Positions 1 to 64,000 of a DNA stretch of 64,000 bases are shown here, piece after piece (within the stretch, counting starts at the first letter, position 1; every line of letters begins with the position of its first letter). Location: the NCBI RefSeq assembly GCF_018977255.1, contig NW_024704742.1:32242001-32306000 (forward strand), in the 5' to 3' direction. A model generated the notes under the pieces. That model was given only the letters and a program-made list of their open reading frames with translations, made no database searches and was not told where the DNA came from. Position numbers and translations under genes: made by a program. Origin of the DNA: Callorhinchus milii (taxonomy: Eukaryota).

Positions 1-2049
1 CTGGATTTTACTGATCTCTAATGTTTGTATTTTGCCATGTAAATTCATTCAAACTGGAGCCAACTTTTCAAATCCAGCTTAACGGGATTCAGTAATTTTT
101 GTTGTCAATTTAATCACAGAATATATAATCATTTCTAAGCAGTGACAGTATTAAAAATCCTTGCATTTAATATTGAACCTTATCACATTGAAATGGCTCA
201 AAGTGAGAAGCACAGACTAAGGTTTCTGTAAATTTCTGCGACTATTTGTAGACAAATGTGTCAGCCAATTTGCACACAGCAAAATACCCCCAATCTGCCA
301 CAAAGTCAATCTGGAGGATAAGATTGATAAAACACCAGGAGAAACTACTTTCTGTTTCGAATAGTGTCATGCAATTATCAACATCCACCTGAACAGGCAA
401 GCAGGGCCTCTGTTTAATGTCTCACCCAAAAGATGACACTGGTTGTCAGGAATCGATCGCTCTGTCAAAGTGCACCAAGACCTCGAAACAGAGGTGTAGC
501 TGTCAATTATATGACGCAGCCTGGACTTTGTCATTCCATATCTATTTCGAGGTGTGCTTGGAAGAATATTAATTTGATAAACCTGAACAATTGAAGATTT
601 TTTTTCCCACTATATATCAGCAGTGGATCTATGACCTTTAGTCAATATCCTGACAATGCAGCCTGCATTGCCCTTGACATGAGGCCAGGGCTGAAACAGC
701 TGATTGTCCTGTGCTAATTCCTTGCAGAATGTCAATACTGTATTTACTGTAGTTATTTTGAAGCATAAAATCATCATCAGGTCACAAGCACGCTGCTGTT
801 AATAAGACAAATGGACAATGTGGCTCGATATATAATTACATTTCCATGTATTACTCTGAGCTGGTTTTGTAATACGCAAACCACTGTTAATGAGGTAGGG
901 CTACAGTAAGGTTTCTTGCTCTTGCAACCTCATTTACCACCTCCTGATTTTTAAAGTAAAACAAGAAAAAATTAGAAATGATCTTGCTCATACGATATAT
1001 TCCATTCTATCTGGCATGTTTTCCACATTGCTAAAGTTATGTCTAAAAAGCATCTAAAACCACATTGAATTACATGGTAACTGTAAACTTGAAGCATTCA
1101 CTTTGTCCAATTTCTTGGAGGAGAAAAGACTTGTAGCCTTCTCTGCCACTGCATCCAGAATCAGGCCCCACCTCTCTCCCCATGAATCATTGAGGTACAA
1201 CAGCAAATGCCTCAGAGTTTGATGACCCTCACATTTAAAATGATTATTTCTAGTCAGTCTGTGCAGTGCAGCCAGTATCACAGGGTGAACTGGAAATACA
1301 AGTCACTGCTTATTTGGTTAGATTGTGAACTGTGCACTGTGATAACTAACTTATGGACAGATTGGTATCAGACCACTGCAATCACCGGGGCAATTTTTTT
1401 AAAAAATATTCTTTAACCTACTGAACTTCAGTTTTCTTTTGAAGTTCTTTAATCCTGAAACTGAAAGAAATATTTTGTTGGTTGTTGCTTTACCTATCCA
1501 GAATAAGTCAAAAAGTTCTAATCTGCATGAGGTGAGCAAATATGGTTTGGATGAACCAAATGCATTGTGTGACCAAGTTGAAAAGTGCTTTTCTCTTGCG
1601 AGCTGGAGCTTGAGTAGCATGGAAGCCCCTCCTCACAGAAAGCGAAAGGGATCAAACTCGCACACATTAATGCAAAGTCAAGTAATCATATCTTAAGACA
1701 AGAAGTAAAGCAAGGTCAGTATGATGCTCCTTTTTCCTTCGCCCCCTTTCGAGCCCCCAGAGAACTTCCTTTCTGTTATCTAAACTAACACAATATTAGA
1801 ATGAATGATCCCCTGATTTTCTTTTCACTCCCTGTGTTACATAAATAAATGCACCGAACATTACCTTCCAAAACTTTGGAGGTTAAACTCCTAAAGAATA
1901 ACTTTGAAGTACAAAGGTGAAATGTGGAAATCAGAATTCCTAGCAAGTCACTGCACTGGGGCGGGTGACACCAGTAGTTGTGCTTAGTCACAAAGAAACA
2001 CACAAAAAGAGGTGATATCTGGGAGTGACTGGAAGGTACTGACTCATTC

Positions 2050-3470
2050 CCCCACCCTCTTGAACAAGCACAGGTTCACAATAAAACAAAGGTCCACAGA
2101 TATTGCTGGCCTCCCAGGTCTTGCTCAAATGGTCAGATTTGAGCCAAGATCACACACTCTGGAAAACAATGTAATTGTTGTGGTGAAGGGAGGGGTCACC
2201 ACAGTCGAGTCAATTGACTTTACCCAACACGTAGCTGCTACAAGCCTTGGCTGATGCACGAACAGAGCAAAGTTCTCTCCACCAGCTTTCTCCTTTCTGG
2301 TTCCAAGCTCCTAAGAAACCGTTGGAGTCACTTTCTGTAACCCATGTGCGAAGTCAAGGATCAAGCAGTGAGGTAGATTTGTGGTAAACAACGGAAGCAA
2401 CTGTAGAAAGTTAGGGCTCCAGTCTGCACTCGTCTGTTGCTGAGCACTCTGAAGGTGGAATCAGCTAGACAGTCGGGCAGTCTATTTGCCAAAGCCGCTC
2501 ACATGAGGAACCTGGATGGATTAAGCAGCTAGTGCTGATAAGCAGCATTGGACTTGGACCTCCATGAACATTAGGGTGGCTGGCATATCACTAGCTGTCC
2601 TGTGTAGGTTTCTCCCCTCCACCCTGAAGGCTGATGTCCCTCAGATAACTGATAAGGAAGCTCCGAGTCTTGGAACAACAGTTCTTGGAAGGTTTTAACT
2701 GGAGTCTAAGTCTGTGAATACACACTCATATCTAGGGTTTAGAATCCACCTTGATTGGTTTGCAGAGAGGTACATTGCTGCTCAAGCTCTGCACATCCAA
2801 CTAGTGAAACCATGATTCAATGGAAAGGGATCTATGGCTGAGCTGTTGGCAGGAAGATGGTAACAATGCTCTCATGCATTTCATGCTGAGCTCTGTTTCC
2901 CACCAGGAAGGTCACAGGAAGTTTCTGGTACCATCTACTTTGAGGGCTCAAACCCACGCTTGTCAGATGTTAAATGACCAACTAGTGATGACTCCTGGAG
3001 TGCCAAGAGGGTTTCGAGCTGAACTGGGTCCAAGCTGACCTCTTGGAGCCAGACAAGAACTCTAGTCTAGTTTCTGAGCCAGGCGTAGCCCACTGTCATC
3101 AGCTGGGCTTGGAGGGCCACATCAATCACTGCAGAACAGCTCCTATTAACCCCGCAGACCAAGGATTAGGAAAGATTGCTAGACAGTGCTTTCGATGGCA
3201 AGTTTTGCGTTGTAGCTGTATTGCTGTTAAATTCCAGCAGCCCCCCAAAGCACAGTCTGAGGTCCCCAATCCTTGGCTCTTGCCAACCTCTGCCTAATAC
3301 TGTCTGGAATTAGATAAACAGGATGTGTCCCTCCGGAAGGACAGTGTATTCCATTCCAAAACAGGAGAATTTCTATGTGTAGATCTCACGCATAGAAATA
3401 TTTGGTTTGGATATGTTTAAGCATGATGATGAGATTCTACACGTGTTCACACAACCAACTAATGAAAAAA
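2050..3470 (+). mobile_element. Ancient, unclassified LINE-like repeat
   Basis: Diverged copies at ~6210-6630 (-), 38400-38980, 55510-55790 and 58020-58190; shared end catgtgtcagacacccggctga plus A-tract; VNTHSYLG resembles an RT thumb motif. Confidence 0.5.
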
Positions 3471-6400
3471 ATCTACCAATAATGTGGCTCTGAAGAGCAT
3501 CTCCAGCTGGATATTGGCCTATATTACAAGTTCTCTGAACAAGATTAGCAATTTAGTGCCCGCTTGTTCTTATGACAAGTTTTGAAATGTGGACTCCCAT
3601 CTACTTAGACCTAAGTGAAACCCACCCACACTCATTGTAATACAAAGTAAACAGCTGTGGCTTTGTAAAACTGTTTTCAAAAATATCACACATCATAACT
3701 TTCAATTCTGGATTACATTGCAAACTTGCATTACATTTTTTCCAGTGACACAAATCTGAATCGAAGCCTCCCAAGTCCTCACCGTCAGTCCTGAAGCAGC
3801 TCTAAAGCATAAAAAAGGACAAATTTTACATAACGCAATCTTTACCATTCTTTTATCAGAGCAGTTTTAGTGAACTTTGCACAAGCATACAAAACGTTAG
3901 CATTTTGTTATCAAACCAAATACTGATTTGATGCTTTGTGAAAGAGAACTTCATCAAGGTCATTGGCCTCACAGGCTCAATGGTCATTCACCCTCGGACT
4001 CACAATGGCAAATGAGAAGTAATGATATTAAACAGCCTGCGATATGTTAAGCTACACAAAAATTGAATGCTCTTCTCTGGTGAAAAAATAAGTAAATGTT
4101 GCTGCCTACATTTTGGAGAACAGCAAACGCTCCAAAACTTACAAGACATGGATTCATTCATCATTATCAACCTTTAGAATCCCAACATGTCACACTTCAT
4201 AACACGTTAATACCTCTCTCCACAAAATATCTGCCCCAACTGGCATTCTTTGTTTGCACGCCTAAATGGTGATTCAAGAGGAGACTGTGGGACTGGGTAT
4301 CAAAGCTATGCCCAATCCTGTCCTCACACAATGTCCATAAGGGCTTTGCGCTAGGGGTCACCAGATATTGAACCAAGTGAAAAGCATGTTATTTTTTTAT
4401 CCCTCTCTCTGCCACTTAACTTGGAAACAAATCACGACATCTGGCTCTGTGAACCAATTCATGCTCACACACAGCAGAATGACCTTACAGCATCCATTAC
4501 ATTGTCAAGTTTCCTTTGATTTGTAAAGTGTTCTGGGACGCTACACCGTATGAAAGGTGCTATGTAAATGCAAGTTGTTGTTGTAACCAGGTATGTCTGT
4601 GCTTCTCCAAAGCTAGTGACATGTTTAACATTAGCAAAGTATAAATAAATAATCATTGCACTTGATATAGCTTCTTACCACGTCATTCAGACATCTCAAA
4701 ATGCTTCACACAAGCTTTTGTGTATATTTTCCCTGCTTCTCTGTCAAAGGCCTACTGTAAAGTGAATTGACTGTATATTTTGTTGGAGAAACATGGCAGC
4801 CAATTGCACACAGCAATGTCCTACAAACAGTCATGGAATGAGTGCCCAAATTTATTTGGGAGATTTATTGGCTAGGACACCGGGCTCTGTGAACCAACCT
4901 GCCCCCTTCACGTTCCCCACCCTCTGGAACTCCATCCCGCAATCCTCCGCCTCGCTCCCTCCCTTGCCTCCTTCAAGACTCGTCTTAAGACTCTCCTTTT
5001 TGACTATGGTCACCCTCCTTCCCCCCTGAAAAGTGCTATACAAATGTAATCTTGTTGTTGTTTTCAAACAATGCAAGGGACCTTTAATGTCCATCTGAAC
5101 AGGCAGACGGACCTTGGTTTAACTTACCATCCGAAGGACAGAACCTCTGACAATGCAATACAACCCCAGACCTGCGTAAACTTGCCTTTCTTAACACCAC
5201 CCTGAACATGTACTATCTTGTCATGCTGGCTTAGCGTTACCTGAAACCATTATAAGGTTTGCTTTCTCTATCATATTTACCATCTATGCCTTGCATAATG
5301 TTTCTTCTAAGATTTATTTGAAGATTAAAGAGCAAATTTAACTATCTTATAATGAGTCTGCAAAAATGTAATTTACGTGTTGAACAGGATTTATCCCAGC
5401 ACGCAACTCCGAGGTACCCCACCCCCATTGGCGGGGGGGTGCCTTCTGGCACACTACCCCCACTCTCTGGAAATCTATCCCACAGTCCCTCCGTCTTGGC
5501 CCCTCCCTTGCCTCCTTCAAGATCCATCTCAAGACCCTCCTCTTCAACCATGCTTTCAATCACCCTGTTTCCTCCCCTGTCCCCCACGCTCCCCAATGCC
5601 GACTGCTCAGCTCCAGTCTGAAACACCGACTGTCCAGTGGGACGTCCTCCCGACGTGAAAGGTGCTTTACACAAATATACTTATGTTATTGTTCTCGTGA
5701 CCAAACTCCCTTATTAACAGCTTGCAGCTTCTTTCCCTTTGACCAGACACGTGTCCATCTCTCACCCTTGATACCCAATGGCATCATGCTTCACTGTCAA
5801 AGGCCTTTTGGAAGTCTAGCTGCACTACATCAAAGTCCAAGGATGGCCAAACAAGACCTACCATTTCTGAACCCTCATTGGTCATGATTTATTAGGTTAT
5901 TTGCATACCGTTAGTCTTCCATTTTACTTGAAATTATTCCATTAGTTTTCCAATTATTGAGTTTAATCTGAGCTTCAGTTGTATCCACACTAGATTGGAG
6001 AAAGTTAATGCCCATCCAGGACTTGAAGGCCTCCAGCCTACAAGCACGCACAATAATTGGCTGATCAATGAAAGTGAATGTCGTTCTATAGACAAATATT
6101 GACCACTTGAAAACCAGCACTCAAGATCAGGGAGGAGCCAGCTGAATACCTTGTTTGTTAATAAGTCATCTGGTCCTTGCCCTCAACAAAAAAAAATTAC
6201 ATTTACCAAGTTTTTTTGTGGTCAGCCGGGTGTCTGACACATGCGGAAACCCATGCTTAAGAATGTCCAAACCAAACTGAGAATTCCATGCTTCCCACCT
6301 ATACATGGAAATCCCAGAGATAGATTGTAGGAATGGAGATTAGTACTTTCTCCCAGGAGGGACACATCCTGTATACCTAATTCCAGAAGGTATTACGCAC

Positions 6401-7006
6401 AAGTTGGCAAGAGCCAAGCTTGGGGACCCCAGGGTGTGTGTTGGGGTATTGCTGGAGTCTAACCAGCTAAAACTGTATAGCTCGCCATCAATATCGGTCT
6501 GTGTGTGAAGCTGTCTGTGAAGCTTTCCGCTCCTCGTCCAGCTAGGACCACCCAATCCTTTAGGGCTTTGGCTTGCAGGATTAACAGGAGCTGAGTGGGA
6601 TGATTCCCGGCCCCCAGTGACTGGTATTGAAACACTACTACAGGTCTAAAATGACTAAGCACAGGTACTCCTCATGCAGCCCTATGCTTAGTTGAATAAA
6701 ACACGAATATTCACACAACTCTTCAAATCCTGTCTGACTCCAGTATTCCCAACAATATATCCCACGTACAGCAACTACATTACATCTCCAAGCACGTAGA
6801 CACAAGACGCCTAGTATTGAGCAAAATGTTACAAGCAGCAACGTCAGCATGTAAATAATTTAAGGATATGGTAAAACATTCATGGCCAACAACTCTCACA
6901 TGGGGAAAAGTGGTGAAATGGGAGTCAGTCAGTCAGCCAGAGGGTGGGGGTGTGGGGGTTCAGGGTGGTTTTGCCAGTTGTTGAAAGTGGAAATCTTCAT
7001 TCAGAG

Positions 7007-7790
7007 GGAGAGGGACAGATAGAGACAGACAGATACGAGAGACAGAGAGACACAGAGAGACAGACAGACAGAGACACAGAGAGACAGAGTCACAGAGAGA
7101 GAGACACAGAGAGACAGACAGACAAAGAGAGAGATAGCGGGAGTCACAGAGAGAGAAAGAGACACAGAGACATACAAAGAGAGACAGACAGAGTCACAGA
7201 GAGACAGACAGAGAGAGACAGAGACACAGAGAGACAGACAGAGTCACAGAGAGAGAGACACACAGACAGACAGACACAGAGAGACAGACGAGTCACAGAG
7301 AGAGAGACACACAGAAACAGACAGACACAGAGAGACAGACAGAGTCACAGAGAGACAGACAGACAGAGACACAGAGAGACAGACAGACAGAGACACAGAG
7401 AGAGACACACACACAGAGACAGACGGACACAGAGAGACAGACAGAGTCACAGAGAGACAGACAGACAGACACAGAGAGACAGAGTCACAGAGAGACAGAG
7501 AGAGAGACACAGACAGACAGAGACACAGAGAGACAGAGTCACAGAGAGACAGAGAGAGACACAGACAGACAGAGACACAGAGAGACAGAGACACAGACAG
7601 ACAGAGACACAGAGAGACAGAGTCACAGAGAGACAGAGAGAGACACAGACAGACAGAGACAGGGAGAGACAGGGTCACAGAGAGACAGAGAGAGAGAGAC
7701 AGAGTCACAGAGAGATAGAGAGAGAGAGACAGACAGACAGAGTCACAGAGAGACAGAGAGACACACAGACAGACAGACAGGCAGACAGAG
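7007..7790. repeat. Compound (GA/GACA)n microsatellite
   Basis: Directly visible. Confidence 0.95.
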
Positions 7791-8029
7791 GCTGTGCAGC
7801 CAGGCAGCCCTGCAGAGAAAGAGAGAGAGAGAGCAGTAGAGCCGCAGTGAGTGAGTCTCTGCTCCACACATCAGTTAAGTCACTCAACCTGCAAAAAGCC
7901 ACCAGTGTAACCAGCACCAGCACTCTGCAGGTTTTTCTGCTGCTTTTATTTTATTCTCTTCCCTCTTTCCTCTCTCCTTTCCCCCTCTCTCTCTCTATAT
8001 CTTCCTCTTTCTTTCTCCTCGCTCTTTCG

Positions 8030-8676
8030 CACACACACACACACACACACAGATGTGCAACCACCACCACCCCCACAGACACACACAGACACACAGAAAT
8101 GTGCAACCACCATCACCCCCCCACACACACACAGACACACATACACAAATGTGCAACCACCACCACCCCCACAGACACACACACACACACACACACAGAT
8201 GTGCAACCACCACCACCCCCACAGACAGACACACACACAGATGTGCAACCACCACCACCCCCACAGACAGACACAGATGTGCAACCACCCCCACAGACAC
8301 ACACAGATGTGCAACCACCCCCACAGACACACACAGATGTGCAACCACCCCCACAGACACACACACAGATGTGCAACCACCACCACCCCCACAGACACAC
8401 ACACACAGATGTGCAACCACCACCACCCCCACAGACACACACAGATGTGCAACCACCACCACCCCCACAGACACACACAGATGTGCAACCACCCCACAGA
8501 CACACACACAGACACACACAGATGTGCAACCACCCCCACAGACACACACACAGACACACACAGATGTGCAACCACCACCACCCCCACAGACACACACACA
8601 GACACACACAGATGTGCAACCACCACCACCCCCACAGACACACACAGACACACACACACAGACACACACACACACA
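8030..8676. repeat. CA-rich minisatellite (CAGATGTGCAACCACCACCACCCCCACAGACACACA-type)
   Basis: Repeated variable-length units. Confidence 0.95.
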
Positions 8677-8910
8677 GCCCCAAAGCTGACTGTAGTCGTG
8701 GCAGTGGCTGATCTGCTCTGGAAACAACAGGCAGCACACAGCCCGGTCGAGGTGTTTCCAGGGAGAAGGGAAGGGGATTAAATCCCGGAAAAGCAGCTGA
8801 TGGGTTTGCCCCTCACCTCTGGTGAGATGAAATCGCGGAACAATTAATATTTAAGTGGCCGCCGTTTCAGGGAGTTCTTGGCCAAACGCTGAGGGGCAAC
8901 TGGTGCCCTG

Positions 8911-9226
8911 CGCAGGGCAAGGCGAGGCAATGCAGGGCAAGGGCAATGCAGGGCTAAGGGCAAGGCAGGGCAAGGGCAATGCAGGGCAAGGGGAATGCAG
9001 GGCAAGGGCAAAGCAATGCAGGGCAAGGGCAATGCAGGGCAAGGGCAATGCAGGGCAAGGGGAATGCAGGGCAAGGGCAAAGCAATGCAGGGCAAGGGCA
9101 ATGCAGGGCTAAGGGCAAGGCAGGGCAAGGGCAAGGCAGGGCAATGCAGGGCAAGGGGAATGCAGGGCAAGGGCAAAGCAATGCAGGGCAAGGGCAATGC
9201 AGGGCAAGGGCAATGCAGGGCAAGGC
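8911..9226. repeat. (GCAGGGCAAGGGCAAT)n-type tandem repeat
   Basis: Directly visible. Confidence 0.95.
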
Positions 9227-9393
9227 GTGGGGAGGGGGGTGAGGGCTGGGTCTCCAGCCTCAGGTTGCTCTTACCTGGGCTTCTCTCTCTTGAGTGGCAG
9301 CTGCTCTGTGCACCCACAGCAGCTCAAGGCACTTCCCCAACCTCCTCCCTCCTCCAGCGCCCTCTGCCACCCCCACTGTGTCCTGGACAGCCT

Positions 9394-9439
9394 GGCAGGT
9401 CCCTGCAAGGGCCGGTCCCTGCAAGGGCCGGTCCCTGGG
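9394..9439 (+). repeat. Junction tract (GGGCCGGTCCCTGCAA)n, outer end of left arm
   Basis: ggcaggtccctgcaagggccggtccctgcaagggccggtccctggg. Confidence 0.9.
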
Positions 9440-9884
9440 TCGTCTTCCCGACGTGAAAGGCGCTCTATAAATGCAATCTTGTTGTTGTTGTGTTGTTGTT
9501 TTCAGGTGATCCTTTGCTGGGTTACAGTTCTATAGGCACCAGCTACCTTCCTGCATCTCCAGTAGTGCTCATTCTTTATGAGTGAGCCTTGAGAGCGAGA
9601 GTGATTGTTGTCAATCCAGACCAATCTTGTGATAAGGCTGACCCTAAAATTACCTGACATCTTGTGACCATGCTCAGGTTCCAGTAGGGGAAGAGAGTCA
9701 GTCAGAAGCATGAACTCTCCCAAGCCAGGGACTCTGAGACCAGTCATAATAACCCAAAGCAACAACAACAACCTGCATTTACATAGCAGCCTTCACATGG
9801 TATTGCATCTCGGAGTAGTTCTTTTTGAGATCAAACTTGTGACATTCCTGAGATTCTATATTAAATGCACTCTATCAAATGCAA

Positions 9885-10088
9885 TAATAATAATAATAAT
9901 CCTTGCATTTGATATAGCGCTTTTCACGTCGGGAGGACGTCCCAAAGCGCTTCACAGAACACATTGTAAAGTGAATTGACTGGATATTTGTGGGCGAACG
10001 CGGCAGCCAATTGCGCACAGCAATGTCCCACAAACAGTCGTAGATTGAAAATGACCAATTTAATTATTGTTAAATTAAATTATTGCAA
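9885..10088 (-). mobile_element. 5'-truncated SINE present only in the left arm, TSD TGCAA
   Basis: Empty site at ~34985 in the right arm; TGCAA duplicated at 9880-9884 and 10084-10088. Confidence 0.88.
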
Positions 10089-10839
10089 GGTTTAGTGCTA
10101 CGGCAGTTGGTACTTTTACCCAGTGGGCCGTTAGAGCATCATCTGACTTCGGTTTTTAAATACCTGTTTTCCATTCTTAGTCATTTGACTGCCAGCTGCT
10201 CCCGAGATCTCAGTTCAGTCACTATACTTTAAAATAAATCCTGTGAAATGCTTTGTGACACCCTCCCGACATGAAAGGCATGATATCAAATGCAAGGATT
10301 ATTATAATTATTTAAACTGTCAGGAGTAGCTTTATCCCTGTAAAGTAATTACAATAGTTATTTTACTTTCAAAGAATTCTGTATCAAAACTTAAAAACAT
10401 TTCTGTCCTCTATTTATTATTTGTCAGCTGAGCTCAGTTGGTAGCAATCTTGTCTCTGTGTCAGAAAGATGTTGCAACTATTTACAAATATACAGTCATT
10501 ACATTTGACAGCAATTATATGTGAAGTGCTTTGAGATGTTTCAGTGTTCTAACCACTATATCAAATGCAAGAATTATTTGGGCGATTATTTATGGTATGA
10601 AAACATTTCCATCCCTATATATTTTTTACAAGTTCAAATTTGTTATATTTTTAGGACGAGCTAGTTTTAGGAAATAAAGTGGGAACTCTTTCCAGTAACC
10701 AAAGGTACATCTATGATAATCGTAGATATCTGTTGGAACTCTGCTCTAAATTTAGAGTTCCTGGGGTTGGATGATGTACTTCCTGCTTGATATATTGGAT
10801 ATATTTAGAATTAGCTTGATGCTGTGATGGGAGGATGTA

Positions 10840-10872
10840 GGGCAGGTCCCTGCAGCGCAGGTCCCTGCAGGG
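10840..10872 (+). repeat. Junction tract (GGGCAGGTCCCTGCA)2 at TCP1 truncation
   Basis: gggcaggtccctgcagcgcaggtccctgcaggg abuts the exon fragment; mirrored at 34201-34233. Confidence 0.9.
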
Positions 10873-13424
10873 CATTACGCCGTTGTCTGAAGAAAGACCT
10901 CAGACGAATTGCTAAGGCCAGTGGAGGTAAGTGCAGCAATTTTTTTTACTAGGTTACTGTTTTGAATTATATATACTTTCAAACTAGTGATCCCCTGCCT
11001 TATTGGACTCCAGTTATCCGGAATTCCGACCTGGTTGGACGAGGCCCAAAACCAAAAACATTAATTTTATTCTGTGGGCCCAACTCCTAGCGCGGATCAA
11101 TGGTGCACTGAGTAGCCTCTGTCTGTGCTGACATTCATAGTGGCTAGTGATAGCCACTATGACTGACTCAGATTGTTTGAATCCAGCGAGCAGAAAATAG
11201 CTTATTCGCTATCTTCTTAGTCGAAAATTGATCTGATAACTCGTTCTGTAATATGGCATCTTGCATTACAAAGGCCTCCAGCCCGATGCTGTGATTGGTA
11301 GCGGAGGTTGGGTGCCTATGCTCAGATGCATTGCAGGGCTAAGCCGTGGCCTCCTACGCTGTCTTACATCTTATCGTGTGACAGGATAGGGCCAAAAGCC
11401 ACGGAGCAGCTGGGAGGACCTATATCAAACTCGCTACTCCGGATAACTTATTGCTCAGCTCTTTACCCTTGGAGTGACAAGCTATCGAGTTTAATGTCCA
11501 ATATTAATGTCATTCAATTTTGAAAGGTTGGCATTCGGAATCAGCTGGAATTTTCCTAGTGATTCTGACGTCCTCCCGACATGAAAGGCGCTATACAAAT
11601 GTAATTTTGTTGAAGTGTTAAAAGTACGTAAATCAGAAAAGGGTGTCTTGGACTGAGAAACCTATTCTGATGATTTTTACCTGTTTTTGTTTATAGCAAC
11701 TATCTGTTCAACACTTGCAAACTTGGAAGGAGATGAGAGTTTTGATCCCTCTTTAGTGGGCCAAGCTGAGGAGGTGGTTCAAGAAAGGATATGCGATGAT
11801 GAACTGATACTTGTTAAAAAGTAAGAAAAACATGTACAACTTACTGAACTCCCATTTATTTGCTGCCCTGCTAATATCTGTGGCATGAGCAGTTGTACGC
11901 TTGGGATAGAGAATATTCAGCCTTGTGTGACTGAAGACCTTGCTGATGTCTTCTCAGTAATGCATTAGCTGAACATAAAAAATTATCTCCAATGTATACA
12001 GTGTAGTATCTTGTAATGCTACTGTTAGTGTTGCAGAATTGAAAAAGATGTTGGGATTGTAATGGTGTTGAATTTTTTTGATATTGACTGCACAGATGCA
12101 GATTAAATTTGTTGTGCATATAAATATAATCCAAGCAGTTTCCTGATGAAAGTAGAACTGTCACATCTATTCCTGGTTTAAGTCGGCAATGAATATTGTT
12201 TTGCATAACAGTATATAAGCAATAGGTATTGTTCATTCAGGAGCAGTGCACACAAAGTTTGTGATTGAAAAAGGGATCTAGATTCTGATTTCTAAAAGTG
12301 AGGTATAAATTGATGCTGACATTTTAAAATGAGTTTAACCCAACCCTCACAAGTACTATTGTTGTAAAGTTTAATTTGTATTTTTCAGTACAAAGGCCCG
12401 TACTTCTGCATCAATCATTCTGCGAGGAGCAAATGATTTCATGTGTGATGAGATGGAGCGCTCCCTACATGATGCACTCTGTGTTGTGAAGAGAGTGCTT
12501 GAGTCCAAGTCTTTAGTTCCAGGAGGTGGGGCTGTGGAAGCTGCACTCTCCATCTACCTGGAAAACTATGCAACTAGTTTGGTATGGGTTTAATTGTATT
12601 TCAAGATTATTGGGGGAGGGCACTTTTACCGTATGCTTTGAGCTGATTAACCAGGGATTACTGTCCCTATTAATTTGCAGTATTAAAAATTATTTTAAGA
12701 AAATAAGTTAAAAGTACTTCATGTATTTAACTGTTGGTTGTCTTTTTGTTTAGGGATCACGTGAACAACTTGCCACTGCAGAATTTGCCCGGGCCATGTT
12801 GGTTATTCTGGCAGTGAATGAATGCTGCTCAGGATTCTACAGACCTTGTTGCAAAGTTGCGTGCCTTCCACAACGAAGCTCAGGTCAATCCTGATCGCAA
12901 AACTTTGAAATGGTAAAAATTTTATTGTACTGTGGTCTGCAAAAGATTGTGACTTGAGACCCATTGTTGTCTGAATCAGCGATGAAACTAAATTTGAACA
13001 TTGTTGCAATTCATGAGCAATCATTGATTTTTGGTGACCTGGTGCCCCAGATAGCAGTAAAGTGCAAAATTGATTTTCTCCATCTTGTTAAAGTAACTTT
13101 TATGGCTGAGTTGTCAGAATTCAATCGGAAATTATGAATGTTTTACTAATATTGTAGTGACTGGCTATTAAAACAGTGTTAATCAAATTCACATTTTGTT
13201 TGTGCAGGATTGGTCTTGATTTATTGAATGGGAAGCCAAGGGACAACAAACAAGCTGGTGTCTTTGAGCCTACTATGGTTAAAGTCAAGAGTCTGAAGTT
13301 TGCAACAGAAGCTGCTATAACCATCCTGCGAATTGATGATCTCATCAAACTTTACCCAGATGAAAAGCAAGACAAAGGAAAGAGTTACCAAGATGCAGTT
13401 CAAAGTGGAGAGCTTAATGGCTGA
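10872..13424 (+). pseudogene. TCP1: TCP1 (CCT-alpha) 5'-truncated copy, left arm; frameshifted
   Basis: Exons 10872-10926 (partial, ALRRCLKKDLRRIAKASG), 11697-11820, 12389-12581, 12754-12912, 13208-13424 (KSLKFATEAAITILRIDDLIKL), with GT-AG introns. The fourth piece is 159 bp versus 164 bp in the right copy (9-bp deletion plus 4-bp GAAT duplication), giving a frameshift. Confidence 0.93.
11848..11978 (+). ncRNA. SNORA20: H/ACA box snoRNA SNORA20 homologue in TCP1 intron 9 (left copy)
   Basis: CCCATTTATTTGCTGC...GAGCAGTTGTACGCTTGGGATA resembles human ACA20; two hairpins, H box AGAGAA at 11908-11913, ACA at 11973-11975 three nt from the end; TCP1 is the known host gene. Confidence 0.85.
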
Positions 13425-14543
13425 AGCACCTGAGTTCTAAAATCAGCTATTATAATTCATGTTTAACTCTTGGCATCCATCAGGTGCTTCTTGTACTTCT
13501 GTTCTAGATTGAGCAGCTTGTCATACTTGTCTGAAATTCAGTGCCACTTGTTTAGTGCTCTGTTTAATTTACTATGCTTGTTTAGTGCTATTTGGCACAA
13601 ACCGGATTTAAAAGACCTCTTACTTTGTTACCTATAGTCAACTCTTTCAAGTTATTTGTGCAAAATTATTTCCTGTACATTGACAGTTGTGCTTCAAGCT
13701 CCTTCAGAAATAAAATGTGACAGTTGTCAAGTGATCAGCCCATCTATGTAGGGAGCTGTTAAGAGACCACCTTAATTTCATGAATAAACGTTGATGTTGT
13801 GCTTCTGGTCTTTTCAAATCTAATTAATTGTGTATGTTATTTCATTGTGGACATGATTTCTCCCTCACACAAATTCACTGGGGAAAACATTCATTAAAAA
13901 TACTACTGGGGAAGGATGTAATAAGGCACTATATCAAATACAAGGATGATTATTATCTCCCCAAATAAGTAACCTCTCTGATTCTTGGTTGCTGATCTTA
14001 CCATGGGGAATGATAAAATGCTCAAAAGTATTAGGGAGCATTTGTAAATCAATTAAAGCAAAATTAAAATACAATGAATGTTCCCCTGCTTTCTCACATG
14101 TATTCAACCATCTTGCCCTTCTATAAATACTGGCACTTGATGTAATTTGAGAGTCAGTTTACAAGATTCAGCAATGGTACATTGAGCAATTTATTTCATA
14201 AAGAAAAAAATGGTCAATCTGAATTGAGAGATAATAGGAAGGAGTTTATGAATTTTAACAAAAGTATGGATTCCACATACACAATATTACTATGATTTCA
14301 AACTTCAGTACTTTTAATCAAATATTTAAAAGTTACACTAATTTTCAGAACCATTTTATGTGGACTGAAGTTTTGAATAGTTTTAAAACCTACCTACTTT
14401 ACACATTCATTATAAAAACAAAATGCACCTACATTTCATTGGAATCAGGCTGTAACCTCTAAAATAAAAGCTCAATTTTATCCAGTCAGTAGCTTAGCTG
14501 CAGAGTATCTTCAGTTCTTGTAGTAAAATTTAGGTGTAATTTA

Positions 14544-14711
<168 letters not shown>

Positions 14712-15109
14712 CTAGAAAGACAAACACAAAAAATGCATTTTTTTTAAAAAAGAGGGAAAACCTTTTCCCTAATTTTCTCCTTACTCCACTGGCCTGCTTC
14801 AGGTCCCCTGCCTATCCTACCATCAGCAGTCAGGCTTTCAGCCTATCTGCTCTCACTTTGTGGAACTCCAACGAGAGCCCTATCACCTCAACTCTCCCTT
14901 ACCTCCTTCAAGGTCCTCAAAACCTTCCTCTGACCGGTCATCTTCCTGGCCCCCATCCCTCCCGAATCCAACCCCAGCTTGGATGCAAACCCTCGACTGC
15001 AGTGGCTTGGGACATCCTCCCGACATGAAAGGCGCTTTATAAATGCAATTTGTTGTTTTATTACATCCCACATTGACCCATTGGGTGAATCAGGAAGTAA
15101 AAAGGATCA

Positions 15110-15265
<156 letters not shown>

Positions 15266-17751
15266 CTAGAATAAATAGTAAATCTAAGTCATTACCCTTG
15301 AATCTGAAGATGAGGGAATGCACAGTGGGTGAATCATTGGTTGAAAAGAAAACAATCTACTTGACCCTACTTCAGGGGGACACAATTTGACCGCTCCTCA
15401 GTCAATGATATCAGCCATGTGAGGAGTGACCGAGCAGACCTTTTCCAAATGGGAAAGGGAGATACCTGGAGTTGAGCCATGACCCCAGTCTCGTCTCCTG
15501 CAGGTGCTTAAAAAACAATAGCAGAGTCCTGGGGGCAGAATAGCTGCCAATTCTCTCACTTGCAGGATAGCCCATTCCCAAAACAGGACACACCATATAA
15601 AAGTAGAGTTGTGCTAATAAATCAACATGTCTGAGTCTGGTTAAGGCTCACGTTCTCAGCTGCATCGAGAGGACGAGAAAAGTAATTCGGGAAACGTTCT
15701 GTAGCTTCAAACCTTTATACAAATATGTGCATGGCCAAGAGACCGTAGCTATGCATAATGATGGCTATCAAGTAACATGCTACTTTACATTTACGTCCGT
15801 TCTATGAGCTTGCACAGCTTTGGTTCACACATTCACACCCTCCAAGGTGGTTTTAGGATAACACACACCTTCCTGGCTTCTGTTAGGCCAGTCATCACAG
15901 TGTAAAAGTACTGCCCTCGGGTGACTTTGCTTATCTGTCACCACAGAGGATAATTTTAAAGATATATTGTTGCTCTAAAAAGGTTAAAAGCTTGAGCTTC
16001 CAAGGAATTCAACCACAGAATCTTTTGGTCTTAAGTTGGCTGAGCCATGTAGGATGCCTGGGTCTCCACCAAGAATAGTATGTTTCTATTCGCGAGGATG
16101 TTTAAAGTGCTTCACAACTATGAAGTGTGTAGTGACTGTGTATTTTGTAGGAGCATCTTTAGTCAACAGTCATGTTCCCTTTACAGTTCAGAACAGAATT
16201 AACCTCCTCCATATTTTGAACTTCAGAAAGGATTCAGGTTTGTTCCAGTAAATTTGTTCACATTTTTCCAATCATCGATGAGCACCTCCACAGCTGAGGT
16301 AGTTAATACACGACTGTGTCTTGGAGGCTGGGAACAGGCACTTTGGATTGCAATCTGAGCTCAAACACATTTTGCCCATTATTTCAGTATCTAATTTTAA
16401 GAAATGGTTACAATACATGATTAAATAGAAACAAAAAGAACATTTTCTATTCAAATGACGCCCCCCATTTTTAATCAGAACAATACTATCTTATAAATTT
16501 ATCAAACCCTGCATATAGATTGCTCCATTCCCAAGCTGCTCTCTTTGAGCACTTGGTTGACAAAGGCACTGCCTGGCGTTGAACTGAGACTTGGAAGACC
16601 CAGATTTGTGCCAGGTTACCTGGTCTCAGCTTGGCAGCAGATGGGATGTTACAATTAGTTTGTATAAGTAGGAGGAAAAATACAGCCAGTGTTCCCACTT
16701 CTTATCACATTCAATGGTCCTGGCTGGAAGGTGCTTGTGTGTGGACAGGAAGAGACTTGTCTGTGATATTCCATCTCCTCTCATGGTCAAACAGCCCAGT
16801 GACCCTTTACCACTCGGATTCACACATGAAGTACGGCCACTTTAATGAGATACTGGAGGGCAGCTGGTAGCCTTAGAACTAAACACCACAGATCCTCAGA
16901 GAGGTTAGAAAACAGAGGGAAATGCAATTAATTTCCAGTTCTTAAATGCAAACCTTGTATTTATTCAGTGACAGTTCTTACCTGTTACACCCACGTGGTA
17001 GTTATAAAAGGCGTCCATTAGGCCATCACACAGAATGGTATCCTGAAGGAACATATCTCCTACTTTGACCCCAACTCGCATTGGAACCACATGTGGAGCC
17101 TGTGATTAAAAGAAGCAGGTTTTAGCTAAGTGTACTTGCTGTGTACTGGGACTCCACATGCAACAAGATCTGGCTGGAGAAAAGGAAGAACTTGCATTTG
17201 TATAATGCCTTATTTTGTGGACCACTGGCACCAGTATCGGTGAAAGAGGGAGCTCTTCCATCAGGATGTCATTGAACATATTCAAGACTGAGATTGATTT
17301 TGAAAAACTAAAGGGATTAAGGGATATGAGGATAGGGCGGGTAACTGGAATTAGGTTAGAAGATCAGCCATGGTCTTATTAAATGGCGGGGCAGGCTTGA
17401 GGGGCCGAATAGCCTACTCCTGCTCCTATTTCTTATGTTTTTAATGTTGACAAGACAAAGGCTTCCCTGCTTGGCTCCCGTCAGCATCTCCGCACTTCAG
17501 GCATTGGCTCACGTCAGCTCACGGAGACAGTACAGAATATCAAATCAACCATTTATTCAAACCTCATCTTCAACCTTTCATCTGTGGGGTCTGATCAAGT
17601 TGACGTTCTTCCATCTTCACAACACTGACTGCCAACTTCAGCCACAGCCCCCCTTTCCCCACCCCCAGCCACCCTTAACAGCATCTTTTGCCCTATTATT
17701 ATGATTATTATTTATTATTATTATTTCTCAAATCCCTCAACCTATCTCCCC

Positions 17752-17999
17752 GGCAGGGGCTGGTGGGGGGGGGGCAGGGGCAGGGAGGGGGGGTAGGGGG
17801 CTGCAGGGAAGGGGAAGGGGCTGGGGGGCAGGGGGCGCAGGGGGGGGGCAGGGGGTGCAGGGCGTGGTCAGGGGCTGGGGGTGGGCAGGTGCAAGGGGGG
17901 GCAGGGGGCTGGGGGGGGCAGGGGGCTGGGGGGGCAGGGGGCTGGGGGGGCAGGGGGTGCAGGAGGGGGCAGGGGCCTGGGGGGGGGGGGGGGGGGGGC
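17752..17999. repeat. G-rich GGGGCAGGGGGCT repeat (mirror 25728-26084)
   Basis: Many G3+ runs; length differs between arms. Confidence 0.9.
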
Positions 18000-18106
18000 G
18001 CTGTGGTGATGGTAATAGTGATGGTGAAGGCACAAACAGCTTCAATTATCCTTCAGCTGTTTGCAGGAAATCCGCCTCCAGAGCAGCGCCTCTACACACA
18101 CACACA

Positions 18107-18315
18107 CCCCCAGTGTCCGGGGGTCAACCCCAGTGTCCGGGGGTCCCCCCCAGTGTCCGGGGGTCCCCCCCAGTGTCCGGGGGTCCCCCCCAGTGTCCGG
18201 GGGTCCCCCCCCAGTGTCCGGGGGTCCCCCCCCAGTGTCCGGGGGTCCCCCCCCAGTGTCCGGGGGTCCCCCCCCAGTGTCCGGGGGTCCCCCCCAGTGT
18301 CCGGGGGTCCCCCCC
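18107..18315. repeat. 20-21 bp minisatellite CCCCAGTGTCCGGGGGT(CC/CAA) in ACAT2 intron 1 (mirror 25374-25621)
   Basis: Directly visible; unit number and variant order differ between arms. Confidence 0.92.
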
Positions 18316-18450
18316 GCTGTCGGGCTGTGGCGCTGCTCTCTCTGTGTTACCTATTGGGGTTCGCGCTGCGGACAGGAGGCGGGGGGGGGGGGGGGGCACC
18401 AGGCAATCCGCCCCGCCCCGCCCGCCCTCCCTGCCAGTCACCCCACCCCT

Positions 18451-18468
18451 GGGCCGGTCCCTGCAAGG
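18451..18468 (+). repeat. Single junction unit between ACAT2 promoter and L2 fragment
   Basis: gggccggtccctgcaagg; mirrored at 25184-25201. Confidence 0.85.
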
Positions 18469-18469
18469 A

Positions 18470-20592
18470 AAAAATTTCCCCACCACTCTCGCCCCCCACC
18501 CCCCATCCCGCTCGGCTGCTTTGGAGTCATCTGAACTTCTTCCCCTCTTGGCTTCCTCCCACAATGACCTATCCTCCTCGGTCACTGTTCTCCACAGCTC
18601 CCTCTCCTCCACTTTCGATTCCCCTACTCCCCTCTCTTCCCGAACCATCTCCTATTCAGATAAGTCACCATGGTACACCAGCCACCTCCACTTCTTGAAG
18701 ACAAGTGCATGCCGCTGAGAGCACCGGGCTTAACTCAAACTTAATGATCCATCAGCAGATCTGGCTGGAACTTTTCAAATCCTACCACCTCGCTCTCGCC
18801 CCCTCTAATTCATCTTTCTACTCCAAGACAATCTTGGAGGCTAAGGGCAACCCCAGGCTCCTCGTCTCCATCACCAACCAGCTCATCCGTCCACCCTCTC
18901 ATGCCTCACCCATCCTCACCTCAATGCCAACTGTGAGGCGATGTTGGACTTCCTCAAATCCAAGGTTGATGGGATCCACCCAGCTGCCTTTGCCCTTCCT
19001 TCTGCTACCCCCATCCACATCTCCCCCTCCCGCCCCGGCCCCTACCCATCCCTCCCTCCACACCTTTGAACCTGTCTCCCACTCCTCTCTCATCGCCACT
19101 ATAACCACCATGAAACCGACCACCTGCTCCCTCGACCCCATCCCTACCCCTCTCCTTCCCTCCCAGCTACATCTTCTTGCCCCTCTACTCACAGACATCA
19201 TAAGCCTCTCCCTGTCCACTGGTACTGTTCCCACCCCATTCAAAACCGTCGTCATGACTCCTATCCTCAAAAACCATCCCTGGACCCATCTGTGTTCTCA
19301 AACTACCGCCCCAAACTCCTTTTCCTCTTCAGTATCCAGGAATGAGTTGTTGCTTCCCAGCTTCTATCCGTCCTCTCCCGCCACTCTATTCACGAGCCAC
19401 TCAAATTAGTTTTCTATGCAGCCCACAGCACAGAAACAGCCCTGGTCAAAGTGACAAATAACATTCTGTCCATCTGCGTCCAAGGCTCCTTCTGCCCCTC
19501 GTCCTTCTTGATCTCTCTGCTGCCTTCAACACCGTTGACCACTCTATCCTCATCCACCACCTCTCCTCTCACCTCAACCTTCATGGCTCTGTCCTTGACT
19601 GGTTCAGATCGTACCTCTCACACTGCCTCCACTTCATCTCCACAAACGGTTTCGCCTCTAGCCCCTGCACCGTCTCGTGCGAGGTTTCTCAGGGCTCTGT
19701 CCTTGGTCCCCTCCTCTTCAATATCCATATGCTCCCTCTTGGTGACATCATCCACAGACATGGGATCAATTTCCACATTTATGCAGATGACACCCAACTC
19801 TACCTCTCTGCCTCCACCCTTGACTCCAGGACCACTGCTTTCCTGACAGAATGTCTGGATGAGAGCTAACTTTCTTCAGTTGAATGTCTCCTGATTGGCA
19901 CCTCAGGCTCTGACAGCATCACCATCCATGGTTGCACATTCCACCTTACTAAGCCAGGCCGGAACTTTGATGTCTTGTTTGACCCTCAACTATCCTTTCT
20001 ACCCCACATCTGTGCCATGACCCTCTCTGCCTTCCCCCACCTCCGCAACATCGGCCAACTTCATCACTGTCTCACACTGTCTAACTCCTTGCTTGTCGGC
20101 CTCTAACTCTGCAGCCTGTGTCCGCTCCTGCATTAAGCTCCGTGACCCTATCATCCCCGACTCCACTGGCTTCCCATCACACAGAGGATACAGTTCAAGA
20201 TCCTGGTCCTCACCTTCAAAGCCATCCATGGTCTTGCTCCCCTACCTCTGTGACTTCCTAACCCCCTACCATCCTGCCCGCTCCCTCTGTTTAGCGGGCT
20301 CTGGCCGCTTCACATCCCCCACCTCATGCGCCCCACCATTGGCGGGTGATTCTTCTGCTACTCTGGAACTCCACCCCGCAATCCCTCCACCTTGCCAAAT
20401 CCCTTGCCTCCTTCAAGACACATCTCAAGACCCTCCTCTTCGACCTTGCTTTCAATCACCATGCTTCGCCCCCGCCCTCCATCCTCCCCAATCCCGACCT
20501 CCAGCTCGGGTCCGAAACTCTGACTGTCCAACGCCTTGGAGTGTCCTCCTGACGTGAAAGGCACTATACAAATGTAATTTTGTTGTTGTTGT
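18470..20592 (+). mobile_element. L2-clade LINE ORF2 remnant with 3' tail (mirror 23057-25183, minus)
   Basis: TCSLDPIPT, LLDLSAAFNTVDH, SQGSVLGPLLF and YADDTQLY reverse-transcriptase motifs; frameshifted; (GTT)n tail. Confidence 0.9.
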
Positions 20593-20617
20593 TACCTCCA
20601 AAATCCTGGACTACCCT

Positions 20618-21345
20618 ACAACAACAACAAAAACAAAATTACATGTATAGAGTGCCTTTCATGTTGGGAGGACGTCCCAAGGTGCTGGGCAGTCAGGGGT
20701 CAGGACCTGAGCATGGGGTGAGGGAAGGCAGAGAGGTGGGAGGGCGACCGAAGGCACGTTTGAAGAGGAGGGTCTTGAGACCGGCCTGAAGGAGGCAAGG
20801 GAGGAAGCGAGGTGAAGGAACCGTGGGATGGTGTTCTAGAGTGTGGGGGCAGAGAGGCTTAAAACCCGGCCACCGATGGTAGGGCAGGTCGGGTGGGAGA
20901 CATGGAGCAGGCCAGAACCTGCTGAGCGGAGGAGCGGGCAGGTTGGTAGGGAGTCAGCAGGTCAGAGAGGTAGGAGGGGGCAAGGCCATGGATGGCCTTG
21001 AAAGTGAGGTCAAGGATCTTGAACTCGATCCTCTGAGGGATGGGGAGCCAGTGGAGTCGAGCGAGGGTGGGAGTGATGGGGTCATGGAGCCTGGTGCGTG
21101 AGAGTACACGCATTTTGGATGATCTGCAGCTTGTGAAGGGAAGAGTTGGGAAGGCCGATGAGGAGGGAGTTCCCATAATCGAGCCTTGATGTGATGAATG
21201 CATGGATAAGGATTTAGACAGCCTGAGGGGTGAGGCAGTGGCGGAGTCTGGCAATGTTGCAGAGGTGGTGGTAGGCAGTGGATGTGGGGGAGAAAGGACA
21301 GTTCACGGTCAAACAAGACACCCAGGTTCCTGATTGTCATAGTGA
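20618..21345 (-). mobile_element. L2 3' fragment, tail-to-tail with the previous element
   Basis: RNLGVLFD, HITP-like LARLHWLPIPQRIEFKI; mirror at 22307-23033 (+). Confidence 0.88.
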
Positions 21346-21445
21346 GGTTACCCTAGAACTTCATCCTTCTCACTTTAACTTCTGTGGGAAAGCTTTTTGA
21401 CAAGTAGAAAGAAAAAAAATATATAGATTCAAGGACCATTGCAAT

Positions 21446-21493
21446 TGCAAGTCCTTGCAAGGGCCGGTCCTTGCAAGGGCCGGTCCCTGCAAG
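21446..21493 (+). repeat. Junction tract at inner end of left arm
   Basis: tgcaagtccttgcaagggccggtccttgcaagggccggtccctgcaag, immediately after arm homology ends. Confidence 0.9.
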
Positions 21494-22306
21494 CTGCCTG
21501 TTGTTGACTATTCTTCCAACATTCGCTACCCAGGTTCGTACATGAATAATGACCACTTTATGAGTGTAGGTGAGAGAATTGGAGAAGAAAAGTTGCCATA
21601 GAAATAAAAATGAGCAACCCAGTTGTTCTAATTTCTCTAATTTAAAATCTGTAATTTAATGAAACACAGGAGATAAATCCTTTTCTCTCTCTCTCCTTCC
21701 CAAATGGAGTTCTAATGCTGTGAGTGCTCCATCTAGTGTATTATTCAAGAATTTAGCACAAGGTTGCTTTCAAAGAAGATAAAATACAATAGTTGAGGTT
21801 CACATGTTAGTCCCACCTTGAAGCTGTAAGATAAACGCAAAATGTGCAATTAGCAAACAGAGGTGGTGAGCACTTACTGTTTGATTTACCAGCTCAAACA
21901 TTTACACTTTTCTTTTTGTCAAGAAATCCCGATTTTAATCATATCCTGATCTATACAATGAATTTGCATTCAGGAAAATCTTCATTTTAAGCTTCTAACT
22001 GAGTCACCCCAATGACTTAATGAGTTTAACTAGTGAGTACCTGAGTAGTGCAAACTAACAATCGACCAAAACTCGACCATTATATTAAAATTTAAGATGT
22101 GCAGAATTTTGAACACATTTTAAATTCAGTATTGGAAGCTAGTTTTTCACAAGATTTAAGTCAGAATATTAGGATTTTCCAAAATTCGGGACAATCTTAA
22201 GTTGCAGGACAATGGTCCTTGAATCTATATATTTTTTTCCTTTCTACTTGTCAAAAAGCTTTCCCACAGAAGTTAAAGTGAGAAGGATGAAGTCCTAGGG
22301 TAACCT

Positions 22307-23033
22307 CACTATGACAATCAGGAACCTGGGTGTCTTGTTTGACCGTGAACTGTCCTTTCTCCCCCACATCCACTGCCTACCACCACCTCTGCAACATTGC
22401 CAGACTCCGCCACTGCCTCACCCCTCAGGCTGTCTAAATCCTTATCCATGCATTCATCACATCAAGGCTCGATTATGGGAACTCCCTCCTCATCGGCCTT
22501 CCCAACTCTTCCCTTCACAAGCTGCAGATCATCCAAAATGCGTGTACTCTCACGCACCAGGCTCCATGACCCCATCACTCCCACCCTCGCTCGACTCCAC
22601 TGGCTCCCCATCCCTCAGAGGATCGAGTTCAAGATCCTTGACCTCACTTTCAAGGCCATCCATGGCCTTGCCCCCTCCTACCTCTCTGACCTGCTGACTC
22701 CCTACCAACCTGCCCACTCCTCCGCTCAGCAGGTTCTGGCCTGCTCCATGTCTCCCACCCGACCTGCCCTACCATCGGTGGCCGGGTTTTAAGCCTCTCT
22801 GCCCCCACACTCTAGAACACCATCCCACGGTTCCTTCACCTCGCTTCCTCCCTTGCCTCCTTCAGGCCGGTCTCAAGACCCTCCTCTTCAAACGTGCCTT
22901 CGGTCGCCCTCCCACCTCTCTGCCTTCCCTCACCCCATGCTCAGGTCCTGACCCCTGACTGCCCAGCACCTTGGGACGTCCTCCCAACATGAAAGGCACT
23001 CTATACATGTAATTTTGTTTTTGTTGTTGTTGT
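22307..23033 (+). mobile_element. L2 3' fragment (right-arm copy)
   Basis: Same peptides as 20618-21345. Confidence 0.88.
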
Positions 23034-23056
23034 AGGGTAGTCCAGGATTTTGGAGG

Positions 23057-25183
23057 TAACAACAACAACAAAATTACATTTGTATAGTGCCTTTCACGTC
23101 AGGAGGACACTCCAAGGCGTTGGACAGTCAGAGTTTCGGACCCGAGCTGGAGGTCGGGATTGGGGAGGATGGAGGGCGGGGGCGAAGCATGGTGATTGAA
23201 AGCAAGGTCGAAGAGGAGGGTCTTGAGATGTGTCTTGAAGGAGGCAAGGGATTTGGCAAGGTGGAGGGATTGCGGGGTGGAGTTCCAGAGTAGCAGAAGA
23301 ATCACCCGCCAATGGTGGGGCGCATGAGGTGGGGATGTGAAGCCGGCCAGAGCCCGCTAAACAGAGGGAGCGGGCAGGATGGTAGGGGGTTAGGAAGTCA
23401 CAGAGGTAGGGGGAGCAAGACCATGGATGGCTTTGAAGGTGAGGACCAGGATCTTGAACTGTATCCTCTGTGTGATGGGAAGCCAGTGGAGTCGGGGATG
23501 ATAGGGTCACGGAGCTTAATGCAGGAGCGGACACAGGCTGCAGAGTTAGAGGCCGACAAGCAAGGAGTTAGACAGTGTGAGACAGTGATGAAGTTGGCCG
23601 ATGTTGCGGAGGTGGGGGAAGGCAGAGAGGGTCATGGCACAGATGTGGGGTAGAAAGGATAGTTGAGGGTCAAACAAGACATCAAAGTTCCGGCCTGGCT
23701 TAGTAAGGTGGAATGTGCAACCATGGATGGTGATGCTGTCAGAGCCTGAGGTGCCAATCAGGAGACATTCAACTGAAGAAAGTTAGCTCTCATCCAGACA
23801 TTCTGTCAGGAAAGCAGTGGTCCTGGAGTCAAGGGTGGAGGCAGAGAGGTAGAGTTGGGTGTCATCTGCATAAATGTGGAAATTGATCCCATGTCTGTGG
23901 ATGATGTCACCAAGAGGGAGCATATGGATATTGAAGAGGAGGGGACCAAGGACAGAGCCCTGAGAAACCTCGCACGAGACGGTGCAGGGGCTAGAGGCGA
24001 AACCGTTTGTGGAGATGAAGTGGAGGCAGTGTGAGAGGTACGATCTGAACCAGTCAAGGACAGAGCCATGAAGGTTGAGGTGAGAGGAGAGGTGGTGGAT
24101 GAGGATAGAGTGGTCAACGGTGTTGAAGGCAGCAGAGAGATCAAGAAGGACGAGGGGGCAGAAGGAGCCTTGGACGCAGATGGACAGAATGTTATTTGTC
24201 ACTTTGACCAGGGCTGTTTCTGTGCTGTGGGCTGCATAGAAAACTAATTTGAGTGGCTCGTGAATAGAGTGGCGGGAGAGGACGGATAGAAGCTGGGAAG
24301 CAACAACTCATTCCTGGATACTGAAGAGGAAAAGGAGTTTGGGGCGGTAGTTTGAGAACACAGATGGGTCCAGGGATGGTTTTTGAGGATAGGAGTCATG
24401 ACGACGGTTTTGAATGGGGTGGGAACAGTACCAGTGGACAGGGAGAGGCTTATGATGTCTGTGAGTAGAGGGGCAAGAAGATGTAGCTGGGAGGGAAGGA
24501 GAGGGGTAGGGATGGGGTCGAGGGAGCAGGTGGTCGGTTTCATGGTGGTTATAGTGGCGATGAGAGAGGAGTGGGAGACAGGTTCAAAGGTGTGGAGGGA
24601 GGGATGGGTAGGGGCCGGGGCGGGAGGGGGAGATGGGGATGGGGGTAGCAGAAGGAAGGGCAAAGGCAGCTGGGTGGATCCCATCAACCTTGGATTTCAG
24701 GAAGTCCAACATCGCCTCACAGTTGGCATTGAGGTGAGGATGGGTGAGGCATGAGAGGGTGGACGGATGAGCTGGTTGGTGATGGAGACGAGGAGCCTGG
24801 GGTTGCCCTTAGCCTCCAAGATTGTCTTGGAGTAGAAAGATGAATTAGAGGGGGCGAGAGCGAGGTGGTAGGATTTGAAAAGTTCCAGCCAGATCTGCTG
24901 ATGGATCATTAAGTTTGATTTAAGCCCGGTGCTCTCAGCGGCATGCACTTGTCTTCAAGAAGTGGAGGTGGCTGGTGTACCATGGTGACTTATCTGAATA
25001 GGAGATGGTTCGGGAAGAGAGGGGAGTAGGGGAATCGAAAGTGGAGGAGAGGGAGCTGTGGAGAACAGTGACCGAGGAGGATAGGTCATTGTGGGAGGAA
25101 GCCAAGAGGGGAAGAAGTTCAGATGACTCCAAAGCAGCCGAGCGGGATGGGGGTGGGGGGCGAGAGTGGTGGGGAAATTTTTT
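23057..25183 (-). mobile_element. L2-clade LINE remnant (right-arm copy)
   Basis: ORF 23783-24202 carries DLSAAF, QGSVLGPLLF and YADDTQLY. Confidence 0.9.
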
Positions 25184-25201
25184 CCTTGCAGGGACCGGCC
25201 C

Positions 25202-25286
25202 AGGGGTGGGGTGACTGGCAGGGAGGGCGGGGCGGGGCGAATTGCCTGGTGCCCCCCCCCCCGCCTCCTGCACGCGGTGCAGCGCC
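25202..25286 (+). promoter_or_regulatory. CpG-rich proximal promoter/5'UTR of ACAT2 with GC boxes
   Basis: GGGCGGGGCGGGGCG (Sp1-type) directly upstream of exon 1; mirrored at ~18373-18450. Confidence 0.55.
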
Positions 25287-25338
25287 GTGAGTCGGAGAGA
25301 CGCTGTTGTGATCCTCTCCGCAGCGCGAACCCCAATAG
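25287..25338 (+). CDS. ACAT2: ACAT2 exon 1 coding part
   Basis: Thiolase N-terminal motif VVILSAARTPIG, phase-1 GT donor, preceded by GCC-GTG in Kozak-like position. Confidence 0.8.
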
Positions 25339-26723
25339 GTAACACAGAGAGAGCAGCGCCACAGCCCGACAGCGGGGGGGACCCCCGGACACTGGGGGGG
25401 ACCCCCGGACACTGGGGGGGACCCCCGGACACTGGGGGATTGACCCCCGGACACTGGGGGATTGACCCCCGGACACTGGGGGATTGACCCCCGGACACTG
25501 GGGACCCCCGGACACTGGGGGAGACCCCCGGACACTGGGGGGGACCCCCGGACACTGGGGGGGACCCCCGGACACTGGGGTTGACCCCCGGACACTGGGG
25601 TTGACCCCCGGACACTGGGGGTGTGTGTGTGTGTAGAGGCGCTGCTCTGGAGGCGGATTTCCTGCAAACAGCTGAAGGATAATTGAAGCTGTTTGTGCCT
25701 TCACCATCACTATTACCATCACCACAGCGCCCCCCCCCCCCCCCCCCCAGCCCCTGCCCCCCCCTGCACCCCCTGCCCCCCCCAGCCCCCTGCCCCCCCC
25801 AGCCCCCTGCCCCCCCACCCCAGCCCCCTGCCCCCCCCCAGCCCCCTGCCCCCCCCCAGCCCCCTGCCCCCCCCCCAGCCCCCTGCCCCCCCCCCAGCCC
25901 CCCCCCCCCTGCCCCCCCAGCCCCTGCCCCCCCCTGCACCCTGCCCACCCCCAGCCCCTGCCACCCCCTGCACCCCCTGCCCCCCCAGCCCCTGCCCCCC
26001 CCTGCCCCCCTGCCCCCCCAGCCCCTGCCCCCCCTGCAGCCCCTGCCCCCCCCGCCCCTGCCGCCCCCCCCACCCAGCCCCTGCCGGGGAGATAGGTTGA
26101 GGGATTGGGGAAATAATAATAATAAATAATAATAATAGGGCAAAAGGTGCTGTTAAGCGTGGCTGGGGGTGGGGAAAGGGGGGCTGTGGCTGAAGTTGGC
26201 AGTCAGTGTTGTGAAGATGGAAGAACGTCAACTTGATAAGACCCCAGATGAAAGGTTGAAGATGAGGTTTGAATAAATGGTTGATTCGATATTCTGTACT
26301 GTCTCCGTGAGCTGACGTGAGCCAATGCCTGAAGTGCGGAGATGCTGACGGGAGCCAAGCAGGAAAGCCTTTGTCTTGTCAACATTAAAAACATAAGAAA
26401 TAGGAGCAGGAGTAGGCCATTCGGCCCCTCAAGCCTGCCCCGCCATTTAATAAGACCATGGCTGATCTTCTAACCTAATTCCAGTTACCCGCCCTATCCC
26501 CATATCCCTTAATCCCTTTAGTTTTTAAAAATCAATCTCAGTCTTGAATATGTTCAATGACATCCTGATGGAAGAGCTCCCTCTTTCACCAATACTGGTG
26601 CCAGTGGTCCACAAAATAAGGCATTATACAAATGCAAGTTCTTCCTTTTCTCCAGCCAGATCTTGTTGCATGTGGAGTCCCAGTACACAGCAAGTACACT
26701 TAGCTAAAACCTGCTTCTTTTAA

Positions 26724-26861
<138 letters not shown>

Positions 26862-28084
26862 TGAATAAATACAAGGTTTGCATTTAAGTACTGGAAATTA
26901 ATTGCATTTCCCTCTGTTTTCTAACCTCTCTGAGGATCTGTGGCGTTTAGTTCTAAGGCTACCAGCTGCCCTCCAGTATCTCATTAAAGTGGCCGTACTT
27001 CATGTGTGAATCCGAGTGGTAAAGGGTCACTGGGCTGTTTGACCATGAGAGGAGATGGAATATCACAGGCAAGTCTCTTCCTGTCCACACACAAGCACCT
27101 TCCAGCCAGGACCATTGAATGTGATAAGAAGTGGGAACACTGGCTGTATTTTTCCTCCTACTTATACAAACTAATTGTAACATCCCATCTGCTGCCAAGC
27201 TGACACCAGGTAACCTGGCACAAATCTGTGTCTTCCAAGTCTCAGTTCAACGCCAGGCAGTGCCTTTGTCAACCAAGTGCTCAAAGAGAGCAGCTTGGGA
27301 ATGGAGCAATCTATATGCAGGGTTTGATAAATTTATAAGATAGTATTGTTCTGATTAAAAATGGGGGGCGTTATTTGAATAGAAAAAGTTCTTTTTGTTT
27401 CTATTTAATCATGTATTGTAACTATTTCTTAAAATTAGATACTGAAATAATGGGCACAATGTGTTTGAGCTCAGATTGCAATCCAAAGTGCCTGTTCCCA
27501 GCCTCCAAGACACAGTCGTGTATTAACTACCTCAGCTGTGGAGGTGCTCATCGATGATTGGAAAAATGTGAACAAATTTACTGGAACAAACCTGAATCCT
27601 TTCTGAAGTTCAAAATATGGAGGAGGTTAATTCTGTTCTGAACTGTAAAGGGAACATGACTGTTGACTAAAGATGCTCCTACAAAATACACAGTCACTAC
27701 ACACTTCATAGTTGTGAAGCACTTTAAACATCCTCGCGAATAGAAACATACTATTCTTGGTGGAGACCCAGGCATCCTACATGGCTCAGCCAACTTAAGA
27801 CCAAAAGATTCTGTGGTTGAATTCCTTGGAAGCTCAAGCTTTTAATCTTTTTAGAGCAACAATGTATCTTTAAAATTATCCTCTGTGGTGACAGATAAGC
27901 AAAGTCACCCGAGGGCAGTACTTTTACACTGTGATGACTGGCCTAAAACCACCTTGGAGGGTGTGAATGTGTGAACCAAAGCTGTGCAAGCTCATAGAAC
28001 GGACGTAGATGTAAAGTAGCATGTTACTTGATAGCCATCATTATGTATAGCTACGGTCTCTTGGCCATGCACATATTTATATAA

Positions 28085-28357
<273 letters not shown>

Positions 28358-28961
28358 TAGGAGAAGGTTTCAGAAAGTTGCATATTCTAAGCTTTTTCAA
28401 GCCTCAAAAACAAATGTCATAGAGGGGACCTCTATAGAGGTATATAAGATGCTGAATGAGATTGAGAAAGTAAACCTACAATAATATATTCAGATATACC
28501 AAGCCAGCAGAAAACAAGGTACAGGTTCAGAGTTGTAAAGGACATTATTTAGGACACACAACAAGAAGTGTTTCTTTACACGTTGCTGCAACTGCAGTAG
28601 ATTACCAGGAGGGATGGCAGAAGCTAGGTTGCTGGACACTTTTTAAAAAAAAACTATGCGGTAATGAGAGATGATAGCATGGATATTCTGGAAGGCTCAG
28701 ATTGAATAGGCCGAAAGGTTTTATTTATCCAAACCTCTTTTGTGATCTTATGTCATCCAGTCTGCCCTAAACCCTATGGGCTTGCAAGAGGTCTTCCAAA
28801 CTATTTGGCACTCAACCAGACAGAGGCCAACATTATTCACTTCGACTAACATATGTGCCACACTTGTTTTTAAATGTATAACACTTATAATGAAATTAAA
28901 ATTTTATTTGGTACTATTGTGTCGCCTCGAATTGCTACATTTTAATTAGGAGCCTTAATAA

Positions 28962-29141
<180 letters not shown>

Positions 29142-29144
29142 TAA

Positions 29145-29423
<279 letters not shown>

Positions 29424-29801
29424 TAACCAGACTCAGACATGTTCATTTATTAGCACAACTCTACTTTTATATGGTGTTTCCTGTTTTGGGAATGGGCTAT
29501 CCTGCAAGTGAGAGAATTGGCAGCTATTCTGCCCCCAGGACTCTGCTATTGTTTTTTAAGCACCTGCAGGAGACGAGACTGGGGTCATGGCTCAACTCCA
29601 GGTATCTCCCTTTCCCATTTGGAAAAGGTCTGCTCGGTCACTCCTCACATGGCTGATATCATTGACTGAGGAGCGGTCAAATTGTGTCCCCCTGAAGTAG
29701 GGTCAAGTAGATTGTTTTCTTTTCAACCAATGATTCACCCACTGTGCATTCCATCATCTTCAGATTCAAGGGTAATGACTTAGATTTACTATTTATTCTA
29801 G

Positions 29802-29957
<156 letters not shown>

Positions 29958-30354
29958 TGATCCTTTTTACTTCCTGATTCACCCAATGGGTCAATGTGGG
30001 ATGTAATAAAACAACAAATTGCATTTATAAAGCGCCTTTCATGTCGGGAGGATGTCCCAAGCCACTGCAGTCGAGGGTTTGCATCCAAGCTGGGGTTGGA
30101 TTCGGGAGGGATGGGGGCCAGGAAGATGACCGGTCAGAGGAAGGTTTTGAGGACCTTGAAGGAGGTAAGGGAGAGTTGAGGTGATAGGGCTCTCGTTGGA
30201 GTTCCACAAAGTGAGAGCAGATAGGCTGAAAGCCTGACTGCTGATGGTAGGATAGGCAGGGGACCTGAAGCAGGCCAGTGGAGTAAGGAGAAAATTAGGG
30301 AAAAGGTTTTCCCTCTTTTTTAAAAAAATGCATTTTTTGTGTTTGTCTTTCTAG

Positions 30355-30525
<171 letters not shown>

Positions 30526-31642
30526 ATTACACCTAAATTTTACTACAAGAACTGAAGATACTCTGCAGCTAAGCTACTGACTGGATAAAATTGAGCTTTT
30601 ATTTTAGAGGTTACAGCCTGATTCCAATGAAATGTAGGTGCATTTTGTTTTTATAATGAATGTGTAAAGTAGGTAGGTTTTAAAACTATTCAAAACTTCA
30701 GTCCACATAAAATGGTTCTGAAAATTAGTGTAACTTTTAAATATTTGATTAAAAGTACTGAAGTTTGAAATCATAGTAATATTGTGTATGTGGAATCCAT
30801 ACTTTTGTTAAAATTCATAAACTCCTTCCTATTATCTCTCAATTCAGATTGACCATTTTTTTCTTTATGAAATAAATTGCTCAATGTACCATTGCTGAAT
30901 CTTGTAAACTGACTCTCAAATTACATCAAGTGCCAGTATTTATAGAAGGGCAAGATGGTTGAATACATGTGAGAAAGCAGGGGAACATTCATTGTATTTT
31001 AATTTTGCTTTAATTGATTTACAAATGCTGCCCTAATACTTTTGAGCATTTTATCATTCCCCATGGTAAGATCAGCAACCAAGAATCAGAGAGGTTACTT
31101 ATTTGGGGAGATAATAATCATCCTTGTATTTGATATAGTGCCTTATTACATCCTTCCCCAGTAGTATTTTTAATTAATGTTTTCCCCAGTGAATTTGTGT
31201 GAGGGAGAAATCATGTCCACAATGAAATAACATACACAATTAATTAGATTTGAAAAGACCAGAAGCACAACATCAACGTTTATTCATGAAATTAAGGTGG
31301 TCTCTTAACAGCTCCCTACATAGATGGGCTGATCACTTGACAACTGTCACATTTTATTTCTGAAGGAGCTTGAAGCACAACTGTCAATGTACAGGAAATA
31401 ATTTTGCACAAATAACTTGAAAGAGTTGACTATAGGTAACAAAGTAAGAGGTCTTTTAAATCCGGTTTGTGCCAAATAGCACTAAACAAGCATAGTAAAT
31501 TAAACAGAGCACTAAACAAGTGGCACTGAATTTCAGACAAGTATGACAAGCTGCTCAATCTAGAACAGAAGTACAAGAAGCACCTGATGGATGCCAAGAG
31601 TTAAACATAAATTATAATAGCTGATTTTAGAACTCAGGTGCT

Positions 31643-31859
31643 TCAGCCATTAAGCTCTCCACTTTGAACTGCATCTTGGTAACTCTTTCCTTTGTCTTGC
31701 TTTTCATCTGGGTAAAGTTTGATGAGATCATCAATTCGCAGGATGGTTATAGCAGCTTCTGTTGCAAACTTCAGACTCTTGACTTTAACCATAGTAGGCT
31801 CAAAGACACCAGCTTGTTTGTTGTCCCTTGGCTTCCCATTCAATAAATCAAGACCAATC
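31643..31859 (-). CDS. TCP1: TCP1 exon 12 (last coding exon)
   Basis: IGLDLLNGKPRDNKQAGVFEPTMVKVKSLKFATEAAITILRIDDLIKLYP...ELNG*; AATAAA signals downstream at 31353-31358 and 31279-31284 (minus strand). Confidence 0.93.
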
Positions 31860-32154
31860 CTGCACAAACAAAATGTGAATTTGATTAACACTGTTTTAAT
31901 AGCCAGTCACTACAATATTAGTAAAACATTCATAATTTCCGATTGAATTCTGACAACTCAGCCATAAAAGTTACTTTAACAAGATGGAGAAAATCAATTT
32001 TGCACTTTACTGCTATCTGGGGCACCAGGTCACCAAAAATCAATGATTGCTCATGAATTGCAACAATGTTCAAATTTAGTTTCATCGCTGATTCAGACAA
32101 CAATGGGTCTCAAGTCACAATCTTTTGCAGACCACAGTACAATAAAATTTTTAC

Positions 32155-32318
32155 CATTTCAAAGTTTTGCGATCAGGATTGACCTGAGCTTCGTTGTGGA
32201 ATGCACGCAACTTTGCAACAAGGTCTGTAGAATCCTGAGCAGCATTCACTGCCAGAGTCTTAGGAATAACCAACATGGCCCGGGCAAATTCTGCAATGGC
32301 AAGTTGTTCACGTGATCC
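32155..32318 (-). CDS. TCP1: TCP1 exon 11
   Basis: GSREQLAIAEFARAMLVIPKTLAVNAAQDSTDLVAKLRAFHNEAQVNPDRKTLKW, 164 bp. Confidence 0.93.
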
Positions 32319-32490
32319 CTAAACAAAAAGACAACCAACAGTTAAATACATGAAGTACTTTTAACTTATTTTCTTAAAATAATTTTTAATACTGCAAATT
32401 AATAGGGACAGTAATCCCTGGTTAATCAGCTCAAAGCATACGGTAAAAGTGCCCTCCCCCAATAATCTTGAAATACAATTAAACCCATAC

Positions 32491-32683
32491 CAAACTAGTT
32501 GCATAGTTTTCCAGGTAGATGGAGAGTGCAGCTTCCACAGCCCCACCTCCTGGAACTAAAGACTTGGACTCAAGCACTCTCTTCACAACACAGAGTGCAT
32601 CATGTAGGGAGCGCTCCATCTCATCACACATGAAATCATTTGCTCCTCGCAGAATGATTGATGCAGAAGTACGGGCCTTTGTA
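32491..32683 (-). CDS. TCP1: TCP1 exon 10
   Basis: TKARTSASIILRGANDFMCDEMERSLHDALCVVKRVLESKSLVPGGGAVEAALSIYLENYATSL, 193 bp. Confidence 0.93.
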
Positions 32684-33093
32684 CTGAAAAATACAAATTA
32701 AACTTTACAACAATAGTACTTGTGAGGGTTGGGTTAAACTCATTTTAAAATGTCAGCATCAATTTATACCTCACTTTTAGAAATCAGAATCTAGATCCCT
32801 TTTTCAATCACAAACTTTGTGTGCACTGCTCCTGAATGAACAATACCTATTGCTTATATACTGTTATGCAAAACAATATTCATTGCCGACTTAAACCAGG
32901 AATAGATGTGACAGTTCTACTTTCATCAGGAAACTGCTTAGATTATATTTATATGCACAACAAATTTAATCTGCATCTGTGCAGTCAATATAAAAAAAAT
33001 TCAACACCATTACAATCCCAACATCTTTTTCAATTCTGCAACACTAACAGTAGCATTACAAGATACTACACTGTATACATTGGAGATAATTTT

Positions 33094-33224
33094 TTATGTT
33101 CAGCTAATGCATTACTGAGAAGACATCAGCAAGGTCTTCAGTCACACAAGGCTGAATATTCTCTATCCCAAGCGTACAACTGCTCATGCCACAGATATTA
33201 GCAGGGCAGCAAATAAATGGGAGT
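33094..33224 (-). ncRNA. SNORA20: SNORA20 homologue (right copy)
   Basis: Exact reverse complement of 11848-11978. Confidence 0.85.
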
Positions 33225-33251
33225 TCAGTAAGTTGTACATGTTTTTCTTAC

Positions 33252-33375
33252 TTTTTAACAAGTATCAGTTCATCATCGCATATCCTTTCTTGAACCACCT
33301 CCTCAGCTTGGCCCACTAAAGAGGGATCAAAACTCTCATCTCCTTCCAAGTTTGCAAGTGTTGAACAGATAGTTG
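33252..33375 (-). CDS. TCP1: TCP1 exon 9
   Basis: TICSTLANLEGDESFDPSLVGQAEEVVQERICDDELILVK, AG/GT flanks, 124 bp. Confidence 0.92.
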
Positions 33376-34146
33376 CTATAAACAAAAACAGGTAAAAATC
33401 ATCAGAATAGGTTTCTCAGTCCAAGACACCCTTTTCTGATTTACGTACTTTTAACACTTCAACAAAATTACATTTGTATAGCGCCTTTCATGTCGGGAGG
33501 ACGTCAGAATCACTAGGAAAATTCCAGCTGATTCCGAATGCCAACCTTTCAAAATTGAATGACATTAATATTGGACATTAAACTCGATAGCTTGTCACTC
33601 CAAGGGTAAAGAGCTGAGCAATAAGTTATCCGGAGTAGCGAGTTTGATATAGGTCCTCCCAGCTGCTCCGTGGCTTTTGGCCCTATCCTGTCACACGATA
33701 AGATGTAAGACAGCGTAGGAGGCCACGGCTTAGCCCCTGCAACGCATCTGAGCATAGGCACCCAACCTCCGCTACCAATCACAGCATCGGGCTGGAGGCC
33801 TTTGTAATGCAAGATGCCATATTACAGAACGAGTTATCAGATCAATTTTCGACTAAGAAGATAGCGAATAAGCTATTTTCTGCTCGCTGGATTCAAACAA
33901 TCTGAGTCAGTCATAGTGGCTATCACTAGCCACTATGAATGTCAGCACAGACAGAGGCTACTCAGTGCACCATTGATCCGCGCTAGGAGTTGGGCCCACA
34001 GAATAAAATTAATGTTTTTGGTTTTGGGCCTCGTCCAACCAGGTCGGAATTCCGGATAACTGGAGTCCAATAAGGCAGGGGATCACTAGTTTGAAAGTAT
34101 ATATAATTCAAAACAGTAACCTAGTAAAAAAAATTGCTGCACTTAC

Positions 34147-34201
34147 CTCCACTGGCCTTAGCAATTCGTCTGAGGTCTTTCTTCAGACAACGGCGTAATG
34201 C
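34147..34201 (-). CDS. TCP1: TCP1 exon 8, 3' fragment
   Basis: ALRRCLKKDLRRIAKASG then a GTAAG donor; the 5' part is replaced by a repeat tract. Confidence 0.85.
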
Positions 34202-35424
34202 CCTGCAGGGACCTGCCCTGCAGGGACCTGCCCTACATCCTCCCATCACAGCATCAAGCTAATTCTAAATATATCCAATATATCAAGCAGGAAGTACATC
34301 ATCCAACCCCAGGAACTCTAAATTTAGAGCAGAGTTCCAACAGATATCTACGATTATCATAGATATACCTTTGGTTACTGGAAAGAGTTCCCACTTTATT
34401 TCCTAAAACTAGTTTGTCCTAAAAATATAATAAATTTGAACTTGTAAAAAATATATAGGGATGGAAATGTTTTCATACCATAAATAATCGCCCAAATAAT
34501 TGTTGCATTTGATATAGTGGTTAGAACACTGAAACATCTCAAAGCACTTCACATATAATTGCTGTCAAATGTAATGACTGTATATTTGTAAATAGTTGCA
34601 ACATCTTTCTGACACAGAGACAAGATTGCTACCAACTGAGCTCAGCTGACAAATAATAAATAGAGGCCAGAAATGTTTTTAAGTTTTGGTACAGAATTCT
34701 TTGAAAGTAAAGTAACTATTGTAATTACTTTACAGGAATAAAGCTACTCCTGAGAGTTTAAATAATTATAATAATCCTTGCATTTGATATCATGCCTTTC
34801 ATGTCGGGAGGTTGTCACAAAGCGTTTCACAGGATTTATTTTAAAGTATAGTGACTGAACTGAGATCTCGAGAGCAGCTGGCAGTCAAATGACAAAGAAT
34901 GGAAAACAGGTATTTAAAAACCGAAGTCAGATGATGCTCTAACGGCCCACTGGGTAAAAGTACCAACTGCCGTAGCATTAAACCTTGCATTTGATATAGT
35001 GCATTTAATATAGAATCTCAGGAATGTCACAAGTTTGATCTCAATAAGAACTACTCCGAGATGCAATACCATGCGAAGGCTGCTATGTAAATGCAGGTTG
35101 TTGTTGTTGCTTTGGGTTATTATGACTGGTCTCAGAGTCCCTGGCTTGGGAGAGTTCATGCTTCTGACTGACTCTCTTCCCCCATTGGAACCTGAGCATG
35201 GTCACAAGATGTCAGGTAATTTTAGGGTCAGCCTTATCACAAGATTGGTCTGGATTGACAACAATCACTCTCGCTCTCAAGGCTCACTCATAAAGAATGA
35301 GCACTAATGGAGATGGAGGAAGGTAACTGGTGCCTATAGAACTGTAACCCAGCAAAGGATCACCTGAAAACAACAAGACAACAACAACAAGATTGCATTT
35401 ATAGAGCGCCTTTCACGTCGGGAA

Positions 35425-35490
35425 GGCCCTTGCAGGGACCGGCCCTTGCAGGGACCGGCCCTTGCAGGGACCGGCCCTTGCAGGGCAGGT
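35425..35490 (-). repeat. Junction tract at outer end of right arm (~4 units)
   Basis: g(gcccttgcagggaccg)x3 gcccttgcagggcaggt. Confidence 0.9.
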
Positions 35491-35571
35491 GTTCCACAGT
35501 TCTTTCACTCTTTATATATCTATACCTATTTATCTATAGATAATAATCCACTAAACATTTTGCAATCCTTT

Positions 35572-35785
35572 TATAATAATAATCCTTGCATTTGATATAG
35601 CGCTTTTCACGTCTTCTAGACGTCCCAAAGCGCTTCACAGAATATACTGTAAAGTGAATTGACTGTATATTTGTGGGCGAACGCGGCAGCCAGTTGCGCA
35701 CAGCAATGTCCCACAAACAGTCGTGGATTGAAAATGACCATTTATTATTGTTTTGTATTTTTTGGAGGGATTACTTTTATTATTA
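35572..35785 (-). mobile_element. 5'-truncated SINE copy
   Basis: Same 3' module and (TAA)n tail; further copies at ~39668, 55830, 56198, 56843. Confidence 0.8.
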
Positions 35786-36969
35786 ATGTTAGCATTATTC
35801 CCACTCTGAGGGAACTGGTCTGCAACTCCCAAGTCTCGCTGATGAGTACTGGAGTACCAAGACCATCTCAGAGCATTGACTAAATTCCGCTATTCCATTA
35901 CCATACAATCAACTTGGAGCCAGCTCAGTTCAACAAGACACCCCCCACCCACCCCCAGTTATCTCTCCTTCTCCCTCCTGCAGGAGATTAGTCTCTAGTT
36001 GGTCATTTGACAATCAGCAACTGCATGTTTGAGGAAATTTCCTGCCAGCTTCCTGGTAAGCAGCATACGAAGTGTGTGCAAGCACTGTCACCATCCTCCT
36101 GACCACAACCACACGTATCATTGAGCCACCGTGACATTCTGGAATCCATGCTCAATAATCCATACAAGGTTTACTCAACACCAGCTCCGTAATTTGCTTT
36201 CTCCATGTCCCCCACCCCGCCATCAGTGGTCGGGCCTTCAGCCTTTCTACCCCATCCTCTGAAACTCCATCCTGGAGTCCCTTCACTTTGTCCAGCTCAT
36301 CTCAAGGCTTTCCTCTTTGACTGCGCCTTTGGTCATTCTCCCACCTCTACCTGCCTTGCTGTCCAGCCCTCTTGATTTCAACCCCCAACTCAGGTGCAAA
36401 CCCTTGCCTTGGGACGTCCTCCCGACATGAAAGGCACTATATAAACGCAATTTGTTGTTGTAATCCAGGTTCTCACTTGAGGGGCTTCAACAAATAACTG
36501 TGGCAGCTGTGAAGCTGACTATCTCCAGGATGCTCAGCGCCAGGTCAGTGTTTGCTGAAGCTCTTCCTCCCTGCAGCCATTTCCCCTTTTAAATCCACCT
36601 CCGCTGCTTGGATCTGGACTTCGGAAATGAACCCAAGGAAACCCATGGAATCATGAGGAAGACACATGTCATGTATGCTACAATCTTAACCTGCATTGGG
36701 ACCCTGTTACCAGTGAAAAGAGACAAAATCAGTATCCTTCGTCCCTTCTCAGCACAGTCCTGAAGGGTAGTGTCCACCACAATCCCCAGACACCAATATG
36801 AATGAACAGATGGGATGGAATCCGCTTGTACTATCTAATCAATGATAATTCTCTCAAGCTGTGTGGAGCTATAATACCACTCTGACTATCACATACCACT
36901 GACATCCCAGTTTTCAAGATGGTGAGAGTAGCACACTCCCCAGCACATCATCATCTGCAAACAGATTTG

Positions 36970-37860
36970 CAGCAATTCTGAGAAATCATGTGCAGTGATG
37001 TAGTGATGGCGGTGGGTCAAGTCGGACGAACCAGGAGTGTGTGGTTCCACTAAGGTGGATGAGGAAGGAGAAGTAGTGGAGGAGGATACATTATAGACTG
37101 TCCTGAAAGCAGCGGAGAGGTCCAAGAGGACAGGGAGGCAGATAGAGCCCTGGTCACAGAGAAAGAGGACGTAATTTGTGACGGGCAGAGTGATAATCAG
37201 ACTGGAGGGGTTCGAGTAGGGAGTGGAGGGAAAGGTGTGAGCGAGGTTGATTGGCAACAGCGTGTTGCAGAACTTTAGAAATAAACAACAACAAGATTTC
37301 ATTTATAGAGCGCCTTTCACGTTGGGAGGACGTCCCAAGGCGCTGGACAGTTGGGTCAGGACCCGAGCAGGGGGGAAATGGTCAGGTTGAGGGGAGGGAA
37401 GGGAGTGAGGAGGGGTAGAGAGTCGAGAGGGGAGCTGAAGGCGCGGTCAAAGAGAAAGGTCTTGAGACCGGCCTTGAAGGAGGAAAGGGAGGAAGCGGCG
37501 AAGGCACTGGGGGATGAAGTTCCAGAGCCTCGGGGCTGAGAGGCTGAAGGCCCGGCCACCAATGGTAGGGCGGTTGGGGTGGGGGATGTGGTGCAGACCG
37601 GAGCCAGAGGAACGGAGGGTACGAGCAGGTAAGTAACAGAGGTAAGTACGGGCGGGCATAAAGAGCAAGTTTGAGATCGGCCAGCTGTTTGCAAAATTAG
37701 TAGGATCAAGGGTTTTTTTTAAAGGAGGGGGAGATGATGACAACAGTTTTGAGGGGGGAGCGGGATGGTATGTGAGGAGAGGGACAGGTTAACTGTGTCT
37801 GCCGGCAGGCGGCAGAGGAGAGGGAAGTGGCTGGTCAGCTAATAGGTGGGGAGCAGGTTC
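36970..37860 (-). mobile_element. Old L2 fragment with a nested younger L2 3' end (~37285-37655)
   Basis: LLDLSAAF and PLKKTLDP..N.PISNL flank an inserted L2 tail. Confidence 0.75.
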
Positions 37861-40800
37861 AGGTAAAGACTGAAATTATGAAAGGGTCTCCTGGCCAACA
37901 ATTCCACCCCTAAAAATAGTCATTCACTTCATGCTGTTATTGTTATTATTTCACAGCACTGATTTCATTCACCATGAATAGACGACAGCCTTCTTCCAAA
38001 AATTAAACCATTCAAAACTTTCTTTTGTCAAAAATAAAATGACCTTTGTAAACTGATGTTTTCAAAAACTACTTAAGGTAATTTCTGAAATTTACTGATG
38101 AACAAACACAATTGAATGTTCTGACTCTAATCCAGGAAGTATGAGTAACTGTTCTGAGCTTGTATTTGATATAGTGTAAGACTGCTCCCTCTTCCGGTAG
38201 GCATATAGATTATTTCAGGTGGAAGCAATTAAACATCATCACATTGGAGTCCAGAAATTTACCAATAGATTGAGTTTGGATGTGGAGAATTATGGGCATA
38301 ATAAAAGGCTCGGAGGCAAACTGACTTGAACATCTCAATTCCTTTGAAATAGCCCGAATATTTTATTTATTTAAAGTAGGTAGGCTATCTGAAAGAAAAT
38401 AATCCTCCTTGGGGTGAGTCTCCTGGGAGCTGAGCTGACTTCAAGGTGACATGCACGGCCACAGAATGGCAGAATTGAGCCAGCCCTCTGTCCGCAGTAT
38501 TCCAGGGCACTGCTGATAACAGCACAGCGATCCTGGCTCATCAGGAGGACTTAGAAAGGCAGATCAGTCACTGGGGGAAAGGAAACATTCCAGTCAGCTC
38601 CTGTTAACCCTGCAAGCCAAATCGCTAACGGGAAGGGTGGTCCTAGCTGGACACGCAGTGAGAAAGCTTGCTAGACAGAAATATCAATGTTAGGCTAGAT
38701 TATACTCCACTGGTTCGACTGTTAGCTGGTTAGACTCCAGCAGTACCTCAACACACTCTCTGGGGTCCTCAAGCCTTGGGTCTTGCCAACCTGCACCTAA
38801 TACTTTCCAGAATTAGGTAAGCAGGTTGTGTCCCTCCAGGGAGAGAGTGTGCATTCCAATAATCTCTCTCTGGGATTTCCATGTGCAGGTGGGATTCATG
38901 GAATTCTCAGTTTAGTTTAGATCCTCTTGAGCATGGTGATGAGTTTCCGCATGTGTCAGACACCCGGCTGATCGCCAAAAATCTAGATCATTTAACCTTG
39001 AATTTAACTCTTCTCATAGGAGACATTCCTGTGGTCCCATAGACACAGAGATTATGTATGAAAACCATTAAAAATGCTTTTTACCCACAAAACCATATAT
39101 TCTTCTGTTAAAAAAAAAGAAGCTTTAGTTGTGGGAAAACATTTGACATATTTGGTGATTAAAAAAACCTAAAAATTTGGATTATTTTGGAAAGTCAAAC
39201 AAAAAACAAACAAAAAAATCAAGTTTTATGCTCACATTGTATGTCAGAGGACAGCACAAAGTCTTTCACAACACATCTCCAATTAGTTTCTTGCATCCTT
39301 AGAGCACAGGCAAATTGGGAGCGATTCTGGTGCCAAGCAACTCCATGTTTGCCAAAAAATATGTCCTGAAGTATACTGCGTACATACAGGGCTTCCGCAT
39401 GTGTGAGACACCTGGCTGATCAAAACAAGAAAGAAGACTTCCAAAAGTTCTGTAATAATCCAAAGTACTTCTGTTAATCTGGATCTTTCAATCCTTCAAA
39501 TGCAAATCTTATTGTCATCATGTAAGCTGTAGTGTAAGTACTTGTTTGTGCAGACAAGGAGCGATCTACCCTGAGATAGGATTCAAGTGGCTGTATGGCA
39601 TTGGTGTGACATTGGCATCATAATCTGGGCTTGTAGTGGGCAGCCACTGTACTGCTGATAAAGTAATTATAATCCTTGCATTTAATATAGCGCCTTATCA
39701 CGTCTTCGAGACATCTCAAAGCGCTTCACGGAATATACTGTAAAGTGGATTGACTGTGTATTTTGTAGATGAAATGCGACAGCCAAGTGCGCAATTGTCT
39801 TATCAGATAAGACATTAAACAGATCTCATCTGCCTGCCCTGATGGTTCAGGTAAATGTTAAAGATACAGTGGCACAATTTCAAAGAAGATCACTGGCATC
39901 TCGCAGGGCATGGGCTAGCATTCCTCCTTCAACCAAAATTCACCAAAAAGGAATAGATTAAATTAGGTCATTTCTTCTCATTGTATGTGGTTCATTGCTG
40001 ATGCAGATTAGCTGCTGAGCTTGCATTTGTAACAACATTCCCAATACTTCAAAGTAACTCATTGTATGAATTTGAGATGCTTTGAGATGATAAGGCATTA
40101 TATCAAATGCAAGGTATTATTATTATGGCATGTCACTATGATTCTTCTTGGTTCTTTTGTGCCCTTCCCCCAAAAAGCGTTGGCACAATTTCACCGCATT
40201 TCACTGCTATACTCATGTTGTCATTTTCATCATGTAAAATATGTATAGAATAATACATTTTAGATACTGTACAAGCTATTAGGTAAATAGTATGTCTACA
40301 AACTGCATAATAGTATATCCCTTAAAAAGAACCACAAAAGCACTTTCCAAAGAACCTTGTGGAACCTTTGTTTCATGTCGTTTGCTTGTAGTATTACAGC
40401 ATTTTGCTCTTTTATCTGGAAGATTGAGGTTTACTTCGTTCTTTGGCCATTTCATTATGAGGAGATGACTTGAACTTGTAAGAGTGAATAAACATGATTA
40501 TGTTAATTAGTTGTTGTGATCAATAAATTGTCTACAACAGGAAATATGCTAAAGATAGTTTTGAAACAGCAACACCTGTAGCTGTTTAGATCCACAGTTT
40601 AAATTTAGATTAAAACATGTCATAACTCTCTTTGATACCAAATTCACTCTTGTCATATTACCTAACACATTTAGTATATTTTCTTCCATTGTTATCTATT
40701 AAATGCAAGGATTATTATTATTAATTGCACATTTTTGGAGGACACCTCCCAAAACACAATGCACTTCAAGCAATGCATTGATTGGAGTGTCAGCCTGGAC

Positions 40801-41396
40801 TGTGAGTTATTCTCTGTTGATTTCAATACGTTGCTGTATTAGGTTTAATTTTGTGTCTTCAACAAATTAAATAGAACAAACATAGGGATATGAATTTTAA
40901 AAATCTATCAGATTTTACCTAATATATACATAAATGTAATTAACATAAAACCTTATACTGTACAATTAACAAATAGGAATGGTATGTTACTATGTTATTA
41001 GAATCAGCGCCTTGGGACATCCTCCCGATGTGAAACGCGCTATACAAATGTAATCTTGTTGTTGCAGAATCCAAATATTGCATAAACAACTAATAATGTT
41101 GTTCCATTTATTCTTTAAGGGAAAAATGCAAACTGGTTATTAGAGTATGAAGAGAGAAAGTAAAAATCTGAGAACTATTACCTGTAATGGCTCCAGTTTA
41201 GAAATGTAGAACAGGGAATCTGAGGTGAAATTTTCTGTGCGCAAATTATTTGCTATTTCTGCCACCCACTCAGGTACAGTGGTGTTTACATTGCAACTGT
41301 TCCCTTATGTTTTGTGTAGTACATGTGACCAGTGTTTAACAGGTGTCACCAAGGACACAGTGCTGAATCCATTACTGGGACAAAGGTTAACTAATA

Positions 41397-41805
41397 TAAT
41401 AATCCTTGCATTTGATATAGTGCCTTGTCACGTCTTCGAGACGCCTCAAAGCGCTTCACAGAATATACTGTAAAGTGAATTCACTGTATATTTTGTGGGC
41501 AAAATGCGGCAACCAATTGCCACAAACATGTGGATTGTGTAATCAAATTATTAAAGCGCTCTGGGACGCTATCCTGCATGAGGGGTGCTATATAACTGTA
41601 AGTTGTTGTTGCTGTTATTATTATTTTTGAAGGGATTATTACCCCCGGAAAAGTGATCCGCCAATCGAATAACAACCAGGTTCCTGCTTACTGCTAGGTA
41701 AAGAGAGGGTGTGGAGTAAGGAAACTTGCCTTTTCGCCCAGCCAGGAATCAATGTCTTCTTGTGTTGCAAGGAGAGTGCTCTAATCACTAAGCTACAGGA
41801 CTCCA
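41397..41805 (-). mobile_element. Older full-length copy of the same SINE with a nested LINE-tail fragment
   Basis: Minus-strand head ggagtcctgtagcttagtgattagagc; tail at 41397; interrupted at ~41530-41615. Confidence 0.7.
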
Positions 41806-44800
41806 GGACTCACTAAGGAAGAATTAAAATGAATGTGGTTAATATATGTATTCTTGTCTGCAATTCGCTACATGATTGAGATTGGTGCATCTGAGGAGGT
41901 ACCAAGCAGGGGATCATCCTTTTCCCTTAAGGCGTGAGAGGAAATTGGTTGGCAAAATATCCTGTGGCACCTATGCCAAAGCAGCAGAATTAAGAGGGCC
42001 CAGTTAATGGTTGCAAAGTGCTATTTCAGTACAGACACTAGGAAGTATTTAATTTTGCTCTTCCCTGTCTTTGGCATCTGTGTAGATACATGGAGAGGGA
42101 AGTGTTAGCCTGGCTCAGTTAGTAGCACTCTCACTTCTGAGTTAAAAAGTGTGGGTTTGAGCTGCTTGTTAGAACTTTGAGCTCATAGTCTGGGCTGACA
42201 CTTTAATGTGGTACCAGGCAAGCACTTCGCTTATAATAATAGAATTTAAACCAAGGTCCTATCTGACTGTTCAGGTTATGGATGTAGAATCATAACAAAT
42301 TACAATGCAGAAGAAAACCATTCAACCCATCAAGTCTGCACCAGCTCTCAGAGTAAGCTGTCTATTCAATCCCTTCAAGCCTTTACCTTTCATATACCTG
42401 TCTACCTCCTTCTTGACACATTAAATCCTATGGTAAGTCTTTATGCTGGCCTCAATGAATACTGTCGAAAACAGACATTATAGTCTTCCGCCAGTGAGGA
42501 ACAAGACTCAAAACAATGTTCAATTAGGAGTCTGCATATCACAAGGAAAATAAATACTGCACTGTGGTCCAGATTCCATTGACGTTTGGGAGAGATGTTA
42601 CGAAAATTAAAGCACAATAGCTCATAACTCTCTGACACTGGTATCGCCAACACCCGGAGGATTAGTGGTCATGCATCCCTATTTGTGTCCCATTTATCTC
42701 CATGACAACAATCACTACACTCCAAAGTAACTCATTGTGTAATATGCTTTGAGACATTTTGGCTTGATGAAGCACTACTTATCAAATGCCTATTAATTTC
42801 ACTATCCAATTGCCTTTTGGAATGGCTAGCCTGGGCTAAAAGGTCTCTACTCCCCTTGCACGAGAAAGAAGGGAAAGATGAAACATGGTAAATGCTCTGT
42901 TCTTACCATTACCAAATGGTTAAAATTCATAATTTGTAATGATAGTAGCACTGTACCTTGCTAACATCAGCAATGGAATCTGGACCACAGAAAAGTATTT
43001 ATTTTCCTTGGGGTATGCAGACTCCTAATTGAACTTTTTCACGCACAATTGCCTTTGGCATTGGGAATTAATATTGATTTATTTTGCTTATAACCTTTGC
43101 TTTTGAAATTTATAAATTTTTCTTTCATAATTTATCGTGTATCGTTAAAGTGACTCTAAAACACAATTTATTTCTCCAAAAATGTTGATCTTTACTACCT
43201 AATATATTCACCTTAACATTAACCGTGGCTTTTTCTTAAGTGACCTGCCAAAATAAAGTTTGCCAAAGGTTTTCGTAATTGTTGATATTATTATGTAAAG
43301 ATCTCTGTCATCTTTGATTTGTGACAGGAATTCACAAATTAATCTGAGACCTTTCTTTGCTCAACAATGTCTTTGATCTGCTGTTCCAGAAAGATCAAGC
43401 ATGTTAGGAAATCTTGCAGTGGCAGGAATATGCTGTTAAATTGGTTCTGTAGTGCACAGGGAAATAACAGCTCACTAAAAGAGAATAGGCAATTTAAAAT
43501 ATTAATTAGGCATTAAGACTTCAAGTCACGGCTCCACTAATGACTCAGTTTGTATAGCTGCTGCCGAATGGGCAACCAAACAATACAGACCCAGAAAACT
43601 CCCAGGTTCAATCTCCAGGTTGTGCTGTTAGTCAATCTCAGCCAGAGAACCAATTTGGGTGCTGTAATTAGCCCCAGGGTTCCCGAGTTAGTGAGTTTCC
43701 AGCCCTCCCTACTGTCCGGTGACCGCTGCTAAAAATTGTGTATGTGTGGATCTCAGGTGAGATCAGGAGCAGGCTTGTTATGATGCCACATGGCCATATA
43801 GTCTGACTGACAAGGCTCACTCCCACATGAAGAATAGTCACAACAGGGACCATCAATTCAGCTTTCAGTACACAGAATAAACATTTTGCTATTCACCTAA
43901 ATGGGAAGAAATGAGTCTATTCCAAGAGTAAGTCTGAGTGTCATTGTTTCTTTCAGGAGATGGAAACACAGAAATCTTCAGCACAGGAGACCATTTGATC
44001 TATCGAGTTTGCGTTTAGTGACTACAGAACTTTTTCTCGGCGGGTGGATAGGCGTTTGATAAATCCAATACAATTTATGTTCATAAAGCACCTTTTGTGT
44101 TGCAGACATTTTAAAGCACTTTAAATTGCTCAAATAGTTGTGACAGGTGATAAGCCTGCCTAAGTTGTGAATTTATGATGGCCATCAGTTTTGTAAAATG
44201 AATGCAAGGCAGAGGTTTAGTTATTAATGTAGAAGTTACAATTGGTTGTACAGGTGACTTTGTTGATGTAATGTAAAAGATGGAATTCTGTTCCACTGAG
44301 GACAAGGCTGCAGGCATTTGAGAGGTACTGGATTTTTTTTAAAAAAATGGAAAATAACCCAATAATTGGAAAGTAAGGCCAGCCTCCAATTGACTTTATT
44401 TCTACTGGCATTTAATAAAAGGAAATTCAGGAGATGGGTCAGTGGTTCCGCTGACTTGAATTTGATTACCCTTTGCTGTCACTTTGATAGTAATGGATTG
44501 CTTTTTGCAAATACTGCCAAAAGAAAAACATTTTACATGCTGGTCATTCTCAGCTCCAGGTAACACACTGAAACGTGAGTGTTACATGAAAAGGAATGGA
44601 AGAGTCTAGGCATATATTTCACTAGATGTAGTTGCTAACAATGAGAGGGAGAAGAGGCAGATTAAAAATAAAATGAACAAAATCTGTCTGGCCAACCTGA
44701 TGATCCATATGATGTGGATTGTGTTAGCCAGGCTGGAAGAAATACAGTTGCAGAGGTTTGTTTCAGGACTTATTTTACAAGATTAAAAGGTTTAACGAGG

Positions 44801-45454
44801 CTGGAAAGATGCATTTCTAAATATTTTAAATTATTTTCTTTTAAATCCTGCAAGTCCTCACCAATTTAACTTTCTCCCTTAACAGTTCAGCATACAAACT
44901 GTTCTGTGCCACTAGACTGGGATATATTAGAGGGCAGTGGAAGAAGGAAGTTAAGAGGGTAAACTCAACTGAGAATCAGCTAGATTAATTTGAGGGACAA
45001 AATGAAGAATCAACCAAGAGTAGCTGGGATGGTTACAAAGGCAGAACACACTATTGGCGTCAATTTGCATTGACAAAGGGTTGATGTATAGTGATTAGTT
45101 TTCTATAATACAATAATGTTAAGTAACCTCAGACATTTTCATAACTTCATCAAAGGTAAACCTTATGCAAATAAAAGTTAAACTATAAAACGTGTTAATT
45201 TAGAATAAGAGATTCAACATCATAGGTAGAGAAATAAACTGACACCTGCAGCACTACTTATGTAGTACACCATTCTCATTGATTTCACCCACTGTAATCT
45301 CTCTTCAAAATACTGTTTGTGCTCGTGGTTCCTGGGTGCTTGGATTGTTGCTATTCCTCAAGTTTAATTTTTGAAGCAGGTTTTGAAAAATCACTACAGT
45401 ATATAGTGGTATTGATTGTCAACAGGGGGCACTATGCAATCAGTTTTGGGTCAT

Positions 45455-45971
45455 TAGAGCAGAAGGTTGAGAGGAGATTTAATAGATGCGTTCAAAATTA
45501 TGAGGCATTTGATAGAGTAGATAGGGAGAAACTGTATCTTCTGGTGGGTGGGTCAGTAATCAGAGGACACAGATTTAACAACAACTTGCATTTATATAGC
45601 GCCTTTCACATGGAGTAGCATCCCGGAGCGCTTGACAGTGGCGGAATCTGACCCCAATCCAGGAGGAGAGAGAGGAGGGAGGGGGTAGATGACTGTAAGC
45701 AATTTAAGATAATTGGCAAAAGAACCAGAGAGGAGATGAGGAGAATTTTTTTCCCAAGAGTTGTTATGGTCTGGAATGCACTGGCTGAAAGGGTGGTGGA
45801 AGTAGATTCGATAATAACTTTCAAAAGAGAATTGGATAGTTACTTAAAGGAAAAATTTGCAGGGCTGTAAGGTAAGAGCGGGGAGTGGGATGAGTTGGTA
45901 GCTCTTTTCAAAAAGCTGGCACATGTACGATGGGCCAAATGGCCTCCTTCTGTGCTGTAAGATTCTATGAT
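45455..45971 (+). mobile_element. CR1 3' end interrupted by a short L2-tail insertion (~45577-45700)
   Basis: FKIMRHLIE/RVVMVWNAL-like text and 3' end gggccaaatggcctccttctgtgctgtaagattctatga. Confidence 0.75.
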
Positions 45972-46389
45972 TAGCTACAGACTGGGAGGCATCAAATTGG
46001 CTTTAGGCCATGTGTGTGTGAGAATTGTGTGTTGTAGATATCCTCTAATGTCCAATAATTAATCAAAACTCTTTGTTACTTACATTTGTTCGTTTCATTC
46101 CTGAATCAAAGTAATCCACTCATTTTGAAAAAAAATATACATGAAGAAAGGAACAATTCCTTACAGTCATGCTCACTACCTGACAGATGTGAATGTGTTG
46201 AATCAGACAGGCTGTAATATACCTAAATAATAACAACACTATATGCTTCCATTTGATATAGCGCCTTATCATGTGATTGAGAGTCTCAAAGCGCTTCACA
46301 GGATATTGTAAAGTGTGTATTTTGTGAATAAAATGCTTCGGATGATAGCATTTAACGAAATAAAATTACCTTAACTGCGAGTTAGTAAT

Positions 46390-46870
46390 CTGCCGTCCGG
46401 ATACTAACCCGCACAAAACTCCGGACCCCCATCACACCAGTCCTTGCCAGGCTGCACTGGCTCCTGATTACTGAATGGATCGATTTCAAGATCCTTTCAC
46501 TCGTTTTCAAATCCCTTCGTGCCCTCACCCTTCCCTACCTGACCTGCTTAGCCCCCACTCCACCACCCGCTGCCTATGCTCGGCCGGCTCCGGCCTCCTG
46601 TTCGTCCCTCGCCCACTCTTGTCCACCATCAGTGGCTGTGCCTTCAGCCACTGTGACCCGAAGCCCTGGAACTTCCTCCATCTCCACCTTGCCCCCTACC
46701 TCCCCACCTTCAAATCCCGCCTAAAGACTTTTCTTTTTTTATCACGCTTACAGTCACCTCACCCCTCCCTCTGCCCGTGGCTCGGGGTCAGACTCTGCCA
46801 CTGTTAAGCGTTCCGGGACCCTATCTCAGGTGAAGGACGCTTTATAAATGCAAGTTGTTGTTGGTGTTGT
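46390..46870 (+). mobile_element. L2 3' fragment
   Basis: ITPVLARLHWL motif and (GTT)n tail. Confidence 0.75.
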
Positions 46871-47650
46871 AAAATGAAGATCCAGAATTCTTTTTTGCCG
46901 TTAACCTCCTAGAATTGTCTCGTATGTGGACCTTTATCAGACGGCATGTGGTGTCCCAGACAACGGCCCTCAAACAGAATGTTATTTCTTCAATTAATTC
47001 TAGATTAATAGATTAGGGAGACCAATGCTTCTAAACCCATGATTGGTTACTCTGTATATTGTGTGAAGTGTACCGATCGAGGTCTCAAATTACTTCTGGT
47101 TTTAACCTTAAGATTATTTTCTTATAATTTCAGAAAGTGTTATTTCTGACATATTCTTAAATTCACTTTTAATTTGGGAGCTGGTTACAAATAGTTCTTA
47201 AAAAGATACTACGGATACTGTTTTTTTTTCTATTTTCAACCTAGCGGAGTTCATATTATCAAACATGATGGAATACAAAAACACTGTGGTGGGCTGAAAT
47301 GTTTCATACAGCGTTCTGCGATTGGTTCAGACATTAATACTGTGTGTCAACCTTAATGGCATTACCACAAGCTTGAATGGTACTTGACCTGTACTGCTCC
47401 CACTAGACAGTGACAAGCAAAGTGATAGAAACCAGAACATTCATTTTCCTTTCCATGCTCTAACAGCAATTTTAAGTGCTTAAATCCTCTATTTGTGTTT
47501 GGCAGCACACCAGCATAACTTGTGAACATTTAGTAGTGCAGATACCTGCGTGAACAATCATTGCAGAGATAAAAATTGTTGGTCCAGTTAAAATTTGAGC
47601 GTACGATTGTGCAGTTCTAATCGGAATTCTAACCTTAGAATAACCTTAGT

Positions 47651-47974
47651 GGAGTCCTGTAGCTCAGTGGTTAGAGCATTCGCTTTGCAAGTGAGAGACC
47701 TGAGTTCAATTCCAGGCAGGTCAGGGCGAAACCTTGGGCAAGTTTCCTTACTCCACACAGAGCCTAATAATAATCCCTCCAAAACAATAATAAAATTAGT
47801 CATTTTCAATCTACGACTGTTTGTGGACATTGCTGTGCGCAATTGGCTGCCGCGTTCGCCCACAAATATACAGTCAATTCACTTTACAGTGTGTTCAGTG
47901 AAGCGATTTGGGACGTCCTCCCGACGTGAAAAGTGCTATATCAAATGCAAGGATTATTATTATTATTATTATTA
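47651..47974 (+). mobile_element. Full-length tRNA-derived SINE with L2-like 3' tail
   Basis: A box TAGCTCAGTGG, B box GAGTTCAATTCC, 3' end gggacgtcctcccgacgtgaaaagtgctatatcaaatgcaagg(att)n. Confidence 0.88.
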
Positions 47975-49370
47975 TAAAGACCTCTATCAGGACACCCCTG
48001 ATTCTCCTCTTTTCAAGAGAAAAGAGTCCAAGCTTGTTCAGCCTTTCCTGATAGGTATAACATCTCAGTTTTGGGATCATCCTTGTGAATCTCCTTTGCA
48101 CCCTCTCCAGTGCCTCTACGTCCCTTCTATAATGTGGGGACCAGAACTGCACACAGTATTCAAAGTGTGGTCTAACCAAGGTTCTGTAGCAGTTTACCAT
48201 AATTTCCTTGCTTTTCATTTCTATCGCTCTAGAAATGAACCCCAATGCCTGGTTTGCCTTTTTTATGGCCTTATTAACCTGCGTTGCTACTTTTAGTGAA
48301 TTGTGTATGTGTACCACTAGATCCCTTTGCTCCTCTATCCCATTTAGATTTTTATTTTCCAGGATGTATGTGACTTCCTTATTCCTTCTGCCAAAATGTA
48401 CTTTTTTACATTAAAATGCATTTGCCATTTAAATGCCCATTCGGCAAGTTTATTAATGTCTTGCTTTAATTTGTTGCAGTCCTTTTCTGTGTTAACTACC
48501 CACCCCCCAACTTGGTGTCATCTGCAATTTTTTAAATTGTGCTGCTGATTCCCAAGTCCAAATCTAATGTATATTGTGAACAACAGTGGTCTCAATACCG
48601 ATCCTTGTGGAACACCACTGCCCACCCCCTGCCAGTCTGAGTAGTTACCCTTTTACCCCTACTCTCTGTTTTCTGTTTTGTAGCCAGCTTGCTATCCATT
48701 CTGCTATTTCCCCCCTGATTCCACATGCTCTGACCTTATTCATTAGTCTATTATGTGGTATCTAATCGAACACCTTTTGGAAATCTAAATATAATACATC
48801 TCGCGCATTACCCATGTCTACTCTTTCTTTTACCCCTTCAAAGAATTCAATGAGGTTGGTGAAGCATAGCCTTCCTTTTTGAAATCCGTGCTGACTATTC
48901 TTTATTATATTTTCTGTTTTTAGATGTTTTTCTATTACCTCCTTCAGTAAGTCTTCCATTATCATTCCTACCACCGATGTTAAGCTGACAGGTCTGTAGT
49001 TCCCTGGGCTTGTTATATTTTTTAAATATAGGTTTAACATTAGCTATCCTCCAGTCCTCTGGCACTACTCCCTTTTCTAATGAGTCATTATGTATGTGTA
49101 ATGACTCTGCTACCTCTTCCCTCGCGGATGCGATCCATCTGGACCGGGGGTTTTATCCTCTCTGAGTTTCGTTACTTTTTCGATTATATCTCCCCTTTGT
49201 ATCTTAAATGTATTTATATTATTATCGATCTCTTCTTCTACTGTGATGTCCACCTGATCCGTCTCCCCGGTGAATACTGAGGCAAAGGAATTATTTAATA
49301 TTTCTGCTATTTCACTGTCGCAGCCTGTGAGCTTATCTTGTCCATCCCTTAGTGGCCCTATTCCTATATT
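47975..49370 (-). mobile_element. CR1-clade LINE ORF2 fragment
   Basis: GNYRPVSLTSVVG, SQHGFQKGR, YLDFQKVFD, YRTLVRPHFEYCVQFWSP, LERVQRRFTRMIP. Confidence 0.9.
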
Positions 49371-51106
49371 TCTTTTATAATAATATTGTTATTTATATGT
49401 CCGTAGAGTATTTTACTATTTCTTTTTATATTCCTTGATAATTTAATTTCATAATTCCTCTGTGCCCTTCATAATTCCTCTTTGCTCTCTTTACTTTCAG
49501 TTTTTATAACAAAATACAGAAGTCTAATTATTTTGCTTTGCTATACATGAGATATTTTTGGTTTATACAGCCAGTAAACAAGAGTCTCACAGTTTCCTTT
49601 TAAATGTGTAGTTTAAATTGTAAGTGCTCTGAGCCACTACTCTGTGTGCTATATAGGTTCAAGTCCAATTTTGCATAAGCCTAAATTCTGATGTCACAGA
49701 GAGTTGAAAAGTGCCTTATGTAAGAGGGAATTTACATTTTGAAGTGTGTTTTGGATGGAACGGATGAGGTTAACCCCTGTCTTATTTGCGTGCACTGTAA
49801 AATACCGGGTAATTGTGTGCATTTGTAGTTTTATTATGTTGAATCTCCAAAATACTTCATAATTAATTTATGTTAAGTAGCAACTATTTTCTTAGGCAAA
49901 TTCTAAGCAACCATTTGTACCTGCAAGATTCCAGGAACAACCCTGGGGTGAGTGACTAATTAATTAGGAGGATTGTTGTTCAGGACACCAGTAGAAACTC
50001 CAGGACATTGCTTTAACGCTTCATGTAAAGGACAGGACTTCTGACAATAAAACACTCTGCCCAGGACTGTACTGGTGTTACCCTAGTCTAGGGCCTAGAC
50101 CAGGAATATTTCTTGATTTATGTCATAAATTGAACACAGACTTACTTAGATTTGTGCACTTCTTAATGGCCCTGTGGCCCACTGGCCTAGATTACGGTTC
50201 CTATATGGAGGAAGCTTGGACCCACAACCTTTGCAAACTAACCGAACCAAACTGGTATTTATTGTAAAGAAATGCATAGAATTACTCTGTTTTACAATGC
50301 ACGTAAGGCAGGAGCTAACATCATCAGTTCTACACAGACATTTGTGTGACATCACTACAAAAAACTGTGTTCATTTAGAAAAGAGTTTCACTATTTCTGT
50401 GCTTCACGGACAACCTCTAGTGGCAATAATCAGTACTACACAGTATTGGAAAAGGCAGAACACCTAACGATCTGTCCATCCTTATGTCCCACAGCACTGT
50501 ATCTACAAAATCTGTTTAACAGTACAGGCATTAACAGTACACAGGGATCAGTAACTCTGTCTAAATGGAAGACAAAATTGCAAATCCTAAACTCTTACAT
50601 AGATTAAAAAAATACTTTTGCCCATGTACATGTACAGTCATTTTCCTGAAGAGGATTTATTCCCCAAATTCCTCTTTTTAGAATACCAAAACATCTCATA
50701 TGAGGAATTCATCTTTTTCTAAAACTACTGATTCAGTACACACGGATGATTCAATAGAACCTCATTACAACCCACTCCATTATAACGCAGGTGTCCCCTA
50801 TAACATGGGTGCGGGAACCACGGGGCAGCTTCCTGCTCCGCTAAGAAATAGCTAATTTCCGGTCACCACATGGAACACTGACCGGTGACCGTGCCCATTA
50901 CAAGATGGGCTGGAATATTACGGGCCCTAACGACTGCATTACAGTGGGTCTTAACTCAATAGAACCTCATTATTAGGGGGCCCATTTATAATGTCATTTG
51001 CTTATCAAGTGGATGGTCTGTGATTGGTTTTGACACACAGACCCACATAAAAAGTGACAATAGTGATGACCTGATTACCTAGACATTGGCTTTTTTTAAC
51101 GTGCTT

Positions 51107-52131
51107 GCTTCTGCTTGTATCTCCTCTGGATTTCCCATTTGGACTTGTATCTCCTCTGGATTTCCCATTTCTGCTCGCATCTCATCTGGATTTAAAATTT
51201 CTGCTTGTATCTCCTCTGGATTTCCCATTCATGCATTGTATATCCTCTGGATTTTCCATTTCTGCTTTGTATTTCCTCTGTATTTCCCATTTCTGCTTGT
51301 ATCTCCTCTGGATTTCCCATTCATGCATTGGATCTCCTTTGGATTTCCCATTTCTACTTTGTATTTCCTCTGGATTTCCCAATTCTGATTGTATGTCCTC
51401 TGGATTTCCCATTTCTACTTGTATCTCCTCTGAATTTCCCCTCTATGCTTTGTATTTACTCTGGCTTTCCCATTTCTGCTTGTATCTCCTCTGGATTTCG
51501 CATTCCTTTTTGTATCTTCTCTGGATTACCGATTTCCGCTTTGTATCTCCTCTGGATTTCCCATTTCTGCTTGCACCTCCTCTGGATTTCCCATTTCTGC
51601 TTGCACCTCCTCTGGATTTCCCATCTCTGCTCGCACCTCCTCTGGATTTCCCATTTCTGCTTGCATCTCCACTGGATTTCCCATTTCTGCTTCTATCTCC
51701 TCGGATTTACCATTTCTGCTTGTATCTCCTCTCGATTTCCCATGTCTGCTGGTATCTCCTCTGGATTTCTCATTTCTGCTTGCATCTCATCTGGATTTTC
51801 AATTTCTACTGATATATCTTCTGGATTTCCCATTTTTGCTTGTATTGCCACTGCATTTCCCATGTCTGCTTTTTGTATTTTCTCTGGATTTCCCATTTTG
51901 CTTGTATCTCTTCTGGATTACCGATTTCTGCTTTGTATCTCCTCTGGATTTCCAATTTCTGCTTGTATTTCCTCTGGATTTCCCATTACTGGTTGCATCT
52001 CCTCTGGATTTCCCGTTTCTGCTTGTATCTCCACTGGATTTCACATGTCTGCTTGTATCTCATCTGGATTTTCCATTTCTGCTTGTATCTCCTCTGGATT
52101 TCCCATTCCCGCTTTGTATCTCCTCTGGATT
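51107..52131. repeat. 30-bp minisatellite TTCTGCTTGTATCTCCTCTGGATTTCCCAT
   Basis: About 33 diverged units. Confidence 0.95.
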
Positions 52132-52139
52132 GATCCTCT

Positions 52140-52662
52140 GTCATATTGTGATTCTCTAAGTATCCCATTATGACATCCTTAATTAAGGATTCTAGAATTT
52201 TCCCTACCACCGATGTCAGACTGACTGGTCTATAGTTCCCCATCTTTTCTCTCCCACCCTTCTTAAATAGTGGTGTGACGTTTGCGATCTTCCAATCAAT
52301 GGGAACTGTTCCAGAATCCAAAGAATTTTGGAAGATCAAACACAAGGCCTCCACTATCTCATGAGCTACCTCTTTTAAAATCCGAGGATGCAAACCATCA
52401 GGTCCAGGGGAACTGTTGCTTTTTAATGCCAACAATTTCCCTAGCACCAATTCTTTGCTAATGTAAATTTCCCTAAGTTGCTCCCGATCATTAGCCCCTT
52501 GGTTCATCTCTATTTCTGGTAAACTTCTTGTGTCTTCTAACGTGAAGACAGAAGCAAAGTATTTGTTTAGGGACTCTGCCATATCCTTATCCCCCATTAT
52601 AATTCCTCCTGTCTCTGCCTGTAATGGACCCACATTTACTTTTGCTAGCCTATTCCTCTTAA
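52140..52662 (-). mobile_element. CR1-clade LINE ORF2 fragment
   Basis: SPGPDGLHPRILKE, DWKIANVTPLFKKG, NYRPVSLTSVVGKILE. Confidence 0.9.
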
Positions 52663-53291
52663 TGCCGAAACCCTTACCCATGCATTAGCCACATCAAGGC
52701 TCGATTACGGAATCCCCCTCCTCATCGGCCTTCCCAACTCTTCCCTTCACAAGCTGCAGATAATCCAAAACTTTGCAGCTCGTGTACTCTCACGCACCAG
52801 GCTCTGTAACCCCATCACTCCCACTCTCGCCCAACTCCACTGGCTCCCCATCCCCCAGAGGATCGAGTTAAAGATCCTTGTGCACATTTTCAAGACCATC
52901 CATGGCCTTGCCACCTCCTTACTCTTTGACCTGCTGACTGCCTACCAACCTGCCCGCTCCCTCCGCTCATCAGGCTCCGATCTGCTCCATGTCTACCGCC
53001 CGACCCGCCCTACTATCAGTAGCCGGGCTTTCAGTCTCTCTGCCCCCACACTCTGGAACTCCATCCCACGGCCCTTCGCCTTGCTTCCTCCCTTGCCTCC
53101 TTCAAGGCCGGTCTCAAGACCCTTCTCTTCGATCGTGCCTTTGGTCGCCCTATCAACTCTCTGCCTTCCCTCACCCCTACACTAGCCCTACCCCATGCTC
53201 GGGCCCCGATACCTGACTGTTCAGCGATTCAGAACGTCCTCCCGACGTAAAAGGCGCTCTATAAATGTAATTTTGTTATTGTTGTTGTTGT
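52663..53291 (+). mobile_element. L2 3' fragment
   Basis: Collinear with 60938-61561. Confidence 0.85.
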
Positions 53292-54263
53292 AAACAGTGA
53301 TTGGAACAGGTTGCCAAGAAAGGTGGTAGAGGCCAGCACACTGGACTCATTCAAAAAGCAGCTTGATGCAGTAATGGGGTGAGGGGTGGGAGAGGAGATG
53401 GTACTTTGACTTGGGATCCTTTAACTGAAGAAAGAGAACTTAATTCCACCCAGTCTGGGCTGATGCAGTCGCAATATGCTTTGCTTTTATTTTCAAAATT
53501 TGTACAAATGTGCTAATGTCCAATTAAGAAGTGTTAAACAATTTTGTAGCTTTATTAGGACTCATGTAAATGATTCTAATAGAAAGATTAAGCAATATAA
53601 TTTAGTAGTTACCAAGATGGGTCAAGCAGATAAACAATTATTTTATATAGAAATCGCAGAGATACTGGACTCTGCAGGTAAAAGAAAACACCCATCTTTC
53701 AGGCCATGTTAATCAGCCATGCAATGGATTCAGATTATTGCATTAAAGAATTTTCCTCTGACTTTATGGCATGAAAAGACTTCCAAGTAGATTTTCACAA
53801 TCACAACCTGGGAAAGTTCAACTCAATCTTTTTGATCAGCTCCAGCTTTTGTTATTGTTTATAGCATCTCATTTCACGAGTGGTTTATGTTGTAGATTCC
53901 AATAAGTTTGAGATGACTCATTTCACTTTTTTATGTTCAGCTTCCCGTCCAACACATTAGGAAGCCAGTACCTCATTTGGCTGCTCTATGGGCAGTTAGA
54001 AACACAATGGCAGTCTTCACATCACAAAAACAGTCAGCCTGTAGGTTTTCAGATGGATCAGACTGTCTTTACAAACAGCAGTGCCGCTCGTTTACTTTTA
54101 ATGTTATGGATCAAAACCCCACATTCTAATGGAATTGCTCTGTACTTCTTCTCATTAGTTTACAATAGTCGCAGAAACAAATCTTTTCATGTAGTTAAAC
54201 AGTACCTGATCATTCTCTGTATAGAAACTGCTAACGTTTAACAAGAAGTAATTACAAAGTCAC

Positions 54264-54431
54264 CGTAGCCATTTGAGCTGCAGTTTCACCTTTTGCACCG
54301 AGATAAAGCATAGCCAGAGCCGCTGATATGCTTAATGGAGACACAAAGACATTTCCACTTTCATCAGCTTTGTTCAACTCCTTGAAGAGCTCCAGAGCAA
54401 AATTGGTATTTGCAGCACATAAAGGATCCAT
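54264..54431 (-). CDS. Clade B serpin (ov-serpin) first coding exon
   Basis: [56 protein letters not shown]; 168 bp from ATG, acceptor at 54443-54444, GT donor at 54262-54263; downstream exons not found in the window. Confidence 0.88.
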
Positions 54432-55038
54432 CGCCAAGGAACCTGAAAAAGAAACACACTTTGATAACATTTGCTTTTTTCTTCTGATCCTTATCAAAAA
54501 AGATGATTTTGTTTGGAGGCGTTTGCCGAACTCCTGCGGAGAACAGGTTCCAATCAGCCTGGCAGGAGGTGCACTGATGGTTTATATGGTAAAGATACAA
54601 ACATTAACTTCCAAACAACTGGAAAACCAAATTGACCTGACAACCCAACTTACAATGTTGGTAACAACTGCAAGATTGAAGTTGTGCCAAGTTACTGACA
54701 ACAGGCACAACTGTCATTACCTTTTGTGTAAACAGTTAGGTTTTATATATAAAAAAAACACGACGACTCCCAGCTCTGGTCTCTCTGCATGAATCCATGA
54801 GACATGAGGAGACCAGACTTGAGCTCAGCTTGGAGGAATTGCACGCCGACACACATTAGCAAATGAACTGCTTAAGGCAAGGATCACGGAACCAACCTCC
54901 AGCAGCGATCACGGGCTTGTATAGTGTTGTAAATAAACAGCAGCAGCCGTGCGGGGAAGGGCAGGGGCTCAGCTCAGCGTCAGTGTGTGGAATGGAAAGG
55001 AAAGGCTGAGAGGACAGAGTGGTAAGAGACGCAGTCCC

Positions 55039-55193
55039 TGCAGCCCCGCCTGTGCACACACTGACTGCAGCCGCTGTGCACACACTGGCTGCAGCCGCTG
55101 TGCACACACTGGCTGCAGCCGCTGTGCACACACTGGCTGCAGCCGCTGTGCACACACTGGCTGCAGCCGCTGTGCACACACTGGCTGCAGCCG
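55039..55193. repeat. 24-bp minisatellite GCAGCCGCTGTGCACACACTGGCT
   Basis: About 6 units. Confidence 0.92.
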
Positions 55194-58100
55194 CAACCTG
55201 CAAAAAAAAATCATGTTTGCCATGAAACCAAATTTGTTATCTTTTATAAATTAGTCTTTTCATGCCAATAAAATGTAATAATACTTCAAATCATAATAAA
55301 TCATTGCATTTGATACAATGTCTGCAATGTTGAAACATCTCAGCATTTCAAAAGCAATTGTGTCAAATGCTCTGAATCAACTGTGTAGATTATGGTCTGT
55401 AAAATACAGCAAAGAACCTTTGGTAGATACTTTTATTGTTGTGCGTGTTTGTTGCAATTGTTAAGCAGAGCTCTTCCAGGCTGGGATTAACTTAATACCT
55501 ACTTCACAAGCTCATGGCCCAAAGAGAAAACTCTGAAGGTTGGGGCGACAGTTGCTGGAAGACATTACCTGGAGTCTGAGTTCGTGAACACACGTTCGTA
55601 CGTCCAGCGCCTGGAATCCACCTTGATTTGCCTGCAGAGAGGCAAACAGCTTCTGCTTAAACTCTGTACCTCCAACTGGTGGAACCATCAGTCAATGGGA
55701 AGGGATGAGAGCTGTGCTACAGGAAGACGATGGCAATGCTCTCACACATTTCATACTGAGATACATCGCCAACCAGGAAGCTCGCAGGGGAATAAATCCT
55801 TCAAAAAATACAATAATAATTTGGTAACTCAATCCTCAATTGTTTGTGCAACACTGCTGTGTGCAATTGGCTGCCGCGCTTCGCCCACAAAATATACAGT
55901 TATTTCACTTTACAGCATATTTTGTGAATCGCTTCGAGATGTCTCAAAGATGTGATCAAACACTGTATCAAATTCAAGAATTATATTATATATTTTATAC
56001 TAATAATTATTTTTATTTTAAAAGAAAGAACTACGTAGTACATCAATTGAGAATTGAGAAACATTACAAGGGACATAAGGGATGGAAAATAAATGCTAGG
56101 CTTGATCACTCGTGAAACATCACTTCAGTACCCTTAGGTTTTGTTAAACTGGCAAGGAAGGGAACTCCAAGAGGCTGTTGCTAATAACCAGAATACAAAT
56201 AATAATAATAATCCTTGCATTTGATATAGCGCTTTTCACGTCATCTAGACATCTCAAAGTGCTTCACAGAATAGATTGTAAAGTGAATTGACTCTATATT
56301 TTTGGGCGAAATGCGGCAGCCAATTGCGCACAGCAGTGTCCCACAAACAGTCGTGGATTGAAATGACCAATCACAATTTGATCCAAGAACCAGAGCAGGA
56401 TGTGGAGTTTCACTGAATCTAAACAACAACCATTCCGTTGTTATTTGCAGACCATCTGATCTGGCCCCAGTTTTGTACATTCTTATGATTTAAAAACCAG
56501 ATCAGTAAATCTATTATTTAAAGTATTCCATTCTCACTGAAAGGAGATGCCTTAAGCACTCAGACATCACTTATCCTGTGTGAAGGGCGTTTTATAAATG
56601 CAAGGTATTGATCAAGTTTCCTTAAATTGCTGAGATTAATGCAACAATTATTTACTCCCTGGAGAAATCCAGTGATCAGTTAATAGAAATAAAGAACTTT
56701 TATTAACTAATTGTATCGCATTGAAATATTTCAGCTAATATCTTTCAATTGTAGAAAGCTATATTATTTAGGTAGGTAGATACTTCTATGGTGTTAAATT
56801 GATTGAGAGATACATACTACAAAGAAATCTAATAAGAGTACTAAATATACAGTCAATTCACTTTACTGTGTGTTCTGTGAAGCGCTTTGGGATGTCCTCC
56901 CGACGTGAAAAGCGCTATATCAAATGCAAAGATTATTATTATTATTATTACAGCTGCAAAAATATTGTGGATGCAAGGTTCAATTGTACAAGTTTGAAAA
57001 TGTGGAGTGAAACAGTGCTCTCTGGTGGCAATCAAGTGGACATTGGGTTGAATTGGTAAAGTTTCATGATATAGCTTTCATGCATAAGGATAATAAGAAA
57101 CTTCAATAACACCTCCAGGTTTCGAAAGGCCAGGCCAGTATCCAAAGACTTTGAAACGATTATTGGGGTGGGAATGTGTGAATGTTCCAGAGTTTCGGGG
57201 CGTAGTAGCTGAATGCGCGACCTCCAATGGTGGAGCGGAGGGTGCGAGGGACAAAGCAGGTGGTCGGTGCCAGTTGACCGTTAAAACAATTTTGTAGGTG
57301 AAATATGGCTTTGAGACCAATTTTATTAAGTGTGAATATTGTAAATATATGAAACATCCAAGTTAATATTTTATAGATAACATTAGCTTCCTCCTCCTCC
57401 CCACACATCTAGCATCTTCTAGCACCCCTCCCTTGCCTTCAATAACACCTACTCCTTCTGCTACAGCTCCTACCATTGCCCCCACCCTACTCTCCATTGT
57501 CAGTTACACTTCCATTCCTTGTCTGCTGAGCCAACCGCTCTCAGCAACTCTGATTAAGATGGGGACACAGGGATCAATTCAATGTTAGAATCCATTCAAT
57601 CCAGGAAGGCCCTGTATTCCGGTCTGTTGACAGACTAAGCAGCCTGGCTCAATGGCAGAAGTTAAGTGACTGGTCACTAGAAGCAGGAATACTTTCCTCT
57701 CAGCAAATGTTAACCCTGAATGCCAATGCCCTAATGGATAGAGATGGTCCTTAGTGGATAACAACAACAAATTGCATTTATATAGTGCCTTTCACATCAG
57801 GAGGACATCCCTAGATGATGGAAAAGCAGCATGTCCGGTCACTTTGCACTGATATTCTTCCTCTATCCTTCCGCCTCCCTCTTCTTTCCCTATCTTCAGG
57901 TACACCTGCAGTCCTTCTTCTTCGATGGTGCCTACGGTCACCTCCCTACAGCTCAGAATTGTGCTGCACCGCTGTCAAGTGCTCTGGGAAGCTGCCCTGC
58001 ATGAGTGCTGCTTATATGAATGCAAATTGTTGTTGCTTTCAATAGCAAGTGAAGCTGATTTAGATGGTTAAATTCCAGCAGCACTCAACATATTCTGGTT

Positions 58101-58715
58101 CCCAAACCTTGATTTTTATTTGTGCCTAATACTCTTCAGAATTAGGTAAGCAGGGTGTATCTGTCCAGAGGATGCTTCACAGGGATGAGATTGTACACCA
58201 AGCAAGAGTGAGGAGGGGGAAAACTAGATGGCTGTAGGCATGTTTAAAGAGGTAATATTTGAAACAAAACTAAATTCATAGAATTAAACAGCACAGAAGG
58301 AGGCCATTCAGCCCATTGTGTCTGTGCCGGCTCTTCAAAAAGAGCTATCCAATTCCATCCCACTGCCCCACTCTCTCTCCTGCAGGGAATATAATAATAA
58401 TAATGCTGTGTAAGGCTTGCTTTAGCCGGGCGCCAGTTAACACCGGACGCCTGGTAAGTCAGACGCCCGGCCCGATTCATTTGTATTCTCAGCTATTTTA
58501 AATATGCCGGTTGATTTGGACAAAAAGCCGGTTATTTCAGACAAAATGCCACACAGGTCAGCGCTGCACAACTCACTCTGTGTCTCAAGAGGCTCCAATC
58601 ATCCACAAGCGGCTCCGGGATGGAGATGGGAGGAGTCAAAATGTGATAGATTTACAGCAGACTCCAGACATTCCCCAGCGACTGTGGACAGTCTTGGCAT
58701 CTTTTTGCATTGTGT

Positions 58716-59292
58716 TTAAGGAGAGGAGAATCTCCCAAAGAACAGGATGTTGCGAGTTTTGCTGTGCCTGATGAAAAACAAGAATGGATGGTCAGCCACA
58801 AACTCCATTGTAATCGTTGCACATCGTAACATCATAATAGCTGCCGTGGCAGCTGCTGCTTCTGTACCTTCTTCATTAACTTCCACAGAGGTTTTGTGAA
58901 CAACTTTTGACAAAACCAGGTCATTTTTCTCAGTCATTCCCGAGAAATTTGACTTCAAAGCATCAAAAGCATCAACCGGTCATCTTCAATCTACGACTGT
59001 TTGTGGGACATTGCTGTGCGCAATTGGCTGCGGCGTTCGCCCACAAATATACAGTCAATTCACTTTACAGTGTGTTCTGTGAAGCGCTTTGGGACGTCCT
59101 CCCGACGTGAAAAGCGCTATATCAAATGCAAGGATTATTATTATTATTATTATTATTACCACCAAGTGTTGAAGTGAAGTCGTAGCTGTTCTCCATCTTA
59201 CATTCGGGGAACATTAGATCAACCTCATCATTATCCATGTTGTCTGGGTTGGTTCAATCTAACAGCTTATCAAAAGTTAGGCCATTTTGAAG
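58716..59292 (-). pseudogene. SERPINB6-like last exon, disabled
   Basis: Reactive loop [23 protein letters not shown] and [13 protein letters not shown]...GRFSSP*; in-frame TGA at 59254-59256 (conserved Trp position) and a SINE inserted at ~58978-59158. Confidence 0.9.
58978..59158 (+). mobile_element. 5'-truncated SINE inside serpin exon
   Basis: Near-identical to 47799-47974, with (ATT)n tail. Confidence 0.88.
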
Positions 59293-60157
59293 CTTAGAAA
59301 AAAGGGGGAAGGGAGTAAAAACAGCTTATTATTTGCTGAAACATCAGATAAAGGTTAGGTCACCGTTGCGAGCATTCCATGTAGTTTTTGGATCGCCATT
59401 TTAAAGAAGCAATAGAGGAGATTCACAAGATTGAAAGGATATAGTTTGTAGTTTTATGGAGAGACTTAGAAAGGTGGGACTGTTTCCCCTGAAGCTGAGA
59501 AACAAATCTAATGGTCTCTCATAATTAGATATTTAAGCAAAGAACATCAGCTAATTGGTCAAAGTGGACCAGTTAGCAGAACGATGGGAGACAAAATCAA
59601 CAATGAACCCTAAGAACATACACTAACTGCCATTTATAATGAACTTGAAGACATCTTCCTGTTTTGAAAGGTTTTACATCAAATGTACGGATTAATTATT
59701 ATTCTTATTAGGATTATCACAGCAAAGTTACCATGGTCAGTTCTCCATCCCAGTATAAACTAGACACAAACTGCAGTGTAACATTCATTGAAACAAAACT
59801 AAAATATTTATCTTGCTTTTACTAACTCAGTTGCAAGAATCTGAGGTCATCAACCTAGTCACTGATCTCCACGTAGGTCTCTGCTGTGAAAGAGTCAGAG
59901 CTTCCAATGGTGAAAAGGAAACATTGACAATTCTGGTCTGTGACACTAGATGGAGCATATACTGTAAATTGAATTGTCTGTATATTTTGTGGGAGAATGC
60001 CATTGAAATGTGAAGTTAATCAGATCAAACTATACAGGCGAACCCCGTTATAACAACAACAAATTACATGTGTATAGTGGTAAGATGTCAGTAGGAGTTG
60101 CACCATGGAGGGGCTTGTAACAAACAAGTGTGTCAGCTCACAACTCTGCTCAAATCG

Positions 60158-61561
60158 TAAGTGGCCTCCCAGCTTCGCTCTTTCCTCTCCTCTCACTCCC
60201 TCTATGAACCCCTCCAATTGGGTTTCCATGCTGCCCACAGCATGGAAACTGCTCTGGTCAAGGTCACAAATGACATCCTGACCATGTGTGACCAGAGCTC
60301 CCTCTGCCTCCTCATCCTCCTCGACCTCTCCACCGCCTTTGATAATGTGGACCACTCAATCCTCCTCCACCGCCTCTCCTTCCACCTCAACCTTCAAGGT
60401 TCTGTCTTTGACTGGTTCAGGTCCAACCCTTCACACCGCCTCCACTTCATCGCGACAAACGGTTTCTCCTCCAGTCTCTGCACCGTCTCGTGTGGTGTCC
60501 CTCGGGGTTCTGTCCTCGGACCCCTCCTCTTCACCCTCTACATGTTCCCCCTTGGTGATGTCATCCGCAGACATAGGGTAAACTTCCACATGTTTGCAGA
60601 TGACATCCAACTCTACCTCTCTGCCTCCACCCTGTACTCCAGGACTACTGAGGTCCTGACTGACTGCCTGTCCGACATCAAGTCCTGGACGAGGGCCAAC
60701 TTTCTCCAACGTCAGCAAAATCCTCCTGATTGGCTCGCACCAGCGCCTCCACACCTTAGGCATTGGCAACATCAGCCTCCATGGCTGCACACTCAACCTC
60801 ACTAAGCCAGTCAGGAACCTGGGTATCTTGTTTAACCCTGAACTGTCCTTTCTCCCCCACATCCGCACCATGACCAGCACTGCCTACCACCACCTCCGCA
60901 ACATTGCCAAACTCCGCCACTGCCTCACCCCTCAGGCTGCCGAAACCCTCACCCAAGCATTCGTCACATCAAGGCTCGATTACAGGAACTCCCTCCTCAT
61001 CGGCCTTCCCAACTCTTCCCTTCACAAGCTGGAGATCATCCAAAACTCAGCAGCTCATGTATTCTCACGCACCAGGCTCCGTGACCCCATCACTCCCACT
61101 CTCGCCCGACTCCACTGGCTCCCCATTCCCCAGAGGATCGAGTTCAAGATCCTCGTCCACACCTTTAAGGCCATCCATGGCCTTGTCCCCTCCTACCTCT
61201 CTGACCTGCTGCCTCCCTACCAACCTACCCGATCCTTCCGTTCCTCAGACTCTGGTCTGCTCCATGTCTCCCGTCCGACCCGCCCTACCATCTGTGGCCG
61301 GGCTTTCAGCCTCTCTGCCCCTACACTCTGGAACTCTATCCCACGGTCCCTTCGCCTCGCTCCCTCCCTTGCCTCCTTCAAGGCCGGTCTCAAGACCCTT
61401 CTCTTCGATCGTGCCTTTGGTCTCCCTCCCACCTCTCTGCCTTCCCTCACCCATACACCACCCCTCTGCCATGCTCGGGCCCCGACACCTGACTGTTCAG
61501 CGCTTTGGGACGTCCTCCCGATGTGAAAAGCGCTCTACAAATGTAATTTCGTTGTTGTTGT
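60158..61561 (+). mobile_element. Relatively young 5'-truncated L2 LINE
   Basis: ORFs 60161-60805 (HSMETAL, DLSTAFDNVDH, PRGSVLGPLLF, FADDIQLY) and 60828-61526; (GTT)n tail. Confidence 0.92.
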
Positions 61562-62095
61562 TTATGTATTACAACTCTGACTTAATTTAAGGCTTTCGGA
61601 TGTTGTCATAATATATGCTTGTATCCATTAAATGTTTTAAAGTTATTTTGAGAAGTGTCTATTTTAAATTTGTTGATATAAACGGGATACTGGTTTTGTT
61701 CTCCCAATTCGAGAAACCTCGACTCTAATCACTGAAACACTGGCTATAAACTACCAAACTCTGTGACATTTGGCACATTTTATAAATAAACTATTATAAC
61801 TTGCTGCTTTGGATCCATAAGCCCAAACATCACATTCTAATGGGGAGCAGTCAAATTGGCCATCACATATGATTTCCTGTGCACTGTGTCGGGAACTGAT
61901 TTGCGGATCCAATGCACGACTGCGTTATACACAAAAACTGACTTAGCCTGATGTTCTTTACTGAACTATACAAATGTTCTTTTTATTAGGTGAGAGCTTG
62001 TACCAGGAAGAAAGAAAGAAATATTGAAATAGTATTGACCAGGCATATTGATACTGTATTAATATAATGCTGAGATAGAGCTTGTATTTTAATTA

Positions 62096-63003
62096 CAACA
62101 ACAACTTGCACTTATATAGCGCCATCCACTCAGGGTAGAGTCTCAGAGGGCTTGACAGTGACAGAGCCTGACTCCTAGCCAGGGGAGTTGGGTGTGGTGA
62201 CCGTAAGCATGGTTGAAAAGGAAAGTTTTCAGTCGGGACTTGGAAAAGAGGAGAAAGGAGGCAAGGTGGAGGGATTTAGGGAGCGTGTTCCAGAGTTTTG
62301 GGGACAGTGGCTGAATATGCGACTTGATCAGTAAAGTGGAGGGTGCGAGGGACAAGCAGGAAACCGGTGTCAATCGAGCAGAGGTGCCGGGTAACGGATT
62401 CGAGGGTATGGGATTGAAGGGAATTGAACACGAGTGTGAAGATCTTCAAGTCGATCTGTTCGGTGATGGGGAACCAGGGGAGCCTGGCCAAACCTGGTGA
62501 GATGGGAGTGCGGAGTTTGATCTGGGTAAGTATTCGGGCAGCAGTTCTGAATGAGCTGGATTTTCTGAATAGTGGAGCAAGGGAGACCGGCGAGTAGTGC
62601 ATTTGGGTAATCCAAGCAGGAGGTGGCAATATGCATATAGGGTTTCGGCTACATTTGCAATAATGTACGGTGGGAGGCAGGCAATGTGGCGGAGGTGAAA
62701 GAAGATGGTCCTGGCCAGAGTCTGGATGCGGGGAAGGAAGGACAGTTGGGGGTCAAACCGGATGCCGAGATTGCGCACTGGTTCGGTGAATCTGAGGGAT
62801 AGCCCAGGGAGGTTGAGGAGTTCAGATCCACAGGAGTCAACATGTTGATGGGAGCCAAGGAGTACGGCTTCCGTCTTGTCCACATCCAGCTGCAGGAAGT
62901 TTGCACTCATCCAAGCCCTGATGTCCGCCAGACAAGCTGATAGAACACCGGCGGACCCGGAGTCGATACTGGAGGAGGCAGAGTAGATTTGTGCGTCACA
63001 TTG
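62096..63003 (-). mobile_element. Older L2 3' fragment
   Basis: CLADIRAWMSANFLQLDVDKTE and VRNLGIRFDPQLSF; tail at 62096. Confidence 0.85.
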
Positions 63004-63028
63004 ATCAATATTAGTATCTATACTGATA

Positions 63029-63153
63029 TGTGTAACTCTCAGTTCTGACGAGGGGTCGTCGACCCGAAACGCTGACTCACGTTCCTTTCTCCATAGATGC
63101 TGCCTGACCTGCTGAGTGTTCCCCAGCTCTCTCTGTTTTTGTGTAACTCTCAG
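63029..63153 (+). mobile_element. Penelope-like pLTR fragment with minimal hammerhead ribozyme motif
   Basis: CTGACGA (63045-63051), stem GGGTCG/CGACCC, GAAA (63066-63069); flanked by a 14-bp direct repeat TGTGTAACTCTCAG. Confidence 0.65.
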
Positions 63154-64000
63154 CCTGGTTTTGACCCTTTTAAGCCTGGTGATGGGTTTCCACATGTGTC
63201 AAGACAAAAAAAAAAGCAGTGTCCTGCAGTTACCACGTCCTGACAGTAGATGGAGCGACATGTTCTGGTTATAGTTACTCTATCCATCCATTAGGTAGTG
63301 CTGTGGTTCCTCAGTGCAGCTGTAGATGATTCTCCTTTGAGTCCAGTTTCTACCACTGGGTTATTCCCAATTATTTTCTGTATTCTCAGGTACACCGCGA
63401 GGTGGCGCTGCATCATTTATTATTATCGGGCAGTTTTACAACCTGGAAAATATTCCAAAATAATGTTGTAGTTTCGTCCACTGCTTAATCATATTTGGTC
63501 TCTTATTGCTAACTGTGATTCCTGAAAAGGAAAACGGGGGGTAAATAAAATTAGTATGGATGCATCATTGCAGCTCGCTCACTCCGCTCTTTCGAGGCAC
63601 ATTTCCCTCCACACGCACACCCCTCAGGACCCACTTCTCGCTCGGCTGCCCATTCCAGCCCTATGAATCGCTTTGAGATGTCCTGCCGATGTGAAAAGCG
63701 TTATATAAATGTAGATTGCACTGCGTCATTTGGCTTCCAGATGTCTTTTTTGAGGCCGTATCATTCTGGCACAATCAGATTGTACAGAGCTTCCGTCTAA
63801 ATGACCAATACCCACAGACGAATGAGGTTTCCAGAGCTGGAGACACATGAGGCATCACCCCCTCAACTGTTTTGAGTGAGGCAGGAAATGCAACTGGCAT
63901 CCAGGCAGTGCCTTGAAAAACTGCGGAGCAGCCTGGCTCAGGACCCAGACACCTGCTACTGCCACAGAGGATTGACATTCTGTTGCTAAAACCAGTTTAG

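Follow-up and report, generated by a model that had tools for sequence, protein, structure and literature searches.

The interspersed, intron-containing segmental duplications and the large palindromes of vertebrate germ lines have an origin that is usually illegible at their junctions. One such palindrome, of about 26 kb and built of host gene fragments, lies in a stretch of 64,000 nucleotides of the elephant shark Callorhinchus milii genome (assembly GCF_018977255.1, contig NW_024704742.1, positions 32,242,001 to 32,306,000; this whole stretch is hereafter the window), and raises the question of what process strung these fragments together, mirrored them and placed the product in a single host site.

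Geometry and divergence of the arms

The initial annotation, made from the sequence alone, described two inverted arms spanning 9444..35425 around a spacer of about 770 bp. Self-BLAST of the window returned inverted matches between 9394-21441 and 22210-35476, and refinement of the ends placed the arms at 9401-21441 and 22210-35485, which confirms that a two-arm palindrome of 26 kb is present in the sequence, but moves its true ends to 9401 and 35485. The arms are 768 nt apart, much as described, and 706 bp of these (21494..22199) form an AT-rich spacer (GC 0.34) that has no match elsewhere in the window. In a global alignment of five blocks, from which a GC-rich minisatellite stretch was excluded, 68 of 10,995 columns (0.62%) hold a substitution between the arms, with 40 transitions and 28 transversions; a MAFFT alignment of the whole arms was set aside, as some of its gaps were misplaced. 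Divergence is heterogeneous among the blocks (chi-square p 6e-16), being ~0.2% in three of them (TCP1, 7/3523; ACAT2 exon 9-intron 7, 3/1247; L2, 6/2971) versus 1.4-2.0% in the ACAT2 exon-4 block (28/2064) and the segment A block (24/1190), and the higher-divergence blocks adjoin large indels. The arm-specific indels and the SINE with its target-site duplication that had been reported were recovered: only the left arm carries a 204-bp SINE with a 5-bp TGCAA duplication, a 1268-bp deletion (at 15648/15649), a 41-bp deletion, and a 9-bp deletion with a 4-bp duplication, and only the right arm has a 30-bp deletion. Both the inner and the outer seams are unlike between the two arms. A fold-back read of a single molecule would yield identical arms, whereas these arms differ in substitutions, indels and seams, which argues against a single-molecule chimera, as the annotation had held.

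An assembly artefact would require two haplotypes, or dispersed copies of a 12-13 kb unit, to have been joined head to head, an outcome that the annotation had named as its own refutation. The length of the arms is close to a common long-read length, and the sequencing runs leave some room for such a join. Of 85 words sampled from 21400-22250, a share of 0.74-0.81 is present in four of 24 listed runs, all from one study whose samples may include the source (three runs with word shares of 0.11-0.32 were left out of this reading, and no RNA run was among those listed). These shares lie near the 0.82-0.85 that the spacer and the arm ends by themselves would give. This shows that the spacer exists in those four samples, and the word shares do not discriminate the presence of the seams. 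Each SNP removes up to 0.038, however, and shares below 1 are also explicable by a few SNPs or by an insertion that may be polymorphic among animals. Allelic haplotypes would share one flank, whereas the 3 kb beside each arm have no mutual similarity; the spacer is unique and the seam differs on its two sides; and a matching 5-bp repeat 26 kb apart points to one event for both outer seams. On this evidence we consider a head-to-head misassembly very improbable.

Captured gene fragments

The arms are mosaics, as first described, with segment A, a TCP1-ACAT2 block and segment C in each. Segment A of the left arm (9438..10838) starts within an L2 tail and combines SINE and L2 pieces with unique DNA, including the SINE insertion at ~9880-10083 that its right-arm counterpart (34235..35424) lacks. 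The identities given to the two genes proved sound, with best PDB matches to TCP1 alpha (E 1e-35) and human ACAT2 (E 5e-24), and the exon numbers in both remnants presumably follow those of the human genes. The block is one native stretch, running from mid-exon in TCP1 through to the ACAT2 promoter, and in other vertebrates, as described in PMC2151771, the two genes adjoin at their 3' ends. The TCP1 fragment of the left arm (10873..13424, + strand) comprises the last five exons with their introns and has a frameshift in the fourth of these; that of the right arm (31643..34200, - strand) is cut mid-exon at its boundary with segment A, and its two directly translated exons (the fourth and fifth) are in frame. 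ACAT2 is represented in the left arm (14540..18450, - strand) by exons 9, 8 and 4, an exon 5 stub, a damaged exon 1 and the promoter, and in the right arm (25202..30526, + strand) by a GC-box promoter, exon 1 (25287-25338, with GTG at the expected position of the start codon), two minisatellites and exons 4-9 with open frames. Segment C consists in the left arm (18469..21441) of a truncated old L2 (+), a second L2 (-) and then ~90 bp of unique DNA, with its right-arm copy at 22210..25183; its L2 pieces are 75-85% similar to L2 copies in the flanks. Outside the palindrome, a tRNA-like sequence at 47654-47723 was the only Rfam or ARAGORN result in the window.

The GC-rich, repeat-rich piece adjoining the L2 block had been counted as a segment of its own, a view that we reject: its translation gives a thiolase-like N-terminus that terminates at a splice donor, and although its database match is weak (E 0.28), translation and position make it most likely the promoter and exon 1 of ACAT2, within the TCP1-ACAT2 block. 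ACAT2 exons 2-3 were not found among + strand ORFs of at least 30 residues between exons 1 and 4 (minisatellite frames excluded), and splicing exon 1 directly onto exon 4 would break the reading frame, for which reasons we also rejected a functional short ACAT2. A processed pseudogene, which would be recognized by absent introns and a poly(A) tail, was rejected because the cargo genes keep their introns and splice sites; the retained introns imply capture at the DNA level. Judged by their sequence, the gene copies of both arms are pseudogenic.

It had further been suggested that the palindrome might derive from a sex chromosome, a B chromosome or a breakage-fusion product, and that its transcripts might form long double-stranded RNA. 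As a maintained functional structure, it would be an amplicon of a sex or B chromosome, or would supply endogenous siRNA directed at TCP1 and ACAT2. Homogenization between the arms would fit such a role, and inverted composite insertions in maize are described as yielding dsRNA and siRNA (10.1101/2020.01.07.897926). Yet both ACAT2 promoters point away from the center, and the TCP1 pieces that are directed inwards lack a promoter and run into downstream AATAAA signals (at 13709, 13783 and 14463) that would block inward read-through, so that a long hairpin RNA from the palindrome is unlikely; the left arm, moreover, is decaying. What the sequence shows is an interstitial insertion flanked by a 5-bp repeat, which leaves the proposed chromosomal origins unsupported; the candidate holocephalan X in the account of PMC12952989 is a 500-kb scaffold. 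We therefore regard a maintained functional palindrome as the least credible of the explanations considered, with hardly any probability attached to it.

A short site at the seams and outer ends

The seams are occupied by a near-palindromic, hairpin-prone site, CCCTGCA(A)GGG, with a 5-bp core of CCGGT or CAGGT, in one to four copies per seam, one inner seam holding a remnant only. A search with GGGCMGGTCCCTGCA at no more than one mismatch gave 13 matches in the window, each of them at a seam; 100 shuffles averaged 0.00. Read in arm direction, the cores are CCGGT at J1 (the outer ends), J3 and J4 and CAGGT at J2, and the site copies share one polarity along each arm. At J1, the left terminal array (9401..9437, +) has two CCCTGCAAGGG-CCGGT units followed by CCCTG, and the right (35425..35485, -) has four CCCTGCAAGGG copies with CCGGT between them. 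J2, between segment A and TCP1, holds in the left arm (10839..10872, +) two 15-bp units with core CAGGT and the perfect palindrome CCCTGCAGGG, and in the right arm (34201..34234, -) two perfect 15-bp units. J3 has one site copy at the boundary of the ACAT2 promoter and segment C in the left arm (18451..18468, +) and lies at 25184..25201 (-) in the right. J4 (21442..21493, +), between the left arm and the spacer, begins with a stuttered scar, followed by three site copies, its units lengthening from short to full and all ending in CAA(G); on the opposite strand it closes the unit that starts at 35485. The seam of the spacer with the right arm (22200..22209, -) keeps an 8-bp site-like remnant (TCCTGCAA), which may be native sequence.

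The J2 site stands in place of the 5' part of a TCP1 exon, and the human residues upstream of the break are not encoded; because the seam splits this exon, the site is not native there. The motif has no match outside the seams, including in the window's L2, CR1, SINE and Penelope copies, so a derivation from these repeats was rejected, as was a telomere repeat, by inspection, since the motif is not TTAGGG-like. It gave 0 matches in viral contigs and 0 in metagenome contigs, its 16-mer was found in 0 papers by literature text search, and the pair of end and target is undescribed in the literature searched, to which Repbase and most subscription papers did not belong. Neither the motif nor the flanking 5-bp repeat had featured in the initial annotation.

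The main rival to the origin that we favor below starts from these seams. A staggered double-strand break would have been patched by chained templated insertions, with a polymerase or reverse transcriptase as copier; at each switch the same short bound template would be copied into one to four units, and both broken ends copying the same donor would give the mirror image. The copy number and phase of the site vary among seams, its polarity is uniform over all of them, and the J4 units, growing from short to full with a common ending, are what reiterative synthesis predicts. No missing transposase is required, and cancer genomes show strings of two to seven templates from distinct regions, like this palindrome a multi-locus string in one host site (PMC7025897). 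Against this, a junction motif common to templated insertions is not described in the text available for that study, a template for the motif is absent from the window's repeats, and filling by repair does not predict that the two outer ends should share their first base within the site and lie directly beside an exact 5-bp repeat. We judge this repair origin unlikely, if the most serious of the alternatives.

At the outer ends, a perfect terminal inverted repeat of 37 bp runs inward from 9401 and 35485, and inverted identity is nil outward. Both ends start at the same base of the site, directly against a CAGGT direct repeat (9396..9400 and 35486..35490, both +) that is a candidate target-site duplication. 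When direct repeats of 1-14 bp were sought precisely where inverted identity stops, CAGGT alone turned up. It occurs in the flanks at a frequency of 0.0012, and random trials that allowed 2 bp of slack at each end produced a 5-bp repeat by chance in 2.6% of cases, the parse into ends and cores having been drawn up after inspection of the sequence. The right-hand copy is opposite in orientation to the cores of its arm and thus lies outside the array. As CAGGT is the J2 core variant too, the left copy may be a piece of the array, in which case only the right copy is informative. That the flanking repeat matches the cores, in three distinct contexts, suggests a target preference for C(A/C)GGT.

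These ends bear on a further explanation, in which an older segmental duplication underwent fold-back inverted duplication or breakage-fusion and the motif is a fragile minisatellite that lay at the breaks by chance. A hairpin-prone site would suit such breaks, the remnant at the right inner seam may be native microhomology, and a unique spacer between the inverted copies, here 706 bp and unique within the window, is typical of human fold-backs, in which it measures 766-70,466 bp (PMC3907307). This explanation accounts neither for a site that interrupts a TCP1 exon, nor for the recurrence of that site at four different seams, nor for the 5-bp repeat at the flanks. The fold-back cases described in the same source bring a terminal deletion or translocation, not a clean interstitial insertion, and no terminal deletion, translocation or ring was indicated here, as host DNA runs on at both sides with the 5-bp repeat. 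The portions available of PMC7025897 and PMC3907307 describe a shared junction motif or terminal inverted repeat neither for templated insertions nor for fold-backs. A fold-back origin is accordingly improbable in our estimate.

A proposed composite insertion and its relation to known mobile systems

All seams bear the site, in one polarity, identity ends at the site, and a 5-bp repeat flanks the whole; for these reasons we favor a composite insertion at the DNA level by a putative transposase, integrase or recombinase using CCCTGCA(A)GGG ends and a 5-bp C(A/C)GGT target, a reading of one locus only whose chances of being correct we hold to be even. In the maize composite insertions described in PMC4270019 and 10.1101/2020.01.07.897926, transposon ends on sister chromatids enter one target and the re-replicated DNA is fused. 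We propose a comparable sequence of events for the elephant shark palindrome. In earlier rounds, segment A, the TCP1-ACAT2 block, segment C and the spacer would have been linked via end-core-end junctions, with the end-spacer-end junctions through which bacterial copy-out transposition is known to pass (PMC7780238) as a possible model for the internal seams. The product would be a unit of ~14 kb between inverted sites, from 35485 to 21442, and the right arm, spacer and J4, flanked by such sites, are the candidate 14-kb parent. Two like ends, as on sister chromatids, may then have entered one CAGGT target, the near-symmetric site perhaps enabling them to pair; the copied DNA behind these ends would have broken, and end joining at the center would have left the stuttered scar and the unique spacer. 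Slippage between two TGCA words 16 bp apart could have generated the arrays of one to four copies. Gene conversion from arm to arm may hold three blocks at ~0.2%, with the blocks beside large indels reaching 1.4-2.0%, and different donor copies could be an alternative source of this unequal divergence.

The resemblance to maize Ac/Ds composite insertions extends to the two outer edges, where termini adjoin a target-site duplication (here the 37-bp inverted repeat and CAGGT), and to captured DNA that is duplicated in inverted orientation around a center closed by end joining; those in maize carry 14-24 kb of copied, intron-containing DNA (PMC4270019; 10.1101/2020.01.07.897926). Ac, as described there, makes 8-bp duplications and contributes kilobases of transposon, whereas the palindrome has a 5-bp repeat, ends of ~11 bp and no element body, and, unlike the maize insertions, it draws its cargo from several loci, has sites at internal seams too and resides in a vertebrate. 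No transposase or recombinase domain was present in the 129 ORFs scanned (25 + 14 + 90; a subset of the window's ORFs), and an element body was not found, the cargo beginning 5-11 bp inside the site; the marks of hAT chemistry, an 8-bp duplication and a transposase domain in the ORFs scanned, were thus not seen.

Other systems share single features. Transib and RAG make a 5-bp GC-rich duplication with a target preference (PMC1131882, in part), but their ends were rejected as a match because the termini here begin with CCC against the required CAC, with 4-6 mismatches to the heptamer (4 at both outer ends) and 6-9 to the nonamer at 12 or 23 bp. Cryptons have 4-6 bp direct repeats at both termini and share with the palindrome inverted arms around a short asymmetric core, in one polarity at every seam; the main-text description of Cryptons (PMC3212892) gives them no terminal inverted repeats, which sets them apart from a palindrome with inverted termini. 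Recombinase sites, in the descriptions available, have arms of 11-13 bp and a core of 6-8 bp, against 5 bp here, and no tyrosine recombinase gene was found among the ORFs scanned in the window. Helitrons, to our knowledge, leave no target duplication. Several intron-bearing host fragments per mobile unit are also reported for Pack-MULEs, Helitrons and Drosophila units flanked by foldback transposable elements (PMC6431247), which, as described, have long element ends that are absent here, where the same short site recurs at each seam.

The composite insertion reading is weakened by its dependence on one locus, by the lack of an enzyme in the ORFs scanned and of an element body, and by a lineage in which, according to the text available from PMC4350176, DNA transposons are particularly scarce. 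It is weakened too by the failure of the ends in the Transib and recombination signal comparison, by a duplication of 5 bp rather than the 8 bp of Ac, and by the stuttered J4 scar, which is compatible with repair synthesis too. From its sequence, the palindrome appears to behave like a composite insertion, and we file it in no family. Its cargo genes are dead, and the locus is a fossil of a mechanism, not a working gene.

Beyond this locus, we tentatively raise the possibility, though a doubtful one, of an undescribed chimaera mobile system, present or past, with 11-bp near-palindromic ends and a C(A/C)GGT target, that strings unrelated host fragments together by end-core-end junctions and pastes units of 14-26 kb, including mirror-image ones, into new chromosomes. 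If such a system is real, the site, as arrays of GGGC(A/C)GGTCCCTGCA and CCCTGCA(A)GGG, would be a searchable tag for each gene fragment that it moved. Since every junction is tagged here, the question of origin becomes testable by one pattern search of the genome. Should the tag prove unique to this locus, the palindrome would be a well-resolved one-off rearrangement; should the tag recur at other loci, an unrecognized gene-shuffling enzyme would belong to a lineage in which DNA transposons are reported to be almost absent, and the palindrome would be a vertebrate example of the alternative transposition known from maize.

Minisatellites within and beside the insertion

Within intron 1 of the pseudogenic ACAT2 copies carried by the insertion, the ~26-kb palindrome, two GC-rich minisatellites with units of 20 bp and 17 bp lie at 25374-25621 and 25740-26069, and their mirror counterparts in the left arm are found at 18107-18315 and 17756-17999. 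The copy structure of both arrays differs between the arms, and both lie close to the region from which ACAT2 exons 2-3 are missing. A further, irregular minisatellite composed of the words CAGGG, CAAGGG, and CAATG (8912-9225) is situated 170 bp beyond the left end of the insertion and has TGCAGGGC in common with the seam motif, the near-palindromic site found at junctions between cargo segments and at both outer ends.

Serpin exons and repeats in the right flank

To the right of the insertion, the minus strand encodes a serpin first coding exon at 54252-54446 (Pfam E 3e-17), with a near-perfect 24-bp repeat upstream of it (55050-55194), and a serpin last exon at 58716-58979 (Pfam E 2e-28) that is interrupted by a SINE. 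Since no additional serpin exon was detected in the minus-strand ORFs of at least 48 residues scanned across 35486-54250 and 1-9400, the serpin genes of the window may be fragments too. The same flank contains a 30-bp tandem repeat of ~34 copies (51109-52131), a plus-strand tRNA-Ala(TGC)-like sequence (47654-47723) that adjoins a young SINE and is possibly a SINE head, and a Penelope-like end carrying a hammerhead motif (63029-63153).

Host sequence possibly split by the insertion

Minus-strand signals lie on either side of the insertion: on the right, a TATA-like word at 35510-35518, ~25-30 bp beyond the end of the insertion, and on the left, a strong splice donor at 9270-9275, ~125 bp outside the left end. 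CpG content is low around both, and the insertion may have separated a promoter from its first exon.
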